Notes under the pieces: generated by a model
The model's input: only the letters and a program-made list of their open reading frames with translations
The model's database searches: none
What the model was told of the DNA's origin: nothing
In this document: positions 1-64,000 of the stretch, one piece after another
How positions within the stretch are numbered: the first letter of the stretch is position 1
Layout of the letters: each line of letters begins with the position of its first letter
Made by a program: the position numbers and the translations under genes
Origin: Candidatus Pollutiaquabacter aromativorans
Lineage (GTDB): Bacteria; Bacteroidota; Bacteroidia; AKYH767-A; 2013-40CM-41-45
NCBI GenBank assembly: GCA_049177215.1
Contig: CP185379.1
Coordinates: 352,957-416,956 of the forward strand
Reading direction: 5' to 3'
DNA: 64,000 nucleotides

Positions 1-1623
1 GGGGAGCGGTTGCGGTCCGATAGCGATACCGAGATCCTGTTATTACTCTACGAGCGCTTCGGCGAGCGTTGCCTGGATCATCTCAACGGGATGTTCGCGT
101 TCGCGATCTGGGATCCGCGAAAGGAAGAGCTCTTCCTGGCGCGTGACCGTGCCGGTAAGAAGCCGATCTATTACACCTTGCAGGAGGGCGTCTTTGCCTT
201 CTCTTCCGAGTTGCGCTCCCTCTTCGAACTGCCTTTTGTGAAACGGGAACTCGACGAGTCGGCACTGTATCATTTCCTGACCTATAATCTGCTTCCGCCT
301 CCTTTGACGATGTTCAAAGGCATTCACAAGTTTCACCCGGCGCATTGGATGAAGGTGAAACGGAATGGCATTCACGAGTACCAACCGTATTGGGAGGTCG
401 GATACCAGCATACCGGCGCACGCGACGAGCGGGAACTTTCCGCGGAAGTATTGGAAGGACTGCGCAAAGCGGTGTCTTATCGCATGGTTGCCGATGTGCC
501 GGTAGGAGCATTCCTCAGTGGTGGTGTAGATTCCAGCGCCATTGTCGCGTTGATGTCGGGGATGACAACTGTGCCGGTCAAAACGTATTCCATCGGATTT
601 TCCGGTCAGCCCGAATTCGACGAACGCGTCTATGCCGAAAGGATCTCCAAAAAATTCGGTACCGACCACTACGAGCGGCAAGTCACCCCCGACGATATCC
701 GGGAGTTTCTCCCGAAGATGGTGGACATCTTTGATGAGCCGCTCGCTGACGCGACCTGCATTCCGATCCATTTCATTTCGGAAAAAGCCCGGGAGAACGG
801 GACCATTGTCGTACTGACCGGCGACGGCAGTGATGAGCTCTTCGCCGGTTATCGCAACTGGATGCGGGTGGCCGGTTTGTATCCGGCCTTCGAACGTTTT
901 CGGGCAATGCCTGCCATGCTTAAACGTCCGGTTGCCGGTTTGTACGGCTTGCTGGATAGCACCTCTCCCCGCTACGAGATCTTATCCAGGGCGGCGCGTG
1001 ATCAGGAATTCTTCTGGGGAGGAGCCAAGAGCTTTAAGGAGAGTACCAAGCGTGATTTTCTATCCGAAGACTATAATCGTCGGACAGCTGAGCTGGACAG
1101 TCATTCGGTCATCGCTTCGTTTCGTCGGCAGTACGAGGAAGCTGACCGGAGAAGTGACAGCAGTCCGCTGGACTGGATGTGCTACCTCGGATTCAAGTTC
1201 AACGTGCCCAACTATTACCTCCATCGCATGGACCGGCTGGGCATGGCACACTCCATCGAGGTGAGAACGCCTTTTCTGGACTATCAGTTTGTCAACATGG
1301 CGCTGAACATCCCGGAAAAGTGGAAGATCCGCGATGGAGAACCGAAATGGATCCTGAAAAAGTCGCTCGAGGGACTGCTCGATCACGATATTTTGTACCG
1401 GAAAAAGCGGGGGTTCAACGTACCCCTGAAGGCCTGGGCGGGTGACCTGATGGTCGATTATATCAGCAAAAATCTCCGGCCTTTCTGCAACGATTTCCCT
1501 CAGTTCAGGTATGAAGGACTACACCGGCAGGTGGAACGCCTGAAAGGGGGGAACGAACAGGTGGCCAACACCCTTTGGACCCTCTATTACCTGATGGCTT
1601 GGTTCCGCCGGTGGCTGGGTTAA
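1..1623 (+). CDS. asnB: asparagine synthase (glutamine-hydrolysing), C-terminal synthetase portion; 5' end lies outside the window
   Basis: ORF 10..1623. The AsnB-type PP-loop 'AFLSGGVDSSAIVAL' and the usual downstream motifs are present. The frame is open to the window edge, so the N-terminal GATase domain is missing. This gene is common at the head of exopolysaccharide loci. Confidence 0.85.
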   Translation, partial: GERLRSDSDTEILLLLYERFGERCLDHLNGMFAFAIWDPRKEELFLARDRAGKKPIYYTLQEGVFAFSSELRSLFELPFVKRELDESALYHFLTYNLLPPPLTMFKGIHKFHPAHWMKVKRNGIHEYQPYWEVGYQHTGARDERELSAEVLEGLRKAVSYRMVADVPVGAFLSGGVDSSAIVALMSGMTTVPVKTYSIGFSGQPEFDERVYAERISKKFGTDHYERQVTPDDIREFLPKMVDIFDEPLADATCIPIHFISEKARENGTIVVLTGDGSDELFAGYRNWMRVAGLYPAFERFRAMPAMLKRPVAGLYGLLDSTSPRYEILSRAARDQEFFWGGAKSFKESTKRDFLSEDYNRRTAELDSHSVIASFRRQYEEADRRSDSSPLDWMCYLGFKFNVPNYYLHRMDRLGMAHSIEVRTPFLDYQFVNMALNIPEKWKIRDGEPKWILKKSLEGLLDHDILYRKKRGFNVPLKAWAGDLMVDYISKNLRPFCNDFPQFRYEGLHRQVERLKGGNEQVANTLWTLYYLMAWFRRWLG

Positions 1624-1629
1624 CCGATC

Positions 1630-2766
1630 ATGGCCATCCGGAAGATCCTCATCGTTACCAATATTCCGACTCCCTACCGGATCCCGCTTTTCAATGAGGT
1701 GTACCGGCAGTTGAAAGTCCGTGGCATCGAGTTGAAAGTGCTCTTTGGCGCTGAGGGATATGCGCGTCGGAAGTTCAGGTTCCAGGCGGAGCAATGTCAG
1801 TTCCCCTTTGCTTTCCTCGGTTCCTCCTCGGTGGCGTTTGGCGATTCCGAAAAGACCATGTTCTCTTATGGGGGCATCATGAAAGCGATTCGCGCCGAGC
1901 AGGCGGATCGGGTAGTGGTCAGCGGCTTTTCACTTGCAACCATGCGGCTTTGGTGGAGATCCTGGTGGGCCCGACAGGAGTATATCATCTGGTCCGGTGC
2001 CATCGCGCATCCAGGTCGAAACGACTCGTTTTTACGTCGCCTGCAGAGACGCTTGGTCGTCAGCAGAGCAAGCGGTTTCCTGGCTTATGGAACACTGGCC
2101 AAAGACTATCTCATCGGGCTGGGTGCACGGCCGGATCGGGTTGGCTTAGCCTTTAATACGGTCGATACGACCTTCTTTTCCGAAGAAACCGAAGGCCTTC
2201 GAAAATCCCTTACCGCCGGCCCGCCTTTTCATCTGACCTATGTAGGCTATCTCTCCGCCAGGAAGAATGTGGTCAGGGTCCTGGAAGTGGTCAAAAAGCT
2301 CAAAGAATCGCGTACTGATTTCGTTCTTGACCTGGTCGGGGATGGCGATCAACGTGAAGAGCTTGAAAATTGGGCAAAAAACAACGGTTTGGAAACCTGT
2401 GTGGTATTTCACGGGTATAAACAGAAGGAAAATTTGCCGGCCATTCTGGCTCGCAGTAGTGTATTCCTGTTTCAGACCGACTTCGATATCTGGGGACTGG
2501 TGTTGAACGAAGCAATGGCCGCAGGATTGCCGGTCATTTGCTCGCCGCATGCCGGGGCTGCTCCGGATCTCGTCGTGGAAGGTGAAACGGGTTTCATCAT
2601 GGACTATGCTGATACCATCGGCGTCGCAAATCGGGTGAGTCAATTGCTCGATTATCCCGAACAGGCGCGGCAGATGGGTATCCGTGCAGCGGACCGCATC
2701 CGGCAGCGATTCTCTCTCACCGACAGCGCGCGTGCGTATGTCGAAACCCTGCTTGCCGAAGGTTAA
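1630..2766 (+). CDS. glycosyltransferase family 4 (GT-B fold)
   Basis: 378 aa. The C-terminal half carries the GT4 signature 'LVLNEAMAAGLPVICSPHAGAAPDLVVEGETGF'. It starts 7 nt after the asnB stop. Confidence 0.8.
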   Translation: MAIRKILIVTNIPTPYRIPLFNEVYRQLKVRGIELKVLFGAEGYARRKFRFQAEQCQFPFAFLGSSSVAFGDSEKTMFSYGGIMKAIRAEQADRVVVSGFSLATMRLWWRSWWARQEYIIWSGAIAHPGRNDSFLRRLQRRLVVSRASGFLAYGTLAKDYLIGLGARPDRVGLAFNTVDTTFFSEETEGLRKSLTAGPPFHLTYVGYLSARKNVVRVLEVVKKLKESRTDFVLDLVGDGDQREELENWAKNNGLETCVVFHGYKQKENLPAILARSSVFLFQTDFDIWGLVLNEAMAAGLPVICSPHAGAAPDLVVEGETGFIMDYADTIGVANRVSQLLDYPEQARQMGIRAADRIRQRFSLTDSARAYVETLLAEG

Positions 2767-2787
2767 TGCGGCTCTGATGTTGTTAGC

Positions 2788-4137
2788 ATGCTGACATTTC
2801 GCGAGTGGAAAGATCACTGGAAGGAACTGGATTGGACCCGGAAATGGTTCCCGATCTTCCTGTTCCTGCGTCCCGTCGCCGACAACTTCTACTTTCTCAA
2901 GGACTACGGCTCCCTTTATTCGCCCATCTATATACTTGGTGTATTGACGCCGATCCTGTGCTTCGTGGCGGTGAACCGGATGAAAAATATCCGTACCGTA
3001 GCAGCAGACCAGTATATGCGGATCTGGGCCATCATGATCCTGGTAAACGGGATCGCCTTGCTCACCTACGACGCTTCTATGGATAACTTCGGCAACACGC
3101 TGAAGTACTTATCGCCACCCCTGTTGTTCTTTTATCTCCGCCACTTTATCCAGTCAAAGCGCGACCTCGTTTTCATTCTCCAGACGTTTCTCTACTCAGC
3201 TGTCTATCCGTACCTCTCGATGGCCCTCGAACTGGTCTTCGGTCCGGTCGATCCGGAATACGTCTCGGCTGGTCGGGGCGGAGGCGCCCGTCTGCGGGGG
3301 TATTATGCCGACAGCGCCAATTATTTTATCTACTTCATCAACTCGGTGATCATCAGCGTCTACTTCTTCCTGGATCGGATCTTCACCAAGAGCAAGACGA
3401 ATCCGATGACCGCCAGCAAACTGCTCATCTTGTTCGCGGCGGCGCTGATCGGTATCATCCAGTTGCGACACGTGACTACCTGGGGAGCCCTGGCGGTGAT
3501 CATCGCACTGCTGCTTTACTTCAATTCAAAAAATGTCAAGGGGTATGGCGTGTTGATTGTAGTGGGATTGATCGTGGTACCCTTACTGGCAACACTCGTT
3601 TACGATCAGTACATCTATCCCCTGATCGCAAAGGAATTCAACGTGTGGGAAGGGGATGTGGACATACAATACGGTTTCAATGGTCGGATATCCCGTTGGG
3701 AGCGGTACTTTGAGATCTGGGGTCAGATGCCATCCATCGCTCACTTCTTTGGCGTTGCATTGTCCGGATTCCGGCAGGCGCCGATCATGATGAGTGGAGG
3801 TATGCACAATGATTTTGTCCGCATTCTTTTCATGACCGGAATTTTCGGTGTAGCGCTTTATGTATTGTTTATCCTCAGTATTTTCTTTCGCTGGACCATC
3901 TATAAAGTGCCCGAACGTTTCCTCATCCTGACCTCGGTGGCGGCCCTGATGATGTATTCCATGACCACGCTCCCGATGATCTATCCCGGGTTCCAGTATG
4001 TGTTCTTTTCGGTGTTCAGTTTCGCTTTGCTGAAGAAGCAAAAAGCCTACGGGGCGCCGCCTCCCCGACCGGTGTTTCGTCCTTCGCCTCAATTCCCGGC
4101 AGGGGGACCGGCCCCATCAACTTCGACCGCTTCCTGA
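2788..4137 (+). CDS. polytopic membrane protein, O-antigen polymerase/ligase (Wzy/WaaL-like) family candidate
   Basis: 449 aa, hydrophobic throughout with about 10 predicted TM segments. It sits between glycosyltransferases in a polysaccharide locus. The C-terminal Pro/Ala-rich tail is non-conserved. The start codon is uncertain. Confidence 0.5.
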   Translation: MLTFREWKDHWKELDWTRKWFPIFLFLRPVADNFYFLKDYGSLYSPIYILGVLTPILCFVAVNRMKNIRTVAADQYMRIWAIMILVNGIALLTYDASMDNFGNTLKYLSPPLLFFYLRHFIQSKRDLVFILQTFLYSAVYPYLSMALELVFGPVDPEYVSAGRGGGARLRGYYADSANYFIYFINSVIISVYFFLDRIFTKSKTNPMTASKLLILFAAALIGIIQLRHVTTWGALAVIIALLLYFNSKNVKGYGVLIVVGLIVVPLLATLVYDQYIYPLIAKEFNVWEGDVDIQYGFNGRISRWERYFEIWGQMPSIAHFFGVALSGFRQAPIMMSGGMHNDFVRILFMTGIFGVALYVLFILSIFFRWTIYKVPERFLILTSVAALMMYSMTTLPMIYPGFQYVFFSVFSFALLKKQKAYGAPPPRPVFRPSPQFPAGGPAPSTSTAS

Positions 4138-5237
4138 TGGAAAAACCGGTTGTTGTCATTCTGGGTAAGATCCCGCCGCCTTACATGGGGCCTTCACTCG
4201 CCACGCAGATCATCCTGAAGTCCTCCCTGAATGAACAGTTCAGGCTGGTACACGTCGATACGCGGGCGGTAAAGTCGCTGACCGCGATGGGAAAGTTTTC
4301 GTTTGCGAAAATCGGACGAAACCTCGGGATCTACCGTCATCTCTGGAAAACGATCCGGCGTGAGCACCCGGCTTTGGTGTTGGTGCCCATCAGTCAGTCG
4401 ACGATCGGCTTCTTAAAAGACGCGGTCTTTATCCTGATCGCCTTGCTCCTTGGTCGCAAAGTGCTCATCCACCTGCGTGGTAGCAATTTCCTCAACTGGA
4501 TGAAGGGTAGTAGCGCGATCACACGGACGTTCGTCAAAAGTGTCCTGCGACGAACCAACGGTGTCATCGTCCTCGGGAACAACCTGCGCTACCTGTTCGC
4601 GGGGATCTATCCGCCTGAACGAATCTATGTGGTCCCCAACGGTGCGGATTATGCACTCAGCAGCCGACCCAAATCAAATCATCCGGTTCGCCTGCTCTAC
4701 CTGGCCAACCTGCAGGCATCCAAAGGGATCGAAGACCTCGTAGAAGCAATCCGGTTACTGAAAGAGCAGGGAGTGGCGGATTTTCGATTGGATGTGGTGG
4801 GCGGTTGGCGATCATCGGCGACCCAACAATCTTGCGAATCACTCGTGCAGACGCATCAACTGCCGGTCAGCTTTCATCCGGCCGATGCCGGTGAGAAGAA
4901 ATTTCAATTCTTATCCGAAGCCGATATATTCATCTTTCCGCCGAGAGCGCCGGAAGGTCACCCTTGGGTGGTCGTTGAAGCCATGGCTGCCGGACTGCCG
5001 ATCATCTCCACTGACCAGGGAGCCATCGTCGAGAGTGTGTTGGATGGAAAGAATGGATTCATTGTACCCGTTCGTGATCCGGCCGCTATTGCAGCGCACC
5101 TGAAGGAACTGATCCAAAACGACGCGAAAAGAGTTGAAATGGGACAGTTTTCGAGACATTTGTATGAAACGGAATTTACCGAAAAACGTATGGTAGAAAG
5201 ACTGGCTGCGACCTTTCGGGCCGTTATCGCCGCGTAG
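4137..5237 (+). CDS. glycosyltransferase family 4
   Basis: 366 aa with the motif 'PWVVVEAMAAGLPIISTDQGAIVESVLDGKNGFIV'. The start overlaps the upstream stop (ATGA), which indicates operon coupling. Confidence 0.8.
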   Translation: MEKPVVVILGKIPPPYMGPSLATQIILKSSLNEQFRLVHVDTRAVKSLTAMGKFSFAKIGRNLGIYRHLWKTIRREHPALVLVPISQSTIGFLKDAVFILIALLLGRKVLIHLRGSNFLNWMKGSSAITRTFVKSVLRRTNGVIVLGNNLRYLFAGIYPPERIYVVPNGADYALSSRPKSNHPVRLLYLANLQASKGIEDLVEAIRLLKEQGVADFRLDVVGGWRSSATQQSCESLVQTHQLPVSFHPADAGEKKFQFLSEADIFIFPPRAPEGHPWVVVEAMAAGLPIISTDQGAIVESVLDGKNGFIVPVRDPAAIAAHLKELIQNDAKRVEMGQFSRHLYETEFTEKRMVERLAATFRAVIAA

Positions 5238-5248
5238 TACCACATCGT

Positions 5249-7378
5249 ATGCAACAACTGACGCAGAATCTGAAAGACGGAACCATGCAACTGCTGGAAG
5301 TTCCTTTTCCGGCATTGACATCCGGTACGGTTTTGGTCAGAAATCATTTTTCCCTGATCAGCGCGGGTACGGAAGGTAAGTCGGTCAAGGACGCGCGCCT
5401 GGGGTACATCGCCAAAGCACGTGCGCGTAAGGAAGAAGTCAAAAAGGTATTGCAAGCGGTCAAGACGTTCGGACTGAAAGACACCTACCGCATGGTGATG
5501 AATCGGCTCGATGCGCCCTCTGCGCTCGGCTATAGCTGCGCGGGGGAGGTGATCGCGGTTGCATCCGATGTCCGTGATTTCCAGGTCGGCGATCGCGTAG
5601 CGTGCGGCGGTTCTACCGCCAATCACGCGGAGGTGGTGATGGTTCCTGTCAACCTCTGCGTGAAGCTTGATCCGAACGTATCACTCGAACAGGCGGCGTA
5701 TACGACCGTCGGTTCCATCGCCCTTCAGGGGATTCGCCAGGCGGATCTGCGGTTGGGGGAAAATTGCGTTGTGATCGGACTCGGACTCCTGGGGCAGATC
5801 ACCATTCAGTTGCTGCGTGCAGCAGGGGTACGAACCATCGGGATCGACATCGACGAGCGGATGGTCCGCCTCGCGGAAACGATGGGATGTGACCTCGCCT
5901 TGTCACGGCGCCTCGAACAGTTGGAAGACATCGTGGCTAACTTTACGGGCGGACACGGTACCGACGCGGTAATCATCACAGCCGGCACCGACTCCACCGA
6001 TCCGGTCGATCTGGCCGGCGCACTTTGCAGGAAGAAGGGCAGGGTAGTGGTTGTCGGAGCGGTCCCGACCGGATTCAAGCGTCCGAATTATTTCAAGAAA
6101 GAACTGGAACTCCGCATGTCCTGCTCCTACGGTCCCGGTCGTTACGATCCGGAATACGAAGAACAGGGACTGGATTACCCCTATGCCTGGGTACGCTGGA
6201 CAGAGAACCGGAATATGATGGCCTTTGTCGAACTGCTGCGTTCAAGACGCATCGACCTGGAGCCACTGACGACGCACCGCTTCGATTTCAACGAAGCGAA
6301 AAACGCTTACCAACTGATTCTCGACCGCGCCGAACCCTTTGTCGGGGTTCTCCTGCGATACGATACGAGCCGTCCGTTAAAGACCCGCATCGAGTTTCAG
6401 GAACGAAAGAAGGCGGGAAGCGAACCGGGTATCGGCCTGGTCGGCGCGGGTTCCTTCGGACAGAACTTCCTGCTGCCGGCTTTGAAAGGCCTCGGCCGGA
6501 TGATCCATGTCTCCACCGCCCGGTCGAACAACGCGCGCAACATCGCCGATAAGCATGGCTTCGTGCGGTGTACCGGCGATGCTTCCGAAGTCATCAACGA
6601 TCCGGAAGTCAACGTCCTTTTCATTGCAACACGACACGATACCCATGCAGCCTTGGTGCTCGATGGCTTGAAGGCCGGGAAGGATGTATTCGTCGAGAAG
6701 CCGCTCTGCCTGCAGCCCGACGAGTTGACGGCTATTCAAGCAGCCTATCAGCAAGGACAATCGCGTCTGATGGTAGGTTTCAACCGTCGTTTCGCTCCGA
6801 TGATCAAAAAGATCAAGCGAACACTCTCATCGAACGCGCCTGTTGCCATCCAATACAGGATCAATGCGGGGCATGTGGCCGCTGATCACTGGATCCACAA
6901 CCCTTCGGTAGGTGGTGGGCGCATCGTCGGAGAAGTCTGCCACTTCGTGGACCTCTGTTCGTTCCTGGCCGCGTCGCCGGTTACCCAGGTTTCAGCCATG
7001 ACCATGGCCGATCCCGCCAATCAGCAGGATACACTTTCAATCACCCTCGGCTTTGCCAATGGCAGCGTAGCCGGTATCACCTATTTCTCGAACGGCAACA
7101 AACAACTGCCGAAAGAATACCTGGAGGTGTTCCAGTCGGGGAATGTTTCCGTGATGAACGACTTCCGGGAGCTTTCGAGTTTTGGAAAGAACAGCGTGAG
7201 CGAAAAAGGTGTCCAGGATAAGGGCCACAAAGCGGAAGTGCGCGCTTTTCTGGAGGCTGTTCGGAACGGTCAACCTTCGCCGATTCCCGCGTCAGACGTT
7301 TTCAACGCGACTGCCGCCACGTTTGCTATCCTCGAATCGATCGCGACAAAGGGCCAGGTCGTGCGCCTTGATCAATGA
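5249..7378 (+). CDS. bi-domain oxidoreductase (N-terminal zinc-type alcohol dehydrogenase/MDR domain fused to a C-terminal Gfo/Idh/MocA NAD-binding oxidoreductase)
   Basis: 709 aa. The N-terminal half looks like an MDR ADH ('GYSCAGEVIAVASDV', 'GLGLLGQ' Rossmann). The C-terminal half has the Gfo/Idh/MocA pattern ('IGLVGAGSFGQNFLLPAL', 'EKPLCL'). Confidence 0.75.
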   Translation: MQQLTQNLKDGTMQLLEVPFPALTSGTVLVRNHFSLISAGTEGKSVKDARLGYIAKARARKEEVKKVLQAVKTFGLKDTYRMVMNRLDAPSALGYSCAGEVIAVASDVRDFQVGDRVACGGSTANHAEVVMVPVNLCVKLDPNVSLEQAAYTTVGSIALQGIRQADLRLGENCVVIGLGLLGQITIQLLRAAGVRTIGIDIDERMVRLAETMGCDLALSRRLEQLEDIVANFTGGHGTDAVIITAGTDSTDPVDLAGALCRKKGRVVVVGAVPTGFKRPNYFKKELELRMSCSYGPGRYDPEYEEQGLDYPYAWVRWTENRNMMAFVELLRSRRIDLEPLTTHRFDFNEAKNAYQLILDRAEPFVGVLLRYDTSRPLKTRIEFQERKKAGSEPGIGLVGAGSFGQNFLLPALKGLGRMIHVSTARSNNARNIADKHGFVRCTGDASEVINDPEVNVLFIATRHDTHAALVLDGLKAGKDVFVEKPLCLQPDELTAIQAAYQQGQSRLMVGFNRRFAPMIKKIKRTLSSNAPVAIQYRINAGHVAADHWIHNPSVGGGRIVGEVCHFVDLCSFLAASPVTQVSAMTMADPANQQDTLSITLGFANGSVAGITYFSNGNKQLPKEYLEVFQSGNVSVMNDFRELSSFGKNSVSEKGVQDKGHKAEVRAFLEAVRNGQPSPIPASDVFNATAATFAILESIATKGQVVRLDQ

Positions 7379-8556
7379 AATCCGGGGAAGCAACGGTTGA
7401 TCTTCGGGACGCCCTGGATCGTCTCGTCGCCTACGTCGAGCGCGAAGGCTACAAAGGCTATGACCCGTACGATACGCTCAACGCGGTCATCCCCTTCCGC
7501 TGGTTCGGCCGCTGGGGTGAAGTGATCGCGACCCAGATCCAAAAGCGAAATCCCGTCAACATCCGGCCGCTGCTAGGCATTCGGAAAGGACATAATCCGA
7601 AGGCGATGGGCCTCTTCCTGCATGCCTACGCGTTGTTGCAACGGAAATTTCCGGAGCGCGATTACCGGAAGCAGATGAGCTTCCTGCTGAATTGGCTGAG
7701 CGAAAACAGGAGCAAGGGTTTCCAACATGCTTGCTGGGGTTACAACTTCGGCTGGAGTACGCCGAAAAAGCACCTGCCGGCTTTCGCCCCGACGGTGGTG
7801 GCCACCGGTTTCGTGGTCAAGGGGCTTTGGGAGTATCATCAACTTACCGGAGATTCCCTTGCTAAACAACTGATCCTCGATGCGGGGAAGTTCGTGGTCA
7901 ACGATCTTCCGCGTACGGAACTGAAGAACGGGATCAGCTTCAGTTACAGTCCCTATTTCCCGGATGTCTGCTACAATGCCAGCCTGCTCGGCGCCGAGAT
8001 CCTCGCGCGTGCTTACGCGTTAAACGGTGACGAAACGGATAAGCGCCTGGCAGTTGCCGCCACCGAATTCGTAGTCGGACAACAACACGCCGACGGACAC
8101 TGGAAATACAGTTTTGAACCCGATTCAGGTGTGGAACGCCACCAGGTCGACTTTCACCAGGGCTATGTGATCGATTCGATCGCGTATGTGATGCAATTGA
8201 CCGGGCACCATCCCGCGCATTGGCCCGAAGCCGTGCGCAAAGGTCTGCGCTATTTCCACGATGTGCAATTTCATGCCGACGGGCGCGGACTGTGGCGCAT
8301 TCCGAAAGAGTATCCCACCGAGATCCACAACCAGAGCCAGGGCATCCTGACGCTGAACCGCTGGCGCGCACTATCGCCGGAGACGGCCCCCAGAGCCAAA
8401 ACAATCGCCGACTGGACCATCCGCCACATGCAGGACCATAAGACGGGACATTTCTATTATCGACAATACCCCCACCATACCAACCGCATCTCCTTCATGC
8501 GTTGGAGCAACGCCTGGATGATGCTGGCATTGGCGGAATTGGTGAATAGTGAGTAG
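7375..8556 (+). CDS. conserved hypothetical protein of polysaccharide loci; possibly an alpha/alpha-toroid (heparinase II/III N-domain-like) fold
   Basis: 393 aa, start overlaps the upstream stop. There is no catalytic motif I can name with certainty. The fold assignment is a guess from helix-rich periodicity and genomic context (co-occurrence with the bi-domain oxidoreductase and DUF354). Confidence 0.4.
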   Translation: MKSGEATVDLRDALDRLVAYVEREGYKGYDPYDTLNAVIPFRWFGRWGEVIATQIQKRNPVNIRPLLGIRKGHNPKAMGLFLHAYALLQRKFPERDYRKQMSFLLNWLSENRSKGFQHACWGYNFGWSTPKKHLPAFAPTVVATGFVVKGLWEYHQLTGDSLAKQLILDAGKFVVNDLPRTELKNGISFSYSPYFPDVCYNASLLGAEILARAYALNGDETDKRLAVAATEFVVGQQHADGHWKYSFEPDSGVERHQVDFHQGYVIDSIAYVMQLTGHHPAHWPEAVRKGLRYFHDVQFHADGRGLWRIPKEYPTEIHNQSQGILTLNRWRALSPETAPRAKTIADWTIRHMQDHKTGHFYYRQYPHHTNRISFMRWSNAWMMLALAELVNSE

Positions 8557-8590
8557 TGAACCCTGCCCGCCGTAGCTTTAGCGAAGGTGC

Positions 8591-8998
8591 TAGCGAATAG
8601 CGAATAGCGAATAGCGAACAGCGAATAGTGAATTGTGAATAGTGAGTTTCGATAGCTGTCTTCGTCCCTCGTCCCTCGTCCCTCGCTCCTCGTCCCTCGG
8701 TCTCGCGTCTTCCTCCTGTCCCTGCCTACGCTAAAGCTTCGGCAGGCGAGCCTCGCTACCTCGCATCTTTTTTTCCTCGTCCCTCGGTCTCGGTCTCGCG
8801 TCTTTCTCTCGTCCCTCGTCCCACGTCCCTCGGTCTCGCGTCTTCCCCTCGTCCCTCGTCCCACGTCCCTCGGTCTCGGTCTCGGTCTCGCGTCTTCCCC
8901 TCGTCCCTCGTCCCACGTCCCTCGTCCCACGTCCCTCGGTCTCGGTCTCGGTCTCGCGTCTTCCCCTCGTCCCTCGCCCCTCGTCCCTCGTCCCTCCC
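8591..8998. repeat. field of heptanucleotide and hexanucleotide microsatellites between convergent genes: (CGAATAG)n, then (CTCGTCC)n and (CTCGGT)n
   Basis: Directly visible runs: 'cgaatagcgaatagcgaatagcgaacagcgaatagtgaattgtgaatagtgag' at 8591-8647 and 'ctcgtccctcgtccctcg...ggtctcggtctcggtctcg' at 8660-8998. The 3' end of the upstream gene ('gtgaatagtgagt', 8547-8559) is repeated at 8634-8646. Confidence 0.85.
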
Positions 8999-10042
8999 TC
9001 TACCATTCCCCGACTCAATCAGCCGGGTCATGAAGCTCGCGACTTCGATCTTGTCGTGCAGGAAACGCTGGCGCTTTGCTTCCCAGTGTTGACGATCGTG
9101 CAACAAGGGTAACCAGATCGTCACTTGTTGATACAAGGCCTCTTCGTTATCGGGGTGAATGCTGACACCCAGGCGATACTTTTCTTCCAGCTCGACCAGG
9201 TAGCCGATCTTGCCCGCAAATGCATTGAAGCGAATGAATGGAACGCCCAGCACCCCGGATTCTGCCGACATGGTCTGGCTGTCACCGATGAACAGCGATG
9301 AAAAGGCCATGATGTGGTGAATGTCGATCGGATGGATGTTCAAGCGGTAGGGCTCGAACTCGGGAGCCAGCGCGCGTTCCGAAGTGATATACACTCTTCC
9401 GTGCGGCTCCAGCAATTCAATGAGTTTACGCGCGATCGCGTCGCTGATCCCTTTGGCGTTGGTGTCGTGGTGCGCGCCCAGCTTGGCGAAGCGCAGGAGA
9501 AAGTAGGGCGTGTTTTCCGGTATGTAACGCTGCTTGACGGCGGGATCGGGCGTGAACAGATCGGGGTGGAGGTAGGCCAGTTCGTGGTTGCCGGCATAGG
9601 TGATGGTCTTGCCGGGCCGTCCGGTTACGCAGACTTCCGGCGCTAACAGGTGTTTGGCAAACGGATGAGCCAGCTTGTCGACCAGCGGCACGATCGCGGC
9701 ATCGTCTTCGTTCACGAAGATGTTCGGAATGCGCAACAACCAACCGACATGACAAATCTCCGTCGAGGTCCCGATCATCAGGTCCGGACGGTCGCGGAGG
9801 CAATGGGCAACCAGGCGGAGATCCTGCTTGAGCAATCCCAGCGCGATCGACCACTTGTTGTCCTTACGTCCGTGCGGAAGAAAGTTCCGGTATTCGAGTC
9901 CCTCCTTGCGCAACAGGTCTTCGAGTACGTCCTTCTTCGTCGCGATCAGTGTGAGACGATGACCGTCGGCCTTCAGCTTGCGGATCGTGTGCTTGAAGAG
10001 ATAGAAATGCGCCGGATGGTGCAGATAGATCAGTACGTGCAT
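8756..10042 (-). CDS. DUF354 family protein, with a ~78-aa low-complexity Arg/Asp/Glu/Gly tail read through the microsatellite field
   Basis: The N-terminus 'MHVLIYLHHPAHFYLFKHTIRKL' matches the DUF354 hallmark (h-x-P-x-H-F-x-x-FK). The conserved body ends near 'LIESGNG', about 9000 on the minus strand. The remaining frame to 8756 translates the (CTCGTCC)n repeats as 'RDEGRGTRDEGKTRDRDRD...'. Confidence 0.65.
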   Translation of the reverse strand: MHVLIYLHHPAHFYLFKHTIRKLKADGHRLTLIATKKDVLEDLLRKEGLEYRNFLPHGRKDNKWSIALGLLKQDLRLVAHCLRDRPDLMIGTSTEICHVGWLLRIPNIFVNEDDAAIVPLVDKLAHPFAKHLLAPEVCVTGRPGKTITYAGNHELAYLHPDLFTPDPAVKQRYIPENTPYFLLRFAKLGAHHDTNAKGISDAIARKLIELLEPHGRVYITSERALAPEFEPYRLNIHPIDIHHIMAFSSLFIGDSQTMSAESGVLGVPFIRFNAFAGKIGYLVELEEKYRLGVSIHPDNEEALYQQVTIWLPLLHDRQHWEAKRQRFLHDKIEVASFMTRLIESGNGRGRDEGRGARDEGKTRDRDRDRGTWDEGRGTRDEGKTRDRDRDRGTWDEGRGEDARPRDVGRGTRERRETETEGRGKKDAR

Positions 10043-10061
10043 GCCTTGGCAGTAATTGCGG

Positions 10062-10598
10062 TCAGTCGGGCAGTGGACCGCTCTTGAACGCTTCGTGATC
10101 GGAAAAGTCCTTCACCACTTTGGCAGGAACCCCGGCCGCAAGACAACGGGGCGGCACATCCTTGGTTACCACCGAGCCGGTCGCGATCACCGCTTCGTCG
10201 CCGATGGTGATGCCCGGAGCGATGGTGACGTTCGGCATGATCCAGACGCCGCGCCCGATGCGGGTTTGCATGACTTTGCGCGGATATATTTTTTTCAATC
10301 GTGTATTCGACGGAATGTTCGCGTGCGCGGTGATGATGGTCCGGTCGCCTACGGAGGTGTGATCGCCGATGAAGATCTGATCGGTGAAGACGCGGTCGAA
10401 CATCACTTCATGACCGATGTACACGTCCTTGCCGATGTTCACGCCGCGCCACCGGTGGATGACCGTACGCCAGCTTTTGATGAAACAGAAGAACGCGAGC
10501 TTGTCAAGGAAAAACCGCCAGACGAATTTGATCGCGTAGCGCAACTTGCCCAGCGTGCCTTTGTATCCGTAAAAATCCAGTACTTCTTGTGCCGGCAT
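10062..10598 (-). CDS. hexapeptide-repeat (left-handed beta-helix) sugar O-acetyltransferase, WcaF/NeuD-like
   Basis: 178 aa. Hexapeptide repeats 'IGDHTSVGDRTIITAHANI' and 'RGVWIMPNVTIAPGITIGDEAVIATGSVV' are present. The context is a polysaccharide locus. Confidence 0.75.
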   Translation of the reverse strand: MPAQEVLDFYGYKGTLGKLRYAIKFVWRFFLDKLAFFCFIKSWRTVIHRWRGVNIGKDVYIGHEVMFDRVFTDQIFIGDHTSVGDRTIITAHANIPSNTRLKKIYPRKVMQTRIGRGVWIMPNVTIAPGITIGDEAVIATGSVVTKDVPPRCLAAGVPAKVVKDFSDHEAFKSGPLPD

Positions 10599-10609
10599 AC
10601 AACGTGTGA

Positions 10610-11548
10610 TTAGTCGTTCAGAAACCCTTGTCGCTTTGCGTACTCGCGTACGGTGATGAATTCATACCCGCGCGATTGATAGAAGCGGATGAATTGTTCG
10701 TACAGCGGGATCGCTTTGCGTCCCAGGTTTTTCACTTTCATTTTCCCACGGACCACATCGTTCAGGAGGTATTTGACCGGGTTGTTGGTTCGTCGTGCGA
10801 TGGTGCGGTGTTCGGTATGTTCTTCGATGAATTCGTTCGGATGCACGTCGAATACCATCGGTTTTCCGTTGGAACGGGTCTCGGCATGCAACAGCCGTTG
10901 TTGCAGACTGGTGACACCAGGGAAGAGGCGTAGCGTTGTCCCTACGAATGGGAACAACAGTGCGGTCAGCGGTACCTCTACGATCGGTCCGTTACCTTTT
11001 CGAAAGAGATTATCGGGATCGGTGCGGTAGGGGAGGCGCGGAGCCTTGAGCCAGTTCAGTTTCTTCATGCCGCCGAACGACAGAAACATGTCGAAGCGTT
11101 GGGAAGCCACGGAACTGTCGGTGCGGTAACCCGCTTCAGCCAATGCGCGGGGCGTATGTTCGTTGACACGCAGCGCAGGTGCACGAAACGAAACGACCGC
11201 CTGACCGGAAATGTCTTCCAGGACCTTGCGCGAACGCTGCAGGTGCTCGACTTGTTTCGCATATGGCAGCACGTCGAATGCTTCATCCACTTCGTGGGTC
11301 CAGCCATGCGAGGCTACTTCGTGACCGTCGGCCAGGATGGCGCGCACGACTTCCGGAAACTTAACTGCCATGTCACCCACAAAGTAAAACGTACTCTTCA
11401 CGCCGAACTTTTTATAAATGTCCAGCAGGATCGGCATGCCCTCGTCGCGTACCTTCTCGCCGGTTTCGTCGCGCAGCGTATTGAACCAGATCGAATGTGT
11501 TTCCACATCGTTGGTCAGCAGACAATATTTCTTGTTTCTATCAGGCAT
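10610..11548 (-). CDS. polysaccharide deacetylase (NodB/CE4 family)
   Basis: 312 aa. It has NodB motifs: 'TFYFVGD' (Asp motif) and 'DGHEVASHGWTHE' (His-His zinc motif). Confidence 0.8.
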   Translation of the reverse strand: MPDRNKKYCLLTNDVETHSIWFNTLRDETGEKVRDEGMPILLDIYKKFGVKSTFYFVGDMAVKFPEVVRAILADGHEVASHGWTHEVDEAFDVLPYAKQVEHLQRSRKVLEDISGQAVVSFRAPALRVNEHTPRALAEAGYRTDSSVASQRFDMFLSFGGMKKLNWLKAPRLPYRTDPDNLFRKGNGPIVEVPLTALLFPFVGTTLRLFPGVTSLQQRLLHAETRSNGKPMVFDVHPNEFIEEHTEHRTIARRTNNPVKYLLNDVVRGKMKVKNLGRKAIPLYEQFIRFYQSRGYEFITVREYAKRQGFLND

Positions 11549-12065
11549 TCGGGTGAGCGGGTAGCGGGCTTTGCGAACACGCGGTCTCCAGGGAAAAAAG
11601 CCCTTTCCCAGTCTGATATTATACTAATTCCTGACGGAGTAGGTTGCTCCCGCCGCGGGCTTTTCGCGCAATTTCGGCTTTTTTTCAGGTAGAAAATTAC
11701 AGCCCCGAAAATCGTCAAACCGTAAGAAAATCGCGTGATTTAGCCCAAAGACCGCGCTGGAAGCGGATTTTCTACAAGAAAGGTTGCTCCAACTGAATCC
11801 TTGCACTATATTCGAAACTGCAAACAGCAACAATCGAGTACCAGGGGAAGCATCAAGGCCCTTACGTGAAACACACACCAGGACTGGGATAGCGGCTGCG
11901 AACCGTTTCTATCCATCCCGGCTCACCAAGGATCTTCGACGGAAATGAATGGGGTTCATTCCGGAATACCGAAGACTGCCTTAATCCTGTAATGATTCGG
12001 CTGAGTTTCGTTTGCGTCCGCTTTACCACGGGGTAATTTGCTATTCCCCCTTGTAGGGCTGCGCT

Positions 12066-13244
12066 ATGAAGAAGAACGGAAGGACCACCAATAACCGGAA
12101 CCTGCTGCAGGACCTTCGCTGGAATGTGTTCAGCGGTAACGGTAATGCCGCGCTTGCCTGGCAACAACCCAGAAAGCAGGGTGCTTCCCGGAAGAAACGG
12201 TACAGCCCGCGTCCGCATCTCGAGAAGATCGGCGGGATGGAGCCGCAGGTGCGTGCCTTCATCGAACGTTTCGTAGAACTGTCGGGGAAGAAAGTTTCCA
12301 TCGTCCGCACCTCGATCGCGGAAAGCGTACGGCAGTTGCCCGACTCCTGTGAAGCGATCGTCAACCTCAAGCGCCTGAACGACATCCGATCGATCAACGC
12401 GTTTCTCAGCGCTGCGAACCGCGGATTACCGCTCGGCGGAACCTACGTCGGTTGTGTGGAGACCAAGTACCTCCGCCGCCAGCGCGTGTTGCATAAGTAT
12501 CCGTTCGGGATCAATTACTTCATGATCCTGGTCGACTTCATCTACAAGCGCGTTTTCCCGAAACTTCCCTTGACCCGCGACCTGTATCGTTTCCTGACCG
12601 GTGACCGGAACAAGATCCTCTCCAAGACCGAAGCCCTGGGGCGTCTCTACGCAGCGGGTTTCGAACTCGAAGAGAAGAAGTTCATCGGCAACCTGCTCTG
12701 GTTCGTCGTGCGGAAGGTCAAAGACCCGCTCTTTGATTATGAACCCGTCTACGGACCCATCTTCAAGATGCGTCGGCATGGAAAGGGCGGCAAGGTGATC
12801 CATGTCTATAAGATGCGGACCATGCATGCCTATTCCGAGTACATCCAGAAATACGTTTACGAAAACCACAACCTGGCTGAAGGCGGAAAGCTCAACAATG
12901 ATTTCCGCGTATCATCCCTCGGCAAATTATTCCGGAAATACTGGGTCGATGAACTCCCGATGATCCTCAATCTGCTGAAAGGTGACTTGAAGATCGTAGG
13001 CGTCCGGCCGCTGAGTAGTCATTACCTCAGCCTGTATTCGGAAGAATTGCGGGAAGTCCGGAAGCGACACAAGCCCGGACTGATTCCTCCTTTTTATGTC
13101 GACCTGCCCAAGACGCTCGACGAGATCCAGGCATCGGAACTGCGCTACCTGCGCGCTTACGAAAAACAACCGTTGCTGACCGACCTGCGTTATTTCTGTC
13201 GCGCTGCGTTCAACATCCTCGTCAAAATGGCCCGGTCCAAGTAA
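12066..13244 (+). CDS. initiating sugar transferase (bacterial sugar transferase / polyprenyl-phosphate glycosylphosphotransferase C-terminal domain family)
   Basis: The C-terminal region 'FRVSSLGKLFRKYWVDELPMILNLLKGDLKIVGVRPL' matches the conserved PHPT catalytic block (DELPQL..VL.GdMS.VGPRP). The true start may be an internal Met (e.g. 'MEPQV' at 12235). It is preceded by a 517-bp non-coding region. Confidence 0.7.
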   Translation: MKKNGRTTNNRNLLQDLRWNVFSGNGNAALAWQQPRKQGASRKKRYSPRPHLEKIGGMEPQVRAFIERFVELSGKKVSIVRTSIAESVRQLPDSCEAIVNLKRLNDIRSINAFLSAANRGLPLGGTYVGCVETKYLRRQRVLHKYPFGINYFMILVDFIYKRVFPKLPLTRDLYRFLTGDRNKILSKTEALGRLYAAGFELEEKKFIGNLLWFVVRKVKDPLFDYEPVYGPIFKMRRHGKGGKVIHVYKMRTMHAYSEYIQKYVYENHNLAEGGKLNNDFRVSSLGKLFRKYWVDELPMILNLLKGDLKIVGVRPLSSHYLSLYSEELREVRKRHKPGLIPPFYVDLPKTLDEIQASELRYLRAYEKQPLLTDLRYFCRAAFNILVKMARSK

Positions 13245-13302
13245 CACCGGCTGCTCGTCGTAACGGAAACCGATCGATTACGATTTCCACCAAAAATATC
13301 TT

Positions 13303-13346
13303 GAACTGCCGGCCACTGCCGGCCACTGCCGGCAGTTCTGCTTTTA
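13303..13346 (+). terminator. intrinsic terminator hairpin after the sugar transferase gene
   Basis: A perfect 11-bp inverted repeat 'gaactgccggc'(13303-13313) / 'gccggcagttc'(13328-13338) encloses a 'cactgccggccact' loop. It is followed by 'tgcttttacat'. Confidence 0.6.
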
Positions 13347-13492
13347 CATAGTGGAGTCTACCCGGTTGCGCCGATCGGGAGCATCATACTCGTTAGTTCG
13401 GAATAATGCCGAACCGTCTTGCACATTCCCACTTTTATCGTAACTTGTAACTGCCGAACCGGTTTGGAGCCCGGGATCGGCGCTGCGATTTC

Positions 13493-13789
13493 ATGGTCAC
13501 CGAAGCTGCTCAGGCGTTTCAGTTATTTTATCCCACCGAGAAAGTATTCCGGGTGGTGTCTTCCGGCGCTTTGAAACGGGCAGGGTATAAGGTCATTTCC
13601 TCCTGCGACAAAAGCCGGCAGATTCGGTTGCGCAGAAACCTGTTTCCATTTCGTCACCGCGATGTGATCGTCCACCTGCGAAAAGACGGCGACAACCTCA
13701 CGCGCAACGAGATCCGACGCGATTGTGAACGCAAATGCGTCAAAGACCTCTGCCACGAAGTGGCTGAAGCGTTTTTCCGGATATTCTGA
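13493..13789 (+). CDS. small hypothetical ORF (98 aa); weak support
   Basis: This is an open frame only, with no recognisable motif. It lies between convergent genes and could be non-coding. Confidence 0.15.
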   Translation: MVTEAAQAFQLFYPTEKVFRVVSSGALKRAGYKVISSCDKSRQIRLRRNLFPFRHRDVIVHLRKDGDNLTRNEIRRDCERKCVKDLCHEVAEAFFRIF

Positions 13790-13896
13790 TCAAACTAAGT
13801 CAATGACTGCCGTGACGACGTGATAGAATTCACGCCCGACTTTGCTGTAAGACTGAAGCCCGCGCCACCATTCGGGCGTGCGAGGATCTTTGCTGG

Positions 13897-15456
13897 TCAT
13901 TCTGCGATCAACTTGACCACTTCCGTGCCGGTACCTGCAGTGACTCTTAAAAAATAGACACCACTGGCTTGAGCGGGTAGTCGCAATCTTCCTGTTTCCG
14001 AGGTGACCGCGAAGTGCGCTTTGCTGAAGACGGTCTTTCCTGTAACGTCCAACAATTCAACGCTCACATTCCTGAGCTCCTTCTTGAATTGCAAATTGAA
14101 TCCGTCCCGCGACGGATTGGGGAAGATCGTAAAGTCGACTCCGATCCCATTCGATGCCGGAACACCGGAAGTCAGATTCATCATATCGAATTTGATGGCC
14201 TCCAGCGGTGAAACGAATCCACCGGTATCCACCACCTGTTTCCAACTGCAGATGGCTTCCGTTCCGGAGACCTCGCTGATGCAAGTGGCCGGATATGGCG
14301 TACTGAAGCGAAGCGTATCGGGGTATACATAGGATAAATCAATCCACATTCCCCCGGCATCCTGTGAGCGGTAGTAGAATGGAAGCTCCCCGTCAACGGA
14401 GTTGTAGAACGTAGCGGTGAAGAATCCTCCTGCGTTCTGGCTGTACGCTTGCGCGGGCAGGGTGGAATTGTCCAGAGAGCCATCCACGGTTTCGAGCCCC
14501 CACGTTCCGCCCGGTGTTGCAGGAAGGAAAAAAGAAACCATGTCTTTAGTAGCGTTTCCGGGATTGTCGGCCACGGCGAAGATGGAAGTGGAAAAGCCCC
14601 CTGCGCTGTTAGGCGTTAGGGAACTCTGCATGCAGATCTCCGGACTGCCGCAAATGGCATTCGTGAACGAGAAAAGCGTATCGACATTCAGCGGTACCGT
14701 GAACCAGGAAGGCAATCCGGCAATGGTAAAGAGTACCGATAAATGGCCGTTTCGCTCAGCTACGATCCCGAACCGGCCGTCGCTGCCTCCCTGTCCGGTG
14801 CCGTAGGAAATATCAACCTTCCCATAGCTTCCTGCTGTGGAGTCGAGCCAGTAGGGGCCGTCAAAATTCAATCCGCCATCTTCCGAGAGGTAATAATTCA
14901 GCGAGTCGACCGAAGCGCTGTTCCGGACAGAATAGGCGATGGCCACCGAGTAGGGTGAGGAAGTACTCATCGGGTACTTACTGTCGGTGGCCAGGGCGAT
15001 ATCCGTTATGGCGTAGGTGGTGAAATCGCCGAGCTGTACTTCCGTTCCCACCGGGATACCGGACGAGGCATCGTAGCAACGGACTATACCGAAGTTCTCC
15101 GGCCCTCCGTTTCCCGGGCCCAATAGCGCCAGGACAATCCGGAGATTCAGCGTGTCGGTACCGGCAACCAGCATATCCTCGATCTGCGGATACCAGCCCG
15201 ATGCGCCGGGTACACTGAAGTCGATGACGGTTTGCCAGGTATTGCCGTTGTCCTTGGAAACGGACACCCGGTAACCGGTCATCGGCATACTGTAATAATT
15301 GAACGCATTGTAAATCCAACCGTTGAATGCGACAGACAAGAATTGTTCCCGCACCTCGTAGTCGGGATCGACGAAAATGGTCCGGTCAGGGCCAAAACTC
15401 TGCGCAAAGGCGGAGACATTCAGGAAGGTGAGCAAAAGGAGGAAATAGGATTTCAT
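13897..15456 (-). CDS. secreted protein with a C-terminal T9SS type-A sorting domain (Por_Secre_tail-like)
   Basis: 519 aa. The signal peptide is 'MKSYFLLLLTFLNVSAFAQ'. The last ~80 aa ('FTIFPNPSRDGFNLQF...ASGVYFLRVTAGTGTEVVKLIAE') have the typical type-A CTD pattern (P-N-P, G-x-Y-f-l-r-v, K-l-i at the end). Confidence 0.75.
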   Translation of the reverse strand: MKSYFLLLLTFLNVSAFAQSFGPDRTIFVDPDYEVREQFLSVAFNGWIYNAFNYYSMPMTGYRVSVSKDNGNTWQTVIDFSVPGASGWYPQIEDMLVAGTDTLNLRIVLALLGPGNGGPENFGIVRCYDASSGIPVGTEVQLGDFTTYAITDIALATDSKYPMSTSSPYSVAIAYSVRNSASVDSLNYYLSEDGGLNFDGPYWLDSTAGSYGKVDISYGTGQGGSDGRFGIVAERNGHLSVLFTIAGLPSWFTVPLNVDTLFSFTNAICGSPEICMQSSLTPNSAGGFSTSIFAVADNPGNATKDMVSFFLPATPGGTWGLETVDGSLDNSTLPAQAYSQNAGGFFTATFYNSVDGELPFYYRSQDAGGMWIDLSYVYPDTLRFSTPYPATCISEVSGTEAICSWKQVVDTGGFVSPLEAIKFDMMNLTSGVPASNGIGVDFTIFPNPSRDGFNLQFKKELRNVSVELLDVTGKTVFSKAHFAVTSETGRLRLPAQASGVYFLRVTAGTGTEVVKLIAE

Positions 15457-15552
15457 GGTGATGTTTTTTTGTGAAAGTAAGAGATTGCGGGAATAAAAAA
15501 AATGAGCGGGGTGGGTGAGGGGGCGGGAGGATGGTAACTGGTAACTGGAAAC

Positions 15553-15651
15553 TAGATATTAGATATTAGATATTGGTTATTTGTGGTTCGATATTATAAA
15601 CTCGAAACTCGAAACTCGAAACTCGAAACCGGAAACCCGAAACCCGAAACC
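15553..15651. repeat. heptanucleotide tandem repeats: (GATATTA)3, then (CTCGAAA)4-(CCGGAAA)-(CCCGAAA)2
   Basis: Read directly: 'agatattagatattagatatt' at 15553-15573 and 'ctcgaaactcgaaactcgaaactcgaaaccggaaacccgaaacccgaaacc' at 15601-15651. Confidence 0.9.
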
Positions 15652-15946
15652 ATGAACCTCAGTCGGGAGCGACACGCGCGTGCCCTCCTCACCACCCGTC
15701 CCGTGCTCGCTCGTCATGGAACGTCGTGTACGTTCATCAGCAATCCTGTCTGACGAGCTCGCCCGGGGCTAGCTTACAACGCCACTGAAGCCGATCACCG
15801 GTCACCGGTCTGGCTTCATTGTCATGGGCCACAGGTAGGGGGAACTATAATTACGCCCCTCCGGGGCTGTGAATTGGAATAGAAGGACATTGTCAAAGAT
15901 GTTGGACCCCTCCGGGGTCGCCTAAACTTCCAGTTATATTTTTCTA

Positions 15947-16005
15947 CAAATCACCAATTACAAATCACTAATTACAAATCACTAATCTCCATTCTCCATT
16001 CTCCC
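15947..16005. repeat. tandem repeats (AATTACAAATCACT ~2.5 copies; TCCATTC x2) immediately upstream of the wzi-like start
   Basis: 'caaatcaccaattacaaatcactaattacaaatcactaatctccattctccattctccc'. Confidence 0.85.
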
Positions 16006-16040
16006 TTGCATACCTCCCCATCCCTTCCTACCTTGATCGC

Positions 16041-17724
16041 ATGCTGCGACTATTGTTAGTGCTCATGATCGCGACCGGTCTGTCGGCCCGCGCGCAGGAA
16101 GTCTACGTGCACGTTTCGAATACCGATCTCTATACCTACATCGACGAACTGGCCAATGCCGGCATCACGGAACTGAACTCGGCGGTCAAGCCGTATAGCC
16201 GGACGTTCATCGCTTCGGTGCTGTCGGAAGCGGATCGCCGCAGAAGCGAATTGAATGCGCGACAGCAGCAATGAACTGGATTTTTACCTGCGGGATTTTA
16301 GGAAGGAACTCCAGGCCTACCGTAACCCGAACGAAACCCGCAACGGCCACGACCAAGAAATGAACCTGGCCGGTAAGCGACTGGGCGGCTACAAGGGACG
16401 GGAGACCCGACTCGATTTGTTCTACTACCAGGATTCGCTGTTCACCTTCACCGTCAACCCGATCCTGGGCGGCGAACTGTTCAGCAACGACTCCGGTTCG
16501 TTCCGGAAGATCTGGAACGGAGGAGAGGCCTGGGGGTACATCGGGCCGCATACCGGTTTCTATTTCAGCCTGCGCGACAACCGCGAGTCCCGGCGACTGA
16601 GCGACCCCTTGTACCTGAACCAGTACCCGGCATCCAACTACAAACCCGATTCCGACGGCGGCGGCGATTTTGACGAAGTGCGCGGTGGCTTCATGATGAG
16701 TTGGAAGTGGGGGAGTGTGGGCTTGTTGAAAGACAACCCCGTCTGGGGCGACAACTACCATGGCGCGAACATCCTGTCGGACCACGTGCCCAGCTACGCC
16801 CACATCCGCCTCCACATGAAGCCGACGCGCTGGTTCGATTTCAACTACCTCCACGGCTGGCTGGTTTCCGACGCGATCGACAGCGCCAGGATCTACCCGC
16901 AGGGAATCAGCAACCGCATTGTGTACCGGCAGAAGTTCGTTGCCGCCAACCTGTTCACCTTCACTCCCTGGAAACGGTTCAACTTTTCTTTCGGAAACTC
17001 GATCGTCTACGGCGACCAGCCCGTCCATCCGGTCATGCTGATCCCGTTCCTGTTCTATAAGAGCGTCGACCACTGGCTGACGTCCACCGGCAGCAATTTC
17101 CTCGGCCAGAATTCGCAGCTCTTCTTCAACATCAGTTCCCGCAACATCCGCAACCTGCACCTGTACAGTTCGCTCTTCATCGATGAGCTGAGCCTGAGCA
17201 ACGCCCTCGACGAAGACAAATCCTCGAACATCTTTTCAGCCAAGATCGGCGCCCGGATGAGCAATTTCCTGGTGAAGAACCTGTTCCTGACCGGCGAATA
17301 CACCCGGAGCAATCCGATCACCTACCGGCACTACATCCCGACCGCGTCCTTTTCATCGAACAGTTTCAACATGGGGCACTACCTCGGCGACAATGCCCAG
17401 GAGATCTACCTGTCGGTAGGGTATAAGCCGGTAGCGCGGTTATGGGTGGAGGCCTCCTGGAGCATCGCCCAGAAAGGGCAGGAGTATCCGTACGACGGTC
17501 GTTCAAGCGGGTTCAACGGGAAGGGACTTCCCTTCATCGACCGGGTCTTCTGGCAAGCCGAAGAGATCGGGCTCCAGGCCCGCTACCAGGTCATCAACGA
17601 CGGCTGGGTCTTCGCCCGCTTCCTCAGCAGCGACCACCACGGAGCCATGGTCGATACCTACACCATGCCCTGGTTCCGCGGGGAGCTCAGCACGCTGAGC
17701 TTCGGAGCAGACTTCGGTTTTTGA
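16041..17724 (+). pseudogene. wzi: Wzi-family capsule-assembly outer-membrane protein candidate, interrupted by one apparent frameshift near 16250-16275
   Basis: ORF 16041..16274 has a signal peptide plus the N-terminal helical segment 'VHVSNTDLYTYIDELANAGITELNSAVKPYSRTFIASVL', which resembles the Wzi N-terminus ('NDLRNDLAWLSDRGVI.LSLSTWPLS'). ORF 16255..17724 in another frame continues as a beta-rich OMP ending in the aromatic C-terminus 'LSFGADFGF'. The two frames overlap by 20 nt. Confidence 0.5.
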
Positions 17725-17734
17725 AGGGTAAATA

Positions 17735-17807
17735 GTTTCGCGTTTCCGGTTTCGTGTTTCGCGTTATTCAACCAACCAGAAACCGGAAACTGGAAACCCG
17801 AAACCCG
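17735..17807. repeat. opposed heptad arrays (GTTTCGC/GTTTCCG x4 and GAAACCG/GAAACCC x4) forming a long imperfect palindrome; includes a perfect 12-bp stem, so it is a possible terminator for the wzi-like gene
   Basis: 'gtttcgcgtttccggtttcgtgtttcgcg' at 17735-17763 and 'gaaaccggaaactggaaacccgaaacccg' at 17779-17807. The 12-bp stem is 'gtttccggtttc' (17742-17753) against 'gaaaccggaaac' (17779-17790), with no U-tract. The right arm is nearly identical to 15625-15651. Confidence 0.8.
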
Positions 17808-17889
17808 TAACTTTTTCTCGTCCCTCCTCCCGGCACGGTCCTTGCTACCCGCCACAACAACCACGCCGTTTGTATTTTTTTTCTTTTAA

Positions 17890-17918
17890 CCCGGAACCCG
17901 AAACCCGGAACCCGGAAC
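17890..17918. repeat. heptad tandem repeat (CCCGGAA/CCCGAAA)x4
   Basis: 'cccggaacccgaaacccggaacccggaac'. Confidence 0.85.
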
Positions 17919-18327
17919 AAACAACCCTCGCGTCGTTCACCACGCTTTTCCCCCCATTGGCCAAAAGGCTACGATTTAATTACAAGCCGGTCTTGTAATC
18001 GTCCCGGCTATTTCTTAATATTCGGAATTGAAAATGCGCTGAAAAGCAAGCCTGCTGCGGGTTTCGTTAACAGATGTTGATAAATCAGGCTTGGAAAAGT
18101 GTCAGAAAAAAATCATCTTTGATTCGTCCGTAGTATCAACCTGCGGACGAATGGGGAACACAGAATAAACTCAAGCTGCGTGAAACACTGCTACCCGACG
18201 TGTAATCGGTCTTGTCATCTTCTGCTCAACGCGAATGCAGCGTCGTGCTCAGGCACCGCTGCATTTTTCATTATACACTCCCGATAATTCATCAACTCAA
18301 ACCAATAATTAACTAACACACACCAAC

Positions 18328-21300
18328 ATGGGACACAGATTTTACCGCAACGATGGTAAGTTGTTTCAGTGGCGTCTTCTAGTGTTGACATTGTTATTTG
18401 CAACAATGTGGACAATGGGAGCAAGAGCCCAAACAACTGTCACAATTGGCACTGGCACTTCAACAGTGAGCACAGTTCCGATTTATGGCTTTTATGGTTA
18501 TTCGTACTCTCAAATTCTGTACACCGCAACCGATATCACCGGAGGCGGCTGGGCAGGCGGCGCAGCTACGATTACTAACATTCGCTTTTATTTGAATACT
18601 GCTCCGGCGACTCCTGCGAATGACAATAGCTGGACGGTCTATTTGGGTAACACCTCGCTTACCTCCCTCACAGCGGGAGCGGCGAATTATGTGCCTACAA
18701 GCGCAATGACGCAGTGCTTTTCCGGTACGGTAACGTTTCCCGCTGGCGGAAACTGGATGGATATTACACTTTCCACTCCTTTTTCTTATTCGGGTGGTAA
18801 CCTGTTGATTGCAGTAGATGAGAATGCTGCTGGATATTCCTCCGCGTCCTGGCGTTACACAGCCGCTACCGGAATGTCCCGTTATTTGTATAGCGATACC
18901 TATAACCCGGATCCGACGGCGCTTCCGGGTTCTTATTCGGGTACCAGTAGTTCGACTGCAAACCGGCCGAACCTCCAAATGGTGATGGTTGCAGCGCCTG
19001 CCTGTAGTGGCACGCCGAATGGCGGTACTGCTACAGCTGGCACATACAATTTCTGCGGTTCCGGAAGTACACTCTTATCTGTTTCCGGATCGACTTCGGG
19101 TGTAACGGGTTTGTCTTACCAGTGGCAGTCAGGCCCCAGCGCAACGGGTCCCTGGACCAGCATTTCCGGTGCGACCAATGCAACTTATACCACACCTACG
19201 CTGACCACTACTACTTACTATCAGCGTCTGATCTCATGTACAAACAGCGGTCTGTCAAATGTCTCGGATACTACCGTTGTAAATATCAACACGGTTCCTA
19301 CTGTATCCGTGACCCCGACATCCTATAGTTCTTGTACCAGCCCGGTGGCTACTTCTCTTAGTGCATCCGGTGCCAGCACGTATTCCTGGTCACCGGCTGC
19401 GGGTTTGAACGCTACCACCGGTGCTTCGGTTAATGCTTCGGTAACTTCCTCTACCGTCTATACCGTTACGGGTACGAGCACGGAGGGATGTACCGGTACG
19501 GCGACGGCAAGTGTCAACCTCAATTATTCCCCAGCTGCGCCTACGACTACCAATTATTCGATTTGTTTGAATGGTACTGTGCCATCCGGTCAGGGGCTTT
19601 CTGTTCCTGCACCGCCTTCTTCCGGTACAGTAACAGCGGTTTTTACGGGTTCTCCGTTCACCAGTCCTGGTCCTGTAACGAGTGTAAGCACGGTATCAGT
19701 GCCCGGTCTTCCTGCAGGAGCGACCATTACCTCGGCAACCCTTCAGTTATTCACGGTTTCGGCGGTCGGTGCTTCCTATATGTCTGAAATAAGGGTCGCG
19801 CTTACCGGTGCCTATACGCTCGCCGCAACGCAGGTCAGTACTACTGGTTCGTCTGGAACTATTTCGCCTGATCCCGTCGTAAACCTCACAGGCTGGCCTG
19901 CCGCTGGAGGCTCCGTGACATTGGTCTTGTCTGAATCCTATGATGACGGCGGTACCGATGCCACAATCGCTGGTGCCCAAATCGTAATCAATTATTCTGT
20001 ACCAACCACTACAGTTTCCTGGTGGGATGCGGCCTCGGGCGGAACGCAGGTAGGTAGTGGACCGGTTTTCGATCCGGTTGCTGCTTTGCTTGTTAACCCA
20101 AGTGTTTCGGGTAATACCACATTCTATGCTCAGTATGACGCTCCTTCCTGCTCCAGCGCTCGCGTTGCCGCGGTGTTCTCTGTTGGCGCGCCCTTGACGA
20201 TATCAGCCATCACCCCCAATCCGACAGCCATTTGCCAGGGTCAGAATGGAACGTTATCCGTTAGTGTATTATCGGGTTCAGCTCCCTTCACCTATAACTG
20301 GGAAGATGGCGTGACGGGTACTATCAGTACCGCTGCATCGCCAACCATTTCGCCGACCACTACCCTGACCTATACTGTTACTGTTACGGACAACTGTAGC
20401 CAGGCTGCCTCCTCGACGGTGACGGTCCCGGTCAATCCGATCCCTTCAGTTACCGCCAGTGGTTCGGCCGCAGCTTCCTGCGGCGGATCTACGGTAGTAC
20501 TCACAGCCTCGGGAACTGCCACCAGCTACAGTTGGGCGCCCTCCACCGGCCTTAATGCCACCACTGGTGCTTCGGTCAACGCTACACCGACCACCTCAAC
20601 TACCTATACAGTAACAGGTACGCTCGGCGGTTGTACCGCCACCTATACGGTTAGTGTTGGTGCTGGAACAGCCGTCACCGTGAACTCGGTCACGGCCGAT
20701 CCCTCTTCGGTTTGTGTAGGCGGATCTACCCAGTTGAATGCCACCGGTCAGTACGCTAGCGGACTCGGACCGGTGAACACCTATACGTACGCCGGAAGCA
20801 CGAGTGGAGCTACCTTGTATGATCTTTCAGCATTACCCCCGATCCTGACAACAAGCAATGATGATACCCCCTCCGGTATTCTCACCTTGCCTTTCGCCGT
20901 GACGTTTGACGGGGTATCCTATACCGAGTGCTCCGTAAGTCCGGATGGATGGGTGCTCTTCGGGAATACGGCCGCATCGAATCAATTCACCAATCTGGTG
21001 ACGAGTACCACCAACATCCCCAAATTGTATCCTTATTGGGATGATCTGGCAACCGGAACCACAGGTTATGTGAAAGGTGCGGTAGCCGGCACGGCTCCGA
21101 ACCGGGTGCTGATCGTACAGTGGTTCGTAACAATCCCCCGGAATACAACCGGTGCAGCTAACTCCACCTTCGAAGCCCGCATCTATGAAACCACCGGTGT
21201 GGTGGAATTCCACTATGGTGCCATGGGTCCTTCTTCGACCATGAGTGCTTCGGTAGGTATGACCGGTAACGCTACCAACTTCCACAGTGTTACGCTCAGC

Positions 21301-24300
21301 AGTCTCACGTCCAGTACGGTTACGTCAAATGACGGCAATACCGACGTCCCGACCGCTGGTACAATGATCACCTACACTCCGGTTCAGCAATATGCCAGCA
21401 TCTCTTCCTTTAGCTGGTCGCCGGCTTCCGGACTGAACAATACAGCCATCGCCAACCCGACCGCGGGTCCGCTTTCCTCTGCCAGCACCTACACCGTAAC
21501 GGCTACCAGCCCTGCTGGCTGTACGGGTACCGCCTCGATCACAATCAACGTCGGCGATCCTTTGGTACTGGGTGGAATATCCGGTACCAGCACGATCTGT
21601 CAGGGTGCTTCCACCAGCCTGACGGCAACTATCACCTCCGGCAGCGGGCCCTTCACCTATAGCTGGAGCGACGGCTCCAATCCAGTTGGAACGACCAACC
21701 CGATTTCGCTTTCACCTTCGGCTACCACCATCTTCACGGTGACAGTTACGGATGGTTGCTTGGGTACCGCCACTGCTACATACACGGTCAACGTGGACCC
21801 GGCACCTTCGATTTCGGTCAGCCCGACCTCGTCCACCTACTGCTCCAGCGCCGTAGCCCTGACCGCCTCGGGCGGTACCAGCTATGCCTGGTCTCCGTCA
21901 ACCGGCCTGAACGCCACTACGGGCGTTTCCGTCAACGCCTCACCGCTGATCACGACTACCTATACCGTTACCGGTACGGGTTCGAACGGCTGTACTGCCA
22001 CCGCTACGGCTGTGGTTAACAAAGGCACTCCGATCACCAACGTGGTCGCTTCCGCTTCGCCTCAGTCATTCTGTGCACCGGGCGGTAACAGCACCCTGAA
22101 TGTGACGGCTACTGTCAACAGCACCCCTCCTGCAGCTCCAACGACCTACTGCGGCCCTACTGTTCAGTCCGGTGTAGCTTGTGTTTCTCTGGTCACCATC
22201 GGGACTTTGAACAATTCAGGGTCTGCTTGTGTGACACCGTACTATAACACTTACGCACCGACTGGCGCGAATACTACCACGCTTATCCCTGGAACCACTT
22301 ATCCGATCACGGTGACCTGCGCTGCCACAGCGATTGTTTCGGTGTGGATCGACTTCAACCGTGATGGCGTGTATGATGCCAGCGAATGGGTACAACCCTA
22401 TACGACCGGTACGACCGGTACTGTCAACATTACGGTGCCGCTTGGTGCTTCGCTCGGTCAGACCGGTATGCGCGTTCGTTCACGCTCCTCCGGCAATCCC
22501 AACGGCTCTACCGACGCCTGTTCTGACTTCGGTTCAGGCAGTTGCGAAAACTATACGGTGACCATCGGCAGCTTCACGCCGACCACCCTGTCTTACTCCT
22601 GGTCGCCTGCAGCCGGTCTGAACGATCCGTCGCTCCAGAGCCCGACTGCCAGCAGCATTGCCGGCACCACGACCTATACGGTGACCATCAGTGAAACCAA
22701 TGGCTGCACCGCCACTGGCACCACCACCATCGATGTCGGTTCCGCGCTTACCCTGAATCCGATCACGGGTACGGCTACCATTTGCCAGGGCCAGTCCACT
22801 TCATTGACCGCCAGCGTAGCCACGGGTAATGCGCCCTACACCTACGACTGGTCCGATGCTGGTGGTACGGTAGGCACCGGCAACCCGATCTCGCTGAGCC
22901 CCTCGGCTTCCTCGGTCTTCACGGTTACGGTGACAGATGCTTGCGGTCAGACTGCAACCGCTACTTACTCCGTGACGGTGAATAGCGCGCCATCGGTATC
23001 CGCTTCTCCTTCCAGTTCGTCTTATTGTGGTACGGCCGTGGCCCTTTCCGCCTCGGGCGCCGTTACCTACTCTTGGGCTCCCGGAGCCGGCCTGAACGCT
23101 ACCACCGGTTCATCGGTGAATGCTTCGCCGGTCGCTTCAACCACCTATACCGTTACCGGTACCGGATCGAACGGTTGTACGGCAACCGCGACGGCTTCCG
23201 TCACGGTAGGCACTATCTTCACCTCGGTGACCGCTTCTGCAAGCCCGTCCAACATTTGTACGGGTCAGACGGCTAACCTGACGGTGAATGCTACCCTGCC
23301 TCCATGCGCGAACTTCTACAACGTGAACAGCACGACCTACGGTCTGCAGCCGACTGCCGGCTTCACCGCTCTCGCTGGCGCCGATGATGCAGACCTCGCA
23401 ACCGGGATTTCGCTACCGTTCTCCTTCAACTTCTACGGGACCGCGCAAACCTCCATCAACATCAGTTCCAATGGCTATGCCTACTTCGGTGCAGCCAATG
23501 GTGGATCTATCTTCGCGGACGGTGTGACCAACGGTATCAGCGTTTTCTCGGCTGATATGTTCCCGACCGCCGGTCAGGTTTCTTACGGTACCGTGGGCGT
23601 TGCTCCGAACCGGATCTTTGTGATCGATTGGAACGGCATGCCTGAATATGCTGGTGGCGGTACCCATACGGGTCAGCTTCAGATTTTCGAAAGTGGCCTG
23701 ATCCAGATTCATGTGGCTTCTGCTACTTCCTCTACCCGTAACAAGACCCTCGGTCTCCGAAATACTGCCGGAACGGACAACACCTACCCTGCAGGTTTTG
23801 CAAACCTGCCGTGGACGGTGAATACGCCGACCGCCTGGACCTTCAGCCCTTGCATTTCCGCTACGATCACGGCTTACTCCTGGTCGCCCGGTGCTGAACT
23901 GGACGATGCTTCTCTCCAGTCTCCGGTTTATTCCCCGACTGCCAATGGTGTGACGACCTTTACGGTCACCGTCACCAACTCGGGCGGTTGCACGGCAACG
24001 GCGACGACTTCCGTTACGGTCGGTTCTACCATCAACGTTTCTGCTTCGGCAGCTCCGGCTACCATCTGCAGCGGCATCTCGACGACACTGACGGCTACTC
24101 CGACGGGTGGTTGTGGTGCCTACACGTATGATTGGAGCGATGGCGTGACCTCAATTGGTACGACCGCTAGTCTGTCGGTTTCTCCGTCAGCCTCCTCGGT
24201 TTATACGGTAGTAGTCACGGATAACCAGTCCAACTCTTCTTCGGCTACTGTTCCAGTAACCGTTGTAGCGTCTCCGACCGTCTCCATTTCCCCCGCCAGT

Positions 24301-27300
24301 ACGATCCTCTGTACTTCGGCTCCGGTATCGCTGACCGCTTCAGGCGCAAGCAGCTATAACTGGATTGGTACAACGATCACCGGCTCTACCACGGTCAATT
24401 TCGACGTGGCGGCTCAACCGGCTGAAACCAACGCTGCTCCGGGTAACGTGGTTGCTACGGCAACCTTGCCGGCCCTTCCGGCAGGTGCCACGATTACCGG
24501 CGCTACGCTGACGTACAACAACCTGACCGCTCTTGGTACTTCCTGGATGTCAGACATTCGCCTCGGCTTCTCCGGATCGGTTGTAAGCGCTGCAGTGGGT
24601 GGTACGGGATCTACTAATGCCGCAGGAACCTTCAACTATACCAGTTCTTTCGTCCCGACGGTGACCCTGGCTGGTGGTTCAGTCAGCCTGCTCTATTGGG
24701 ATTTCTTTAGCGATAACGCTGGCGCGGAAGCAACCTTCCCGACCGGTACCGCTGTTGCAACCCTGGTGATCAATTATACGCTCCCGGCTAATACTGCCAG
24801 CGTGACCGTAACACCGACCGCTACCACTACTTATACGGTAATTGGTACCGACGGAGTAACCGGTTGCACCAGTTCTGCTACCAGCACGATTACCATCGTT
24901 CCTCCGTTCACCCCGACGGCTTCTGCCAGCCCGGGTGCTGTTTGTTCCGGTGGTGGTTCCGCCCTGTCGGTTTCGGTTTCACCTTCCGGTACCTATACGT
25001 ACTCCTGGACTCCTGCTGCTGGTTTGAACGATCCTTCCAGCGCAAACCCGGTTGCTTCCGGAATCACGTCAACCACGGTATACACGGTGACGGCTACCTA
25101 CACCGGCAGCACCTGTTCTGCTACTGCCACTACTTCCGTGAGCGTCACTCCGCTTTCCTCGGTAACAGTCTCCGCCACTCCGGACGTGATTTGTGCCGGA
25201 CAATCGTCCAGCCTGTCATCCTTCGTCATCGGCGGCGGTGCTCCTTACCAATTTGATTGGTCAGCTGGTTCCGGTACTATTAGTACATCAGCTTCCCTGA
25301 CGGTTACGCCGGCGGGAACCACCAGCTATACCCTTACGGTGACCGATGCCTGCGGCTCTACGCTGACGGCAACACCGGTTACGGTAACGGTGAATCCTTC
25401 ACCGACCACGTTGGCTAACCCGACCTCCGCGCTCTATTGCGGCACGGCGATCTCAGTAACCGCATCCGGTGCCGCAACTTATGCGTGGTCTCCGACGGCA
25501 GGACTGAATAACTCGACTTCCGCTACCGTCCTGGCCAGCCCTACGGCGACCACGACCTACACGGTTACGGGTACCACAGCCGGTTGTTCTTCGACCGCGA
25601 CGGTGGTGATCACAGTCGGTACGCCGATCACGGTGGATGCTACGGCCGACACGACCCAGTCGTGTAGCCCGATGGGCACGGTTCTCCACGCTTGTGTAAA
25701 CCCGTCCTTCAATACCTATACGCTGGATTCTTCCAACGTTGATTACAGCGGTACAGCTGCTTCGATCCAGGTCGGCGGAAACGACGATACGGAAACGATT
25801 CTCGCCATGCCGTTTACCTTCAACTTCTTTGGTACGAACTACAGCCAGGTAATGGTTAGCACGAACGGTTACATCTCGTTCAATACCAGCAATACTTCAT
25901 TAAGTGTTGGATCGATTCCGACGGCCGGTACTCCGGATGCTTTCGTTGCCCTTACCGGTTGCGATCTGCATACACAGACTGCTGGTACGATCGATACCTT
26001 CACGGTCGGTTCGGCTCCGAGCCGGAAGTTCGTGGTTCGTTACAACGACCTGCGCTTCTTCAGCGATGCAACCACCAGTGTTGTTAACGGTAAAATCATC
26101 TTGCACGAAGGCACCGGCATCATCGAGGTACGCGTCGACAACGTGAACTCCGGTACCGACACCCGTACCCGTACGCTGGGTATTGAGAACGCAGGCGGCA
26201 CCGCTGGTTTAGCGGCCCCCGACAAGAACAATACACAATGGAACCAGACGAGTCCGGTCACGTATCGCTTCAGCCCTGCTGCCCGTACTTGTAACAACGC
26301 GGGTATCACCTTCACCTGGTCGCCGGCTACGTCTTTGAGTAGTACAGCTTCCGCTGATCCTACCGTAACCGGTCTGAGCGGAACGACCATCTACACGGTT
26401 ACCGCGCAGAACGCCAGTGGTTGCACCGCCCAGGATACGGTTACATTGATCGTATTCCCGCAGGCTGCCACGCCGACCATCACGCCGAGCGGTCCGCTCA
26501 GCTTCTGTCCGGGTGGCAGCGTAACGCTGACCTCGTCGAACAACACCTTCCCGAACCTGTGGAGCACCAGTGAGACCACCAACTCCATTACGGTGAGCAC
26601 GACCCAGAACATCAGCCTGATTGCTTATGATGCCTTCTGTCCGTCCGCTCCTGCTTCGGTGAACGTGGAACGCTATGACACCATTCAGCCGCTGATCAAC
26701 GTGGATGGTGGTGGAGTAGCACTTTGCGGTTCTTCTACCCGTACCCTGACGGCCGACGGTGGTCCCCAGTTCGTAGCTTGGACCTGGAGTACGACCGAAA
26801 CGACTCAGGCGATCACGATCGGATCCATCGGAACCTATGGTGTATCGGCTCAGGACTTCCACGGTTGTTACACCTACAACTCGGTAACCTTCGTTGCTGG
26901 TCAGACCCCGGTTGCTCCGGTCATTTCGACCACGAGTCCGCTGACGGTTTGTAACAATGATGCGGTAACGATGACCTCCGACCTGGCCGACGGCCTGACC
27001 TGGTCACCGACATTCGACAACACACAGTCGATCACCTACAACCTGTCGCCTCCCGGCACCTACGACTTCTTCGTAACCCGTGATTCGCTGGGTTGTACCT
27101 CCGAGTCGAACCACCTGAACTTCACGGTGAATCCTTCGCCTGATGTGACCGCATTCTCGCCTGCCGATTCGGCTTGTGTGGGTGATGTGATCACCTTAAG
27201 TGGTTCCGGCTTCACGAATGTGACCTCGATCAGCTTCAACGGTACTCCGGCTACCACCTACACCATCGTAGACGACTTCACCATCACGGTGACGGTACCG

Positions 27301-28011
27301 GCTGGCGCTACCTCGGGTGGCATCACGCTGACCGACGGCTCGACGGGTTGTGCAGGCGTAAGCCCGCTCTTCACCATCAAGGTGGTTTGCGGCGCCGAAC
27401 TGAACCTGAAGGTTTGGCTGGAAGGTTACTGTCTGCCTGCTCCGTTCTCCGGAACCATGGCACCGGCCTGGACCAACCAGCAGCGTACCGACCTCGGTAA
27501 CGGCAACATGGGTACCCCGACGGGTAACGAGGCCGACCTGGTGATGGTTGAACTGTACGACAGTGGTAACAACCTGCAGTACAGCGACTCGGTGATGATC
27601 ATGACCGACGGAACCGGCACCATGAGCCTGCCGTCCGGCGCAAATGGCAACAGCTACTACATCCTGATCAAGCACCGCAGCCACCTGCAACTCCGCAGCC
27701 TTGGTCAGGTGACCATGGGTGCCAGCGTTACCTACGACTTCACCACCTCCGATACCCAGGCTGACAACAACGGTAGCAATACCAGCATGGTACAGTTGGC
27801 CAATGGCGATTGGGCGATGTGGGCGGGTGACGTTACCCAGGACGGATTCGTAGGCGGTGACGACGTAGGTCAGGTCGACAATGATAATATTGCCGGTCTC
27901 TACTTTGATTACCTGAGTTCGGATGTGTCCGGTGACGGTTTCATCGGTGGTGACGACGTCGGCGCGGTTGACAATAACAACATCCTCGGAGTTTACTACC
28001 TCTATCCCTGA
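18328..28011 (+). CDS. giant secreted multi-repeat surface protein (3227 aa), paralog A. It has SprB-type Cys repeats, ~80-aa Ig-like 'YxWSP..GLNATTG...TTYTVTGT..GC' repeats, a recurring ~200-aa module, an IPT/TIG-like domain, and a C-terminal module with twin dockerin/EF-hand-like loops
   Basis: One uninterrupted frame. Signal peptide 'LLVLTLLFATMWTMGARAQ'. SprB-like units, e.g. 'ICQGQNGTLSVSVLSGSAPFTYNWEDG'. The module with 'SSNGYAYFG...GVAPNRIFVIDW...GQLQIFESGLIQIHV...LGLRNTAGT' recurs. TIG-like 'ACVGDVITLSGSGFTNVTSISFNGTP'. The protein ends '...WAMWAGDVTQDGFVGGDDVGQVDNDNIAGLYFDYLSSDVSGDGFIGGDDVGAVDNNNILGVYYLYP'. Confidence 0.85.
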   Translation: MGHRFYRNDGKLFQWRLLVLTLLFATMWTMGARAQTTVTIGTGTSTVSTVPIYGFYGYSYSQILYTATDITGGGWAGGAATITNIRFYLNTAPATPANDNSWTVYLGNTSLTSLTAGAANYVPTSAMTQCFSGTVTFPAGGNWMDITLSTPFSYSGGNLLIAVDENAAGYSSASWRYTAATGMSRYLYSDTYNPDPTALPGSYSGTSSSTANRPNLQMVMVAAPACSGTPNGGTATAGTYNFCGSGSTLLSVSGSTSGVTGLSYQWQSGPSATGPWTSISGATNATYTTPTLTTTTYYQRLISCTNSGLSNVSDTTVVNINTVPTVSVTPTSYSSCTSPVATSLSASGASTYSWSPAAGLNATTGASVNASVTSSTVYTVTGTSTEGCTGTATASVNLNYSPAAPTTTNYSICLNGTVPSGQGLSVPAPPSSGTVTAVFTGSPFTSPGPVTSVSTVSVPGLPAGATITSATLQLFTVSAVGASYMSEIRVALTGAYTLAATQVSTTGSSGTISPDPVVNLTGWPAAGGSVTLVLSESYDDGGTDATIAGAQIVINYSVPTTTVSWWDAASGGTQVGSGPVFDPVAALLVNPSVSGNTTFYAQYDAPSCSSARVAAVFSVGAPLTISAITPNPTAICQGQNGTLSVSVLSGSAPFTYNWEDGVTGTISTAASPTISPTTTLTYTVTVTDNCSQAASSTVTVPVNPIPSVTASGSAAASCGGSTVVLTASGTATSYSWAPSTGLNATTGASVNATPTTSTTYTVTGTLGGCTATYTVSVGAGTAVTVNSVTADPSSVCVGGSTQLNATGQYASGLGPVNTYTYAGSTSGATLYDLSALPPILTTSNDDTPSGILTLPFAVTFDGVSYTECSVSPDGWVLFGNTAASNQFTNLVTSTTNIPKLYPYWDDLATGTTGYVKGAVAGTAPNRVLIVQWFVTIPRNTTGAANSTFEARIYETTGVVEFHYGAMGPSSTMSASVGMTGNATNFHSVTLSSLTSSTVTSNDGNTDVPTAGTMITYTPVQQYASISSFSWSPASGLNNTAIANPTAGPLSSASTYTVTATSPAGCTGTASITINVGDPLVLGGISGTSTICQGASTSLTATITSGSGPFTYSWSDGSNPVGTTNPISLSPSATTIFTVTVTDGCLGTATATYTVNVDPAPSISVSPTSSTYCSSAVALTASGGTSYAWSPSTGLNATTGVSVNASPLITTTYTVTGTGSNGCTATATAVVNKGTPITNVVASASPQSFCAPGGNSTLNVTATVNSTPPAAPTTYCGPTVQSGVACVSLVTIGTLNNSGSACVTPYYNTYAPTGANTTTLIPGTTYPITVTCAATAIVSVWIDFNRDGVYDASEWVQPYTTGTTGTVNITVPLGASLGQTGMRVRSRSSGNPNGSTDACSDFGSGSCENYTVTIGSFTPTTLSYSWSPAAGLNDPSLQSPTASSIAGTTTYTVTISETNGCTATGTTTIDVGSALTLNPITGTATICQGQSTSLTASVATGNAPYTYDWSDAGGTVGTGNPISLSPSASSVFTVTVTDACGQTATATYSVTVNSAPSVSASPSSSSYCGTAVALSASGAVTYSWAPGAGLNATTGSSVNASPVASTTYTVTGTGSNGCTATATASVTVGTIFTSVTASASPSNICTGQTANLTVNATLPPCANFYNVNSTTYGLQPTAGFTALAGADDADLATGISLPFSFNFYGTAQTSINISSNGYAYFGAANGGSIFADGVTNGISVFSADMFPTAGQVSYGTVGVAPNRIFVIDWNGMPEYAGGGTHTGQLQIFESGLIQIHVASATSSTRNKTLGLRNTAGTDNTYPAGFANLPWTVNTPTAWTFSPCISATITAYSWSPGAELDDASLQSPVYSPTANGVTTFTVTVTNSGGCTATATTSVTVGSTINVSASAAPATICSGISTTLTATPTGGCGAYTYDWSDGVTSIGTTASLSVSPSASSVYTVVVTDNQSNSSSATVPVTVVASPTVSISPASTILCTSAPVSLTASGASSYNWIGTTITGSTTVNFDVAAQPAETNAAPGNVVATATLPALPAGATITGATLTYNNLTALGTSWMSDIRLGFSGSVVSAAVGGTGSTNAAGTFNYTSSFVPTVTLAGGSVSLLYWDFFSDNAGAEATFPTGTAVATLVINYTLPANTASVTVTPTATTTYTVIGTDGVTGCTSSATSTITIVPPFTPTASASPGAVCSGGGSALSVSVSPSGTYTYSWTPAAGLNDPSSANPVASGITSTTVYTVTATYTGSTCSATATTSVSVTPLSSVTVSATPDVICAGQSSSLSSFVIGGGAPYQFDWSAGSGTISTSASLTVTPAGTTSYTLTVTDACGSTLTATPVTVTVNPSPTTLANPTSALYCGTAISVTASGAATYAWSPTAGLNNSTSATVLASPTATTTYTVTGTTAGCSSTATVVITVGTPITVDATADTTQSCSPMGTVLHACVNPSFNTYTLDSSNVDYSGTAASIQVGGNDDTETILAMPFTFNFFGTNYSQVMVSTNGYISFNTSNTSLSVGSIPTAGTPDAFVALTGCDLHTQTAGTIDTFTVGSAPSRKFVVRYNDLRFFSDATTSVVNGKIILHEGTGIIEVRVDNVNSGTDTRTRTLGIENAGGTAGLAAPDKNNTQWNQTSPVTYRFSPAARTCNNAGITFTWSPATSLSSTASADPTVTGLSGTTIYTVTAQNASGCTAQDTVTLIVFPQAATPTITPSGPLSFCPGGSVTLTSSNNTFPNLWSTSETTNSITVSTTQNISLIAYDAFCPSAPASVNVERYDTIQPLINVDGGGVALCGSSTRTLTADGGPQFVAWTWSTTETTQAITIGSIGTYGVSAQDFHGCYTYNSVTFVAGQTPVAPVISTTSPLTVCNNDAVTMTSDLADGLTWSPTFDNTQSITYNLSPPGTYDFFVTRDSLGCTSESNHLNFTVNPSPDVTAFSPADSACVGDVITLSGSGFTNVTSISFNGTPATTYTIVDDFTITVTVPAGATSGGITLTDGSTGCAGVSPLFTIKVVCGAELNLKVWLEGYCLPAPFSGTMAPAWTNQQRTDLGNGNMGTPTGNEADLVMVELYDSGNNLQYSDSVMIMTDGTGTMSLPSGANGNSYYILIKHRSHLQLRSLGQVTMGASVTYDFTTSDTQADNNGSNTSMVQLANGDWAMWAGDVTQDGFVGGDDVGQVDNDNIAGLYFDYLSSDVSGDGFIGGDDVGAVDNNNILGVYYLYP

Positions 28012-28023
28012 TCAACACTATCT

Positions 28024-28051
28024 ATGTCCCCCGCCGCAGGGCGGGGGACAT
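28024..28051 (+). terminator. GC-rich perfect hairpin directly after paralog A (no U-tract)
   Basis: 'atgtcccccgcc'(28024-28035), 'gcag' loop, 'ggcgggggacat'(28040-28051). Confidence 0.4.
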
Positions 28052-28091
28052 ATTACCCAGAGAAACAATAACCAACACTTAATAACGCACA

Positions 28092-31000
28092 ATGAAAACA
28101 AGCACTACACGATGGGTAAAGGGGTGGCTGGTAGCCGCACTTTTACTGCTGGGCTGGTCGGGCAAGGTTTCGGCGGAACGCATCACGACGATGACGCTGG
28201 AAAATTGTACACAGACTGCGCCAAACACATTTTACATGGATGCTTACATCCAAAACACAGGTACAATCGACCTGTTATTCCGAAGCACGAATATTCGCTT
28301 CCTGGTTAACAAGTCGGTTATTCCTGCCGGGGCAACGTTAACAGTATCGTTGCAGACTGCCGGACTGATTGATCCAGCACTGGGGTCGCTGCCAATTTCA
28401 TTGACCCCAACTGGTGCTCAAGCTTCTGGTACAGGAACATTTCTTGTAGCCTTAAGTTCAACTTCCACGTTCTTCACTGGAGCTAGTGCGCCTAATATGG
28501 CCCAAAATGCAAAGTGGCGTTTTGGTCGAGTGTTTTTTACCTGCTCTCAGAATTATGCGGTGAATGCAATCCCCACCATTACATGGGGGTCAAATGCCCA
28601 GAACGTAACGTACTATCTGACAAATTCACCTACATCAGGTAACGCAACTTTGGGAATTAGTGCTGTTGCACCAAATGATCGCAATGTTCTAGGTTCAATA
28701 TGTTCCCTCACGCTGAACGCTCCTTCGTGTACCCTTGCCGCCGCGATTCCTGTTGAGAACGTAACCAACGCCAACTGCCAGGGCTCTGCTACTGGTTCGG
28801 CTACGGTGAACGTTTCGGGTGGCACTGCCCCCTTCACCTATTCCTGGGCTCCCTCCGGTGGCACGCTTGCTACTGCAACGGGACTGACTGCCGGTACCTA
28901 TACGGTAACCGTTACCTCTGATGGTGGAACTTGTACCGCTTCCGCTACCGCTACGGTTGGCGATGGACCGGCTCCTTCGTACAACACTTCTACGGTTTCG
29001 GCTTGCGTCAGTTATACCTGGCCGGTAAACAGCCAGAACTATACCGGTTCCGGTTCTTACACGGCTCAAGTTGGTCCTTGCGCGTATGAAGTATTGGATC
29101 TGACGGTTACTCCGCAGCCTCCTCCTCCTACCGGACTGGCTTGCTACGAGACGGCTTCGTTCAACACCACGACCTGTTCCTGGGACGTAACGGGCACCCA
29201 GCCGGCCATGCCGACGCTTGCTTGCTACGAAACAGCATCGTTCAACAACACGACTTGTGTTTGGGACGTAACGGGCACCCAGCCGGCTATGCCGACGCTT
29301 GCTTGTTATGAGACCGCTTCGTTCAACACCACGACCTGTTCCTGGGACGTAACGGGCACCCAGCCTGCAGCTCCGACAGGTCTTGCTTGCTACGAGACGG
29401 CTTCGTTCAATAACACGACCTGTTCCTGGGACGTAACGGGCACGCAGCCGGCACAGCCGACGCTTGCTTGTTATGAGACCGCTTCGTTCAACACCACGAC
29501 CTGTTCTTGGGACGTAACGGGCACCCAGCCTGCAGCTCCGACCGGTCTTGCTTGCTACGAGACGGCTTCGTTCAACAACACGACCTGTTCTTGGGACGTA
29601 ACGGGCACCCAGCCGGCTATGCCGACCCTGGCTTGCTACGAGACGGCTTCGTTCAACACCACGACCTGTTCCTGGGACGTAACGGGCACCCAGCCGGCTA
29701 TGCCGACGCTTGCTTGCTACGAGACGGCTTCGTTCAACAACACGACCTGTTCCTGGGACGTAACGGGCACCCAGCCGGCACAGCCGACGCTTGCTTGCTA
29801 CGAGACGGCTTCGTTCAACGGTACCACCTGTCAGTGGGACGTAACGGGCACGCAGCCGGCACAGCCGACGCTTGCTTGCTATGAGACGGCTTCGTTCAAC
29901 ACCACGACCTGTTCCTGGGACGTAACGGGCACGCAGCCGGCACAACCGACGCTTGCTTGCTATGAGACGGCTTCGTTCAACACCACGACCTGTTCCTGGG
30001 ATGTAACGGGCACGCAGCCGGCACATGCCGACGCTTGCTTGTTATGAGACGGCTTCGTTCAACACCACGACCTGTTCCTGGGACGTAACGGGCACGCAGC
30101 CGGCACAGCCGACGCTTGCTTGTTATGAGACGGCTTCGTTCAACACCACGACCTGTTCCTGGGACGTAACGGGCACGCAGCCGGCACAGCCGACGCTTGC
30201 TTGTTATGAGACCGCTACCTTCAACGGTACCACCTGTCAGTGGGACGTAACGGGCACCCAGCCGGCAGCTCCGACGGGTCTGGCTTGCTATGAGACGGCT
30301 TCGTTCAACGGTACCACCTGTCAGTGGGACGTAACAGGCACGCAGCCGGCACAACCGACGCTTGCTTGTTATGAGACCGCTACCTTCAACGGTACCACCT
30401 GTCAGTGGGACGTAACGGGCACGCAGCCGGCACAGCCGACGCTTGCTTGCTACGAGACCGCTACCTTCAACAACACGACCTGTTCCTGGGACGTAACGGG
30501 CACGCAGCCGGCACAGCCGACGCTTGCTTGCTACGAGACGGCTTCGTTCAACACCACGACCTGTTCCTGGGACGTAACGGGCACGCAGCCGGCACAGCCG
30601 ACGCTTGCTTGCTACGAGACGGCTTCGTTCAACACCACGACCTGTTCCTGGGACGTAACGGGCACCCAGCCGGCCATGCCGACGCTTGCTTGCTACGAGA
30701 CGGCTTCGTTCAACACCACGACCTGTTCCTGGGACGTAACGGGCACGCAGCCGGCACAGCCGACGCTTGCTTGCTATGAGACGGCTTCGTTCAACACCAC
30801 GACCTGTTCCTGGGACGTAACGGGCACGCAGCCGGCACAGCCGACGCTTGCTTGTTATGAGACCGCTACCGTTCAACGGTACGACCTGTCAGTGGGACGT
30901 AACGGGCACCCAGCCTGCAGCTCCGACCGGTCTTGCTTGCTACGAGACGGCTTCGTTCAACAACACGACCTGTTCCTGGGACGTAACGGGCACCCAGCCG

Positions 31001-33637
31001 GCTATGCCGACGCTTGCTTGTTATGAGACCGCTACCTTCAACGGTAGCACCTGTCAGTGGGACGTAACGGGCACGCAGCCGGCACAGCCGACACTTGCTT
31101 GCTACGAGACGGCTTCCTTCAATAACACGACCTGTTCCTGGGACGTAACGGGCACTCAGCCGGCTATGCCGACCCTTGCTTGCTACGAGACCGCTACCTT
31201 CAATGGTACCACCTGTCAGTGGGACGTAACAGGCACGCAGCCGGCACAGCCGACGCTTGCTTGCTATGAGACCGCTACCTTCAACAACACGACCTGTTCC
31301 TGGGACGTAACGGGCACGCAGCCGGCACAGCCGACGCTTGCTTGCTACGAAACGGCTTCGTTCAACACCACGACCTGTTCCTGGGACGTAACGGGCACGC
31401 AGCCGGCACAGCCGACGCTTGCTTGCTATGAGACGGCTTCGTTCAACAACACGACCTGTTCCTGGGACGTAACGGGCACGCAGCCTGCAGCACCGACCGG
31501 TCTTGCTTGCTACGAGACGGCTTCGTTCAACTCTACTACCTGTCAGTGGGACGTAACGGGCACCCAGCCGGCTATGCCGACCCTGGCTTGCTACGAGACA
31601 GCTACCTTCAACAACACGACCTGTTCCTGGGACGTAACCGGAACGCCGCTTTCGGCTTCCTGTGTTGCATCTGATGCGGTTTGCTTCGGTGGACTCGGTT
31701 CCATCACGGTTAGCGCTTCGGGTGGTACGGCTCCGTATTCCGGAACCGGTACCTTTAACCTGGTTGCAGGTACCTATAACTACACGGTTACGGACAACGG
31801 TGGTTGTACGTCTTCCTGCTCTGCAACGATCGCCGAGCCGGCCAAAGTTGAGGCTTCCTCGATCACGTCCACTCCGTCCAACTGCGGTGGCAGCACGGGA
31901 ACCGCTACGGTAGTCGCTACCGGCGGTGACGGTAACTACAGCTACCTCTGGGCTCCGGCCGGCGGCACTTCCGCTTCGGCTACGGGTCTTGCTTCTGGCA
32001 GCTACACCGTGACCATCACCGATGGTAACGGTTGCACCGGCTCTGCTACGGTAGTAGTAGGCGGCGCTGGTTCTGGTCCTGATCCTGCAGGCGCAATCGC
32101 TGGTCCTGCCGGCGCTTGCCGCAGCACCACGGTAACGTACTCGATCGCTCCGGTTTCCGGTGCTTCGTCCTACATCTGGAGTCTCCCGGTTGGCGCTTCC
32201 GGTTCTTCGACCGGCACCAGCATCACGGTGACCTTCAGCTCTACCTATGGTGGTGGCTTCATCTGCGTAACCCCGACCAACGCTTGCGGCAACGGTACTC
32301 CTGCTTGCATCAACGTTCCGGTTCTCACGGTTAAGCCGACCACTCCTGGTCTGATCTCCGGCCCGAACCCTGTTTGCGGCCCGACCACCGCTACCTACTC
32401 GGTTGCTCCGGTTTCCGGCGCTACGAACTATGTATGGTCGGTCACCGGTACCGGTGTGTCGATCGTAAGCGGTAACGGAACCAACTCCGTACAGGTTAGC
32501 ATCCCGGCCGGCTTCGGTCAGGGTTCGATCTCTGTCTATGCTCAGAACTGCAAAGGCAACAGCCCGACCCGCAACCAGACGCTGACCGGCGTACCGACGC
32601 ACTCTTCGGCGCTCTTCGGTCCGATCTACAACTGTCCGAACACTTCGGCTTCGTTCTCGATCTCCGTTGTTCCGGGTACTGCAACGTACACCTGGTCCAT
32701 CACCGGCGACGCTTCCATCGGATCCAGCAGCGCTAACAGCTGCACGGTGAACTTCGGTCCGGCCTGGACCTCGGGTGTCCTGACGGTAACCACCAGCAGC
32801 ACTTGCGGTTCCTTCTCGCGTTCCTACACGCTCCGTTCCGTACCGACCCAGCCGGGTGGTATCACGGGTCAGGCCTCTGCCCTGTGTAACGCTACGGGTG
32901 TTTCGTACTCCATCGCAGCTGTAGCCGGTGCAACCGGTTACAACTGGACGGTTCCGGCCGGTGCTACCATCACCAGCGGTCAGGGTACTACCTCGATCAT
33001 GGTCAACTTCGGCACCTCTGCTGGTAACGTTTGCGTAACCGCAAGCAACTCCTGCGGATCGAGCGTAGCTCGTTGCCTGGCCGTTATCACGGTACCGGCT
33101 GCTCCTGCAGCCATCTCTGGTCCTGCCAGCGTATGTAAGTCGCAGACGGGTACGTATTCCATCAGCCCGGTTAGCGGTGCTACCTCTTATGTATGGTCGG
33201 TCACCGGTGGTGCTTCGATCGTACCGAGCGGCACCTCGGCTACTGTGAACTACAACTCCGCACTCAGCACTTCCGCTACCGTTCGCGTCAATGCAGTGAA
33301 CGCATGTGGTCTGAGCCAGCCGCGCACCCTGGCTGTTGCTGTGAACCTCGGCTGCCGCACCAGCGGCGAAGAGATGACCGCAGCCAGCGCGCTGACCGCT
33401 TACCCGAACCCGACCAACGGTCTGGTTACGATCAACTTCAACGCAGTTGCAGCTGAGCGTTACACGGTGAAAGTGGTTGACCTGCTCGGTAATGTGGTTG
33501 TCAGCGACCAGCTCAACGCTGTCGAAGGCAACAACATGAAGGAGCTGAACCTGACCAACGTCGCCAAAGGCATGTACCTCATGTCGCTGGAGACCGAGGG
33601 TGGTAATGTTCAAACCCTGCGCCTCATCGTCGAGTAA
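28092..33637 (+). CDS. large T9SS cargo protein (~1848 aa if the frames are joined). It has an N-terminal domain related to that of 45598..46881, SprB repeats, about 31 tandem 27/28-aa Cys2 repeats, Ig-like repeats, and a C-terminal type-A sorting domain. It is read as three ORFs because of two apparent +1 frameshifts (~30030, ~30870) inside the repeat array
   Basis: ORFs 28092..30047, 30025..31026 and 30848..33637 are in successive frames, and the same repeat peptide continues across each break. Signal peptide 'WLVAALLLLGWSGKVSA'. SprB repeat 'NCQGSATGSATVNVSGGTAPFTYSWAPSGG'. The C-terminal 'LTAYPNPTNGLVTINFNA...KGMYLMSLETEGGNVQTLRLIVE' is a Por_Secre_tail-type CTD. Confidence 0.8.
29126..31640 (+). 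repeat. about 31 near-identical head-to-tail copies of an 81-bp unit (84-bp variant with an extra Gly codon) encoding 'LACYETASFN(T/N/G/S)TTC(S/Q/V)WDVTGTQPA(Q/M/A)PT(G)'
   Basis: Period measured directly: 'tgctacgag' at 29131 and again at 29212. I counted the copies by hand from the three ORF translations (11 + 10 + 1 + 9). Sequence variation is confined to about 5 codon positions and recombines combinatorially among copies. Confidence 0.95.
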
Positions 33638-33661
33638 TCGGCCTGAAGCGTATCATGAAAG

Positions 33662-33702
33662 GAAGTCCTTCCGCTACGGCGGAGGGACTTCTTTTTTTTA
33701 TT
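33662..33702 (+). terminator. intrinsic terminator after the repeat-protein gene
   Basis: Stem 'gaagtccttccgc' / 'ggcggagggacttc' with one bulge. It is followed by a T8 tract 'ttttttttatt'. Confidence 0.7.
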
Positions 33703-33839
33703 CCATAGGAATCAAGTCTAGTGTCCGATTTTATCAGGAATCGATAGAAAAGCTTGCACAGGCGACGATTTTTTTCTATATTGAAAGCTCTACGGAAACC
33801 GTTACTGCGGCGGTTTTCCGCTAATTCACCTACTCCCAC

Positions 33840-36800
33840 ATGTCACGCCTACCCTCCGGAAAGTCTGGTTCGTATTGCTTTGTGCGAACCCTGATTATTT
33901 TGTCTGTATATAGTGTTTTCTTTTTCGCGATCCGGGTGAATGCCCAGACCGCAAGCCAGTATACCTTTTCGACAGCAACCGGTGCTTCACTCACCACCAT
34001 GACGGGTTCCACCCTGATCATGGGTAGTAACCTGGACGATAGCGCCAGTACGACCATCAACATAGGATTCTCTTTTACGTTCGCCGGTACAGCCTATACG
34101 CAATTCTCCGTGAACTCGAACGGGCTAATGCGACTGGGTAGCACTGCTGTTACGAATGCCTGGCAGAATGGAATCACCACAGGGCCATTCCCCGCTTTAA
34201 TGCCCTTGTGGGATGACGGACATACCGGATCCAACGGTGGTGTTCGTTACCTGTTGACCGGTACAGCACCAAACCGGCAGCTCACGGTGGAGTGGACCAT
34301 TCGCAGTTATTCCGGAGAAACCGGCAATTACACCAAGACCTTCCAGGCCTGGCTGTTCGAGACTTCCAATGTGGTACAATACGTTTACGGCACCGGCACG
34401 GCTGCAACCAGCGCCAGTATCGGTATTGCAAGCAGCTCAACGGCCTATCAAAGTGTCAGCACGTCTACCAATACGGCTTCTACCACCACCCCGAACAACA
34501 GTGTAACCACCTGGGCAGGCAGCGGCAGAACGTATGTGTTCACGCCCCCCGTCATTCAGAATTGCAGTGGGACGCCTGCTGCAGGAACTGTCAGCGGGAC
34601 GAATGTGCTTTGTTCCGGTTTGACAACGATCCTGACTGCTAGCGGAGCTACGCCCACTTCCTTCGGTGGCATTTCTTATCAGTGGCAGGAGTCCGATGAT
34701 AACGGTGTAGGTGATCCCTGGGCAAGTGTTGTAGGAGGAAGCGGAGGCACGACGCTCGTCTATACCACACCGGCTTTGACGACCAGTCGATATTATCGAC
34801 TGCTTGTCAGTTGCTCGTTCAGTGGTTTGTCGGCAAGTACAACGGAGTACCTCGTAACCGTCAATCCGCGTCCTACCGTGACGGTATCGCCAACCACCTC
34901 GACGCTTTGCGCGGGGAATAGTGTTGTTCTGACGGCTTCCGGAGCAGATACCTATGCCTGGTCGCCTTCCACGGGTTTGAACGCGACGACCGGGGCTTCG
35001 GTGACCGCGACTCCAACTGTCAGTACTACCTACACGGTCACCGGTACCACGACCTCAAGCGGTTGTACCGCCACGGCAACATCGGCTATCAATACAACAG
35101 TCGGAATCAATGCAAGCGCTGGCGCCAATCCGGTGAATATATGCCCCGGTGGCGCCACCACGCTGAATGCTGTGGCCAACACCAGTACCTCCGGCTACAC
35201 ACTGGCTTCCATTCCGTACCAGTTATACCCGACAACCGGATTTACCACCATCACCTCCTGGACCGGGACCGCTGACGATGGATCAGCGGCAGTGACCTTA
35301 CCGTTTAATTGGTTCTTCTACGGAAACTCCTATACCAGTGCATTCATTGGTACCAACGGATATCTGATCTTCGGAACAACGTCAACAGCCTATCAGGCGG
35401 TTGCCATCCCTGCCACGGCGGCACCGAACAATTACATAGCACTCTGTTGGACCGATTTGAATCCGGGATCAGGAGGAACCATATCGTATGGAACGGTTGG
35501 TACGGCGCCGAACAGGGTGTTCGTGGTTGACTATAGCGGCGTACTTTTTTACAATGCCAGTGGAAGTATCGCGACCGGTCAGATCTGCCTGTTCGAAGAC
35601 GGCCATATTGAAATTCATGCTACCACCCTTGACCGGGGAACTTCTACCGCAGCCGCTGTCATGGGCATCGAGAATTCCGGAGGAACCGCCGGAACGGCCG
35701 TGACCGGCAGAAATGGCGGAACCTGGTCAGTGACGGCGCCGGAAGCCTGGTCATTTACGCCAGCCTATCCGGCATTCACGTATAGCTGGAGCCCCGCGAC
35801 CGGACTGAGTAACCCGAATATTGCCAACCCGGGTGTTACGGGTGTTGTAACGACTTCTTCTTATACAGTGACCGTCAGTGGAGGTGGAGGTTGTGCCGCT
35901 ACGGCCACGGCAACGATCATTACCGGTCAACCCTTTTCCGTTAGCGCGGCATCTTCCGCGAACAATTTCTGTTTTGGTGGTACGACGAACCTGACCGCCA
36001 ATGCGACCGGAGGTGGTGTCCCATATTCGTACTCCTGGTCAACGGGTGGCACAACCATCGGAACCACCGGAGCTTTAACGGTTGCACCGCCAGCCGGCAC
36101 AACAACCTACACAGTATCAGCATCCGATAATTGCGGCAATACCTCCAGCGCTACGGTGTCGGTTACGGTCATTGCTCCGCCTAACGTTGGTGCGACGGCA
36201 TCTTCCTCGCTCGTCTGCGGCAGCGGATCTGTGACCTTGAACGCAACGGGTGCCAATGGTTATTCCTGGGTGCCGGCGGATGAACTGAGTGTTCCCTTTG
36301 GCGCGACAGTAACCGCTTCGCCTTCCGTATCTACTTTGTATACGGTAACCGGAACGGATGCAGCCGGTTGTACTGCTACCGCTACGGTTCAATTGACCGT
36401 AGTTCCGGGTGTGACCCTGCAGGCTACCGCGACTCCTTCCAACCTATGTACTGGAACGAGTTCACAACTCAATGCGAACGCGACCCAGGAGGCGCCCTAT
36501 TCACTCGCTCAGGTTGCGTATCTGCCCTTATCGACCGCAGGATTTCAAACCATTACCTCCTGGACCTCGGCGGGTACCGGAAACGACGATTATTTCGGCC
36601 CGGTCGCGCTTCCGTTCAGCTTTAATTTCTTCGGGCAGAACAAGTCTCAGTTGTATATCGGATCGAACGGATTCATCACCTTCGGTACTCCCTCCACCGA
36701 TCCTTTTTCCCAATTGTTCCCGGATCCTGCACACCCGAATGATGTGGTGGCCTTGTGTTGGGGTGACCTCGACCCGGGCGCCGGTGGTACGGTGAAATAT

Positions 36801-39692
36801 GGTGTCGTAGGTACCGCTCCGAACCGGATCTTCGTTGTTGATCTGCAGTCGGTCCCGTTCTTTGGAATCGCTTCCGGCAGTAATGTGACCGGTCAGATTC
36901 ATCTATATGAAACCTCAGGCAGGATCGAACTTCATCTTGCGAGCGTACAGCATAACGGTTCAGGTGCCTTGAACGGCATGGGTATCGAAAATGCAAGCGG
37001 TACGCGGGCACATTATCCCTTGGGTCGTAATGGGGGTTTGATCACCTGGAACGTGATCAGTCCGGAAGCATGGCGATTCGACCGTTTGCCTTTCAGCTTG
37101 AATTATTCCTGGACGCCTGCATCCGGCCTGAATAGCAGCTCAATCGCCAATCCGGTTGCCGGTCCGCTCGCAGGTTCTGCGACCTATACGGTAACAGCCA
37201 CCGATAATTTCGGATGTACGGCGACCGCCAGTCTCAGCCTGTCGGTTGGTCAACCCTTGAACGTTCAGGCCGGCGCAACAGCAACCATACTCTGTCTGGG
37301 TAGCAATACCACGCTTCAGGCGATCATCAGCGGGGGAGGGGAGCCATATGGTATTACGTGGAAACAAGGCGTGACCACCATTGGCAATACCGCGGACCTG
37401 GTCGTTACACCTCCGTTGGGCACGACAATTTATACGGTTAGCGTTTCGGATGCATGTGGTGGAACCGGTAGTTCAACGGTTCAGGTGACCGTTCTCAACT
37501 CGCCCTCGGTATCCGTCACCAGCAGTGGAAGTCTGATTTGTGGATCCGGATCCGTTACGATGACCGCTTCCGGGGCCACCAGCTATGTGTGGAGTCCGTC
37601 CATTGGACTGAGTGCGACGACCGGCACAACCGTTATAGCTTCCCCGAATGGAACCACCACCTATACGGTAACCGGATCGATTTCCGGTTGTTCGGCAACT
37701 GCCACCCGTACGATCACGGTGGCGCCGGCTGTACAGCAGTTGGATCTTTCGGCCGATCAGATCAGCGGTTGTAGTCCGTTGACCACCAGCTTGCATGCTC
37801 AGGCCTGTTTCAGCGCGCTCACGAATTATAAGGTGGATTCCTCTTCGGCGGATTATGCTCCAACCAGTTCCGGCTTCGTTACGTTCAATGGTCGTGATGA
37901 CGGTTCCGTCGTGATCGCGCTTCCGTTTCCGTTCCGGTTCTTTGGTAATACCTATTCTTCGGCATACATCAGCACCAACGGATATCTCGGCTTTGGCAGT
38001 AGCTCCTCTGCGTACACCACCGCCACCATGCCTGCTTCGGGAGTGCCGAACAATTTCATTGCCCTCGTATGGAATGACATGATTCATTCGACCGTGAATT
38101 CTGGCGTGGATACCTTTACCGTTGGGTCGCCTGGTGCAAGGGCATTTGTTGTCCGCTTCAATGCCGGGGCCGTTTCTTTTTTTGACGGGACTACGTCATA
38201 CGGTTCGTTCGGCGGCAAGATCATCCTTCATGAAAGTTCCAATGCCATCGAGCTTCGGATCGACGCGATGAATATGGGAGCCTTGGCTACCCGGAATAAA
38301 GTCCTGGGTATCGAGAATTCGACGGGACTGCTCGCCTTTTCCGTTCCCGGAAAGAACAATACCAACTGGGTGCAATCCACTCCGATCACTTATTCCTTCA
38401 CACCCAGTTTGCAGTGTTCCGGTACGTCCGCGTTTATGTATGCCTGGAGTCCTTCAACGGGATTGAATGATCCCGCATCCGCCAACCCTGTATTGACTAA
38501 TCTGCTGTCGGGAACAACCTATACGGTTACGGCTACATCAAGCGACGGTTGCAGTCGGACTTCGACACTCAGCATCCAGGTCTACAATAACCCTCCTGTC
38601 CCCACGGTTACAACCACGGGTTCCACGGATCTCTGCTGGGATGGGGTCAATCCGTTGTCATCGGTCTTATTGACCGCAGATACAACCGGTAGTGGGCCGG
38701 GTGCATCGTTCATGTGGAATGATGTTTATGGAACGTCTTCCACCAGTTTGAATGTCACACCGGATGTGGTCATTCCTTCTCCCTATGGTTTCCAGGCAAT
38801 AGTTACTGACTTCAGAGGGTGTTCGTCAACCTCAACACCGGTCAGCGTCTCTACGGCCTTGTATCCGACGATCGCCTCGCTGAATCCGAGTTCGGGTTGT
38901 CCGGGAGATTCCATCGATGTGGCGGGCACTAATTTTTCGACAGTCGTCTCGGTGGATTTCTTCGGTGTGCCAGCAGGCTTCAGGATCGTGAATGCAAACC
39001 TCCTTCGGATCGAAGTTCCACCCGGCGCGCTGAGTGGTTCCATTAACCTTGCTACCAGCACCGGTTGTTCCGAATCGTCTTCCATGTCGTTTACTGTGAA
39101 TACCTGCGGCGGTTCGCTCCTGGACATGACCTTGCTGATCCAGGGTTATTATGACGGCGCGGGCGGTATGACCGGTACCTTGTACAATTCGGGAATTTCG
39201 TTCGATCCTACCGATTGTGAATTCCTGCATGTCTGCTTGATGGATGCCGGAACGCTGACGGAGACCGACTGTTTCGATGAAGTCCTGAAAACGAACGGCA
39301 GCCTGCAGATTTCGATTCCTGGCGGGTATGTGGGCTCTTCCTTCTACCTCAAGATCACGGGCCGAAACATTCTGGAAACCTGGACGACCGCCCCGGTTCA
39401 GATCGTCAGTCCGTTCACTGTACTTGATCTGACAACTGCAGCCAACACCGTCTTCGGTGACAACCAGGTTCAGGTTTCAACTGCACCGGCCCGTTGGGCA
39501 ATCTGGAGTGGCGATTTGAATCAGGACGACTTGATTGAGGCGACTGATTATAGTACCATGGAAAACGATGTGCAACAATTCCTATTCGGCTATGTGCCAT
39601 CTGACATTACCGGTGATGGAATCGTTGAGGCCTCGGATTATGCGCTAGTAGAGAACAACAGTTTGTTGTTCCTATTCTCAATAACCCCCTGA
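33840..39692 (+). CDS. giant secreted multi-repeat surface protein (1950 aa), paralog B, with the same module grammar and the same C-terminal module (a more diverged variant)
   Basis: Signal peptide 'LIILSVYSVFFFAIRVNAQ'. The N-terminal recurring module is 'FSFTFAGTAYTQFSVNSNGLMRLG...GTAPNRQLTVEWTI...QAWLFETSNVVQYVY'. SprB-like 'FCFGGTTNLTANATGGGVPYSYSWSTGG'. It ends 'WAIWSGDLNQDDLIEATDYSTMENDVQQFLFGYVPSDITGDGIVEASDYALVENNSLLFLFSITP'. Confidence 0.85.
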   Translation: MSRLPSGKSGSYCFVRTLIILSVYSVFFFAIRVNAQTASQYTFSTATGASLTTMTGSTLIMGSNLDDSASTTINIGFSFTFAGTAYTQFSVNSNGLMRLGSTAVTNAWQNGITTGPFPALMPLWDDGHTGSNGGVRYLLTGTAPNRQLTVEWTIRSYSGETGNYTKTFQAWLFETSNVVQYVYGTGTAATSASIGIASSSTAYQSVSTSTNTASTTTPNNSVTTWAGSGRTYVFTPPVIQNCSGTPAAGTVSGTNVLCSGLTTILTASGATPTSFGGISYQWQESDDNGVGDPWASVVGGSGGTTLVYTTPALTTSRYYRLLVSCSFSGLSASTTEYLVTVNPRPTVTVSPTTSTLCAGNSVVLTASGADTYAWSPSTGLNATTGASVTATPTVSTTYTVTGTTTSSGCTATATSAINTTVGINASAGANPVNICPGGATTLNAVANTSTSGYTLASIPYQLYPTTGFTTITSWTGTADDGSAAVTLPFNWFFYGNSYTSAFIGTNGYLIFGTTSTAYQAVAIPATAAPNNYIALCWTDLNPGSGGTISYGTVGTAPNRVFVVDYSGVLFYNASGSIATGQICLFEDGHIEIHATTLDRGTSTAAAVMGIENSGGTAGTAVTGRNGGTWSVTAPEAWSFTPAYPAFTYSWSPATGLSNPNIANPGVTGVVTTSSYTVTVSGGGGCAATATATIITGQPFSVSAASSANNFCFGGTTNLTANATGGGVPYSYSWSTGGTTIGTTGALTVAPPAGTTTYTVSASDNCGNTSSATVSVTVIAPPNVGATASSSLVCGSGSVTLNATGANGYSWVPADELSVPFGATVTASPSVSTLYTVTGTDAAGCTATATVQLTVVPGVTLQATATPSNLCTGTSSQLNANATQEAPYSLAQVAYLPLSTAGFQTITSWTSAGTGNDDYFGPVALPFSFNFFGQNKSQLYIGSNGFITFGTPSTDPFSQLFPDPAHPNDVVALCWGDLDPGAGGTVKYGVVGTAPNRIFVVDLQSVPFFGIASGSNVTGQIHLYETSGRIELHLASVQHNGSGALNGMGIENASGTRAHYPLGRNGGLITWNVISPEAWRFDRLPFSLNYSWTPASGLNSSSIANPVAGPLAGSATYTVTATDNFGCTATASLSLSVGQPLNVQAGATATILCLGSNTTLQAIISGGGEPYGITWKQGVTTIGNTADLVVTPPLGTTIYTVSVSDACGGTGSSTVQVTVLNSPSVSVTSSGSLICGSGSVTMTASGATSYVWSPSIGLSATTGTTVIASPNGTTTYTVTGSISGCSATATRTITVAPAVQQLDLSADQISGCSPLTTSLHAQACFSALTNYKVDSSSADYAPTSSGFVTFNGRDDGSVVIALPFPFRFFGNTYSSAYISTNGYLGFGSSSSAYTTATMPASGVPNNFIALVWNDMIHSTVNSGVDTFTVGSPGARAFVVRFNAGAVSFFDGTTSYGSFGGKIILHESSNAIELRIDAMNMGALATRNKVLGIENSTGLLAFSVPGKNNTNWVQSTPITYSFTPSLQCSGTSAFMYAWSPSTGLNDPASANPVLTNLLSGTTYTVTATSSDGCSRTSTLSIQVYNNPPVPTVTTTGSTDLCWDGVNPLSSVLLTADTTGSGPGASFMWNDVYGTSSTSLNVTPDVVIPSPYGFQAIVTDFRGCSSTSTPVSVSTALYPTIASLNPSSGCPGDSIDVAGTNFSTVVSVDFFGVPAGFRIVNANLLRIEVPPGALSGSINLATSTGCSESSSMSFTVNTCGGSLLDMTLLIQGYYDGAGGMTGTLYNSGISFDPTDCEFLHVCLMDAGTLTETDCFDEVLKTNGSLQISIPGGYVGSSFYLKITGRNILETWTTAPVQIVSPFTVLDLTTAANTVFGDNQVQVSTAPARWAIWSGDLNQDDLIEATDYSTMENDVQQFLFGYVPSDITGDGIVEASDYALVENNSLLFLFSITP

Positions 39693-39820
39693 TTAGATTT
39701 GAAAGGTCGTAATGGTCGGCCGGAGGTTTACCAAGTAAATTGTCGCGTTTGCATAAAAACCGGACTTGGGCATGGTTTTTCTTCTGAAATCAACGATATT
39801 TAGGAGAAACGCCCCCTCGA

Positions 39821-42800
39821 ATGAACCGGAAACGCTACCCGATGAAGGCAGCCTGTAGCTGGCTGCTTGCTCTACTGCTCTTTTCTAACCTGGTCCAGGC
39901 ACAGCCTGCGAATACGTACACCTTTACAACCGGTACCGGTGTTTCTTTGGAGACGCTCAGCGCTCCGGTGGTGCTGGTGGGTTCCGGTGTAGATGATACT
40001 CCGGCATCTGCCGCTTCGGCCATCGGATTTTCATTCACCATCAACTCCAACAACTATTCGAATTTTTGGGTGAACGCAAACGGCCTGTTCGGTTTCGGAA
40101 CATCGCCGAGTACGTCGTACTCGAATTCAATTACAGCACCGCCAAGTTTCCCGGCCCTGATGCCCTGGTGGGATGACATGGGCACCGGTACAAACGGGAA
40201 CGTTCAGTACCAATTATTGGGAACATCGCCTAATCGGAAATTGGTTGTTGAATGGCGAGTTCGGAACATAGGAGAGACGGGCAACTATACCAAGACCTAT
40301 CAGCTCTGGTTGTTCGAAAGCAACTTTGCCATTCAATTCGTGTATGGGACAGGCACCGCCGGATCCTCGGCATCGATCGGCATGTCAACATCGGCTACCG
40401 AGTACCAGAGTGTTACGACCACATCGAATACCGCTTCGACGACAACTCCTGCCAATACCCAGTCCACATTTCCCGCATCCGGTCGGTATTATTTATTTAC
40501 GCCTGCCTCCTGTGCCGGAACACCCAGCCCGGGTAACACCCTTGCTTCTGCCAACCCGGTCTGCAGCGGCAGCGCTTTGACGCTATCGATGTCAACTCCT
40601 CCTTCCAGCATCGGCATCACCTACCGATGGCAGACTTCGCCGGATGGTTCGACCTGGACCAACGTAGCCGGTGCCGCTGGAAACAACGTTACCTTATCCG
40701 CGAACCCGACGGTTGCAACGTACTACCGTTGCCGTGTCACCTGTTCTGCTTCCGGCCTCAACGGCTTCTCAACGCCTTTGTTGGTGAATGTGGTGAATTG
40801 CTATAACATGCAGAATGGCTCTTTGTCCAACGTCTGTTCGGCCAGGTTTTATGATTCGGGAGGACTGGCCGCTGCTTATGCTAATGCGGAATCTTATACT
40901 CTTACCATTTATCCTACACCCGGAAATTTGCTTCGCGTGCAATTCAACTCCTTCGTCACCGAAAGCGGGTATGATTACTTGTCCATTTACAATGGCAATT
41001 CAACGGCCGCGCCTCTTTTGCTCAACACTTCCGGCTCCACCGTGCCCGGAACCTATACCTCTTCGGCCACTGATGGATCATTGACATTCCGGTTCACGTC
41101 CGACATCAGTATCACCTATGCCGGTTGGGATGCCTTATTGAGTTGTGTTTCGCTTCCTGTATGTAGTGGAACACCGACTGCCGGTACTATCAGTGGAACA
41201 TCCGGCCTGTGTGCAGGAGGAACGACAACCCTTACCGCCTCCGGATTTTCGTCCGGTGTTTCAGGGCTTTCGTTTCAATGGGAGGAGTCGGATGACAATG
41301 GCGTGGCTGATCCCTGGGCGAATGTCGTCGGTGGATCGGGTGCCAATACGAATAGCTATACCAGCCCGGCCCTGAGTGTTTCCAGGTATTACCGGATGCG
41401 GGTCACTTGTTCAAATGGAGGCGGTACTGCCACGACTTCCGGTTATTTGGTTACTGCTAATCCGCTTCCTACAGTGGCAATTGCTGCCAATCCGGGTACG
41501 ACCATTTGCGGACCGGGTGCGATTAACCTGAGCGCTTCCGGAGCTGACACCTACAACTGGTCACCTGCTTCCGGCTTGAACGCTACTACCGGTGCTTCAG
41601 TCACGGCCACCCTTTCGAGTTCTACCAGTTATACAGTTGTCGGTACGATCACTGCTACGGGGTGCACTGCGACACAAAGTGTTTCACTCAATTTGTTGCC
41701 GGGCTATTCGGTGAATGCGACGGCTAATCCGGTCAACATTTGTTCCGGTGGAAGCGCTCAACTCAACGCTGTTGCTCAAATGCCCTCAAGTTCCTATCTG
41801 TTGAATCCGATTTCTCCCGCATTGGTTTCCACCGCAGGATTCGCGACAGGCCCCGCGTCCGATGATGCGATCGTTGGCCCCATCACACTGCCCTTCAACT
41901 TCAATTTCTTCGGGTCACCGGAAGATTCGCTGTATATCTCCTCGAACGGTCATATCATATTTGGTAATTCGGCACCCGCGAGTCAATTGGCGGGCCTCAA
42001 CATACCGGATGCAACAGATCCCGATAACGTCATCGCGCTCTGCTGGGCCGACCTCAATCCGGGCTCTTCCGGTTCGGTCACCTATGGTACGGTGGGCACA
42101 GCGCCCAACAGGATCTTTGTGATCAGTTGGAACGCCGTACCGTTTTACCTGCAGTCCGGAAGCAACGTCACCGGTCAGATCCAATTGTACGAAGGTTCCA
42201 ATATTGTGGAGGTTCACATCAGCGTAATCAACCGGGGTGCATCGACCTCAAATACCGTTTTGGGGATTGAAAATGCTACCGGTTCAAGTGGACTTGCGCC
42301 CGCCAGTCGTAACGGCGGAACATGGTCGGTGAGCAGTCCGGAGGCCTGGCGATTTTCACCTTACGTTCCGGGTTATACCTATGCATGGACCCCTTCGACC
42401 GGACTCGATAATCCAACCATTCCGATGCCGATCGCCAGTGGAGTGTCAGGCACGACCGTTTATACCGTGACGGTTACGGCGGATGGTGTGTGCACGGCAA
42501 CGGCAACTGCCCTGGTGAACGAAGGAGTCGCACTGAGTGCTACGGCTTCCGCGCTTCCTGCTTCGGTATGCGAAGGGCAATCGACGCAACTGAGCGGGGC
42601 CGCTTCCGGTGGCGGGGAACCATTCGCCTATAGTTGGTCCGACGGCGTAACCGAAATCGGGACCACGCAATTGCTGACGATCACTCCCCCGGTTGGATCT
42701 TCCACCTATTACCTGACCGTTGCCGACGCCTGTGGGGGCAGCACGTCCACTACTGTTGTCGTCACCGCCCTTCCAGGGCCGGTACTTGCCCTGCAACCGG

Positions 42801-45415
42801 TTAGCGCGGTGTATTGCGGAACACCACTTGCGCTTACGGCATCTTCGGGCGGCGGAACAACCTTTGGCTGGTCGCCTGCAACGGGATTGAACGCTACCAC
42901 CGGCTCTTCTGTTAGTGCGAGTCCGGCGACCGCCACGACGTATACTGTCACCGCGACTGCTACTAATGGTTGTACGATTAGTGGTACTATTCCCATTACG
43001 ATCGGAACCCCGCTGACGGTTAGTGTCGGCGCGGACACTACACAGGGATGTGCTCCCTTCGGCTCTGTACTGCGGGCTTGTGTCAATCCGACCTTCAATA
43101 CCTATACGTTGGATTCTGCTGCCACCGATTATTCACCAGTCGGATCAACCGCTTTCATTACACTGTCCAGTGCAGATGATGGCGATGCGGCGGTCAATCT
43201 GCCGTTCCCGTTCAACTTCTATGGCGTGAATTACACCTCGATACGCGTTGGATCGAATGGCTACATCGGGATGGGAACCACCCCGGTGACTTCCCTGGCC
43301 AATCAGGCGCTTCCTTCAGCCACGGCGCCTAACGGAATCATCGCCTTGTGTTGGGACGATCTGCTTCACAGCGGACTGGCCACGGGCATCGATACATTTA
43401 CGGTGGGAACCGCGCCCAATAGAAAGTTTGTCGTCCGGTATAACGCAGGAGCGGTCGCGTTCTACAACATCGGATCACAAACCGGTTCCTTGGGCGGTAA
43501 GATCGTTTTGCATGAAGGAACCGGAGTCATCGAAGTCAGGATCGATGTGATGAATAAAGGGGTACGGATCGATAACCAGACGCTTGGAATCGAAGATGCG
43601 GCCGGATTGGCGGCTGTAACGCCTCCGGGAAAGAACAATCTGGATTGGCTTCAATCGACACCACGAACCTATCGGTTCACTCCTGCTGCACAACAGTGCA
43701 ACAACACCGGTATCTCGTTTGACTGGACACCGGCTGCCACCCTGCATGCAACAAACCTGGACACCGCTGTTATCACAGGACTGAACAGCACAACCATTTT
43801 TACCGTAACCGCGTCGAACGCTTCGGGATGCAGTGCTCAGGATACGGTGCAGATATTCGTATCGCCACAAGCTCCTACACCGGTGATTTCGAGCAGCGGA
43901 CCGCTTTCCTTCTGCCCGGGCGGAAGCGTGACGTTAACTTCTTCCAGTACGGCTTTCCCGAATTACTGGAGTACCGGCGAAACAACGAATTCGATAACAG
44001 TAAATACTACCCAGACCGTTTCGGTTTACAGTTCGGATGCTTTTTGTCCTTCCGGCCGGGCTTATGTCGATGTCGTGCGATTCGATACGGTTCCGCCGCT
44101 GATCAACGTCTCCGGCGGCGGACTCGCGCTATGTTCGGGCAACCGTGATCTGCTCTCCGATGGCGCACCGCTCTTCGTAGCCTGGAGTTGGAGCACCGCC
44201 GAAACCTCTCAGCAAATCACGATCATGAATCCCGGGACCTATGCAGTGGCCGCTACGGATACCAATGGCTGTGTAACGCATGCGGAGATAACGTTCACGG
44301 CAGGTGTCGCTCCGGTGGCCCCTGTGATCTCCACCTTGAGTTCGCTCAGTGTATGCAACAATGAATACGTGACGATCGATTCCGATATTCCGGATGGGCT
44401 CACCTGGTTCCCGACGTTTGACAATACACCGTCGATCGCCTACAACCTTTCACCTCCGGGAGTATACGACTTCTACGTTTCGCGCGACTCCCTGGGTTGT
44501 ACCTCGGAGTCCAATCACCTGGTCTTTACGGTCAATCCGACTCCGGAGGTATATTTCTTCCTGCCGGCGGACTCCGCCTGTGTGGGCGATGTCATCACCC
44601 TCAACGGTTCGGGGTTGAGCAATGTGTCTTCTATCAGCTTTAATGGCACTCCGGTCAGCGTATTCTCGGTGCTCGATGATTACACCATTCAGGTTACTGT
44701 TCCAGTCGGCGCTACGTCGGGAGGCATCACCCTGACCGATGGTTCCACCGGTTGCGCGGGTGTAAGTCCGCTGTTTTCGATTAAGGAAGTTTGCGGAGTC
44801 AGTGTAAACCTGAAGGTTTGGTTGCAGGGGTATTGTTTGCCAACTCCGTTCGGAGGTAGTATGATGCCGGTCTGGACGCAACAAATGCGATCAGATTTAG
44901 GCAATGGCAATCCGGGTTCTCCAGCAGGCACGGAAACCGATTTGGTCTATGTCGGACTCTACGACGACAATCATGTACTGCAATTTGAAGATTCGGTCAT
45001 GATCATGACGGATGGAACCGGTAGGATCGATCTCCCGGCGGCTTTCAATGGCAATAGTTATTATCTCCTGATCAAGCATCGTAGTCATGTCGCAATCCGC
45101 AGCGCCGGCTTGGTACTTATGAGCCCGGTAGTGACCTATGATTTCACGCTGTCAGAAAGTCAAGCGGATAATAACGGATCAAACTTCGGTATGACCCAGC
45201 TCTCCAATGGCGAGTGGGCGATGTGGGTAGGTGATGTTACCCAGGACGGATTTGTCGGGGGTGACGACGTGGGAAGTGTCGACAATGACAACTTGCTCGG
45301 GATTTATCTGGAGTATAGAAATTCGGATGTGACCGGGGATGGCTTCGTTGGTGGAGATGATGTCGGTGCGGTTGACAACAATAATCTCTTGGGGGTCTAC
45401 TATTTCTATCCCTGA
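39821..45415 (+). CDS. giant secreted multi-repeat surface protein (1864 aa), paralog C; the last ~560 aa are about 70% identical to paralog A
   Basis: Signal peptide 'CSWLLALLLFSNLVQAQ'. It has the same N-terminal module as B ('FSFTINSNNYSNFWVNANGLFGFG...GTSPNRKLVVEWRV'). The C-terminus is 'WAMWVGDVTQDGFVGGDDVGSVDNDNLLGIYLEYRNSDVTGDGFVGGDDVGAVDNNNLLGVYYFYP'. Confidence 0.85.
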   Translation: MNRKRYPMKAACSWLLALLLFSNLVQAQPANTYTFTTGTGVSLETLSAPVVLVGSGVDDTPASAASAIGFSFTINSNNYSNFWVNANGLFGFGTSPSTSYSNSITAPPSFPALMPWWDDMGTGTNGNVQYQLLGTSPNRKLVVEWRVRNIGETGNYTKTYQLWLFESNFAIQFVYGTGTAGSSASIGMSTSATEYQSVTTTSNTASTTTPANTQSTFPASGRYYLFTPASCAGTPSPGNTLASANPVCSGSALTLSMSTPPSSIGITYRWQTSPDGSTWTNVAGAAGNNVTLSANPTVATYYRCRVTCSASGLNGFSTPLLVNVVNCYNMQNGSLSNVCSARFYDSGGLAAAYANAESYTLTIYPTPGNLLRVQFNSFVTESGYDYLSIYNGNSTAAPLLLNTSGSTVPGTYTSSATDGSLTFRFTSDISITYAGWDALLSCVSLPVCSGTPTAGTISGTSGLCAGGTTTLTASGFSSGVSGLSFQWEESDDNGVADPWANVVGGSGANTNSYTSPALSVSRYYRMRVTCSNGGGTATTSGYLVTANPLPTVAIAANPGTTICGPGAINLSASGADTYNWSPASGLNATTGASVTATLSSSTSYTVVGTITATGCTATQSVSLNLLPGYSVNATANPVNICSGGSAQLNAVAQMPSSSYLLNPISPALVSTAGFATGPASDDAIVGPITLPFNFNFFGSPEDSLYISSNGHIIFGNSAPASQLAGLNIPDATDPDNVIALCWADLNPGSSGSVTYGTVGTAPNRIFVISWNAVPFYLQSGSNVTGQIQLYEGSNIVEVHISVINRGASTSNTVLGIENATGSSGLAPASRNGGTWSVSSPEAWRFSPYVPGYTYAWTPSTGLDNPTIPMPIASGVSGTTVYTVTVTADGVCTATATALVNEGVALSATASALPASVCEGQSTQLSGAASGGGEPFAYSWSDGVTEIGTTQLLTITPPVGSSTYYLTVADACGGSTSTTVVVTALPGPVLALQPVSAVYCGTPLALTASSGGGTTFGWSPATGLNATTGSSVSASPATATTYTVTATATNGCTISGTIPITIGTPLTVSVGADTTQGCAPFGSVLRACVNPTFNTYTLDSAATDYSPVGSTAFITLSSADDGDAAVNLPFPFNFYGVNYTSIRVGSNGYIGMGTTPVTSLANQALPSATAPNGIIALCWDDLLHSGLATGIDTFTVGTAPNRKFVVRYNAGAVAFYNIGSQTGSLGGKIVLHEGTGVIEVRIDVMNKGVRIDNQTLGIEDAAGLAAVTPPGKNNLDWLQSTPRTYRFTPAAQQCNNTGISFDWTPAATLHATNLDTAVITGLNSTTIFTVTASNASGCSAQDTVQIFVSPQAPTPVISSSGPLSFCPGGSVTLTSSSTAFPNYWSTGETTNSITVNTTQTVSVYSSDAFCPSGRAYVDVVRFDTVPPLINVSGGGLALCSGNRDLLSDGAPLFVAWSWSTAETSQQITIMNPGTYAVAATDTNGCVTHAEITFTAGVAPVAPVISTLSSLSVCNNEYVTIDSDIPDGLTWFPTFDNTPSIAYNLSPPGVYDFYVSRDSLGCTSESNHLVFTVNPTPEVYFFLPADSACVGDVITLNGSGLSNVSSISFNGTPVSVFSVLDDYTIQVTVPVGATSGGITLTDGSTGCAGVSPLFSIKEVCGVSVNLKVWLQGYCLPTPFGGSMMPVWTQQMRSDLGNGNPGSPAGTETDLVYVGLYDDNHVLQFEDSVMIMTDGTGRIDLPAAFNGNSYYLLIKHRSHVAIRSAGLVLMSPVVTYDFTLSESQADNNGSNFGMTQLSNGEWAMWVGDVTQDGFVGGDDVGSVDNDNLLGIYLEYRNSDVTGDGFVGGDDVGAVDNNNLLGVYYFYP

Positions 45416-45597
45416 GAGATCCGAAAAATGTTTATCCCAGGTCAGGGTGTCCAATACCCTGCAGGATCGATTGGCAACCTGATTTGGAAGTTGTATTTAG
45501 AGGGTAAGAAAAAATAGCGATTTCAGGGTTTTTGCCCTGAATTGCAGGTTATTCATGATCCCAATGTTGAAAAAGGACTTGTCTTTCTAGCAAAAAC

Positions 45598-46881
45598 ATG
45601 TTAAATTTATCGCAAATACGAATTACTATGAGCAATGCCAAGAGGGCGAGTTTGATCGCTATTTTAATGACCTGTCTTAATCTGGGCAGTTTGTTTGCGC
45701 AGGATCCAGGCTTCTCGGTGTCGGTTGGAAACGCCCATTATATCGCACCCAACTTGTTTGAGTTTGATATCATGATCCAGTCCACTGGTTCACCGGCGAC
45801 GTTCAACTTCCGTACTTTCCAGGGTGGATTATTTATTAATCCTTCGTGGAAAGGAGCAGGAACCATTACCGCCAGTTATGTCTCCGGATCCACTCAGTTG
45901 AGCGGGCTTGGTTACAATGGTTCGATTCAGTGGAATCCTTCCGACAACTTCATCAACCTTTCGGTCAATACCGGAGTCCGTAACGGCGGCTCGCCTCAGG
46001 CAACGGTCATTGGTACTTCGCCGGTTCGTGTCATGACGATGCGGTTGTTCAGCACCGCCAATTTCAATTGCTCGACTTCGCCTAACCTTCAGTTTAATTA
46101 CAACCAATCTGTTACTCCGCTTCGGTTGCGTTCCGCTGTATCGTGGAGAACGGCCAACCCGGATGTCAATTACAACCTGCATTACCCGGGTCGGACTTTT
46201 GGCGGAACCGCAGTATTCAACGGCGAGACCTGGTCGCTGTCGGATGCAGATGGACGATCGCCTGTTAACAGCGCGGCCAACCCGTCGTCCTGTCCTTTGC
46301 AGATGAACCTGGTGACCTTCATCCAGGCATTTGTCAATCCTTCTACCGGCTTGATGGATAATTCAGGTTCTGGCCTGTTGAACGCGCTCGGCGAATCACC
46401 CAATTCCATGGACGTTGATACCATTACGGTCACCCTGGTGAACTCTTCCACCCTTGCCGATGTAGAGTCGCAGAAGGTGATTTTGAAATCAGACGGGTCA
46501 TCGCTGACCTATTTTACCGGTTCTGCAATTGGTACGAGTTGTTACATCCGCGTGAATCACCGGAATTCGCTCGAAACCTGGAGCGCGGGTCCTGTGAACA
46601 TGGCTGCAAATACAACCTATAATTTCTCCAGTAATCAGAATCAAGCCTACGGCGACAACCTCGTACAGGTAGCCGGTGTTTGGGCCATGTATTCCGGTGA
46701 TGTCAATCAGGATGGTTTCATCGGTGGTGATGACGTTGGCGCGGTAGATAATGATAACCTGGCTGGTTTGTTCTTCACGTATACGACCAGTGACATCAAT
46801 GGTGATTTGTTTGTGGGTGGCGATGATGTCGGCGTAGTGGATAACAACAACCTGGCTGGCGTCTACTTGCTCCGCCCCTGA
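45598..46881 (+). CDS. short paralog D (427 aa): signal peptide, a ~150-aa N-terminal domain shared with the 28092 protein, and the family C-terminal module with twin dockerin-like loops
   Basis: The likely true start is 'MSNAKRASLIAILMTCLNLGSLFAQ' at 45628. The C-terminal half 'SCYIRVNHRNSLETWS...VWAMYSGDVNQDGFIGGDDVGAVDNDNLAGLFFTYTTSDINGDLFVGGDDVGVVDNNNLAGVYLLRP' aligns with the A/B/C C-termini. Confidence 0.8.
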   Translation: MLNLSQIRITMSNAKRASLIAILMTCLNLGSLFAQDPGFSVSVGNAHYIAPNLFEFDIMIQSTGSPATFNFRTFQGGLFINPSWKGAGTITASYVSGSTQLSGLGYNGSIQWNPSDNFINLSVNTGVRNGGSPQATVIGTSPVRVMTMRLFSTANFNCSTSPNLQFNYNQSVTPLRLRSAVSWRTANPDVNYNLHYPGRTFGGTAVFNGETWSLSDADGRSPVNSAANPSSCPLQMNLVTFIQAFVNPSTGLMDNSGSGLLNALGESPNSMDVDTITVTLVNSSTLADVESQKVILKSDGSSLTYFTGSAIGTSCYIRVNHRNSLETWSAGPVNMAANTTYNFSSNQNQAYGDNLVQVAGVWAMYSGDVNQDGFIGGDDVGAVDNDNLAGLFFTYTTSDINGDLFVGGDDVGVVDNNNLAGVYLLRP

Positions 46882-46913
46882 TGAAAAAGTAAATCCCCAC
46901 GAGAATATCAAAA

Positions 46914-46947
46914 GCCTGCCAGAGGTTCTTCTGGCAGGCTTTTTTAT
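46914..46947 (+). terminator. intrinsic terminator after paralog D
   Basis: Perfect stem 'gcctgccag'(46914-46922) / 'ctggcaggc'(46931-46939), followed by 'ttttttatttgg'. Confidence 0.7.
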
Positions 46948-47349
46948 TTGGGGTAAAGGAAGCTTGGGAGTGGGTGGGAGCTTGAATCTTCGTTCAGGCG
47001 ATTTGTTCAGTGATTGAATTCGCGGTTGCCGAAAGCAGGGTTTGGCGTTTCCATGCACTCGGCACTTCCGCGATGGTTGCTTGAATCTCAGAGTAGGGAA
47101 ATCGGCTTACAATGTATATCCACAAATTGCAGTCGACTGTGTGGCCCCACGGGTGGTCTGTCGAAGTGAACGGATCCGTGGCGAGTTTAGCCAGGTTGCG
47201 GTTCAACTAACAGGGGATGAATGAAGTTGGCCGATTGATTCTGCCGCATCGTATGTTAATCTTATCATATCCATTTCGATCGACTTTAAGCCGATTGCGC
47301 TGACCTGGAGTGTTCGGTCGGGGCAAGGCCGGTTAAGTGTAAATGAAAA

Positions 47350-47374
47350 GGGGGTTGCAGGATATGCAACCCCC
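47350..47374 (-). terminator. intrinsic terminator for smc (minus strand)
   Basis: 'gggggttgca' / 'tgcaaccccc' perfect 10-bp stem. On the minus strand it is followed by 'ttttcattt'. It lies 55 nt past the smc stop. Confidence 0.55.
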
Positions 47375-47428
47375 TTCGGGATGTCGGCTGACAAATTAGC
47401 TGTTGCCCGGAACAGGAGCGGGCATTGC

Positions 47429-50400
47429 TCAGACCGTCTCTTCCATTTCCGTCAGATCCACCGGCACGACCTGCGTGACACCGGTCTCGACCATGGTGAT
47501 GCCGTACATGATGTCGGTGGCGGCCATGGTGCGCTTGTTGTGCGTGATGATGATGAACTGCGAGTCCTTGGAGAACTTCCGGATGATGTTGTTGAACTTG
47601 TCGATGTTGGCGTCGTCGAGCGGCGCGTCCACTTCGTCAAAGATGCAGAACGGAGCCGGCTTCAGCAGGTAGATGCCGAACAGGAGCGCGGTCGCGGTGA
47701 GGGTCTTTTCTCCACCCGACAACTGGGAGATCGACAAGGGGCGCTTGCCTTTCGGTTTGGCCACGATCTGGACGTCCGAATCCGTGGGATTGTCCGGATT
47801 GAGCAGGACCAGGTCGCAATCGTCGTCCTCGGTAAACAGGGAACGGAAAACGCGAATGAAATTTTCCCGGATGGAGTGGAAGGCCGTCATGAAGTTCTCG
47901 CGGGCCGTCTTCTCGATCTCTTCGATGGTCTGCAAGAGTGATTCCTTGGCCTTGATCAGATCGTCCTTCTGGGTGGTGATGAAGGTGTGGCGTTCCTGGA
48001 TCTCGTTATACGCTTCAACCGCCATGGGGTTGATCGGACCGTACGTGTCCAGCTGGTGTTTCTGCTTGGCGACTTTTTCCCGCAACACCTCTTCCGTCCA
48101 GTCGGGTGAAGGTTCGCGTTCGAGGATGTCGTTGATGTCGATGTTGAATTCGACCGACAGGCGCTCCTTGAGCGAGTTGAGCTGGATCTTCAATTCGGTC
48201 GTACGTTCCTTGATGGCCTGAGCCAACTGGTCGCACTGCTCGCGCTGGTGACGGATCTGCCGGATGCGGTTCTCCAGTTCGTCGATCTCGCCGCGCGAAC
48301 GGTAGAATTCGGTTTCGACGAGGCTGACCGATTTCTCGAGCTCTTCCTTCTCGGCATAGAGTTCCAGCAATTGTCCGTCGAAATCGGTGGACGATTGGAG
48401 CAACTCCCGGATCTGTTCCTGGATGTAATCCAATTCGGCCACATTGGCCGTGATGTTGCGTTGCAGGTTGCCTTCCAGTTCGACCTTGTACCCGTGATCC
48501 CGGATGATGCCGGCGATCTTGTTCTGCTGCTGGATGCAATGGATGTTGTGCTGGTTGTATTCCGTACCGGCACGGTTCATCTCGTCGGTCAGCGTGTTGA
48601 ACTCGGTTTGCAGGGCCGACAGATGGCCGGTGACCTCATCAAACCGCACCCGGAGCTGCAGGATGTGCTCCTGGTAGCTCAGGTTGTCCTGCTGCAGGGT
48701 GTTGTCGATCTCGTGCAACTGGGCATTCAGGTTGTCGAGCAGTTTCTGGTTGTTGTCGATACCGGCTTGCAGGTGTTCCGTCTTGTGGTGCAACGAAGCG
48801 AACTCCTGTACCGCCCGGTTCAGCTCTTGCTGGAAGTGCTTTTTCCGGCCGGTGAGTTCGTCGCGTTCGCGCCGGGTAGCCTGTAAAGCCGCCTGCAGAC
48901 GATCACGCTCCTGGCGGTGGGTCTCCAGGGAGGCGGTCAATTGTTCGATCTCTTTGGAAAGCGTATCCAGATGCTTGGCGCGTCCGATGCGCTTTCCGTC
49001 GAAGAGGCCGACCGAGCCGCCGGAAAGGGCGTGGCGGGTACGGCAGTATTTGCCGTTGCGGGAAATGAAGATGCGGTCCTCCTGGCTTTCACGCAGGAAG
49101 GGTGTGCGGTCCTCGTCTTCCACGACGATGTATACGTTGCGCAGGAGGTGATTGCAAAGGGCCTGGTAGCGTGGCTCTACGTCGAGGATGGAGAGGGCAG
49201 GGATGGTGCCTTGCGGGCCGTTGGAATCGGTAGAGGCGCTTCCTTCGAAATTTTGGAGGATGAAGAAATTCGCGCGGCCTTTCGCGGCTTGTGCCAGCAG
49301 GTTAACCGCCTGGCTGGCGGCTTCAATATCCTCGATCACGAAATAGTTCATGAACGGATCGAGGTAATTTTCAATTGCCGTCTTGAACTCGGCCTGGCAG
49401 CTCAGGATTTCCGAGAACAGGGGAGCGCGAAGTGCGTCCGGCGCGTTCTTGCGCAGGTAACGCAGCGATTCCGGATAACCCTCGAGGTTCTCGACGAGGC
49501 TCTTGGTGAGGTTGAATTCATTCTGGCGGGCGTCCAGCTTACGACCCTCGGCCATGAGCGACTCATTCGCCTTTTTCAATTCTTCTTCGTAACGCGTCAG
49601 GTCGGCGCCGATCTGTACTTCGCGTTCAAGCAGCGAATTCAACTCCTGTTCCCGGTTGTCTTTGTTGAGGCGGCTCTGGTCGGTATCGGAGCTGATGCGT
49701 CCGAGTTCCTGCTCTTTGTGGCTGGTGTCGGAGCCCAGTCGTTCGATCTCCTTCTGAAGGGATTCTTTCCGCGCCTGGGTGACCGCGAGCGTTTTCTCCG
49801 TTTCATGCATCGCCGTCTGGATCGACTGCGATTCGGTGGTGTAGCGGTGGATGTCGCTCTTCATTTCGTCGTGGCGGGAACGCACGACGTCGAGCGCGGT
49901 TTTCATTTCCTGCAACTGTGCCTGGAGCTGGTCAAGCAGCGATTCCTCCTGCAAACGATCGGTTTCCGACTGGCGGATCTGGTCCTGAGTCGTCTGCAGA
50001 TTGGCGCGATCGGAAGAGATCTGCTGCGTCAGGGTCTGCTCCTTGTCCTGGAGGTACTTCAGTTTTTCATTACTGACCTTCTTGTCGTTTTCCTGAGAGC
50101 GGATCGTGTCGACTTTCAGATTGAGTTTCTTTTGTGACTCCGTCAGTTCCTTCTCGCGATCGAGTGCGAGCAGTTTCTTTTGCTGTAGTTCGGCTTCACT
50201 GGTATCCAGTTGGGTATCCAGCGCGACCTTTTGTTCCACCTGCTGGACTTCCTGCTGCTGCAGTTCGTCGAATGTCTGCTTGCTGCCGGACAAGGTGAAA
50301 ACCGCCAGTTCGGTACTCAGTTCTTTGTATTGTTCCTTGAGCCGGTAGTAACGCTCGGTTTTCTTTGATTGCGATTCGAGCGATTTCATGTTCCGCTCGA

Positions 50401-50992
50401 TCTCGAACAACAGGTCGTTGACCCGGTTGAGGTCGCCTTCGGTATCCTCGAGTTTCTGGAAGGTCTGCTTCTTACGGATCTTGTACTTCGAGATGCCGGC
50501 AGCTTCCTCGAGGAGATTCTTGATCGCGTTATTCTTATCGTTGAGGATCTCGTCGACCATCTTCAATTCGATGATGGCGTAGGAGTCCGAACCGATACCC
50601 GTGTCCAGGAAAAGTTCGGTAATGTCCTTGAGACGACACGTAACCCCGTTGAGCAGGTATTCGCTTTCGCCTTCGCGGTAATAGCGGCGGGATATCGTGA
50701 CGGTGGAATACTCCGTCGGGAGGATATTCTTGGTGTTTTCAAATGTCAGGGAGACTTCGGCGACGTTCGCGGCTTTCCGGCTCTTGGTGCCGTTGAAAAT
50801 GATGTTCTCCATCTTTTCAGAGCGCAGCATCCGCGTCTTCTGCTCGCCCAGTACCCAACGGATGGCATCCACCACGTTGGATTTGCCGCTACCGTTGGGA
50901 CCTACGATCGAAGTGACCCCCTTGTCGAAGTGGATGGTCACCTTCTCGCCGAAACTCTTAAATCCCTTGATTTCTAGTGTTGTAAGACGCAT
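47429..50992 (-). CDS. smc: chromosome segregation protein SMC
   Basis: 1187 aa. The N-terminal Walker A region is '[44 protein letters not shown]'. Long coiled-coil and hinge regions follow. The C-terminal signature/Walker B region is '[39 protein letters not shown]'. Confidence 0.92.
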   Translation of the reverse strand: [1187 protein letters not shown]

Positions 50993-51336
50993 AAAGTGTG
51001 TGTCGAGTCGTGAACTGGCAAAAATAAGCCATTTGATGGGGCTTCAGAAGGATTTGTTAATAACTCTTGACCCTGTGATGACGGGGTAATTCATGTGCGG
51101 TAAATAAGCTGACGAGCGGTTGACAGAATTCGAAAAACGTCGCCTTTTCTTTGGGTGGAAGAAAGTGAGTGGCTTTAACAATTACACGGAAGTATTTTCT
51201 GCCGGAATAATTGCTAACCCACTCAGCATGAAGGTCGTCATCGAATGTCGGAAAAATGCGTTGTTTTTGGTTTTAACTATTCAATTCATACATTTACCGC
51301 CCACGAAAATTAACTACCTGCTAACAAATCCATCCT

Positions 51337-54300
51337 ATGGGACGAAAGCTATACGTACTCCTTCTATTGCTCCTTTGCCTCTGCGGCGTCAGCTATGCGC
51401 AGACCGGTGAGATCCGTGGTCGTGTCACGGAAAAAGGCGGAGCCGAAGGAGTTCCGTTCGCCAGCGTGGCTGCCATGCTCAACGGTGTTCAGGTCCAGGC
51501 GACACTGACGGATTTTGACGGTAACTATGTCATCAAGCCGTTGAACCCTGCGAAGTACGATGTCAAGGTGACCTGTGTCGGTTACACGGCCAAAGAAACG
51601 CGAGGCGTTCTCGTCACGACCGATAAGGCCGCTTTCGTTTCTTTTGAAATGACGAAGGGTGTGGAGTTGAAAGCAGTTGAGATCACGGAATATACCGTTC
51701 CGCTGATTGATAAGGGTTCGCCTTCGACCAAGAAGACCGTTACCTATGAAGAAATTCAGGCGGCTCCGACACGCGACGTCAACTCGCTTGCCTCTACAAC
51801 CGCCGGTGTGTATCAAAAGGACGAAGGTGGAGCGCTGAACATCCGCGGTTCGCGTGATGATGCAACCACGTACTTTGTCGACGGTGTGCGCGTTCGTGGC
51901 GGTACCGGTCTTCCCCAGCGTGGTATCGAACAGATCACGGTAACGACCGGTGGTTTGGAAGCCCAATACGGTGACGTTACCGGTGGTGTGATCGCGATCA
52001 CTACCCGCGGTGCTTCTCCGGTTTACAGCGGCGGATTGGAATTCGTGACTTCCGAGTTCCTCGATTCGTATGGCTATCGCCTTGCCACCGGTTCGGTATC
52101 CGGACCGATTTATACCAAGCGCGACTCAGCAGGCAAGAAGTTCGGACAACCGTTGGCAGGATTCTTCCTGGCGGCCGAATATCAATACGACAAGGATCCT
52201 TCGCCTTCTTCCATTCCGATCTATCAGGTGAAGGACGATATCCTGGAAAGTGCGAAGTCGAGCCCGTTGGTGCGTGACCCGAGTGGTTTCACGTATATCC
52301 ACCGTTCACACTACTGGACCTACGACAGTTTGGATAAGGTGAAAGCCCGTCCGAACGTTTCGGCGGATGCGTATCGTTTCAATGGTCGTTTGGATCTTCA
52401 ACCCGCCAAGAACGTTACGGTCGCTTTCGGTGGTTCCTATGAGAGGTCCAAGAGTCGTGATTTCATCGACATCTATTCGCTGATGAACTATGACAACAAC
52501 CCACAGACCATCAATACCAATTGGCGCGCCTGGGGTCGTATTACACAACGATTCGTTCCTGAGACCAAAGAAGGTGCTTCGTCCGCACTCAAGAGTGCTT
52601 ACTATTCCATTCAGGCGGACTATTCGAAAAACCTTTCGACCAGCCAGGATTACCGTCTGAAGGACGACATTTTCCGGTATGGACACGTAGGTAAATTCAC
52701 CACTTACAGCGTTCCATTCTACCTCGGCGAAGCGATCACCCGCCCGGGCCAGTCGGATAGCATTGTATTTACCCAGATCGCCAACTTCGATACGCTCTAC
52801 GACTACCAGGCGAGCAACGACAACCCGGACATTTCTGCCTACACGACCCAGTATTACGATCTGACCGATCCGCTCGGCACACCGGGTTATCAGGATTCTT
52901 ATGGTACGCTGCTCGTCCGCGGCGCGCTGGTGAATGGTGATAACCGGAACCCGCTCAACGTCTATGGACTTTGGGCTACCACCGGTCGTCTCCGTAACTT
53001 CTACGGCGTGACCGATAACACGCAGTTCCGCCTCACGGCACGCGGCTCCGTCGATATCAAGAACCATAACATCGTCGCCGGTATCGAATACGAACAGCGC
53101 GCTGACCGCGGCTGGTCGGTCAATCCGAGCAACCTCTGGTCGCTGATGCGCCAGTTGGCCAATGGTCGCTTCACCGGATTTGACACAACAACTGCTGTTA
53201 TCACGTCCACAACATCGGGCGGTACTCCAATTACCTTTATTACTTATCCGAACGCTAACTATAGCCCAACTACCAATCTGGATGGACAAGTCGCTCCTGG
53301 TTTTTTTGAAAAGGTTCGGGATCACCTGGGAATAGCTTATACGGATACCATTCAAATTGACGCCCTTGACCCTTCCCAGTTATCGCTGGACCTTTTCAGT
53401 CCGGATGAGTTGCTTGATTTCGGATTCGTCAACTACTATGGCTATACGTATACCGGTGAAAAACTCACCGGGCAGCCTGCGTATGAAGATTACTTTATCA
53501 AGAAAGACAGCAAGAACAACTACCTGCGCGAGGTCGATGCATTCCGGCCGAATTATGTTGCCGGTTACATCCAAGATCGATTCACGTTTAAGGATATTAC
53601 TTTCAACGTTGGTTTGCGTGTGGATCGTTTCGATGCAAACCAAAAGGTGCTTCGGGATAAGTATCTGCTGTACCCGACTTACACGGCCGGTGACCCGGCG
53701 GTGCTGGATAAAATCCCCAATGCGGTTATCCCCAGCAATATCGGGTCCGACTTTGCAGTGTACGTAAACAACGTTCAGAATCCAACAGCTATTGTCGGTT
53801 TTCGTGATGGTGACCAATGGTATAATGCCGAAGGGACTCCGATAACCGATCTTTCTCCCTTGCTTGATAATGGAACCGGAGGAAGCGGAATTCAGCCTTT
53901 CGTCAAGAACTATTCTGACGTACAACAAAGCATTTTCCGACCTGAAGTGTTTACTGACTATTCTCCTCAGATTAACCTAATGCCGCGTATCGCGTTTTCA
54001 TTCCCGATTTCAGACGAGGCGATTCTGCGTGCGCATTACGATGTATTGACGCAGCGACCCCAGAATAGTGCGCTTCTTCGCTTGAATCCGGGTAGTTATG
54101 GCTCACTGGCACGTGGTATTTCCGGTACTATCTCCAATCCGGATCTGAAACCGGAGCGTACAGTCGAGTACGAAGTGACCTTCGAGCAACGATTAAGCAG
54201 AAGCTCTGCACTCTCCATCGCCGCCTTCTATCGTGAATTGCGTGAATCAGATCCAGATCATCAACGTTCAGTACGCTTACCCGATCACGTATTCGACCTA

Positions 54301-55060
54301 CGGCAACATCGACTTTGGAACGGTCAAAGGCCTTTCCTTCGCGTATGACCTGCGCCGTACGAATAACGTCCGCATGAACTTCAGCTACACCCTGCAGTTC
54401 GCGGATGGTACCGGTTCGAGCCCCTTCACTTCCGCCGGCGTGTTGGCGCAGCAGGGACAGACCAACCTGCGTCAGCCCCAACCTTTGAGCTTCGATCAAC
54501 GCCATACCTTCGTCGCGACCTTTGACTACCACTATGGACGAGGAAAAGATTACAATGGTCCGGTGATGTGGGGACGTCAGGTGCTTGCCGAAGCTGGGCT
54601 GAACCTGATCCTGCGTGCAGGTTCCGGTACTCCTTATTCACGTCAGTCCAACATCACGCCGACTGCTGATTTCACCTCAACGGCCAACTCCCGATCGGTG
54701 CTGACCGGCTCGATCAACGGTTCCCGTTTGCCCTGGCAGTTCCGTATTGACGCCCGCGTAGACAAGAACTTCGAGATCAAGATGGGTAAGAAGCAGGATG
54801 GGGAAGCCCGCAACCCGGTGGCCGCCAACATCTATTTACTCGTACAGAACGTGCTCGATGCGCAGAATATCCTGGGCGTTTACGCCGCTACCGGCGATCC
54901 CGCCGACGATGGTTATCTCAGCTCACCCGGCGCGCAAGCCTTCATCGATGCAAAAGTCAACCCGCAGTCCTATATCGACTTGTATGAGATTGCCCAGAAC
55001 AATCCGGGGAATTATCAGTTACCACGTCGTATCCGCCTGGGTCTTCAGTTGAACTTCTGA
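51337..55060 (+). pseudogene. TonB-dependent-receptor-like outer-membrane protein with an N-terminal carboxypeptidase-regulatory-like domain, interrupted by one apparent frameshift near 54235-54250
   Basis: ORF 51337..54348 has the signal peptide 'LLLLLLCLCGVSYAQ', a CarbopepD_reg-like beta-sandwich ('GEIRGRVTEKGG...DGNYVIKPLNPAKYDVKV') and a plug-like region ('ALNIRGSRDDATTYFVDGVRV'). ORF 54233..55060 in the next frame supplies the barrel C-terminus ending 'RIRLGLQLNF'. Confidence 0.65.
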
Positions 55061-55100
55061 TCATAATTATTCCATTCGTTAACAATCCATCCGCGATAGC

Positions 55101-58100
55101 ATGATGAACAAGTTTGTCAAAACCACGCTCATTCTCCTGGCTGTAGCTTTCAGCGCACAGGCCCGGCAGAATGTTGGTCAGACGAGCACGAGCAACGGGA
55201 GTGGGGGATCGGGTTCCGGCCGGATCTTCGCCGGCTGTACCCCGTCCAAGTCCCGTGCAGACCTCGATATCAACAACGTCCGTACGCCCATCTGGATCAA
55301 CGGCGATATGTGGTGGGACCTCGTCGGTAATGCCGAGTACGAAGTGCCGAAAGGTTCAGGAAAGAACTCCCTGTTCGCCGGTGCCATCTGGATCGGCGGT
55401 AAGGACGCTGCCGGTAACCTGAAGGTTGCGGCCCAAACCTACCGTCAGTCGGGTTCGGACTTCTGGCCCGGACCGGTGGATACCCGTGATGCTACCATTA
55501 CTGCGGACGTTTGTTCGCAGTATGACAAGCACTGGAAGATCACCAAGGCGGAGGTTAAGGACTTCAAGGACTACTACGACCTCAACGGAACCGCTGCAGG
55601 ATATCCGGTTTCGGATGTGATCAAAACCTGGCCTGGTAACGGTGACCCTTCGAAAGGGCAGGATCAGTTCCTCGCTCCGTTCGTGGACCGCGATAACGAT
55701 GGATTCTACAACTGGGAGGCGGGTGATTACCCGAAGTATGACTATTCCTCGACACCGGATTGCTCGGATCGTAACGTCCTATTGGGCGATCAGACCATCT
55801 GGTGGGTGTTCAATGACGTTGGAAACATCCACACCGAAACTGAATCACAGTTTGCGGTCGGACTGGAAATTCGCGGACAGGCGTTCGCCTTCTCGACGAC
55901 CAACGAGATCAACAACATGACCTTCTATCGTTACCAGATCATCAACCGGTCTTCCTCCTCGCTGAACGAAACGTATTTCGGCGCGTGGGTGGATCCGGAT
56001 CTGGGCAACTATGTGGACGACTACGTCGGTTGTGACGTCACCCGTGGTTTCGGTTATTGCTACAACGGCGACGCGGACGACGACGGTGCGTTGGGTTATG
56101 GTGCCAATCCTCCCGCGATCGGTATGGACTTCTTCGAAGGTCCGGTGGCCGATCCAACAGACGGTATTGACAACGACCGTGACTCCCTGATCGATGCTGC
56201 CGATACCAACCAGATCGGCGGTGAGCAGATCATCATGTCGAAGTTTCGTTTATTATAACAACGACGGATCCAACATCGGTAACCCGAACAACGCGCAACA
56301 GTACTACAACTACCTGCGCGGAATCTGGAAGGACGGCTCTCCGCTGGTTTACGGCGGAAACGGTTATCAGACTTCCGGTGCTGACTCTTGTGATTTCATG
56401 TTCCCGGGCGATACCGATCCGAACGGCTGGGGTACCAACGGCACTCCGCTGAGTCAGTTGTTCCCCTGGTCGGAAACCGAACCGACTCCGGGCGGTACAC
56501 CGAACCAGCCGGATGACCGTCGTTTCCTCCAGTCTGCCGGTGCATTCACCCTGCAACCGGGTGCCGTCAATTACATCACGACCGGTGCTGTTTGGGCCCG
56601 CGCTTCTTCCGGTGGCCCCCTGGCATCCGTGAAACTGCTGCGCATCACCGACAACACCGCTCAGGACCTGTTCAACAACTGCTTTAAAGTGTTGGATGGT
56701 CCGGATGCGCCGAACCTGGTGATCCGGGAATTGGATCGTGAAGTGATCTTCTCGATTGTCAACCCAACCTCCTCCAACAACTACCGTGAACTGTATGCGG
56801 AAGTGGACAAGAAAGCCATTGACAATGGTTTCACAGGCTCCCAGTTCACCTTCGAAGGCTATAAGATCTTCCAACTGAAGGATGCATCGCCGTATCGGTG
56901 ACCGACCTCACGGATGCCGACAAAGCCAGACTCGTATTCCAGTGCGACATCAAGAATGGTGTAAGCCGGATCGTCAACCAATACCTGCAAGCTGAAACGA
57001 CCACCTTCCTTCCGGTCGTTGAGGTGGAAGGAGCGGATGAGGGCTTGAAGCATTCGTTCCGCCTTACCACGGATGCATTCGCCACCGGTGACCCGAACAT
57101 GGTCAATCATAAGACGTACTACTTCATGGCGATTGCGTACGGCTATAACAAGGACCAGGAAGTATTCGATCCTTACGAAAGCGCACTCGGTAAACCCTAT
57201 CTCCAGGGACGTCGTGGCGCTGATGGTGGTCCGGTGAAGATCTTCACCGCCATCCCGCACATCCCGGCTCCGGAAGCGCAGGGCCTTGTGCTCAACACCT
57301 CCTATGGTGATGGCCCGGAGATCCAGCGTATCAACGGTGTCGGTAATGGTTACAACCTGCAGTCGGATCGACTGACGATGGACCTCAAGCAAGACCAGAT
57401 CGATAACATCATCTTCAATGCTTCCAACCCGCAGGTGGCTATTCCGGCTCCGGTCTACCAGCGTGCACGCGGACCGGTCGATATCCGGATCTATGACCCG
57501 GTCAAGGTTGCTCCCGGTGAGTATGTCCTGTTCCTTCAGGATACGGTTACCGCTACCGGAAAATGGAAACTGCGTAATGTGACCACTGGCCAAGAGTATG
57601 AATCAGAGAAGACACTCGAGTTCCCCTACGACCAGTTGTTCCCCGACTATGGCTTCTACATCAGCATGAACCAGGTCAAGTCGCCCGGCGAAACGCCGAC
57701 CGACGGAAACGGTTTTGCGGAGGGAACGATTTCCTATTCGGACGCGAACAGCCGTTGGTTGTCGTTCGCTCAGGACATCGATAACTTCACCGCATTGAAC
57801 TGGATCCGTGCCGGCAATACGGATGGTGTGGATCTGACCGCGCAAGGTGAGTTCATCGACGGTGCCGGTTTCTTTGAAAAAGTACTGAACGGCTCCTGGG
57901 CTCCTTATCGTTTGACGAATACGGACGTTTCCGGCGGTGCGATCGCTCCGGCTCCCGGATACAGCACCAGTGCTGCGCGTAACCAGGCTCAACTGAAGTA
58001 TCTGCCGGGCGTTGACATCGTCTTCACTCCGGACAAGAGCAAGTGGAGCCGTTGCGTGGTATTCGAAATGCAGGGCGACCGCAATAAATCGGAAGGCCGT

Positions 58101-59096
58101 CAGTACAAGAACCTGATTCGCAAGCATCCTTCGCTCAATCTCGACGGAACCTACAGCACGACCGATTCCGGTTTCTCCTGGTTCCCCGGTTATGCCATCA
58201 ATGTGGAAACCGGCGAGCGGTTGAATATCGCCTTCGGAGAAGATTCCTACCTCAATCCGGATAGCGGATATGCCGGCCAGACGGGCGCGGACATGAAGTT
58301 CAATCCGACGACCACCCTGGTCAACGACAGCCTGGAAGTCATCGCCGGTGGCCGTCACGTAGTGTATGTCTTCGGCCATACCGATGTGGAACTGCCGGAC
58401 GGTGTTACCGGTAACGACTCGATTTACAAGAGCCCGGCCTATGATGGTTGCCAGTACATCTATGATCTGCTGTGGCCGATCACGACGCAGCCGCTGGCTA
58501 CTCCGGGTCGTCCCTTCCCGAAAGCCTGGGCTGATTGCCAGTGGGTGGGCATTCCGATGGCTGCGCCGGGCGCTACCTGGCTCGCCAATACGGCAAAAAT
58601 CAGACTTCGTGTTGCACGTCCTTACCGTCAGGTTGAGTTTGATTCTAATGTCACTGAAAACAACTTCTTCCCTTACTACAAGTTCAATACGAACGACTTG
58701 GTCAGTAAGGTGAATCAAAATGATGTTGCCAAGAATGCTCTGGATTTGGTGAGTGTAGTGCCAAACCCCTATTATGCATACTCCATGTACGAGAAGAATC
58801 AGTTGGATAATCGAATCAAGATCACCAACCTGCCTTCTCGCTGTACCATTTCGATCTTCACCCCGTCGGGTACCCTCGTCCGGAAATTTAACCGCAATGT
58901 TTCAGCGGATAATACATCCGGTGCTGTCTATCCCAATCTGAACCTTGATACATCGCTGGAGTGGGATCTCAAGAACACGAAAGGAATACCTGTTGCGAGC
59001 GGTATGTACATCATTCATGTTGATGCACCTGGAATTGGAGAACGTACTGTGAAATGGTTCGGCGTAATGCGCCCGCTTGATCTTGATACCTTCTGA
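55101..59096 (+). pseudogene. porU: T9SS C-terminal signal peptidase PorU candidate (~1330 aa), read as three ORFs because of two apparent frameshifts (~56235 and ~56885)
   Basis: Signal peptide 'LILLAVAFSAQA'. ORFs 55101..56258, 56194..56901 and 56898..59096 are contiguous in successive frames. The C-terminus has a CTD-like fold signature ('VVPNPYYAYS...CTISIFTPSGTLVRKF...GMYIIHVDAPGIGERTVKWFGV'). The assignment rests mainly on size, this CTD-like end and the position immediately upstream of porV. I did not verify a C25 catalytic dyad. Confidence 0.55.
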
Positions 59097-59134
59097 CCCC
59101 ACTTCACACGCACCGACACAGAAAAACACGCACT

Positions 59135-60197
59135 ATGAAAACTCGCTATATCGGATCGTTCCTTCGCGTCGCGCTGGCTGCTCTCTTGCTTCCGGCAGGC
59201 GTGCAGGCGGGTAACCCCGACCGTGCCGGCCAGGCTGGGGCCTCTGAGCTCCTGATCAATCCCTGGGCACGCTCGAATGGATGGGGCGGAGCCAACTCAG
59301 GCTCCATCCGCGGCTTGGAAGCACAGTTTCTCAACGTTGCAGGAACCGCGTTCACCAAGAAGACGGAAGCCATCTTTGCCCATACCATGTACCTGGAGGG
59401 AAGTGGAATGGCGCTGAATGCGTTTGGCATCACGCAAAAAGCAGGCGAAGCCGGCGTCATCGGATTGTCCGTCGTTTCGTTTGATTTCGGCGATATTCCG
59501 GTTACGACGACCGAACAACCGGAAGGAAATATCGGTAACTACCGACCCGCAGTATATCAACATCGGGCTTTCGTATGCAAAGGTATTCTCCAACTCGATC
59601 TACGGTGGCTTCAACCTGAAGATCATCAACGAGAACATCGCCAACGTCAGCGCAAGAGGAGTCGCAGTTGATGCCGGTATCCAATATGTAACCGGTACCA
59701 ACGAAGACCGCGACAACATTAAGTTCGGTATCGCCCTGAAGAATGTCGGTACACCGATGAAATTCGGCGGCGACGGTCTTTCCGTTCGCCTGACAGCCCC
59801 GTCCGGCGCCTACCAGTACACGGTCGAGCAGCGCACACAAGGATTCGAGATCCCTTCGCTCCTGAATATTGGCGCGAGCTATGATTTCAGCCTCGCAAAA
59901 GATCATCGCCTTACCGCTGCCGCTAACTTCACCTCCAACTCTTTCACGCGTGACCAGATCGCCGGTGGACTTGAATATGCCTTCCGCGAGATGTTCATGA
60001 TTCGCGGTGGTTTTGTTTACGAAGACGGCATCACCTCCGACGACGATCGTACCACTGTTTACACCGGTCCTTGTGCTGGTGTGACGGTGGATGTGCCGAT
60101 GGGAAAGTCGGGTAAGAAGTTCGGTATCGACTACGCGTTCCGGGCTACCAACCCCTTCAACGGGGTGCATACCTTCGGCTTGCGTTTTACGCTCTAA
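59135..60197 (+). pseudogene. porV: T9SS outer-membrane shuttle protein PorV (LptO/PG27 family, FadL-like barrel), with one apparent frameshift near 59525-59535
   Basis: Signal peptide, then 'AGQAGASELLINPWARSNGWGGANSGSIRG'. The barrel continues in ORF 59418..60197 ('TTDPQYINIGLSYAKVFSN...GVHTFGLRFTL'). Confidence 0.65.
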
Positions 60198-60220
60198 AAA
60201 ACCGTATATTTGCATAATCG

Positions 60221-60258
60221 GACAAGACCCCGCACCAGCGGGGTCTTGTTCTGCTTTA
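60221..60258 (+). terminator. intrinsic terminator after porV
   Basis: 'acaagaccccgc'(60222-60233), loop 'acca', 'gcggggtcttgt'(60238-60249), then 'tctgcttt'. Confidence 0.6.
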
Positions 60259-60279
60259 AATGCCTTAATAGATTCTGTT

Positions 60280-60753
60280 ATGTCATCCGTACAATATTTC
60301 ACACCCGACGGCCTGAAGAAACTACAGGAAGAGCTGCACCAGCTCAGGAACGTCGAACGCCCCCGCATTTCCCAGCAGATCGCCGAAGCACGCGAAAAGG
60401 GAGATCTTTCCGAAAACGCGGAGTATGATGCTGCCAAAGACGCGCAGGGACTTTTGGAACTACGCATTTCCAAACTGGAAGAAGTGATCGCCAGCGCGCG
60501 CCTGCTGGACGACAGCAAGCTGGATACTTCCAAGGTCATGGTATTGACCAAAGTGCGGATCAAGAACCGGAAGACCGGTCAGGAACTCACCTATACGCTG
60601 GTTGCGGAAAATGAGGCGGACCTTAAGGCCGGGAAGATATCCGTCACGTCTCCGATCGGCAAAGGCTTGTTGGGTAAGAAGATCGGCGACACGGCCCAGA
60701 TCGAAGTCCCTTCCGGCAAGATGGAGTTTGAAGTACTCGAGATCTCCCGCTAA
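60280..60753 (+). CDS. greA: transcription elongation factor GreA
   Basis: 157 aa from 'MSSVQYFTPDGLKKLQEELHQLR'. The N-terminal coiled-coil has the conserved acidic tip. The C-terminal FKBP-like domain is 'ITYTLVAENEADLKAGKISVTSPIGKGLLGKKIGD'. The longer upstream extension of the ORF overlaps the terminator and is unlikely to be translated. Confidence 0.85.
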   Translation: MSSVQYFTPDGLKKLQEELHQLRNVERPRISQQIAEAREKGDLSENAEYDAAKDAQGLLELRISKLEEVIASARLLDDSKLDTSKVMVLTKVRIKNRKTGQELTYTLVAENEADLKAGKISVTSPIGKGLLGKKIGDTAQIEVPSGKMEFEVLEISR

Positions 60754-61148
60754 TGGCATCCATTTTCACCCGCATTGTCAACGGCGAAATACCTTGCTAC
60801 AAGGTAGCGGAGGATGATCGTTTCCTGGCTTTTCTGGACATCAATCCGTTGGTGAAAGGGCATACCCTGGTCATTCCGAAACAGGAGACCGATTACATTT
60901 TCGATATACAATCGGAAGAGTACACCGCCCTCTGGGCCTTTGCGCAGCGCGTCGCCAAAGCGGTCGGCGCCGCTGTGCCCTGCAAGCGGGTCGGCATTGC
61001 TGTGATCGGCCTGGAAGTGCCGCACGCGCACATTCACCTCATTCCGATGGAGCGGGTTTCAGACATGAACTTCGCGAACCCGAAAATCAGTCTGCCTCCC
61101 GCTGTCATGGAGGAGACCGCCGCTGCCATCCGGAAAAAGATCATTTAG
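60753..61148 (+). CDS. HIT-family (histidine triad) hydrolase
   Basis: 131 aa. It has 'DINPLVKGHTLVIPK' and the histidine triad 'HAHIHLIP'. Confidence 0.8.
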   Translation: MASIFTRIVNGEIPCYKVAEDDRFLAFLDINPLVKGHTLVIPKQETDYIFDIQSEEYTALWAFAQRVAKAVGAAVPCKRVGIAVIGLEVPHAHIHLIPMERVSDMNFANPKISLPPAVMEETAAAIRKKII

Positions 61149-61710
61149 ATACGATCCTGTCAGGATTAGCCGACAGAAACGATTTCCAGCCGGAGTGCGC
61201 ACCAGCCGCTCCGGCTGAATTGTTTCCACTTTGGAAATGATGGCACAGGGCGACTGCTACGGCATCCGTTGCATCCAGATACGCGTGTGTTTCGTTAAGC
61301 GAGAGGAGCGTCTTCAGCATGGCGGCTACCTGTTCCTTTGACGCGTTGCCATGGCCTGTAATGGATTGTTTGACCCGTTTAGGCGAATATTCGGTAATCG
61401 GAACTTGTCGGTACAGCCCGGCAGCCATCGCTACGCCCTGTGCTCGTCCCAACTTCAACATGGACTGCACGTTTTTACCGAAGAACGGCGCTTCAATCGC
61501 GAGATCATCCGGCAAATGTTGGTCGATCAGGCCCAGGGTATATTCGAATATTTGTTTAAGCCGTAGGGAATGGTCGTCATCGCGCTTGAGGCGCAAGACA
61601 CCCAGGGTGATCAATTCCGGTCTGGTCCCGATCACCCGGATGATACCGTAGCCCATGATGTTGGTGCCCGGGTCGATCCCAAGAATGATTCGTTCCTTCA
61701 CCGTAGCCAT
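61141..61710 (-). CDS. ruvC: crossover junction endodeoxyribonuclease RuvC
   Basis: 189 aa. 'ILGIDPGTNIMGYGII' carries the catalytic Asp. 'LAIEAPFFGKN' and the rest of the RNase H-like fold pattern are conserved. Confidence 0.85.
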   Translation of the reverse strand: MATVKERIILGIDPGTNIMGYGIIRVIGTRPELITLGVLRLKRDDDHSLRLKQIFEYTLGLIDQHLPDDLAIEAPFFGKNVQSMLKLGRAQGVAMAAGLYRQVPITEYSPKRVKQSITGHGNASKEQVAAMLKTLLSLNETHAYLDATDAVAVALCHHFQSGNNSAGAAGAHSGWKSFLSANPDRIVSK

Positions 61711-61756
61711 CTTCAGGGGTTTCCGGATTCAAATTGCGTAATATTGTCGTGACCGG

Positions 61757-62740
61757 ATGCGACAAAGTACGGAAAATATACTCGTTCGCTGGGGCTGGAT
61801 ACTCAAGCTCCTGATCGCCGCTGTCGCCTTTACGTTTATTTACTGGCAGGTGGTTCGACGGGAAGGACTGGCAACACTGGTAGCTGTTGCACGCGATTCC
61901 TGGAGTGAGCCGCACAACCGGGTACTCCTCTCGGCCGTGTTGCTCGGCATGCTGATCAACTGGGCGATCGAGGCGTTCAAATGGAAACGGGTCTTGCGCC
62001 CATTGGAGCAGGTCTCGCTCCTGAAGGCGTTGGAAGCGGTCTTCTCCGGACTCTCCGTCAGCTTTTTTACCCCGAATAGAGTAGGGGAATACGCGGGTCG
62101 CGTTTTCCATCTCGTGAAAGCCGATCGCCCACAGGCGGTTTTGGCAACCATATTGGAAAACGTGAGCCAGCTCGTCATCACGCTCTTCTTTGGCGGTTTC
62201 GCGTTGGCTTATGGTGTGCAGGACCTGATTACGACCCAATCCTATCTGATGAGTTCCTTCCGGATCTTGTCCGTGGTGGGCGCCTGCTTTCTCGTGCTTG
62301 CGTTTATCTATTCCGGTGTATTGCAGGCAATGTTCGTGCGACTGCGTTTCTCGGGCAGGTGGCTGCGCGTCACCGGGATTCTGGAGCGCTATACCAAGGC
62401 GCAGATGATCGAACTCTTGTTGCTCTCGGCCTTACGTTATTTCATCTTCACCGGACAATTCTTCCTGCTCCTGCACGTGTTCGGTGCCCCCTTACCGTAT
62501 GGGGTCGCGATGCTCCGGATCGCCCTGACGTACCTGGCCATGTCGGTCATTCCTTCGATCGCGCTGACGGAACTCGGTGTACGAGGCGCGTTGGCCGCCT
62601 GGGTCTTTCAGCCGGTCACCGAGCAGGTGAGCGGCGTACTGCTCGCGACATCCGCGCTATGGGTCATCAACCTGGTACTGCCCGCGCTCATCGGCCTCTT
62701 GTTCGTGTTTGATTTCAAATTCGTGAAGAAGCGTACATGA
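61757..62740 (+). CDS. polytopic membrane protein of the lysyl-phosphatidylglycerol-synthase-TM / flippase-like (UPF0104) family, commonly paired with a GT2
   Basis: 327 aa with about 8 TM segments. It is start-coupled to the downstream GT2 (ATGATG overlap). Confidence 0.45.
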   Translation: MRQSTENILVRWGWILKLLIAAVAFTFIYWQVVRREGLATLVAVARDSWSEPHNRVLLSAVLLGMLINWAIEAFKWKRVLRPLEQVSLLKALEAVFSGLSVSFFTPNRVGEYAGRVFHLVKADRPQAVLATILENVSQLVITLFFGGFALAYGVQDLITTQSYLMSSFRILSVVGACFLVLAFIYSGVLQAMFVRLRFSGRWLRVTGILERYTKAQMIELLLLSALRYFIFTGQFFLLLHVFGAPLPYGVAMLRIALTYLAMSVIPSIALTELGVRGALAAWVFQPVTEQVSGVLLATSALWVINLVLPALIGLLFVFDFKFVKKRT

Positions 62741-63870
62741 TGCTCGTGCTCGGAGTTTATACACTCTTCAGCTTCCTGTATGTTATCTTTCTAGGTCGTG
62801 TCCGGAAAGCCTGGTGGAGCCTGAGACAAGCCAATGTCGAGCAGCCAGCTTCCGTTTCATTCCCATTCGTCACTGTTATTGTACCGGTGCGGAATGAAGC
62901 GCAACACCTGCCCGATCTTTTGAACGACTTGTTGGCACAGGATTATCCGGACGATCGGTGGGAGCTCATCGTTGTGAATGATGGGTCTGCCGACGGCTCA
63001 GCAGCCATTGCGGCTGATTTTTTTCATTCCCACCCGAACCGCGGCGGTCTGCTGAATCTTCCGGATAGGGAAGGTGGATCGAAAAAGCAGGCTGTCGCGA
63101 TGGCGATAGCAAATGCAAAAGGCGAATGGATCCTGACCACCGACGGGGATTGTAGGGTTGGCCCTTCCTGGTTAACAACCATGGCGCAGGGTATGTCGCC
63201 CGGTCGTACCATGCTGGCAGGACCCGTCAACCTGGTTGGTTCACCGGATTTCCTGGGCAGACTGCAAACCGCTGAGTGGATCGGTCTTCAATGCATCGGT
63301 GCTGCCGGCATCTACCGCGGAAGGAATTTCTTCTGTAACGGAGCCAACCTGGCTTATCGGAAACAAGCATTCACAGAGAGCGGAGGATTCACCAGGAGCA
63401 AGAAGAGGCTGTCGGGTGATGACACGGACCTCCTGCTGCAATTCAGTCGAAGCTGGCCAGGCAGCATCGGCTTTCAATCCGGGACAGGTGCTATCGTCGA
63501 AACCTTCGCAGACGATGGTATTGGTTCTGCGTTTAGTCAGCGTCATCGCTGGGCATCCAAGATCCCGGTTGCACTGACCACCGTTACCTTGCTGATTTCC
63601 CTGATCGCCTGGTTGTCGCATGCCGGCTTCCTGGCTGCGCTCTGCATCATGTTTTTCTCGCCCATTGCAGCCTTTGTGGTGCTGCCGGTCTTTTTCCTCA
63701 AGGTCCTTGCTGAATACCTCTTGTTGAAAGATGGAGCCGACTACTTCGGTCATCGAGTTTCCTTCGGCTTAATTTTAGCCGCTCAACCGTTCTATGCGCT
63801 CTACATCACCCTGGTAGGCGCGGCGGCAGTGTTTCTTCCCTATACCTGGAAAGGCCGAAAAGGCCGGTAA
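62737..63870 (+). CDS. glycosyltransferase family 2 (GT-A) with a C-terminal membrane anchor region
   Basis: 'VTVIVPVRNEAQHLPDLLNDLLAQDYPDDRWELIVVNDGSADGS' carries the GT2 DxD context. The hydrophobic C-terminal ~90 aa follow. Confidence 0.75.
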   Translation: MMLVLGVYTLFSFLYVIFLGRVRKAWWSLRQANVEQPASVSFPFVTVIVPVRNEAQHLPDLLNDLLAQDYPDDRWELIVVNDGSADGSAAIAADFFHSHPNRGGLLNLPDREGGSKKQAVAMAIANAKGEWILTTDGDCRVGPSWLTTMAQGMSPGRTMLAGPVNLVGSPDFLGRLQTAEWIGLQCIGAAGIYRGRNFFCNGANLAYRKQAFTESGGFTRSKKRLSGDDTDLLLQFSRSWPGSIGFQSGTGAIVETFADDGIGSAFSQRHRWASKIPVALTTVTLLISLIAWLSHAGFLAALCIMFFSPIAAFVVLPVFFLKVLAEYLLLKDGADYFGHRVSFGLILAAQPFYALYITLVGAAAVFLPYTWKGRKGR

Positions 63871-63873
63871 CCC

Positions 63874-64000
63874 ATGCGATACGATTCTCCCGGTCAGCAA
63901 GTCTGGCGCCGCTTTCGAAAAAACGGTGCGGCCATGTCCGGATTAGCGGTCATCGCGCTTGCGATCCTGGTAGCTCTTTGCTGCACTGTCATTCGATCCG
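63874..64000 (+). CDS. probable ABC transporter permease (OppC/DppC-like N-terminus); 3' end lies outside the window
   Basis: 'MRYDSPGQQVWRRFRKNGAAMSGLAVIALAILVAL' resembles the conserved N-terminal 'f.rfrknk.a..g..il' of peptide ABC permeases. Only 42 codons are visible. Confidence 0.35.
   Translation, partial: MRYDSPGQQVWRRFRKNGAAMSGLAVIALAILVALCCTVIRS

Follow-up and report, generated by a model that had tools for sequence, protein, structure and literature searches.

Ten copies of a module related in sequence to the RemZ N-terminal domain in three giant predicted surface proteins of Candidatus Pollutiaquabacter aromativorans

INTRODUCTION

RemZ of Flavobacterium johnsoniae is a homologue of RemA, and the C-terminal domain of both proteins is a type 9 secretion domain of type A (PMC10994853). 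RemA also includes a lectin domain (PMC12618676). Chain D of PDB entry 8GL6 was deposited as RemA and is identified in the corresponding paper as RemZ. In 8GL6 only the C-terminal domain of this substrate is resolved, and residues 23-227 are without coordinates. We found no functional description of the RemZ N-terminal domain in the literature.

The NIDO domain (PF06119, SMART SM00539) is carried by nidogen-1 and nidogen-2, alpha-tectorin, mucin-4, SNED1, Drosophila mesh and C. elegans DEX-1. For the NIDO of human extracellular-matrix proteins, the literature gives no function, partner or published structure, and searches of the PDB also found no NIDO structure. A literature search for bacterial NIDO-like domains found nothing. 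A third point of reference is provided by the SprB-type giant type 9 secretion adhesins of Bacteroidota, which are assembled from Ig, PKD and SprB repeats; behind the signal peptide, their Ig-like repeats extend over thousands of residues and are interrupted here and there by other domains.

Here, a module that recurs in three giant proteins is compared with these systems. The genes lie in a single stretch of 64,000 nt, referred to as the window.

RESULTS AND DISCUSSION

The giant genes and their surroundings

The three long ORFs, A, B and C, are all on the plus strand:

18328..28011, plus strand: giant A, 3227 aa
33840..39692, plus strand: giant B, 1950 aa
39821..45415, plus strand: giant C, 1864 aa

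Signal peptides and their cleavage sites were predicted, as read from the sequence. Giant A includes a signal peptide (approximately aa 1-35), an N-terminal domain without a family, for which NCBIfam contains no matching model, an Ig/PKD stalk and three modules, together with one GEVED domain, two copies of a further domain of approximately 130 aa that also lacks a family, and a dockerin-like C-terminal domain that is common to the giants. Giant B has a signal peptide (approximately aa 1-36), four modules with Ig/PKD units between them and the dockerin-like C-terminus. Giant C has a signal peptide (approximately aa 1-28), three modules, a CUB domain, an Ig/PKD stalk and the common C-terminal domain. 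Ig_7 'CHU_C associated' domains were found in the giants using Pfam. Several minus-strand ORFs overlap the modules (e.g. 20833-21285 and 37473-38087), and these were taken to be by-products of the G+C-rich coding strand.

The genes located between A and B encode genuine SprB, PKD_6 and Por_Secre_tail domains, with SprB repeats identified by Pfam in the ORFs at 28092-30047 and 30848-33637. On A, B and C themselves, there was no match to Por_Secre_tail, CHU_C or a Pfam lectin domain (E<=0.1), and, as they have no Pfam lectin domain, the giants are not RemA orthologues. They share the following C-terminal domain, which is also found in a 427-aa ORF:

27337..28008, plus strand: common C-terminal domain of A, approximately 224 aa, a beta-rich part and two dockerin-like repeats
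approximately 39018-39689: equivalent in B
approximately 44741-45412: equivalent in C
46210-46878: equivalent in the 427-aa ORF

This domain is 99% conserved in the orthologue on a related contig (L001, 91% identical). It is matched by no NCBIfam model, and a homologue search returned five unnamed fragments.

Ten copies of the module in three subtypes

Alignment with MAFFT and HMM mapping identified exactly ten copies of the module, each of 180-202 aa, and no further copy anywhere in the six-frame translation of the window. All are on the plus strand:

20776..21381, plus strand: module A1 (aa 817-1018), subtype I (RemZ-like)
23311..23850, plus strand: module A2 (aa 1662-1841), subtype II
25711..26277, plus strand: module A3 (aa 2462-2650), subtype III, last module of A
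33954..34547, plus strand: module B1 (aa 39-236), subtype I, immediately following the signal peptide
35190..35762, plus strand: module B2 (aa 451-641), subtype II, NIDO 16.1 bits
36492..37085, plus strand: module B3 (aa 885-1082), subtype II, NIDO 19.1-19.4 bits, the copy modelled
37821..38405, plus strand: module B4 (aa 1328-1522), subtype III, NIDO 16.7 bits
39911..40504, plus strand: module C1 (aa 31-228), subtype I, immediately following the signal peptide
41789..42361, plus strand: module C2 (aa 657-847), subtype II, NIDO 21.0 bits
43097..43684, plus strand: module C3 (aa 1093-1288), subtype III

A preliminary description of this DNA, made from the sequence, had reported a recurring module of approximately 200 aa in the three giants, and the ten copies are found at the positions that it gave. 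The starts it recorded are at most approximately 60 nt off, and some of its 3' ends (A1, B1 and C1) fall 100-150 nt short. It had counted about four copies per giant; the actual numbers are 3, 4 and 3, in agreement with its own list of coordinates. The copies that it placed at the extreme N-termini of B and C are confirmed, with the first residue of B1 and of C1 lying 2-3 residues past the predicted signal-peptide cleavage sites. The conserved motif skeleton that it described is also present, with subtype I (A1, B1 and C1) deviating at several motifs (IGFSF, LMPLWDD, TFQAWLFE and SIGIAS).

The order of the subtypes, I-II(-II)-III, is constant across A, B and C, and B has two subtype II copies (I-II-II-III). 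Nine positions, Y3, D32, F42, G60, D92, G107, R112, E140 and G164, are identical in all ten copies. HMMs made from a single subtype recover the remaining subtypes with E values of 9e-11 to 1e-46, and the repetition of the module is therefore not due to chance. The fixed order of three diverged subtypes suggests three specificities, not simple reiteration.

Spacers and payload slots

In 8 of the 10 cases, the module is followed within 7-12 residues by an Ig-like repeat of the form '(Y/F)xW(S/T/A)P..(G/S/E/T)L', and the unit after that is a 'P(Y/F)xYxW' repeat in five of the ten. The exceptions are B1 and C1, after which an Ig_7-type domain ('YQWQ/YRWQ') takes the place of the WSP-type repeat. 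Hence, the statement in the preliminary description that each module is followed by one such Ig-like repeat holds for the eight, and the regular supermodule grammar that it proposed applies to the internal copies but not to the two N-terminal ones. Its label of SprB-type Cys repeat was not supported: the spacer repeats match K319L-like PKD and Ig_7 in Pfam, and no SprB (PF13573) match was found by Pfam on the 'P(Y/F)xYxW' repeats or elsewhere in A, B and C, the true SprB repeats being those in the neighbouring ORFs. The same spacer triplet is found in all three giants:

35763..36491, plus strand: B aa 642-884, WSP-type Ig, 'PYSYSW' PKD-like unit and second WSP-type Ig
37086-37820, plus strand: same triplet in B
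42362-43096, plus strand: same triplet in C
21382-22107, plus strand: same triplet in A

GEVED and CUB domains, detected using Pfam, are further payloads on the same stalks. The GEVED slot of A was compared with an A-like homologue on a second related contig, L002:

22144..22581, plus strand: GEVED payload slot of A (aa 1273-1418)

In the L002 homologue, a subtype-II-like module (E 9.5e-50) occupies exactly this slot, and the Ig units flanking the slot are conserved between the two proteins. Modules on the Ig/PKD stalk thus behave as payloads that can be exchanged, and the GEVED and CUB payloads are as expected if the slots hold exchangeable heads.

Closest named relative and family

When the ten-copy profile was compared with PDB sequences, residues 23-227 of 8GL6 chain D were matched over the full length of the profile (positions 1-193; E 8.2e-29, 103.8 bits). 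By this sequence comparison, the N-terminal domain of RemZ is the closest named relative of the module. This relative, which is much closer than NIDO, had been overlooked in the preliminary description.

The module family is matched by 35,586 protein clusters (E<=1e-3), where the count of >35,000 refers to clusters at 50% identity; many of the matching proteins are giants with more than one copy. Top members contain 2-14 copies each, and in 53 of 149 of these the first copy begins <=80 residues from the N-terminus. Most of the relatives are surface proteins of Bacteroidota that have a type 9 secretion C-terminal domain. Some of the relatives form tandem arrays of proteins of approximately 700 aa with the module N-terminal, and the domain is also carried by PEP-CTERM proteins (P0083 and P0084). 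The module is therefore real and not a new kind of thing, but a member of a very large and poorly catalogued family, and no NCBIfam model matches it. The orthologue of C on L001 is 93.9% identical without gaps, and its modules are 90-96% identical with no indels, indicating purifying selection on the modules of C.

Proposed function

The findings are, jointly, probably best explained if the module is a self-contained all-beta domain of approximately 190 residues that is secreted, is related to that of RemZ and to NIDO, and acts as a binding head of adhesins. The adhesive function, the geometry of the stalk and the anchoring at the surface are all inferred. The Sec signal peptides read from the sequence would export A, B and C, and the long runs of Ig/PKD-like domains found by Pfam would, by analogy with SprB- and RemA-type adhesins, form an extended stalk. 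The dockerin-like C-terminal domain may anchor or sort the proteins at the cell surface, as its conservation suggests. The modules would be the payloads of the stalk, with subtype I at the distal N-terminal tip of B and C and the subtype II and III copies in slots set apart by the three-domain Ig-PKD-Ig spacer. As putative binding heads, they could provide multivalent attachment to an external ligand, for which a polysaccharide or other surface polymer is the most plausible candidate.

Alternatively, the modules may bind each other or a partner protein, either homotypically or between subtypes, and so build a sheath, a matrix or a cell-cell aggregate. We regard such self-association as unlikely, though it is the strongest of the competing explanations. 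Nidogen, alpha-tectorin and SNED1, animal proteins with a NIDO domain, have roles in matrix assembly to which it would be analogous, and the probable homology to NIDO, a domain of extracellular-matrix proteins, is in keeping with it, as are the presence of several subtypes per protein in three paralogues that lie side by side and the PEP-CTERM carriers, a protein type associated with exopolysaccharide and floc formation. However, no interaction has been reported in the literature for any NIDO domain, and an outward-facing head would account equally well or better both for modules at the N-terminal tip and for their exchange with GEVED or CUB payloads.

Relationship to NIDO

The preliminary description had proposed that the module is NIDO-like and that a Pfam profile search would be a suitable check. 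In our searches, NIDO, represented by a model of 186 positions with a gathering cut-off of 25 bits, was the sole Pfam family to recur on the module and its relatives. The sums for the whole proteins exceed the cut-off (45.4 bits for B and 36.2 bits for C). However, when single copies were searched using hmmscan, none reached 25 bits, the best scores being 16-21 bits (B2, B3, B4 and C2), and no match was obtained for A1, A2, A3, B1, C1 and C3. The matches in the window cover only positions 2-51 or 2-68 of the 186, i.e. the first third of the model. Among 100 sequences, consisting of the ten copies and 90 homologues, 17 match NIDO at E<=0.01 (best 61 bits), and 5 of 10 strong representatives of the family also match. 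Other regions of the model, namely positions 2-113, 2-131, 78-150 and 77-127, are reached by family members.

In hhalign, the family was aligned with genuine nidogen NIDO with a probability of 60-62% and E values of 7e-5 to 9e-5. At low stringency, the alignment spans 134 columns, and four motifs line up in it (NG.I.F; P.W.DL with PF.ADLD; FVV.W with VVVTW; and TFQ..L). The controls, one reversed and 20 column-shuffled NIDO alignments, gave E values of 0.4-0.9 and probabilities of <=0.1%, and their scores never exceeded 12.3, versus 35.9 for the real alignment. The ten copies alone were not significantly similar to nidogen-1 (E 0.13), using a segment that scores 207 bits to NIDO over model positions 2-186. 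In the hhalign alignment, the module has a gap of approximately 20 residues opposite an insertion in the animal NIDO. The SNED1 NIDO has a predicted helix at the equivalent place, and this helix-containing insertion is absent from the structural model of the module, in which no helix is longer than three residues. The AlphaFold model of the nidogen NIDO, based on an alignment of 42 nidogen fragments, was poor (pLDDT 51).

At the level of sequence, the placement of the module family within the NIDO (nidogen-like) superfamily, as a distant branch, is thus partly supported: the family-level Pfam matches, the whole-protein scores of B and C and hhalign favour it, and the single copies fall below the cut-off, six of them without a match. 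It is improbable, in our judgement, that the family is purely bacterial, confined to domains like the RemZ N-terminal domain, and resembles NIDO by convergence on a short beta-hairpin (F.FYG..Y..L.V..NG.I.F). The restricted, sub-threshold coverage by the window copies, an hhalign probability of approximately 60%, the result for the ten copies alone and the missing animal insertion would be consistent with convergence, but the matches of family members across other parts of the NIDO model, the length of the hhalign alignment with its four motifs in register and the low scores of all 21 controls argue against it.

Predicted fold

The AlphaFold model of B3 is confident (pLDDT 92.8, pTM 0.91) and contains 11 beta strands. 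A structure comparison had also been suggested in the preliminary description; the prediction yielded this 11-stranded model, but Foldseek searches against the PDB revealed no significant neighbour, and for this reason we make no claim that the module is a lectin or CBM. Legume lectin/concanavalin A-like proteins, which are also all-beta and were the commonest PDB structures in the Foldseek list, were considered and rejected (best E 0.07, probability 0.08, TM approximately 0.15, rmsd approximately 17 A), and there was no sequence signal for them on the module. The same fold was found in predicted phage proteins, the best match in BFVD having an E value of 5.7e-9, with TM 0.78 and rmsd 2.8 A over 198 columns. 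These phage proteins are uncharacterised; beside the best match, others carry LRR or RCC1 domains. As tblastn against GenBank phages found only one unannotated, 635-kb metagenomic record, the link to phages is drawn from predicted structures in BFVD.

The most conserved residues (D92, G107, A109, P110 and R112) could be structural, forming for example a buried salt bridge, and not ligand-binding. That the whole module is a passive element, such as a bulky spacer or a stiffener of the fibre without a binding function, appears quite doubtful. Its all-beta nature, the regular recurrence in B every 435-443 residues or so and the possibility that all of the invariant residues belong to the core or are structural are compatible with a passive role. 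However, the stalk already contains dedicated Ig/PKD spacers, the module shares a slot with the GEVED domain of A, it forms the N-terminal tip in B, C, RemZ and approximately one-third of the top family members, and its three subtypes are in fixed order and under purifying selection. An enzyme, for example a jelly-roll glycoside hydrolase or lyase using conserved D and E residues, is very improbable: D32, D92 and E140 are shared by all ten copies and the weak Foldseek matches include a PL26 lyase and glycosidases, but those matches are not significant (E>0.6), only D92 among the three residues is near-invariant across the 100-sequence alignment, no catalytic family was found by Pfam, NCBIfam or PDB sequence search, and an enzyme would not usually be arranged as three or four divergent copies along a fibrous stalk.

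Significance

In a broader reading, the module could represent an essentially undescribed family of bacterial surface head domains (>35,000 clusters) that corresponds in prokaryotes to the animal NIDO, may have given rise to it, and serves on giant Ig stalks as a cassette, exchangeable with GEVED or CUB, that diversifies the specificity of adhesins. In the giants described here, an undescribed dockerin-like C-terminal sorting or anchoring domain would also replace the type 9 secretion C-terminal domain. We put this broader reading forward tentatively. The bacterial branch, with its AlphaFold pLDDT of 93, offers material for studies of NIDO structure and binding. As the RemZ N-terminal domain belongs to the family of the module, the distal tip of the RemZ adhesin becomes a candidate binding head, and one that is genetically testable. 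The Pfam NIDO model misses most of the copies here, and with a model of its own the domain could be annotated in giants now listed as 'hypothetical', which number in the tens of thousands. What is gained is a better label for a common domain, and not a new principle.

Comparison with known systems

RemZ resembles the giants in that its domain directly follows the signal peptide, as do B1 (aa 39) and C1 (aa 31), with the other eight copies located elsewhere. Features of subtype I are held in common, including the long tail past the 'SIGI' strand, and the host protein is likewise a large Bacteroidota surface protein. However, RemZ has one copy, whereas the giants have three or four, mostly internal. 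Unlike RemZ and RemA, the giants end in the dockerin-like domain and have no match to a type 9 secretion C-terminal domain, and they differ from RemA in that no Pfam lectin domain was found on them.

NIDO domains are similar to the module in being extracellular, mostly beta, of similar size and part of multidomain adhesive or matrix proteins, and the common motifs occur in the same order. The differences are the near-invariant bacterial G-T-A-P-N-R motif, which has no counterpart in nidogens, and the insertion of approximately 20 residues in the animal domain, which is missing from the module. The overall plan of the SprB-type giant adhesins is shared by A, B and C, but the giants are without SprB repeats, CHU_C or a Por_Secre_tail domain, and SprB has not been described as carrying NIDO-like payloads at regular intervals.

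Module copies and subtypes

The three giant surface-protein ORFs in the window, A, B and C, contain ten copies of an all-beta, NIDO-like module, which were delimited by anchoring on the NG(Y/F/L/H) core followed by MAFFT alignment.

Giant ORFs (window coordinates and strand) and module copies (residues of each giant)
18328-28011, + strand: giant A, ORF of 3227 aa
33840-39692, + strand: giant B, ORF of 1950 aa
39821-45415, + strand: giant C, ORF of 1864 aa
A1: aa 817-1018 of A
A2: aa 1662-1841 of A
A3: aa 2462-2650 of A
B1: aa 39-236 of B
B2: aa 451-641 of B
B3: aa 885-1082 of B
B4: aa 1328-1522 of B
C1: aa 31-228 of C
C2: aa 657-847 of C
C3: aa 1093-1288 of C

The copies are 180-202 aa long (n=10), and their alignment has a mean column identity of 46 % and nine invariant columns (Y3, D32, F42, G60, D92, G107, R112, E140 and G164), bearing out the motif skeleton proposed in the preliminary description. 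The starts proposed there lie within ~60 nt of those mapped here with MAFFT and HMMs, but some of the ends are 100-150 nt short. When the ten-copy HMM was compared with all six-frame ORFs in the window, only these ten copies were matched and no eleventh was found.

The copies fall into three subtypes, a division not made in the preliminary description. In pairwise comparisons, subtype I (A1, B1 and C1) copies are 35-57 % identical to one another and ~24 % identical to other copies, subtype II (A2, B2, B3 and C2) copies are 36-52 % identical, and subtype III (A3, B4 and C3) copies are 43-51 % identical. Because HMMs built from a single subtype detect the remaining subtypes at E values of 9e-11 to 1e-46, a chance pattern is excluded, and the repeat is real. 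The order I, II, III is found in every giant, with II present twice in B, and this conservation suggests that the arrangement is old and differentiated and did not come from recent tandem duplication.

Spacers and payload slots

An Ig-like unit, (Y/F)xW(S/T/A)P..GL(N/S/D), comes within 7-12 residues after eight of the ten modules, and in five cases this unit leads to a P(Y/F)xYxW unit, a second WSP-type unit and then the next payload, i.e. the next domain in a stalk slot. The regular supermodule grammar described earlier therefore holds for these eight, but B1 and C1 take an Ig_7-type domain (YQWQ/YRWQ) instead. Pfam assigns the spacers to Ig_7 (CHU_C-associated Ig) and K319L-like PKD, and not to SprB, the label they had been given; the ORFs lying between A and B do have genuine SprB repeats. 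Some of the slots flanked by spacer triplets are filled by domains other than the module.

Other domains in A and C
A aa 1337-1412: GEVED domain (Pfam), in one slot
19525-20013 and 24325-24822 (A aa ~445-560 and ~2035-2160): second repeated payload, a ~130-aa domain in two copies
40877-41134 (C aa 353-438): CUB domain (Pfam, 27.2 bits, cut-off 21.4)
18433-19002 (A aa 36-225): N-terminal domain of A, immediately downstream of the signal peptide

The two copies of the ~130-aa payload are 40 % identical (E 4e-18) and have no Pfam match. A similar protein, a homologue encoded by the related contig L004, has a proprotein-convertase P-domain match, which may or may not be to the same domain. The CUB domain, flanked by Ig_7 units, takes a payload position. 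At the N-terminus of A, a domain with no Pfam or NCBIfam match holds the tip position taken by subtype I modules in B and C.

Related loci

Contig L001, from an 'uncultured Chitinophaga sp.' MAG, matches window 38120-48261 at 91 % DNA identity and encodes an orthologue of C that aligns without indels at 93.9 % identity (modules 90-96 %, C-terminal domain 99 %). On contig L002, an A-like protein shares 39 % overall identity with A, rising to 87-94 % over the last 500 residues, and includes four modules. The extra module (aa 1264-1449 of ORF 3-10262) is subtype-II-like (E 9.5e-50) and occupies the exact slot of the GEVED domain of A (A aa 1273-1418, window 22144-22581), with the flanking Ig units conserved and no kinship between the contents of the two slots (BLASTP E 0.33). 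The scaffold is thus conserved, and its payloads, whether modules or other domains, can be exchanged.

L002 and L003 (GenBank accession numbers CAZGQB010000031.1 and CAZGQB010000218.1) carry a betaproteobacterial label, 'uncultured Sulfuritalea sp.'. They align at 85-92 % nucleotide identity to positions 26278-29190 and 31463-35651 of this Bacteroidota-type window and encode the same adhesins, and were probably mis-binned in that MAG.

C-terminal domain and gene neighbourhood

A, B and C lack a C-terminal domain recognised by the Pfam or NCBIfam models for type 9 secretion. A ~220-aa C-terminal domain is common to the giants and an adjacent fourth gene, a 427-aa ORF.

Shared C-terminal domain and neighbouring features (window coordinates)
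27337-28008 (A), ~39018-39689 (B), ~44741-45412 (C), 46210-46878 (427-aa ORF, 45598-46881): shared C-terminal domain
30848-33637: type 9 secretion substrate with Por_Secre_tail
13897-15456, - strand: type 9 secretion substrate with Por_Secre_tail
29139-31646, + strand: tandem array, 81-nt period, 30.8 copies, 87 % match, 27-aa repeat
16255-17724, + strand: 489-aa ORF upstream of A

This domain consists of a beta-rich part and two dockerin-like GDVxQDGFxGGDDVGxVDNxN repeats, ending in ...Y..P*, and is 42 % identical between A and the 427-aa ORF (E 4e-37). Pfam Dockerin_1 matches the copy in B at 24.6 bits, no type 9 secretion C-terminal model matches it in the giants, and a homologue search recovered only five unnamed fragments. 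A role in sorting or anchoring is possible, in which case the domain would be of an undescribed kind.

The 81-nt array crosses three overlapping ORFs (28092-30047, 30025-31026 and 30848-33637) that jointly carry SprB, fn3_4, PKD_6 and Por_Secre_tail, and these are probably one large adhesin gene broken by frameshifts in the array, either real or assembly-derived. The 489-aa ORF has a match, below cut-off (20.7 bits), to Wzi-like outer-membrane capsule-assembly proteins and could encode an outer-membrane partner of the giants. Other neighbours include an SMC protein and a TonB-dependent receptor, and the neighbourhood fits a Bacteroidota genome.

Family size and distribution

An hmmsearch of 1.84 billion cluster representatives with the ten-copy profile found 35,586 proteins at E<=1e-3, of which 21,726 reach E<=1e-10 and 2,780 reach E<=1e-30. 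The best 150 of the 35,586 were re-mapped; they contain 2-14 copies, are up to 5429 aa long, and have copies back-to-back (150-250 aa) or spaced by 400-450 or ~725 aa. Of 149 best members, 53 have a first copy that begins no more than 80 residues from the N-terminus. Named genomes are mainly Bacteroidota (Chitinophagales, Flavobacteriales including Chryseobacterium, and Cytophagales), with scattered matches in Planctomycetota, Cyanobacteria, Chloroflexi and Polyangiales. The usual companions are Ig_7, fn3, SprB repeats and type 9 secretion C-terminal domains, and in Chryseobacterium and relatives the module is at the N-terminus of ~700-aa proteins that occur in tandem arrays. The module is extremely common in giant proteins of Bacteroidota.

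Two proteins attributed to bdelloid rotifers also match the profile, P0064 (Rotaria sp., E 6e-15) and P0077 (Adineta steineri, E 1e-12). In Pfam they have no NIDO match and weak, sub-threshold Stig1 matches. Horizontal transfer or contamination could account for them.

Relationship to RemZ and NIDO

Against all PDB sequences, the ten-copy profile gave one strong match, to residues 23-227 of 8GL6 chain D (profile positions 1-193, E 8.2e-29), a 1436-aa protein deposited as 'RemA' and identified in the paper as RemZ, a homologue of Flavobacterium johnsoniae RemA. As this is the sole strong match, the closest named relative of the module, judged from sequence, is the RemZ N-terminal domain.

The preliminary description had suggested a NIDO-like domain. 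NIDO (PF06119) passes the whole-protein Pfam cut-off in B (45.4 bits) and C (36.2 bits), with matches spanning only model positions 2-51 or 2-68 of 186. Scanned singly, four copies score 16-21 bits, under the 25-bit cut-off for strict membership, and six give no NIDO match. A profile search of 5.8 billion proteins yielded 90 relatives, and among these and the ten copies NIDO is the only Pfam family to recur on the module. It matches 17 of the 100 at E<=0.01 (best score 61 bits), and the matches in different relatives span positions 2-113, 78-150 and 77-127. Five of ten strong representative-library hits also match NIDO, up to positions 2-131.

A nidogen-1 N-terminal query, confirmed by Pfam as full-length NIDO (207 bits, positions 2-186), was used to retrieve real nidogen sequences. 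With hhalign, the 100-sequence family alignment matched the nidogen sequence or alignment with a probability of 60-62 % (E 7e-5 to 9e-5); the ten copies alone were not enough (E 0.13, against nidogen-1). F.F.G..Y..L.V..NG.I.F and TFQ..L are in register, as are P.W.DL with PF.ADLD and FVV.W..V with VVVTWE.V (module and nidogen, respectively). The real alignment scored 35.9, and controls with the NIDO columns reversed (once) or shuffled (20 times) scored 8-12.3 (E 0.4-0.9). Remote homology to NIDO is thus likely; the suggestion stands at the profile level and in the relatives, but individual copies fall below the cut-off and RemZ is closer.

Predicted structure and function

An AlphaFold2 model of B3, from the 100-sequence alignment, has a pLDDT of 92.8 and a pTM of 0.91; it contains eleven beta strands and lacks helices of four residues or longer. 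Foldseek found nothing significant in the PDB (best E 0.07); legume lectins are the most frequent entries in the list, at a TM of ~0.15. Among predicted viral structures, the best match was an uncultured Caudovirales protein (E 5.7e-9, TM 0.78, rmsd 2.8 Å, 198 columns), and others carry LRR or RCC1 domains. A tblastn search of GenBank phages gave a single match, in an unannotated jumbo-phage record. A predicted model of nidogen NIDO reached a pLDDT of 51, and the link to NIDO is by sequence.

The module folds well as a separate, secreted beta domain that either forms the tip (B and C) or fills slots of the Ig/PKD stalk, and the profile match to RemZ indicates that a RemA-family adhesin has a homologous domain at its tip. 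The modules are probably binding heads, which would allow multivalent attachment to an external polymer, possibly with several specificities. In the strongest competing reading, the modules would bind homotypically or in the assembly of a matrix, which is also suspected of the NIDO proteins of animals. Less likely are an enzymatic role and a solely structural one.

As binding heads or otherwise, the modules are divergent members of a known but functionally blank superfamily, of value for annotation and as a tractable model for the NIDO fold. In RemZ, the N-terminal domain is uncharacterised and is not resolved in 8GL6. Animal NIDO domains differ in a ~20-residue insertion opposite a gap in the module, seen in a low-stringency hhalign alignment spanning 134 columns, and the corresponding part of the SNED1 NIDO contains a predicted helix.

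Follow-up and report, generated by a model that had tools for sequence, protein, structure and literature searches.

A 31-unit tandem array in a T9SS cargo protein of Candidatus Pollutiaquabacter aromativorans: a probable surface stalk built from a widespread, uncatalogued Bacteroidota repeat

Introduction

Several bacterial surface adhesins are known to carry tandem-repeat stalks; examples are the Rib-domain arrays of surface proteins in Gram-positive bacteria, the E-G5 rods of SasG and Aap, and the arrays of Ig-like extenders in RTX adhesins such as MpIBP. The 64,000-nucleotide stretch of Candidatus Pollutiaquabacter aromativorans DNA analyzed here (hereafter, the window) contains a gene with many short units repeated in tandem, and its reading frame is interrupted twice in the assembled sequence. 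Does this gene encode an intact surface protein, what is its repeat unit, and what might the array do?

Gene structure and the two frame breaks

As assembled, the gene is represented by three ORFs (28092-30047, 30025-31026 and 30848-33637); deletion of one base at each break yields a single ORF of 1847 aa, in which 31 in-frame units are placed between the head and the anchoring end (Table 1). The signal peptide was recognized by inspection (basic n-region, hydrophobic core, VSA/E). An earlier note on this DNA had taken the product for T9SS cargo, and this was confirmed by two sorting-domain profiles, both of which score above their cut-offs (27 bits for Por_Secre_tail, PF18962, and 23 bits for TIGR04183).

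Table 1. Features of the repeat-containing gene and of its dockerin-tailed neighbours (window coordinates)
Feature	Position	Strand	Remarks
Dockerin-like double motif (GDVTQDGFVGGDDVG...DVSGDGFIGGDDVG), end of upstream 3227-aa gene (18328-28011)	27811..28008	+	
Whole gene	28092..33637	+	1847-aa T9SS type A cargo protein after removal of two +1 insertions
Sec-type signal peptide (MKTSTTRWVKGWLVAALLLLGWSGKVSA/E)	28092..28175	+	By inspection of the sequence
N-terminal head domain	28176..28730	+	Cohesin-like predicted β-sandwich; ordered part roughly aa 29-178
SprB repeat	28755..28856	+	PF13573, 43 bits, aa 222-255
46-aa two-Cys module, single copy	28992..29135	+	C-x-SYTW...NxxYTxSGxY...C...LxLTV-Pro-rich
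Array, 31 units of 81/84 nt	29136..31642	+	27/28-aa unit LA-CYETA[ST]FNxTTCxWDVTGTQPAxPT(G)
First +1 break, GGCACATGCCG	30020..30030	+	Hybrid of GCA-CAG (Ala-Gln) and GCC-ATG (Ala-Met) variants
Second +1 break, GCTACCGTTCAAC	30865..30877	+	ACC (Thr variant), then G of TCG (Ser variant)
Two SprB repeats 3' of the array	31655..31960	+	Pfam; best at aa 94-125 of the C-terminal query
Five PKD_6 (PKD-like) domains	32075..33350 (approximate)	+	PF19408, 279.9 bits, 5 stretches
T9SS type A C-terminal sorting domain	33401..33634	+	PF18962, 55.4 bits; TIGR04183, 49 bits
Dockerin type I module, C-terminus of downstream 1950-aa gene (33840-39692)	39495..39689	+	Pfam
Dockerin-like tail of 1864-aa gene	45215-45412		Same as that of the 3227-aa gene

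At the first break, repair can yield either of two known unit variants, a property shared by only 7% of random insertions, and for the second break there is one known-like repair. Thus, of the earlier proposal that both breaks sit on hybrid variant junctions, the first half stands, the first break being a true hybrid, while the second break is compatible with a hybrid. Neither GGCACATGCCG nor GCTACCGTTCAAC contains a homopolymer or short tandem tract, and a simple-sequence contingency (phase-variable) locus was therefore rejected. Similar one-base errors are found at variant junctions and homopolymers in the arrays of the MAG chromosome CP058707.1. The arrays of Lacinutrix, an isolate genome, are broken as well, which fits sequencing error and is not proof of it; the arrays of Algibacter and of the orthologue L028 have no breaks.

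If the breaks were real, the gene would be a recently inactivated pseudogene, with a 651-aa N-terminal product that lacks the sorting domain and with the rest untranslated. Both insertions are indeed present in the assembled sequence, and other assemblies also show broken arrays; however, the original frame is free of stop codons for 3.6 kb after the first break with every domain intact, the breaks lie away from homopolymers and simple repeats, the first of them combines diagnostic bases of two unit variants, the remaining window contains long intact ORFs (3227, 1950, 1864 and 1187 aa), and both L028 and a complete isolate genome have unbroken arrays. We consider inactivation quite unlikely; both +1 breaks are most likely consensus errors that arose where reads of different unit variants were mixed.

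Units and variation within the array

Tandem Repeats Finder (TRF) reported a single array at 29139-31646 (period 81, 30.8 copies, 87% matches, score 3506), and the anchor motif TGYTAYGARAC delimited 31 units with starts from 29142 to 31589, in agreement with the earlier count of about 31 in-frame repeats of 81/84 bp. The spacing is 81 nt in 24 cases and 84 nt in four (units 3, 5, 14 and 29); units 11 and 22 have spacings of 82 nt and 85 nt, the latter being 84+1, and unit 31 has lost the linker half and kept the core. Five units have an extra Gly codon, which occurs only together with the GCA-GCT (Ala-Ala) variant. It had been described as GGT or GGA; the codon is GGT in every case. The variable protein sites listed earlier were all recovered, together with one more, a Thr-to-Ser change in unit 24.

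Among 30 units, there are 13 distinct protein sequences and 27 distinct DNA sequences. Pairwise nucleotide identity between units averages 87% (range 72-100%), and 32 of the 84 nucleotide columns vary, the majority of changes being synonymous (pS 0.29, pN 0.075, pN/pS 0.26). It should be noted that the array had been thought to consist of near-identical DNA and to have expanded recently. The mean identity and the pS value do not agree with this, and since the same variant types are also found in a different genome, recent expansion is not supported. Combinatorial shuffling of variants applies in part: blocks of variants are partially shuffled, and full combinatorial exchange was not found, with variant positions 9 and 13 being tightly linked and the extra Gly being fully linked to Ala-23.

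Exact repeats between units reach 111 nt. Such long repeats would allow unequal recombination or slippage, so that copy number, and hence reach, could shift over evolutionary time with the frame remaining intact, while the peptide would be held constant by purifying selection. The same repeats, together with two consensus-type errors within the array and with the many family arrays that stop at contig ends in short-read assemblies, favor another interpretation, namely that collapse or expansion of the repeat during assembly produced the copy number, and perhaps some of the variant order, and that the true array differs from 31 units. This is doubtful, with an appreciable chance of being correct: 27 of the 30 units are distinct in DNA and thus offer many anchors for an assembler or long reads, and arrays of similar or larger size occur in complete genomes.

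A widespread repeat family

The earlier note did not recognize the unit as a described domain, and the unit is indeed absent from curated domain libraries: searches against Pfam-A 2025 and NCBIfam 20.0 gave no credible full-length match above a curated cutoff, and NCBIfam gave nothing at all. The best Pfam match, LIFR_N (24.3 bits versus a cutoff of 24.1), was rejected because the alignment is confined to positions 4-36 of the 79-position profile, with the score summed over repeats; DUF285 was below its cutoff, and SprB (PF13573) was not found in any of six units scanned at E<=1, while the flanks do match SprB. Neither a sequence match nor a fold match was found in the PDB.

The unit is not a feature of this gene alone. 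We confirmed 535 unit stretches in GTDB representative genomes, and 441 representative proteins contain the unit at E<=1e-3, in as many as 33 stretches per protein. The hosts include Flavobacterium, Algibacter, Lacinutrix, Olleya, Brumimicrobium, Chitinophagaceae and Sphingobacteriales, and cold or aquatic habitats are the source of many of these genomes. Arrays range from 3 to 54 copies; for example, a complete Algibacter genome has 48 in-frame units between a Peptidase_M14/fn3/GEVED region and MopE plus a C-terminal sorting domain (CTD). The unit-bearing proteins are always secreted, with a sorting domain of type A or type B at the C-terminus and with varied, unrelated heads (Kelch, lectins, LamG, DUF7507). 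The family has the consensus C[YW][EQ]TA[TS]FNxx[TS]CxW[DE][VI][TS]GxQPxxP, in which the aromatic residues and Thr are near-invariant. DNA identity is 0.77-0.89 within arrays versus 0.63-0.78 between arrays; between arrays of different genera, protein identity is 0.65-0.90. Judged by its sequence, the 27/28-aa unit is an uncatalogued yet widespread Bacteroidota repeat family.

The unit had also been suggested to derive from the flanking sequence GPCAYEVLDLTV, just upstream, which is not supported. We found no DNA similarity between this flank and the unit beyond that of shuffled sequences; the flank belongs to a separate family of 46-aa modules, for which hhalign against the unit gave a probability of 0.9% and Pfam no credible match. 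The 46-aa module resembles the 27-aa unit in having two Cys, a Pro-rich tail and the same position in an orthologous gene; however, the spacing between Cys is x23-24, compared to x10 in the unit. It often directly adjoins 27-aa arrays and can form long arrays itself: present as a single copy 5' of the array here, it is amplified about 27 times in L080.

Predicted fold, cysteines and the sequon

An AlphaFold (AF2) model of four units has one β-hairpin per unit (pLDDT 93.5, pTM 0.59), with the Pro-rich linkers between units predicted confidently as ordered. In 1038 distinct units, the strongest covariation between non-adjacent positions is that of positions 5 and 16, which the predicted register pairs across the two strands; the covariation thus supports this register. 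Each unit may be pictured as a β-hairpin mini-domain that contains two cysteines and leads into an ordered Pro-rich linker. The intra-unit disulfide suggested earlier is not supported, as the two Cys are at opposite ends in this covariation-supported register; we infer that the units are disulfide-bonded, either within a unit or from unit to unit.

All 31 window units have N-x-T or N-x-S, which is what would be expected if the array were a glycosylated, mucin-like region with this site modified in every unit. In the family, however, N-x-S/T is found in only 53% of 1062 units and is not the defining feature that it had been taken for, the conserved Ser/Thr being at N+3 (89%). Furthermore, the extended bacterial sequon D/E-x-N-x-S/T is present in 2 of the 1062 units, and 7% of units contain the O-glycosylation motif of Bacteroidota, D-[ST]-[AILVMT], which is absent from the 1847-aa protein. 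To our knowledge, N-linked glycosylation of the N-x-S/T kind is not established in Bacteroidota. A glycosylated region is very improbable.

The array as a stalk

The length-variable stalk put forward in the earlier note is the best reading of the array. Among orthologues that share the C-terminal architecture, the unit count is 14 (L016), 24 (L028, an intact 1636-aa ORF) or 31 (the window), a comparison that is between species and includes some short-read assemblies, which may collapse arrays; the C-termini of the L028 and L016 proteins are collinear with that of the window protein (52-59% identity). In the syntenic orthologue L080, the 27-aa units are absent and approximately 27 copies of the 46-aa module occupy the position of the array, and the homologue P0213 consists of a head and a CTD, with no stalk. 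The layout of head, array and anchor recurs in Algibacter and in 83 CTD-bearing representatives.

These observations are consistent with one intact, T9SS-secreted, surface-anchored protein, in which the C-terminal sorting domain would attach the chain to the outer membrane and 31 serial units would set the N-terminal head apart from the SprB/PKD-like base and the sorting domain. The array is probably an extended stalk that holds the cohesin-like head away from the cell; we infer a spacer function and rigidity.

Alternatively, the array could be a multivalent binding surface (e.g., for polysaccharide, mineral or ice), in which the hairpins present conserved Tyr/Phe/Trp and a Thr-rich turn. Conservation of the units, with up to 90% protein identity between arrays, exceeds the apparent need of a passive spacer and leaves room for a binding role. 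The protein identity of 65-90% between arrays of different genera, at a DNA identity of 63-78%, is more than a linker needs; the near-invariant aromatic residues and Thr, the cold or aquatic habitats of many hosts and the predicted order of the linker point in the same direction. On the other hand, the whole array is replaced by an array of unrelated-looking 46-aa modules in the syntenic orthologue, one homologue lacks the stalk entirely, the accompanying heads already have binding or catalytic domains, and a search for structural matches of the unit yielded no binding repeat. A binding surface is, in our estimation, unlikely.

The proposed stalk shares several properties with the Rib, SasG/Aap and MpIBP stalks: many in-frame, highly similar units separate a functional head from the end that anchors the protein to the cell, the copy number differs among relatives, homogenisation has acted on the units of an array, and the array is presumed to project the head from the surface. 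The units themselves differ, being 27-28 aa long, with a predicted β-hairpin, a putative single disulfide and a Pro-rich linker, in contrast to an Ig-like domain of 80-130 aa; the anchor, unlike in these systems, is a T9SS type A sorting domain at the outer membrane of a Gram-negative cell. No sequence or fold relation to the Rib, SasG/Aap or MpIBP families was detected in Pfam, NCBIfam or the PDB. SprB (PF13573) and PKD_6 (PF19408), which occur in the same protein, are likewise small Cys-containing β modules arranged in series in Bacteroidota surface proteins, but the unit matches neither profile and differs from them in length, C-x10-C spacing and consensus.

The cohesin-like head and its dockerin-tailed neighbours

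The predicted fold of the head is a nine-stranded jelly-roll β-sandwich superimposable on known cohesins. At the sequence level, the Pfam Cohesin profile did not match any of 9 head homologues at E<=10, and the only match among PDB sequences was a CBM3b (E 0.14). The 1950-aa product of the downstream gene matches Dockerin_1 (PF00404) at 27.1 bits versus a cutoff of 22.9, in 2 stretches, and the top PDB sequence matches of its tail are all type I dockerins (E of about 0.01). The tail of the upstream 3227-aa protein has no Pfam match of its own and is homologous to that of the 1950-aa protein (BLASTP, 30% identity, E 1e-21). All three giant neighbours (3227, 1950 and 1864 aa) have signal peptides and lack a recognisable T9SS sorting domain; they are adhesin-like, with Ig_7, NIDO, GEVED and CUB domains. 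The pairing of a cohesin-like head gene with dockerin-tailed neighbours recurs in three genomes.

The dockerin module of the 1950-aa protein is a possible partner of the cohesin-like head; for the binding of a dockerin by the head, the conserved adjacency of dockerin-tailed genes is the one piece of indirect evidence. More broadly, and tentatively, this gene may belong with its neighbours to a cohesin-dockerin system of surface assembly, in which the T9SS-anchored head at the tip of the stalk captures the dockerins of the three giants. If this is true, the stalk would be roughly tens of nanometres long, with 31 disulfide-containing hairpin units and a single cohesin-like head at its tip, and the repeat copy number, or the choice of amplified module, would tune the distance from the cell at which the giants are displayed.

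For the protein and its neighbours as a whole, the nearest known counterparts are the cohesin-dockerin anchoring scaffoldins of cellulosomes, from which the window protein differs in having one cohesin-like module, mounted on a long stalk of repeats. Unlike cellulosome cohesins, the head family has no match to the Pfam Cohesin profile; the window protein is anchored by T9SS, whereas cellulosome scaffoldins are anchored by SLH domains or sortase; and the dockerin-bearing candidate partners are giant adhesin-like proteins rather than the glycoside hydrolases of cellulosomes.

The Array and the Protein That Carries It

The array, built of tandem repeats, is most likely the stalk of a secreted surface protein; its 27/28-aa two-cysteine unit is uncatalogued, and the array is no one-off case. 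It is of value chiefly for three things: a new repeat family, the amplification of alternative modules at one position of orthologous genes, and a cohesin-dockerin lead.

Tandem Repeats Finder reported one array (see the table), and 31 units were counted in it as assembled, using the conserved TGYTAYGARAC as the anchor; thus, the array described in the earlier note is real and lies where that note had put it. The spacing of the units is 81 nt in 24 cases, 84 nt in four cases, and 82 and 85 nt once each; the 82-nt spacing is unit 11, and the 85-nt spacing is unit 22, i.e., an 84-nt unit with one base more. The assembled region comprises three overlapping ORFs. When one base is taken out of GGCACATGCCG (break 1) and one out of GCTACCGTTCAAC (break 2), a single 1847-aa ORF with no internal stop results. 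The N-terminus of this protein reads, by inspection, as a Sec signal peptide, and the earlier assignment as a T9SS cargo protein is borne out by a type A sorting domain.

Features of the window gene and its neighbours, with the evidence for each
Feature	Coordinates	Context	Evidence
Overlapping ORFs of the window gene (+)	28092-30047; 30025-31026; 30848-33637	as assembled	
46-aa module, single copy	28992-29135	just upstream of the array	
Tandem array	29139-31646	between head and sorting domain	Tandem Repeats Finder: period 81, 30.8 copies, 87% matches, score 3506
Break 1, in GGCACATGCCG	30020-30030	unit 11	
Break 2, in GCTACCGTTCAAC	30865-30877	unit 22	
SprB repeats		one before the array, two after	Pfam
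PKD_6 domains, five		window protein	Pfam
T9SS type A sorting domain		window protein	PF18962, 55.4 bits; TIGR04183, 49 bits
Minus-strand stop-free ORFs	28695-30026 (443 aa); 29977-30876 (299 aa); 30866-33613 (915 aa)	opposite the window gene	
Dockerin type I	39495-39689	end of 33840-39692 (1950 aa), next gene downstream	Pfam, 27.1 versus 22.9 bits
Dockerin-like double motif	27811-28008	end of 18328-28011 (3227 aa), upstream gene	homologous tail, GDxxxDGxxGGDDVG twice
Dockerin-like double motif	45215-45412	end of 39821-45415 (1864 aa)	homologous tail, GDxxxDGxxGGDDVG twice

We consider the two breaks to be most likely consensus errors, because of the repairs available at variant junctions, the lack of a homopolymer or simple repeat at either break, the long intact ORFs in the remainder of the window, and the behaviour of comparable arrays. 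The earlier note placed both breaks on hybrid variant junctions. This holds well for break 1, where two repairs are possible, each yielding a different existing variant (Ala-Gln or Ala-Met), something that only 7% of the full set of random insertions allow. For break 2, there is a single repair of this kind; here, the Thr codon is immediately followed by the G from the alternative Ser codon. There is no evidence of further broken genes among the overlapping ORFs at 54-61 kb, and GreA is intact. Four arrays in CP058707.1, the chromosome of a metagenome-assembled genome (MAG), are broken by one-base errors at variant junctions and at a GGG run, and many database "proteins" with this unit are shifted-frame fragments. 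The arrays of Algibacter and of L028, a locus with an orthologue of the window gene, have no frame breaks.

The minus-strand ORFs opposite the gene were rejected as genes; they are Arg-rich readings, apparently a by-product of the GC-rich repeat.

Variation among the Units

The copies had been described as near-identical; in fact, mean pairwise DNA identity is 87% (range 72-100%), 32 of the 84 columns in the unit DNA alignment are variable, and 27 of 30 units are distinct in DNA, with only three identical pairs. Within the array, pS is 0.29 versus a pN of 0.075; therefore, silent sites are considerably diverged and the peptide has been held constant. The variable amino-acid sites agree with those listed before, with one addition, a Thr-to-Ser change in unit 24. 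The extra Gly codon, given previously as GGT or GGA, is GGT in every case and is found in five units, all of which have the Ala-Ala variant.

Numbering positions from the first Cys, we distinguish three variant blocks: (i) position 6; (ii) positions 9 and 13; (iii) position 23, with or without the Gly. The combinatorial shuffling proposed earlier is seen between blocks, which occur in all combinations, whereas variants are linked inside them: positions 9 and 13 are tightly linked (Gly with Gln; Thr or Asn with Ser), and the extra Gly is completely linked to Ala-23. In a 43-unit array of CP058707.1, a different and AT-richer genome, these alternative residues recur and the units are again of either 81 or 84 nt; therefore, the variant types are old or recurrent rather than recent noise. 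Exact repeats in the window array reach 111 nt and would permit unequal recombination. DNA identity is 0.77-0.89 within arrays versus 0.63-0.78 between arrays, which fits array-specific homogenisation or expansion.

An Uncatalogued Repeat Family

The failure to recognise the unit as a described domain was justified, since neither Pfam nor NCBIfam has a curated family for it: a Pfam search with six units at E ≤ 1 returned only a partial, summed LIFR_N match at the threshold and other sub-threshold noise, and NCBIfam gave no match. The unit profile found nothing credible among PDB sequences (best E 1.6), and no description of the unit was found in the literature searched for the motif and for T9SS tandem-repeat stalks. 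Source annotations name the proteins that contain it only for their other domains.

The unit is by no means peculiar to this gene. With each species represented by one genome, a scan confirmed 535 unit stretches; among the hosts are Flavobacterium, Algibacter, Lacinutrix, Olleya, Brumimicrobium, Chitinophagaceae and Sphingobacteriales, and the arrays at those loci have 5 to 54 units with a period of 81, 84 or 87. When 1.84 billion representative proteins were searched exhaustively with the profile, 441 of them matched at E ≤ 1e-3, with up to 33 stretches per protein and a median of 7 units among the best 149 of the 441. The family consensus from 1038 distinct units is C[YW][EQD]TA[TS]FNxx[TS]CxW[DEV][VI][TS]G[TSE]QPxxP. 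The unit is thus a well-defined repeat domain that Pfam and NCBIfam lack: its consensus is clear, it occurs in 441 or more representative proteins, and its arrays reach 54 copies. With a family model built from it, many fragments now called "hypothetical" in Bacteroidota genomes and MAGs could be better annotated.

A protein search with four units (the fourth taken from elsewhere in the array, hence non-contiguous) yielded nothing but short fragments, often frame-shifted, which pointed to problems of assembly and told little about architecture; most database matches to the unit are shifted-frame fragments 59-191 aa long. The arrays disrupt assemblies and gene calls, and knowledge of the family helps to flag such artefacts. 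A metagenome scan with the N-terminal 348 aa of the window protein found no close relative and matched only SprB repeats of unrelated proteins.

Multiple arrays may occur in one genome. CP058707.1 (MAG SSA2) has at least six separate array loci of 6 to 43 copies (L001/L031, L017, L018, L035, L046 and L047), and four of its loci contain one to four single-base frame breaks each; the array at L035 is almost uniform, 34 of 39 units being the same in protein. In the isolate Lacinutrix jangbogonensis (L075), arrays of approximately 33 and 54 units (7041-9794 and 11133-15585) lie 1.3 kb apart on one contig, with two frame changes each, and no more than 30 nt separate the second from the end of its locus.

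The N-x-T sequon, singled out earlier as a feature, does not characterise the family: N-x-S/T is present in only 53% of 1062 family units, and it is at N+3 that a hydroxyl residue is conserved (89%). Of the 1062 units, 2 have the extended bacterial sequon and 7% the Bacteroidota O-glycosylation motif. The latter motif, D-[ST]-[AILVMT], occurs zero times in the repaired 1847-aa protein, although it is very rich in Ser and Thr.

Predicted Fold and Cysteine Pairing

An AlphaFold2 model of four consecutive window units (16-row alignment; pLDDT 93.5, pTM 0.59) has one β-hairpin per unit, with strands TA[ST]FN and xWDVT and the loop xTTC, and Pro-rich linkers are predicted with confidence. The strongest family covariation among variable, non-adjacent positions is that of 5 with 16. 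These two form a cross-strand pair in the predicted register, alongside Phe7 opposite Trp14, which lends this register independent support.

In the same register, Cys1 falls where the hairpin is open and Cys12 falls in its loop; therefore, the intra-unit disulfide suggested earlier is geometrically doubtful. As an alternative, Cys12 may be bonded to Cys1 of the next unit, the linker then folding back alongside the hairpin. The ends of the arrays give mixed signals on the pairing: a Cys is found 9-22 residues upstream of most arrays and another 14-22 residues downstream of them, the upstream one being absent from 7 of 128 arrays and the downstream one from 16 of 133.

Probable Stalk Function and Alternative Modules

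Several independent comparisons point to a stalk or spacer function of the array. First, the heads that accompany unit arrays are unrelated (Kelch, legume-lectin, LamG, DUF7507 and Gly-rich), and the C-termini of array proteins are type A-like in 60 cases and type B-like in 23 (regex counts). Algibacter sp. R77976, whose genome is complete, has 48 in-frame units with Peptidase_M14/fn3/GEVED on one side and a MopE motif with the T9SS C-terminal sorting domain on the other. Second, the view of the array as a length-variable stalk is upheld by relatives that have the same C-terminal architecture (52-59% identity over ~657 aa): the 31 units of the window gene compare with 24 in L028, where the 1636-aa ORF is intact, and 14 in L016, and two further relative loci, cut by contig ends, have at least 16 and at least 7.

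Third, the stalk can be made of something else. L080 (JADKHU010000011.1) is a syntenic orthologue, 50% identical at the N-terminus and 64% at the C-terminus over 658 aa, with flanking genes homologous to those of the window. It contains no 27-aa units; at the position of the window array, it has ~27 tandem copies (10912-14607) of a 138-nt, 46-aa two-Cys module (ACDTYTWSVNGQTYTASGTYTSVTGCHTEILVLTITPSTSNTTT). The L080 gene is likewise split, into a 196-aa and a 2006-aa ORF. P0213, a 333-aa protein from ENA, consists of this head followed immediately by a T9SS sorting domain much like that of the window protein; it lacks the stalk and the SprB and PKD modules. The display of the head can thus be stalkless, on 27-aa units, or on 46-aa modules. 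That orthologues gained a long stalk via different small modules at one position makes this a clean natural experiment, in which alternative module amplification would show selection on stalk length, not on unit identity. It should be noted that peptide conservation of the units between genera is up to 0.90, beyond the need of a linker; therefore, a binding role of the units, instead of a plain stalk, is kept as a rival to the stalk or spacer function.

The 46-aa module, present in one copy in the window, belongs to a widespread family for which Pfam has no model; 35 or more of 149 representative proteins contain it, and it often directly adjoins 27-aa arrays, before or after them. Its end is the flank 'GPCAYEVLDLTV', from which the unit had been thought to derive. 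This origin is not supported: hhalign puts the probability of a relationship at 0.9%, and the flank DNA aligns to the unit consensus no better than shuffles do. Homology of the unit to the 46-aa module as such was rejected on the same two comparisons.

Cohesin-Like Head and Dockerin-Tailed Neighbours

The head (aa 29-215) has no match in Pfam or NCBIfam. Its AlphaFold2 model, for which nine homologues were used, is of moderate confidence (pLDDT 67, pTM 0.68) and shows a β-sandwich of nine strands with a cohesin-like fold. The next gene downstream ends in a type I dockerin, and the best PDB sequence matches for its tail are type I dockerins. The tails of the 3227- and 1864-aa genes are homologous to it (BLASTP E 1e-21), a shared β-domain of ~130 aa precedes the tail in all three giants, and a recognisable T9SS sorting domain is missing from each of them. 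In L080 and L028, too, the stalk protein with the cohesin-like head has a dockerin-tailed giant immediately upstream, and the dockerin-like tail ends that upstream gene (9515-9907 and 27-5870, respectively). The likeness of fold in a moderate model, together with this gene adjacency, suggests that the stalk may present a docking module for the neighbouring giants. If the head truly docks them, the system would be the counterpart of the anchoring scaffoldins of cellulosomes, anchored through T9SS and serving giant adhesin-like proteins.

Zero Pfam families were found at E ≤ 1e-4 in three representative proteins (P0095, P0119 and P0186), which carry 27-aa arrays but, with no T9SS sorting domain, have a dockerin-like double motif at the C-terminus (regex).

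Follow-up and report, generated by a model that had tools for sequence, protein, structure and literature searches.

The SprB/SprF system of Flavobacterium combines a T9SS cargo protein bearing a type-B CTD with a cognate PorP/SprF-like partner which is encoded alongside. Fibrillar adhesins consist of a tip, a tandem-repeat stalk and an anchor, and cohesin-dockerin assembly is known from the cellulosomes of Clostridia and Ruminococcus. For Bacteroidetes, which hold 8.8 % of dockerins versus 1.7 % of cohesins (PMC6487960), dockerin-type modules accompanied by few or no recognizable cohesins have already been reported (PMC6487960; PMC10266427). Unlike these orphan dockerins, the dockerin-like tails described here have a candidate partner, which is suggested by fold prediction and gene pairing.

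The window, i.e. the whole 64-kb stretch of Candidatus Pollutiaquabacter aromativorans DNA that was analyzed, encodes the small protein D, protein E (gene start at 28092) and three giant proteins (gene starts at 18328, 33840 and 39821). The features of D and of the giants are as follows.

27808..28008, plus strand: dockerin-like tail of the 3227-aa giant (18328-28011), ending 180 nt ahead of the E head domain
39492..39689, plus strand: dockerin-like tail of the 1950-aa giant (33840-39692), a distinct subtype (DDLIEATDY / DGIVEASDY)
45212..45412, plus strand: dockerin-like tail of the 1864-aa giant (39821-45415), ending 288 nt ahead of the D head domain
45598..46881, plus strand: gene D, a genuine 427-aa ORF with head and tail HMM matches and a 97 % identical orthologue in metagenome locus L002
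45700..46110, plus strand: D head core (aa 35-171), all-beta and predicted to be cohesin-like (AF2, Foldseek); family matches span head positions ~2-137
46111..46302, plus strand: D-clade-specific head extension (aa 172-235) with the motifs LRLRS..SWR, YPGRT and DADGxSP, conservation being limited to the D clade
46303..46677, plus strand: beta-rich module before the D tail (aa 236-360), alignable to the C-terminal parts of the 18328, 33840 and 39821 proteins
46678..46878, plus strand: D dockerin-like tail (aa 361-427), two repeats with the 12-residue calcium-loop motifs DVNQDGFIGGDD and DINGDLFVGGDD, and a terminal Pro
46910..46943, plus strand: terminator-like hairpin (15-bp stem, then a T-run) which closes the plus-strand gene cluster after D

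Translation of D probably starts at 45628 with Met11, the second Met, and not with the first. This start yields a signal peptide of 24 residues with cleavage between LFA and QD, which is followed by the predicted cohesin-like head, the clade-specific extension, a putative beta-sandwich module and the dockerin-like tail. No Pfam match was obtained for the beta-rich module (aa 236-360), whose position ahead of the tail is similar to that of the cellulosomal type II X-module. Neither Pfam nor a local CTD HMM revealed a T9SS CTD on D. A weak Pfam match of D to Phage_TTP_15 (E 0.025) stayed below the cut-off and was dismissed.

Dockerin segments were recognized by a calcium loop with D1, N/D3, D5 and D12, followed by a helix-forming stretch. 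The D tail shows this layout, with two tandem segments of ~22 residues which each contain a 12-residue EF-hand-like calcium loop. In an alignment of 15 tails, D included, loop positions 1, 5 and 12 do not vary in either repeat. A profile of these tails matched solved dockerins best among PDB sequences (6kg9_A, E 9.8e-6; also 4dh2_B, 2vn6_B, 5lxv_B, 4fl4_A and 1daq_A), and all except two of the 17 distinct sequences found at E<1e-3 were dockerin-containing chains. Pfam Dockerin_1 (PF00404, gathering cut-off 22.9 bits) matched 12 of the 15 tails at E<=0.1, tails of relatives lying above the cut-off (P0010, 28.3 bits; P0014, 29.2 bits; P0015, 26.5 bits); the D tail gave no match to this model at E<=1 or E<=0.1. 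Because of the two calcium-loop repeats and the profile matches to solved dockerins, the C-terminal module common to D and the giants is, judged by its sequence, dockerin-type. The tail HMM match also bore out the proposal that D joins its head to a dockerin-like module shared with its giant neighbors. Like those of cellulosomes, these tails are C-terminal duplicated calcium-loop modules with internal symmetry and a beta-rich module before them; unlike those, they end in a conserved Pro.

All three giants possess Sec signal peptides, and no T9SS CTD was found on them by Pfam or the local CTD HMM. They carry Ig_7, which is named "CHU_C associated" in Pfam. In other Bacteroidota proteins a type-B CTD occupies the position where the giants carry the dockerin-like tail beside Ig_7. 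The locus resembles SprB/SprF in this Ig_7 content and in the combination of a large adhesin-like cargo, which has a special C-terminal module, with a dedicated partner gene directly downstream. However, the C-terminal module is dockerin-type and not CHU_C, and the downstream partner is a soluble protein with head and CTD instead of an outer-membrane beta-barrel.

Protein E comprises the following features.

28092..33637, plus strand: gene E, ~1847 aa once two 1-nt insertions are removed
28176..28628, plus strand: E head (aa 29-179); family HMM 30-37 bits, AF2 pLDDT 71.8, best Foldseek match the cohesin 5lxv_A
29139..31646, plus strand: tandem array of 30.8 81-bp units (stalk) with the 27-aa unit ACYETASFNxTTCxWDVTGTQPAxPTL, holding both frame-shifting insertions
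33383..33634, plus strand: type-A T9SS CTD of E (Por_Secre_tail; local CTD HMM)

The protein starts with a signal peptide and a divergent cohesin-like head, as judged by fold prediction, followed by SprB, ~31 repeats of 27 aa, SprB/Ig repeats, five PKD_6 domains and the type-A CTD. Pfam detected SprB, the five PKD_6 domains and Por_Secre_tail (PF18962), the last at residues 568-642 of a scanned segment of 645 residues, with 55.8 bits versus a cut-off of 27. Thus, the path from head via repeats to a type-A CTD which had been postulated for the 28092 protein was confirmed. Its supposed encoding by a single ORF was not, as E is present in the sequence as three ORFs (28092-30047, 30025-31026 and 30848-33637). 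Two single-base insertions within the repeat array, at ~30026 and ~30872, split the gene. An intact orthologue with head and CTD within one ORF (1442 aa) is found at L010:5285-9610. Assuming that the two insertions are artefacts, E has the tip, tandem-repeat stalk and anchor of a fibrillar adhesin, with the head, 31 repeats of 27 aa plus SprB and PKD_6, and the CTD, respectively. It differs from fibrillar adhesins in that its tip domain seems to recognize a neighbor-encoded protein, instead of or besides an external ligand.

According to the original prediction, D and E share an N-terminal domain of ~150 aa. Both N-terminal sequences quoted for it are present, and the heads directly follow the signal peptides (D from aa 35, E from aa 29). 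The direct comparison gave little. BLASTP aligned 26 residues of the two heads (E 0.009), and in Smith-Waterman alignments (z 2.9 to 3.4) 7 to 12 of 1000 shuffles reached the observed score. A comparison of two tiny profiles (2 versus 3 sequences) by hhalign resulted in a probability of 3.7 %. Pairwise similarity of the heads is consequently marginal and too weak to decide homology; it is the only observation in favor of a chance or compositional likeness between Thr/Ser/Gly-rich beta proteins with non-homologous N-termini. In contrast, an HMM of 184 domain copies, from which E and its relatives had been excluded, scored the E head with 36.9 bits, while 2000 shuffled sequences gave a mean of -2.1 (sd 2.1) and a maximum of 12.5, and the reversed sequence gave -1.9. 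The E orthologue P0002 reached 48.7 bits. By hhalign, the D clade (6 sequences) matched the E clade (4 sequences) with 89 % probability (E 2.2e-6, 122 columns), and the E clade matched the 184-copy family, E-clade rows excluded, with 98.8 % (E 8.2e-17, 130 columns). The bridging orthologues in L010 and L014 retain the EFD motif, and the predicted structures of both heads show identical strand order and the identical top fold match. Chance likeness is thus extremely improbable, and non-homology was rejected on the basis of the HMM scores and both clade comparisons. Since these profile scores lie far above those of shuffled sequences, the heads of D and E belong to one domain family by sequence. 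The shared domain stands as predicted, with a shorter conserved core of ~135 aa (D ~35-171) and an extension to ~235 in the D clade. When all six frames of the window were scanned with the head HMM, the domain was detected in D (245.9 bits) and in E (30.2 bits) only.

The head family was also searched for in other genomes. Two word-indexed homologue searches had returned just 1 and 2 relatives, and an exhaustive HMMER search was required, which yielded 310 representatives at E<=1e-3. No model in the Pfam and NCBIfam copies searched covers this family. The position of the domain is almost always N-terminal, with a start no later than residue 60 in 144 of 152 family proteins; 23 of the 152 contain 2-4 copies. 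The domain has a conserved motif core (N-D/C, EFD, Q-G, NGGT, R-R). Of the C-termini of 150 family representatives, 54 are formed by a CTD and 31 by a dockerin-like tail, and no protein combines the two. The two endings, which had been predicted as two addresses for one head, are therefore real and mutually exclusive. The domain swap proposed for this locus is contradicted, as a local and recent event, by the ~20 % identity of the D and E heads. They represent separate conserved orthologous lineages, and the gene pair E then D is found in many MAGs (at least 10 MAG loci).

The structures of both heads were predicted with AF2. The D head model (pLDDT 79.6, pTM 0.80) showed a pLDDT of 82-96 across most of the core, and confidence dropped in the extension. 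In a Foldseek search of the PDB, type I, II and III cohesins dominated the matches of the D head (5lxv_A, E 1.3e-5; TM-scores by target 0.45-0.56). The E head model (pLDDT 71.8), for which the alignment used was dominated by the D-type family, had the same cohesin 5lxv_A as top match (E 6.5e-4). This predicted match is weaker than that of D and mixed with carbohydrate-binding modules, as CBM3, CBM2 and CnaA-like beta-sandwiches appear in the lists, above all for E. Because of these matches and the moderate TM-scores the predicted fold is best termed cohesin/CBM-like jelly roll. Pfam Cohesin (PF00963) gave no match for D at E<=1 nor among 32 heads at E<=10, and a profile search of PDB sequences with the head alignment gave none at E<=10.

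The fold lists would also fit a generalized form of the original prediction, in which the head is an adhesive or carbohydrate-binding tip for an external ligand, with CTD and dockerin-like module as alternative means of export or anchoring. The matches to CBM3b', CBM3c of Cel9 enzymes and CBM2, above all those of E, agree with such a tip, as do the N-terminal position of the head in fibrillar-adhesin-like architectures and the mutual exclusion of the two endings. The tail of the giants likewise lies in an address position, since the giants carry Ig_7 where a type-B CTD would be found in other Bacteroidota proteins. The fold matches of D, which are overwhelmingly cohesins, argue against this explanation, and we regard it as somewhat unlikely in view of the gene order described below.

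The main new finding is a rule of gene pairing, according to which a gene with a dockerin-like tail is followed by a gene with a head. In 77 metagenome loci, which are not fully independent samples, a head domain has a dockerin-like tail ending 115-554 nt (median 181) ahead of it on the same strand in 41 of 66 cases, versus 4.2 cases expected (binomial 2e-32). Many uncultured Bacteroidota encode a head directly after dockerin-tailed proteins; the pairing was seen in all three contigs looked up independently and also in two Ignavibacteriaceae MAGs. The window obeys the rule twice, with giant 18328 followed by E and giant 39821 followed by D, and the order of giant tail and E is kept in L001, L010 and L014. 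An upstream dockerin-like tail is present for 13 of 15 proteins with head and CTD versus 2 of 13 with head and dockerin. L030 contains a three-level chain of tail, head-tail and head-CTD, and L088 and L095 contain partial chains. Neither this class difference nor the chains are explained by a tip for an external ligand. In the D clade, D comes after E, which reverses the general order of cargo then receptor. The adjacency of tail and head indicates a functional link, the nature of which is not given by adjacency.

If the head were a structural beta-sandwich, i.e. an Ig-like or CnaA-like cap or stalk that has no specific ligand, the adjacency would reflect tandem duplication and co-regulation only. 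Clustering is common among surface-protein genes, some family proteins carry several head copies, and the CnaA-like CLIPPER domain (9ifr) is among the fold matches. A literature check identified CLIPPER as a minor fold neighbor, and the CLIPPER/CnaA-like reading was rejected. The strict N-terminal position of the head, the directional and class-specific pairing and its conservation across two phyla speak against a structural role, and the conserved motif core suggests a functional surface. Such a role is very unlikely.

Heads and tails look like binding partners because of the cohesin-like prediction and the above-chance encoding of heads downstream of tails. We infer that members of the head family may act as cohesin-like receptors which accept the dockerin-like tails of D and the three giants; the assignment of individual tails to individual heads is putative. 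The scheme that we favor, at an even chance, is one in which cargo proteins that have no CTD dock in a cohesin-dockerin-like manner onto stalks anchored by the T9SS, D serving as an adaptor. E would be exported and anchored in the outer membrane via its type-A T9SS CTD, holding its head atop the long repeat stalk. The dockerin-like tail of the upstream giant 18328 would then dock on the E head. D is proposed as a small adaptor because it has both head and tail; its head would take the tail of the upstream giant 39821, and its own tail would plug into another head. The result would be a cellulosome-style hierarchy of cargo, adaptor and anchor which displays adhesin-like proteins, not enzymes.

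The comparison with cellulosomes is in part favorable. A cohesin-like beta-sandwich is predicted for the heads, D (head and tail) has the architecture of an adaptor scaffoldin and E (head on a cell-anchored stalk) that of an anchoring scaffoldin, and the partner genes are clustered. In contrast to cellulosomes, the genes described here occur in Gram-negative Bacteroidota and Ignavibacteriota, anchoring relies on a T9SS type-A CTD and not on SLH or sortase, heads usually occur once per protein and not in arrays, and the cargo consists of giant Ig/NIDO/CUB/GEVED or Kelch proteins with no glycoside hydrolases seen. A sequence resemblance of the heads to Pfam Cohesin is not detectable, and binding is inferred. 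This dissimilarity, which extends to PDB sequences, argues against the proposed docking, as do the moderate TM-scores and CBM3, CBM2 and CnaA-like entries in the fold lists of the models, the failure of the D tail sequence to match Dockerin_1, and the reversed gene order of the D clade. Docking onto anchored stalks also gives no account of how the CTD-less giants cross the outer membrane.

This crossing would be accounted for if the Sec-exported giants bound the head of their downstream partner in the periplasm, were carried through the T9SS with it and were displayed non-covalently. The partner would be a small or stalk-like protein with head and CTD, encoded just downstream, and the dockerin-like tail would be a signal for the recruitment of a T9SS CTD that belongs to a different protein. 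We consider this variant unlikely. It modifies the earlier idea of one head sent to two addresses. The tail is probably not a mere second address, given the cohesin-like head and the gene pairing, and may instead bring in a CTD that a second protein provides.

The docking hypothesis is directly testable with two small recombinant domains. The analysis nominates a concrete candidate partner for Bacteroidota dockerins, namely an unannotated head family which is mostly fused to a T9SS anchor. If CTD-less cargo is indeed carried through the T9SS by its partner, the orphan dockerins of Bacteroidota and Ignavibacteriota would have their missing partner in this cryptic cohesin-like family. If heads and tails bind each other, they would become available to engineering as a new modular docking pair and suggest a route by which CTD-less proteins reach the surface. 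Cohesin-dockerin assembly would then extend from Gram-positive cellulosomes to Gram-negative bacteria, in which it would serve the T9SS-based surface display of giant adhesin-like proteins.

The N-terminal head domain common to D, the protein of 45598-46881, and E, the protein beginning at 28092, has a core of approximately 135 residues, which D extends by a clade-specific stretch up to about residue 235. Pairwise comparison of the two heads gave marginal support for homology: BLASTP aligned 26 residues (E 0.009), Smith-Waterman alignment reached z values of 2.9–3.4 (1000 shuffles), and hhalign of two tiny profiles yielded 3.7%. The profile comparison, in contrast, was decisive. When D and a single close relative served as the query, exhaustive searching with HMMER retrieved 310 cluster representatives at E ≤ 1e-3, and 184 domain copies from these matches, with E and its relatives left out, were used for a family HMM. 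The E head scored 36.9 bits and its reversed sequence -1.9 bits; 2000 shuffles of the E head had a mean of -2.1 (sd 2.1) and a maximum of 12.5. The E orthologue P0002 scored 48.7 bits. By hhalign, the D and E clades matched each other at 89% (E 2.2e-6, 122 columns), and the E clade matched the 184-copy family at 98.8% (E 8.2e-17, 130 columns). The gap between D and E is bridged by the E-clade orthologues of the related loci L010 and L014, which retain the family motif EFD. At the level of profiles the prediction of one N-terminal domain in both proteins was thus confirmed, and a chance resemblance, extremely improbable in our estimate, is refuted by the shuffled controls and the hhalign comparisons.

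In the whole window the head occurs in D and E only. No model in Pfam or NCBIfam covers it, and a search of PDB sequences with the head profile gave no match. In 144 of 152 proteins its start lies among the first 60 residues; 23 of the 152 carry 2–4 copies.

D closes a same-strand cluster of three giant proteins and E. The features are as follows.

Features of the cluster and its surroundings
18328-28011, + strand: giant, 3227 aa
28092-30047, 30025-31026 and 30848-33637, + strand: the three ORFs of E
29139-31646: near-perfect coding tandem array in E, 81 bp × 30.8, containing both insertions
~30026 (30020-30030): insertion 1, "gcaCatgccg" versus gcacagccg or gctatgccg in other units
~30872 (30868-30875): insertion 2, "accGttc" where accttc is expected
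33840-39692, + strand: giant, 1950 aa
39821-45415, + strand: giant, 1864 aa
45598-46881, + strand: D, 427-aa ORF with an N-terminal Sec-type signal peptide
46910-46943: strong terminator-like hairpin, 15-bp stem followed by a T-run, 29 nt past the D stop codon
47429-50992: SMC-like gene, convergent, next after the hairpin, identified by eye from the translation
27808-28008 (giant 18328), 45212-45412 (giant 39821) and 46678-46878 (D): tail subtype DGFxGGDDVG
39492-39689 (giant 33840): tail subtype DDLIEATDY / DGIVEASDY

The second Met of D at 45628 yields the signal peptide MSNAKRASLIAILMTCLNLGSLFA|QDP. The hairpin likely terminates the entire + strand cluster. Upstream of the cluster a T9SS type-A C-terminal domain (CTD) protein of 519 aa without a head is encoded at 13897-15456 on the − strand, next to polysaccharide-biosynthesis genes (sugar transferase, polysaccharide deacetylase).

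E is not a single ORF in the window sequence, since two single-base insertions divide it into three. Without them the protein would comprise about 1847 aa in the order signal peptide, head, SprB, approximately 31 repeats of 27 aa, SprB/Ig, five PKD_6 domains and a Por_Secre_tail CTD. Misassembly of the repeat is the probable cause of the frameshifts, but they may also mark a recent pseudogene. Splits at other positions occur in the L001 and L014 orthologues as well; the L010 orthologue is one intact ORF of 1442 aa carrying head and CTD, and the architecture of E from head to CTD is therefore real. Each 27-aa stalk unit (ACYETASFNxTTCxWDVTGTQPAxPTL) contains two Cys. The stalk of L001 is built from units of about 38 aa instead (ACDTYTWSVNGQTYTASGTYT...); thus, stalk repeats were replaced between E orthologues while head and CTD were kept. 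Long Arg/Gly/Ser-rich ORFs of 299–915 aa opposite E (28695-30026, 29977-30876 and 30866-33613, − strand) look like by-products of repeat and composition rather than genes.

The combination of one head with two C-terminal endings was found throughout the family. Pfam searches of 150 representatives detected Por_Secre_tail in 47 and Dockerin_1 in 9, with PKD_6, Ig_7 and SprB among the other domains. Local HMMs assigned a CTD ending to 54 and a dockerin-like tail to 31 of them, and both to none; the remainder were mostly fragments. Consequently, the two endings form a family-wide dichotomy and are not specific to this locus. The heads of D and E are about 20% identical and belong to separate lineages, which argues for an old arrangement and not for a recent swap. 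Of the original interpretation, one family with two endings stands, but as first stated this is ordinary modularity, and the logic of one head sent to two addresses is probably wrong.

The C-terminus of D, of the three giants and of many family members consists of a beta-rich module and, after it, a tail of about 66 residues. According to an alignment of 15 tails, the tail comprises a pair of near-identical repeats, both of which include a 12-residue loop (for instance D-V-N-Q-D-G-x-V-D-x-x-D). Solved dockerins were the best matches of the corresponding profile, and all but two of the 17 distinct sequences at E < 1e-3 were dockerin-containing chains. Pfam Dockerin_1 matched 12 of the 15 tails, exceeding its own cut-off in P0010, P0014 and P0015; it did not match the D tail, whose "GGDDVG" variant is too divergent for that model. 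A nearly invariant Pro at or beside the final residue (46876-46878 in D) sets these tails apart from usual dockerins and may play a part in recognition. The giants possess Sec signal peptides together with domains of adhesin-like type (Ig_7 ("CHU_C associated"), NIDO, CUB, GEVED, PKD-like). Neither a type-A CTD nor a CHU_C/type-B CTD was found in the three of them, and the tail occupies the position at which one would expect a T9SS signal.

Modelling of the D head with AF2 from a 47-row alignment gave an all-beta structure with a pLDDT of 79.6 and a pTM of 0.80. Foldseek returned 31 PDB matches at E ≤ 1e-3, mostly type I, II and III cohesins, including 5lxv_A (1.3e-5), 4wi0_A, 3ghp_A and 4dh2_A (TM by target 0.45–0.56), besides a few CBM3 modules and one CnaA-like CLIPPER domain. 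The E head model (pLDDT 71.8) showed the same strand order and the same best match, 5lxv_A (E 6.5e-4), in a list mixing cohesins, CBM3 and CBM2. Based on these matches the head is predicted to adopt a cohesin-like fold (cohesin/CBM-type jelly roll). A purely structural sandwich appears very unlikely to us. The CBM matches would also fit a head that serves as an adhesive or carbohydrate-binding tip and has a choice of two anchors; we rate this reading as somewhat unlikely, and it is at odds with the class-specific gene pairing: a tail gene lies upstream of 13 of 15 head+CTD genes versus 2 of 13 head+dockerin genes.

This pairing recurred elsewhere. Among 77 main-clade metagenome loci, which are not fully independent and hold 86 distinct head sequences, a tail end preceded a same-strand head domain in 41 of the 66 cases that could be tested (4.2 expected; binomial 2e-32) at a spacing of 115–554 nt (median 181). 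The window contains two such pairs, with 180 nt between the tail end of giant 18328 and the E head and 288 nt between that of giant 39821 and the D head. Scanning genomes with the D clade yielded 21 loci, all from MAGs, 19 labelled as Bacteroidota lineages and 2 as Ignavibacteriaceae; one of them, L002, is 97% identical to D. A CTD-ending gene directly precedes the D-like gene in 13 loci, 5 of which have a dockerin-tailed giant farther upstream, and this CTD protein carries a divergent E-type head wherever its N-terminus was available (window, L001, L010, L014). Outside Bacteroidota, the Ignavibacteriaceae loci L021 and L022 encode a dockerin-tailed protein and, after it, a head+CTD protein of about 433 aa. 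Three contigs that were retrieved independently through their short head+CTD proteins all had a dockerin-tailed gene immediately upstream, in one case encoding a Kelch beta-propeller protein. Chains of tail, head-tail and head(-CTD) genes were seen in L030, L088 and L095. On the L024 contig a dockerin-tailed gene is followed by a head(+CTD) gene at two separate places (5544-9905 and 16196-19396). In the first pair the upstream gene encodes a Kelch beta-propeller protein of 1454 aa, which shows the diversity of cargo types.

Given these findings, of which head homology, tail features and gene pairing are demonstrated, we infer a cohesin-dockerin-like docking in which cargo tails would bind heads. 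Head+CTD proteins would serve as anchors, among them E, which has a CTD and bears the head at the tip of its long stalk; proteins with both head and tail, like D, would be adaptors. Such a docking system is the simplest account of the fold, the tail chemistry, the exclusive endings and the directional pairing, and has in our view about an even chance of being correct. Two tail subtypes and two head subtypes (D, E) in one locus hint at pair specificity.

Among known systems, the cellulosomes of clostridia and ruminococci come closest; they comprise anchoring and adaptor scaffoldins as well as X-module-plus-dockerin tails. The putative system differs from them in heads without sequence similarity to Pfam Cohesin, Gram-negative hosts, a T9SS CTD as the anchor, usually one head per protein and non-enzymatic cargo. 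The putative system also parallels type-B CTD cargo, which has an adjacent PorP/SprF-like partner.

Bacteroidetes dockerins with few recognisable cohesins have already been reported (PMC6487960, PMC10266427). Full-text literature searches combining dockerin with T9SS or with type IX secretion returned no article describing such a pairing in its title and abstract; one of the retrieved papers, in its passages on dockerins, reports solely Pfam dockerin matches in Bacteroidota genomes. A new, T9SS-tied form of cohesin-dockerin assembly is a plausible background of the observation. A bolder variant, in which the tail would recruit the CTD of its partner and the giant would be exported piggyback by the T9SS, is unlikely in our estimate; if true, it would account for the arrival of CTD-less giants at the cell surface.

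Follow-up and report, generated by a model that had tools for sequence, protein, structure and literature searches.

Frame breaks in a three-gene outer-membrane operon of Candidatus Pollutiaquabacter aromativorans: very probably consensus artefacts of two merged alleles

Introduction

Are the frame breaks that interrupt three neighbouring genes of Candidatus Pollutiaquabacter aromativorans real? The question was addressed in a stretch of 64,000 nucleotides (contig CP185379.1, positions 352,957 to 416,956), here called the window, to which all coordinates refer. At face value, the breaks would give a free-living member of the Bacteroidota a crippled type IX secretion system (T9SS), the original prediction having named two of the genes porU and porV. 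PorU binds PorV, and PorZ binds PorQ.

Results

According to the open reading frame list of the window, the stretch holds three co-directional genes, each split between reading frames, and the layout is regarded as operon-like because the intergenic gaps are 38-40 nt. The features were as follows.

51337-55060, + strand: TonB-dependent-receptor-like gene (frames 51337-54348 and 54233-55060)
55101-59096, + strand: large gene (frames 55101-56258, 56194-56901 and 56898-59096)
59135-60197, + strand: PorV-like gene (frames 59135-59671 and 59418-60197)
60220-60251, + strand: strong hairpin of 14 bp, rich in G+C, with a T-rich tail after it (z = -5.3), likely the operon terminator

A terminator after the PorV-like gene had been foreseen, and this hairpin is its likely counterpart. 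The large gene had also been placed immediately downstream of smc, but smc (47429-50992) runs in the opposite direction, with the TonB-dependent-receptor-like gene between the two.

The first gene was matched by the Pfam models CarboxypepD_reg (E = 1.4e-11) and Plug (E = 5.7e-10), and TonB_dep_Rec_b-barrel is annotated on its intact orthologues, so that both the Plug domain and the beta-barrel of a TonB-dependent receptor are represented. Its product is predicted to be a TonB-dependent-receptor-like outer-membrane barrel composed of CarboxypepD_reg, Plug and barrel. With these domains, the large barrel and a length of ~1240 aa it resembles the SusC/RagA-like receptors and, presumably, the Oar-like ones, but it has neither a SusC/RagA model match nor an adjacent SusD-like gene.

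By tblastn, full-length homologues of ~1270 aa aligned collinearly with the large gene through all three of its frames. The gene had been assigned to porU on the basis of its size, CTD-like end and synteny. Diagnostic of PorU is a catalytic domain of the gingipain type (Peptidase_C25) that contains a Cys/His dyad (PMC10202324). The PorU equivalog model of NCBIfam matched neither the intact 1330-aa orthologue at E <= 0.1 nor the window fragments at E <= 0.01, no Pfam match, Peptidase_C25 included, was returned for the large protein, no PDB chain was found at E <= 1 with a profile of 46 homologues, and PorU and gingipain were absent among the 50 Foldseek matches listed for a model of the protein with a pLDDT of 80.8. 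PorU was ruled out by these NCBIfam, Pfam, PDB (sequence and profile) and Foldseek searches. The C-terminal ~100 residues matched the PorZ C-terminus in an HMM search (E = 7e-5) and the PorZ and RemZ CTD structures in the fold search, and no structural match outside the CTD was present among the matches listed. The gene thereby has both a T9SS C-terminal domain and a PorV-type barrel neighbour, a PorV/PorQ-family gene lying 38 nt downstream. Such a combination is common to many proteins other than PorU. The product is a putative secreted protein of 1330 aa with a T9SS CTD, belonging to a conserved, uncharacterised family of ~1270 aa.

For the third gene, the intact 353-aa orthologue was scored against four models. 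The PorV/PorQ subfamily model NF033709 gave 150.5 bits (cut-off 90) over profile positions 3-325 of 326; the PorV equivalog NF033710, PorQ and PorV2 gave 68.6, 59.8 and 53.8 bits (cut-offs 250, 220 and 325), respectively. Membership of the PorV/PorQ family in the earlier PorV assignment was retained and equivalog PorV was given up, and the gene is predicted to encode a PorV/PorQ-family outer-membrane beta-barrel paralogue that is not equivalog PorV, PorQ or PorV2.

The pair is like PorU-PorV in that a gene for a T9SS-CTD protein of ~1300 aa stands directly upstream of a PorV/PorQ-family barrel gene, and differs in the large protein, which has no PorU equivalog, Peptidase_C25 or PDB profile match, and in the sub-threshold PorV score of the barrel. 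It is like PorZ-PorQ in the best matches of the C-terminal ~100 residues (the PorZ and RemZ CTDs, by HMM and fold) and, as in type-B cargo with PorP/SprF-like partners, in having a dedicated barrel gene of the PorV/PorQ family next door; it differs from PorZ-PorQ in the body of the large protein, which has no PorZ similarity, in a barrel below the PorQ cut-off, and in a conserved third partner, the TonB-dependent-receptor-like gene. The TonB-like, 1330-aa and PorV/PorQ-like genes together constitute a conserved, uncharacterised outer-membrane module, which was found in 56 of 81 genome loci.

For the frame breaks, the window was compared with five independent same-species assemblies (from ENA, from JGI and three NCBI MAGs; 93-95% nucleotide identity to the window), and all three genes were intact in all of them (1240, 1330 and 353 aa). 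A scan of genome contigs gave no match above 61% amino-acid identity, and a protein search none above 59%. Positions were defined at the codon level by alignment to these intact orthologues. Four breaks are present in the sequence as written, at 54243, 56241, 56886-56891 and 59545, no more than 15 nt from the places first estimated.

54243, + strand: one extra base; window CGTGAATCAG, the union of allele A CGGAATCAG and allele B CGTGATCAG
56241-56245, + strand: one extra base of ambiguous placement; window TCGAAGTTTCG, A TCGCGTTTCG, B TCGAAGTTCG
56886-56891, + strand: two extra bases; window GCATCGCCGTA, the union of A GC--CGCCGTA and B GCATCG--GTC
59545-59546, + strand: one extra base; window CCGACCCGCAG, the union of A CCGTCCGCAG and B CCGACCCCAA
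51752-59926, no strand: fine-scale A/B mosaic, the left limit marking the end of the comparison data

At 56241 the AAG of B is joined with the TTTCG of A, and the window carries the hybrid string AAGTTTCG; at 59545 the hybrid string is CGACCCGCAG. Over 12.2 kb, the four breaks were the only gap columns of the window against all five relatives; the extra bases were always in the window (net +1, +1, +2 and +1), and at every break, each at a clustered A/B polymorphism, bases of both alleles were present. Three of the four breaks fell at runs of at least two adjacent A/B differences, the vicinity of which makes up 10.9% of positions, and 59545 was the one without strictly adjacent differences; P was ~0.005 for at least three of four breaks near runs (calculated by hand from the 10.9% fraction) and 1.4e-4 for four of four near difference runs. 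Once the five bases were deleted, open reading frames of exactly 1240, 1330 and 353 aa were regained, with at most one residue matching neither A nor B; the first of these, the TonB-dependent-receptor-like protein restored by removal of base 54243, has 1240-aa orthologues in L001, L002 and L004.

The five assemblies fell into two haplotypes, A and B, which differ at ~11% of the aligned 12.2 kb, being 6-29% divergent across the operon and ~99% identical in the downstream flank. At 1195 fixed A/B differences the window carried the A base at 657, the B base at 535 and neither at 3, and its private bases numbered 5 in 12.2 kb. More than 110 haplotype switches were counted in the window (116-133 segments, 49 of them single sites), with a median inter-switch distance of 25.5 bp. 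L005, a natural-looking A/B recombinant, has 12 segments, one of them a tract of 620 bp, and recombination between A and B accordingly occurs in the species. Long clean haplotype runs in the window coincided with A/B divergence of 24-29%, at which cross-mapping of reads is unlikely, and the fine flipping and all four breaks coincided with divergence of 6-16%. Both haplotypes had dN/dS of 0.04-0.05, and strong purifying selection acts on both alleles. For an upstream extension of the comparison, exact matches to the proteins of 45598-46881, 16255-17724 and smc were sought, and none was found. The region 33.0-36.1 kb, compared with two other contigs, displayed long haplotype runs without gene indels, which is neutral with regard to strain collapse.

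The cargo gene 28092-33637 contains a further feature.

29139-31646, + strand: tandem array, 30.8 copies of 81 nt

Two units alone deviate in length, one of 82 nt at 29955-30036 and one of 85 nt (not 84) at 30850-30934, and they cause the two frame breaks of this gene. By comparison of units within the array, these breaks were found to be unions of unit variants, namely GGCACATGCCG from ACAG/CATG and GCTACCGTTC from ACC/TCG. The union-of-variants signature of the operon is thus repeated in an independent test of the collapse model. In a scan of metagenome contigs, those of close relatives matching the cargo protein started or stopped inside the array.

Discussion

The breaks are very probably consensus artefacts that arose when two coexisting variants of a single species were fused by the assembly, and the underlying genes are almost certainly intact in the organism. 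The species would carry two old alleles, A and B, of the three-gene outer-membrane operon, equal in length and both intact. Reads of both alleles would have been stacked on one draft, so that the consensus alternates between A and B site by site. Where polymorphisms are clustered, the two alleles can be placed as an insertion plus a deletion rather than as mismatches; the inserted bases of both may then have been retained, which would shift the frame by a net +1 or +2. The window sequence appears to be a long-read MAG, to judge from related accessions, and long-read MAGs from activated sludge are described by their authors as chimeric population bins (PMC8012365). As in such chimeric consensus sequences, haplotypes that occur together alternate along the window almost without private variation, indels lie at variant junctions where the alleles align ambiguously, and other assemblies have the genes intact; what differs from such sequences is the restriction of the effect to one operon and one tandem array. 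This confinement is explained by the strains being ~99% identical in the downstream flank examined and 6-29% divergent in the operon. The localised assembly indel problem raised earlier is in this way supported, the operon being the place at which one consensus was made from two deeply divergent alleles. Some of the mosaic could stem from true recombination.

It is improbable that the genes are genuine pseudogenes, that is, that a real recombinant strain carries four true frameshifts inactivating the operon. The breaks do stand in the sequence and inter-allele recombination is known in nature from L005, but the genes are intact in five of five other assemblies, dN/dS is 0.04-0.05, and the module is kept in 56 of 81 genome loci. 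Signs of decay are missing: stops and further indels are absent, and private substitutions number 5 in 12.2 kb. Recombination tracts would not alternate every 3-30 bp, and insertions built of both parental alleles are not a product of homologous exchange. With the genes intact in five same-species assemblies, the proposal of real pseudogenes leaving the cargo unprocessed is left without support.

Ordinary platform indel errors independent of strain mixing, such as homopolymer miscalls, would account for three extra bases that extend short runs (A to AA, TT to TTT and CC to CCC) and for L006, a related long-read MAG that is broken in the same genes at other sites. The runs are just 1-3 bases long, however, each of the six events in the window is a net insertion, lies at a multi-base variant site and holds both variants, and indels are absent from 4 kb of near-identical A/B sequence and from the giant open reading frames of the window (3227, 1950 and 1864 aa); this explanation is therefore considered very unlikely. 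Programmed ribosomal frameshifting or other non-standard decoding, which had also been suggested, was ruled out as next to impossible: a shift of +1 is seen at three of the four breaks, and the first frame of the large gene is regained after ~650 nt, but orthologues of 93-95% nucleotide identity read the same codons straight through at four of four sites, the more distant L006 breaks at other residues, and neither a slippery heptamer nor a shift site next to a stop was seen on direct reading of the sequence at the positions defined by alignment.

With the breaks taken as consensus artefacts, the crippled-secretion reading is wrong twice, the genes being intact in the organism and not porU/porV. 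More generally, in genomes derived from metagenomes, frameshifts concentrate at loci for which the strains present together have divergent alleles, and such artefacts have a signature that can be read without raw reads: wherever polymorphisms are clustered, bases of both alleles are combined, and private variation is absent. As regards function, the large protein may be exported by the T9SS and then held at the surface, its retained CTD being bound to the adjacent PorV/PorQ-like barrel after the model of PorU with PorV and of PorZ with PorQ; the holding of uncleaved CTDs by cognate PorV-like barrels has been proposed in a review (PMC10202324).

It is tentatively suggested that a real undescribed feature of the locus is a conserved module maintained as two ancient, equal-length, fully functional alleles in one species. 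Between the alleles dS is 0.7-1.5, versus 0.004-0.08 in flanking genes. Such a pattern would be compatible with balancing selection acting over a long time, or with alleles having been imported repeatedly, at a structure of the cell surface, for example one targeted by phages or predators. For research on the T9SS and the outer membrane, this dimorphic module, conserved and uncharacterised, offers a modest lead.

Organization of the operon and positions of the frame breaks

Three co-directional genes on the + strand, separated by gaps of 38-40 nt, were located at 51337-60197, and each of them was divided between reading frames, as follows.

51337-54348 and 54233-55060, + strand, first gene (TonB-dependent-receptor-like), two frames
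55101-56258, 56194-56901 and 56898-59096, + strand, middle (large) gene, three frames
59135-59671 and 59418-60197, + strand, third gene (PorV-like), two frames
60220-60251, 14-bp hairpin with a T-rich tail, 3' of the third gene, z = -5.3

The original prediction of four breaks and one terminator was correct, with the frames split in three genes and one hairpin behind them. Full-length homologues of ~1270 aa were collinear with the middle gene through all three of its frames, so that its breaks interrupt a single gene.

Comparison with intact relatives

The protein of 61757-62740, downstream of the operon, was encoded identically on contigs in 593 collection blocks, and five long contigs among these (from ENA, JGI and three NCBI MAGs) were used as the comparators. 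The three operon genes were intact in all five (1240, 1330 and 353 aa, respectively), which were 93-95% identical to the window. In the six-way alignment of 12.2 kb, gap columns were found at the four breaks only, where the window had one, one, two and one extra bases, respectively, relative to every relative. Deletion of bases 54243, 56241, 56886-56887 and 59545 restored ORFs of exactly the above lengths, in which one residue only, at a repair site, belonged to neither of the two haplotypes into which the relatives fell.

These haplotypes, A (L001, L003 and L004) and B (L002 and L005), were mutually gap-free. Their comparison began at 51752 and was extended by L001 and L002 to about 72.7 kb. 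Divergence was 6-29% over the operon and about 0-2% over 60.2-72.7 kb (at most 4.6% per 500-nt window); dS was 0.70-1.50 for the operon genes (dN/dS 0.04-0.05) and 0.004-0.076 for the flanking genes. The right-hand edge of the divergent block was sharp and coincided with the operon terminator.

The window as a mosaic of two haplotypes

The window proved to be a mosaic purely of the two haplotypes. At 1195 fixed A/B differences it had the A base at 657, the B base at 535 and neither at 3, and its private bases numbered only five in 12.2 kb. It was divided into 116-133 haplotype segments (49 of a single site), and the median distance from one switch to the next was 25.5 bp; L005 was divided into 12 segments and L004 into 3. 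Among the 12 segments of L005, a B-type MAG, was a 620-bp stretch of the large gene (L005:5500-6100, window about 57240-57860) with the exact sequence of haplotype A, apparently the product of natural allele exchange or else of coarse chimerism in the assembly. Long clean haplotype runs in the window were found at 24-29% A/B divergence, and the fine flipping and all four breaks at 6-16%. At 53172-53178, where the two haplotypes of the TonB-like gene diverge most, a run of 191 A sites was followed by one of 262 B sites; this single clean change could be either a haplotype switch in the draft-assembly path or a real recombination point.

Sequences of haplotypes A and B and of the window at the operon breaks
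54243: A CGGAATCAG; B CGTGATCAG; window CGTGAATCAG
56241: A TCGCGTTTCG; B TCGAAGTTCG; window TCGAAGTTTCG
56886-91: A GC--CGCCGTA; B GCATCG--GTC; window GCATCGCCGTA
59545: A CCGTCCGCAG; B CCGACCCCAA; window CCGACCCGCAG

At each break, A and B could be aligned as an insertion plus a deletion, and both inserted pieces were present in the window. Runs of at least two adjacent A/B differences occurred at three of the four sites; as only 10.9% of positions lay within 2 nt of such runs, P for at least three of four breaks was calculated as ~0.005.

Two more frame breaks were found in the cargo gene (28092-33637), both within its tandem array.

29139-31646, tandem array of 81-nt (27-aa) units, 30.8 copies, several unit variants
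29955-30036, unit of 82 nt, containing GGCACATGCCG, the union of unit variants GGCACAGCCG and GGCCATGCCG
30850-30934, unit of 85 nt (84 nt in related units), containing GCTACCGTTC, the union of GCTACCTTC and GCTTCGTTC

Only these two units broke the frame; five others were of 84 nt, an in-frame variant length. Because both breaks are again unions of two variants, all six breaks of the window share one signature. The short-read contigs of the relatives ended in the array, and hence none served as an external comparator across it. From the cargo-gene end to smc, the distance was about 7.5 kb in the related contig L087 (WBZP01000179.1) versus 13.8 kb in the window (33646-47429), so strains differ in the giant genes that their cargo clusters contain.

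Cause of the frame breaks

The frameshifts are very probably an assembly artefact, one of the readings originally offered, in view of the five intact relatives, the A/B mosaic and the union of both alleles at the breaks. Reads of two alleles would have piled on one draft only where they were similar enough to map, which would produce the observed confinement of flips and breaks to 6-16% divergence, and the consensus would have retained the inserted pieces of both alleles at insertion-plus-deletion sites. Long-read MAGs from activated sludge have been described as chimeric population bins (Singleton et al., PMC8012365), and we infer that the window belongs to such a MAG.

That the genes are real pseudogenes, as had also been proposed, is unlikely: they are intact in other assemblies, under strongly purifying selection and free of further decay, and insertions that combine both parental alleles are not a product of recombination. 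With generic platform errors it would be left unexplained why all events are net insertions located at multi-base variant sites, and why none occurred in the nearly monomorphic 60-64 kb or in the giant ORFs of the window. Programmed frameshifting, which falls under the non-standard decoding once suggested for a look, is excluded by orthologues in frame and by the more distant MAG L006, whose breaks lie at other positions. In this MAG of a related lineage (GCA_016702675.1), the same three genes with four breaks were located at L006:4527-13358, the large-gene product had about 59% protein identity and the DNA polymerase III alpha region had no called gene; a consensus problem of this kind probably affects its assembly as well.

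Identity and conservation of the three genes

CarboxypepD_reg and Plug domains were detected in the first gene, and the TonB-dependent-receptor barrel additionally in its intact orthologues. The middle gene had been labelled PorU, wrongly: neither the window fragments nor the intact 1330-aa orthologue matched the PorU model or Peptidase_C25, and a profile built from 46 homologues found no PDB chain at E <= 1, PorU having been crystallised (PMC10202324). With the AlphaFold model of a homologue (residues 174-1330, mean pLDDT 80.8), the Foldseek matches listed were only weak ones to generic beta-sandwich domains, plus the CTDs of PorZ (5m11) and RemZ (8gl8_D). On these searches, the product belongs to an uncharacterised family of T9SS-CTD proteins and is not PorU. 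The PorV label held at the family level (150.5 bits against the PorV/PorQ family model, cut-off 90) and failed at the equivalog level, the third gene being far under the cut-offs of PorV, PorQ and PorV2.

The same three genes in the same order were found in 56 of 81 loci of other Bacteroidota genomes. Large-gene copies with no detectable TonB-like or PorV-like neighbours were observed at L034, L039, L045, L047, L049, L059, L065, L068, L070, L071 and L079, and several genomes had two copies, e.g. JADKIZ01 (L039 and L069) and JANNEQ01 (L034 and L042); members of the family thus also occur as paralogues apart from the module.

Signal-peptide-like starts were read directly from the sequence in all three products. 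The CTD is retained in both PorU, which binds PorV, and PorZ, which binds PorQ; a role of cognate PorV-like barrels in holding uncleaved CTDs has been proposed (PMC10202324). By analogy with these pairs, the 1330-aa protein may be exported by the T9SS, and its CTD may be anchored to the adjacent PorV/PorQ-family barrel, beside the TonB-dependent-receptor-like protein. The dimorphic, conserved and uncharacterised three-gene module is a modest side lead.
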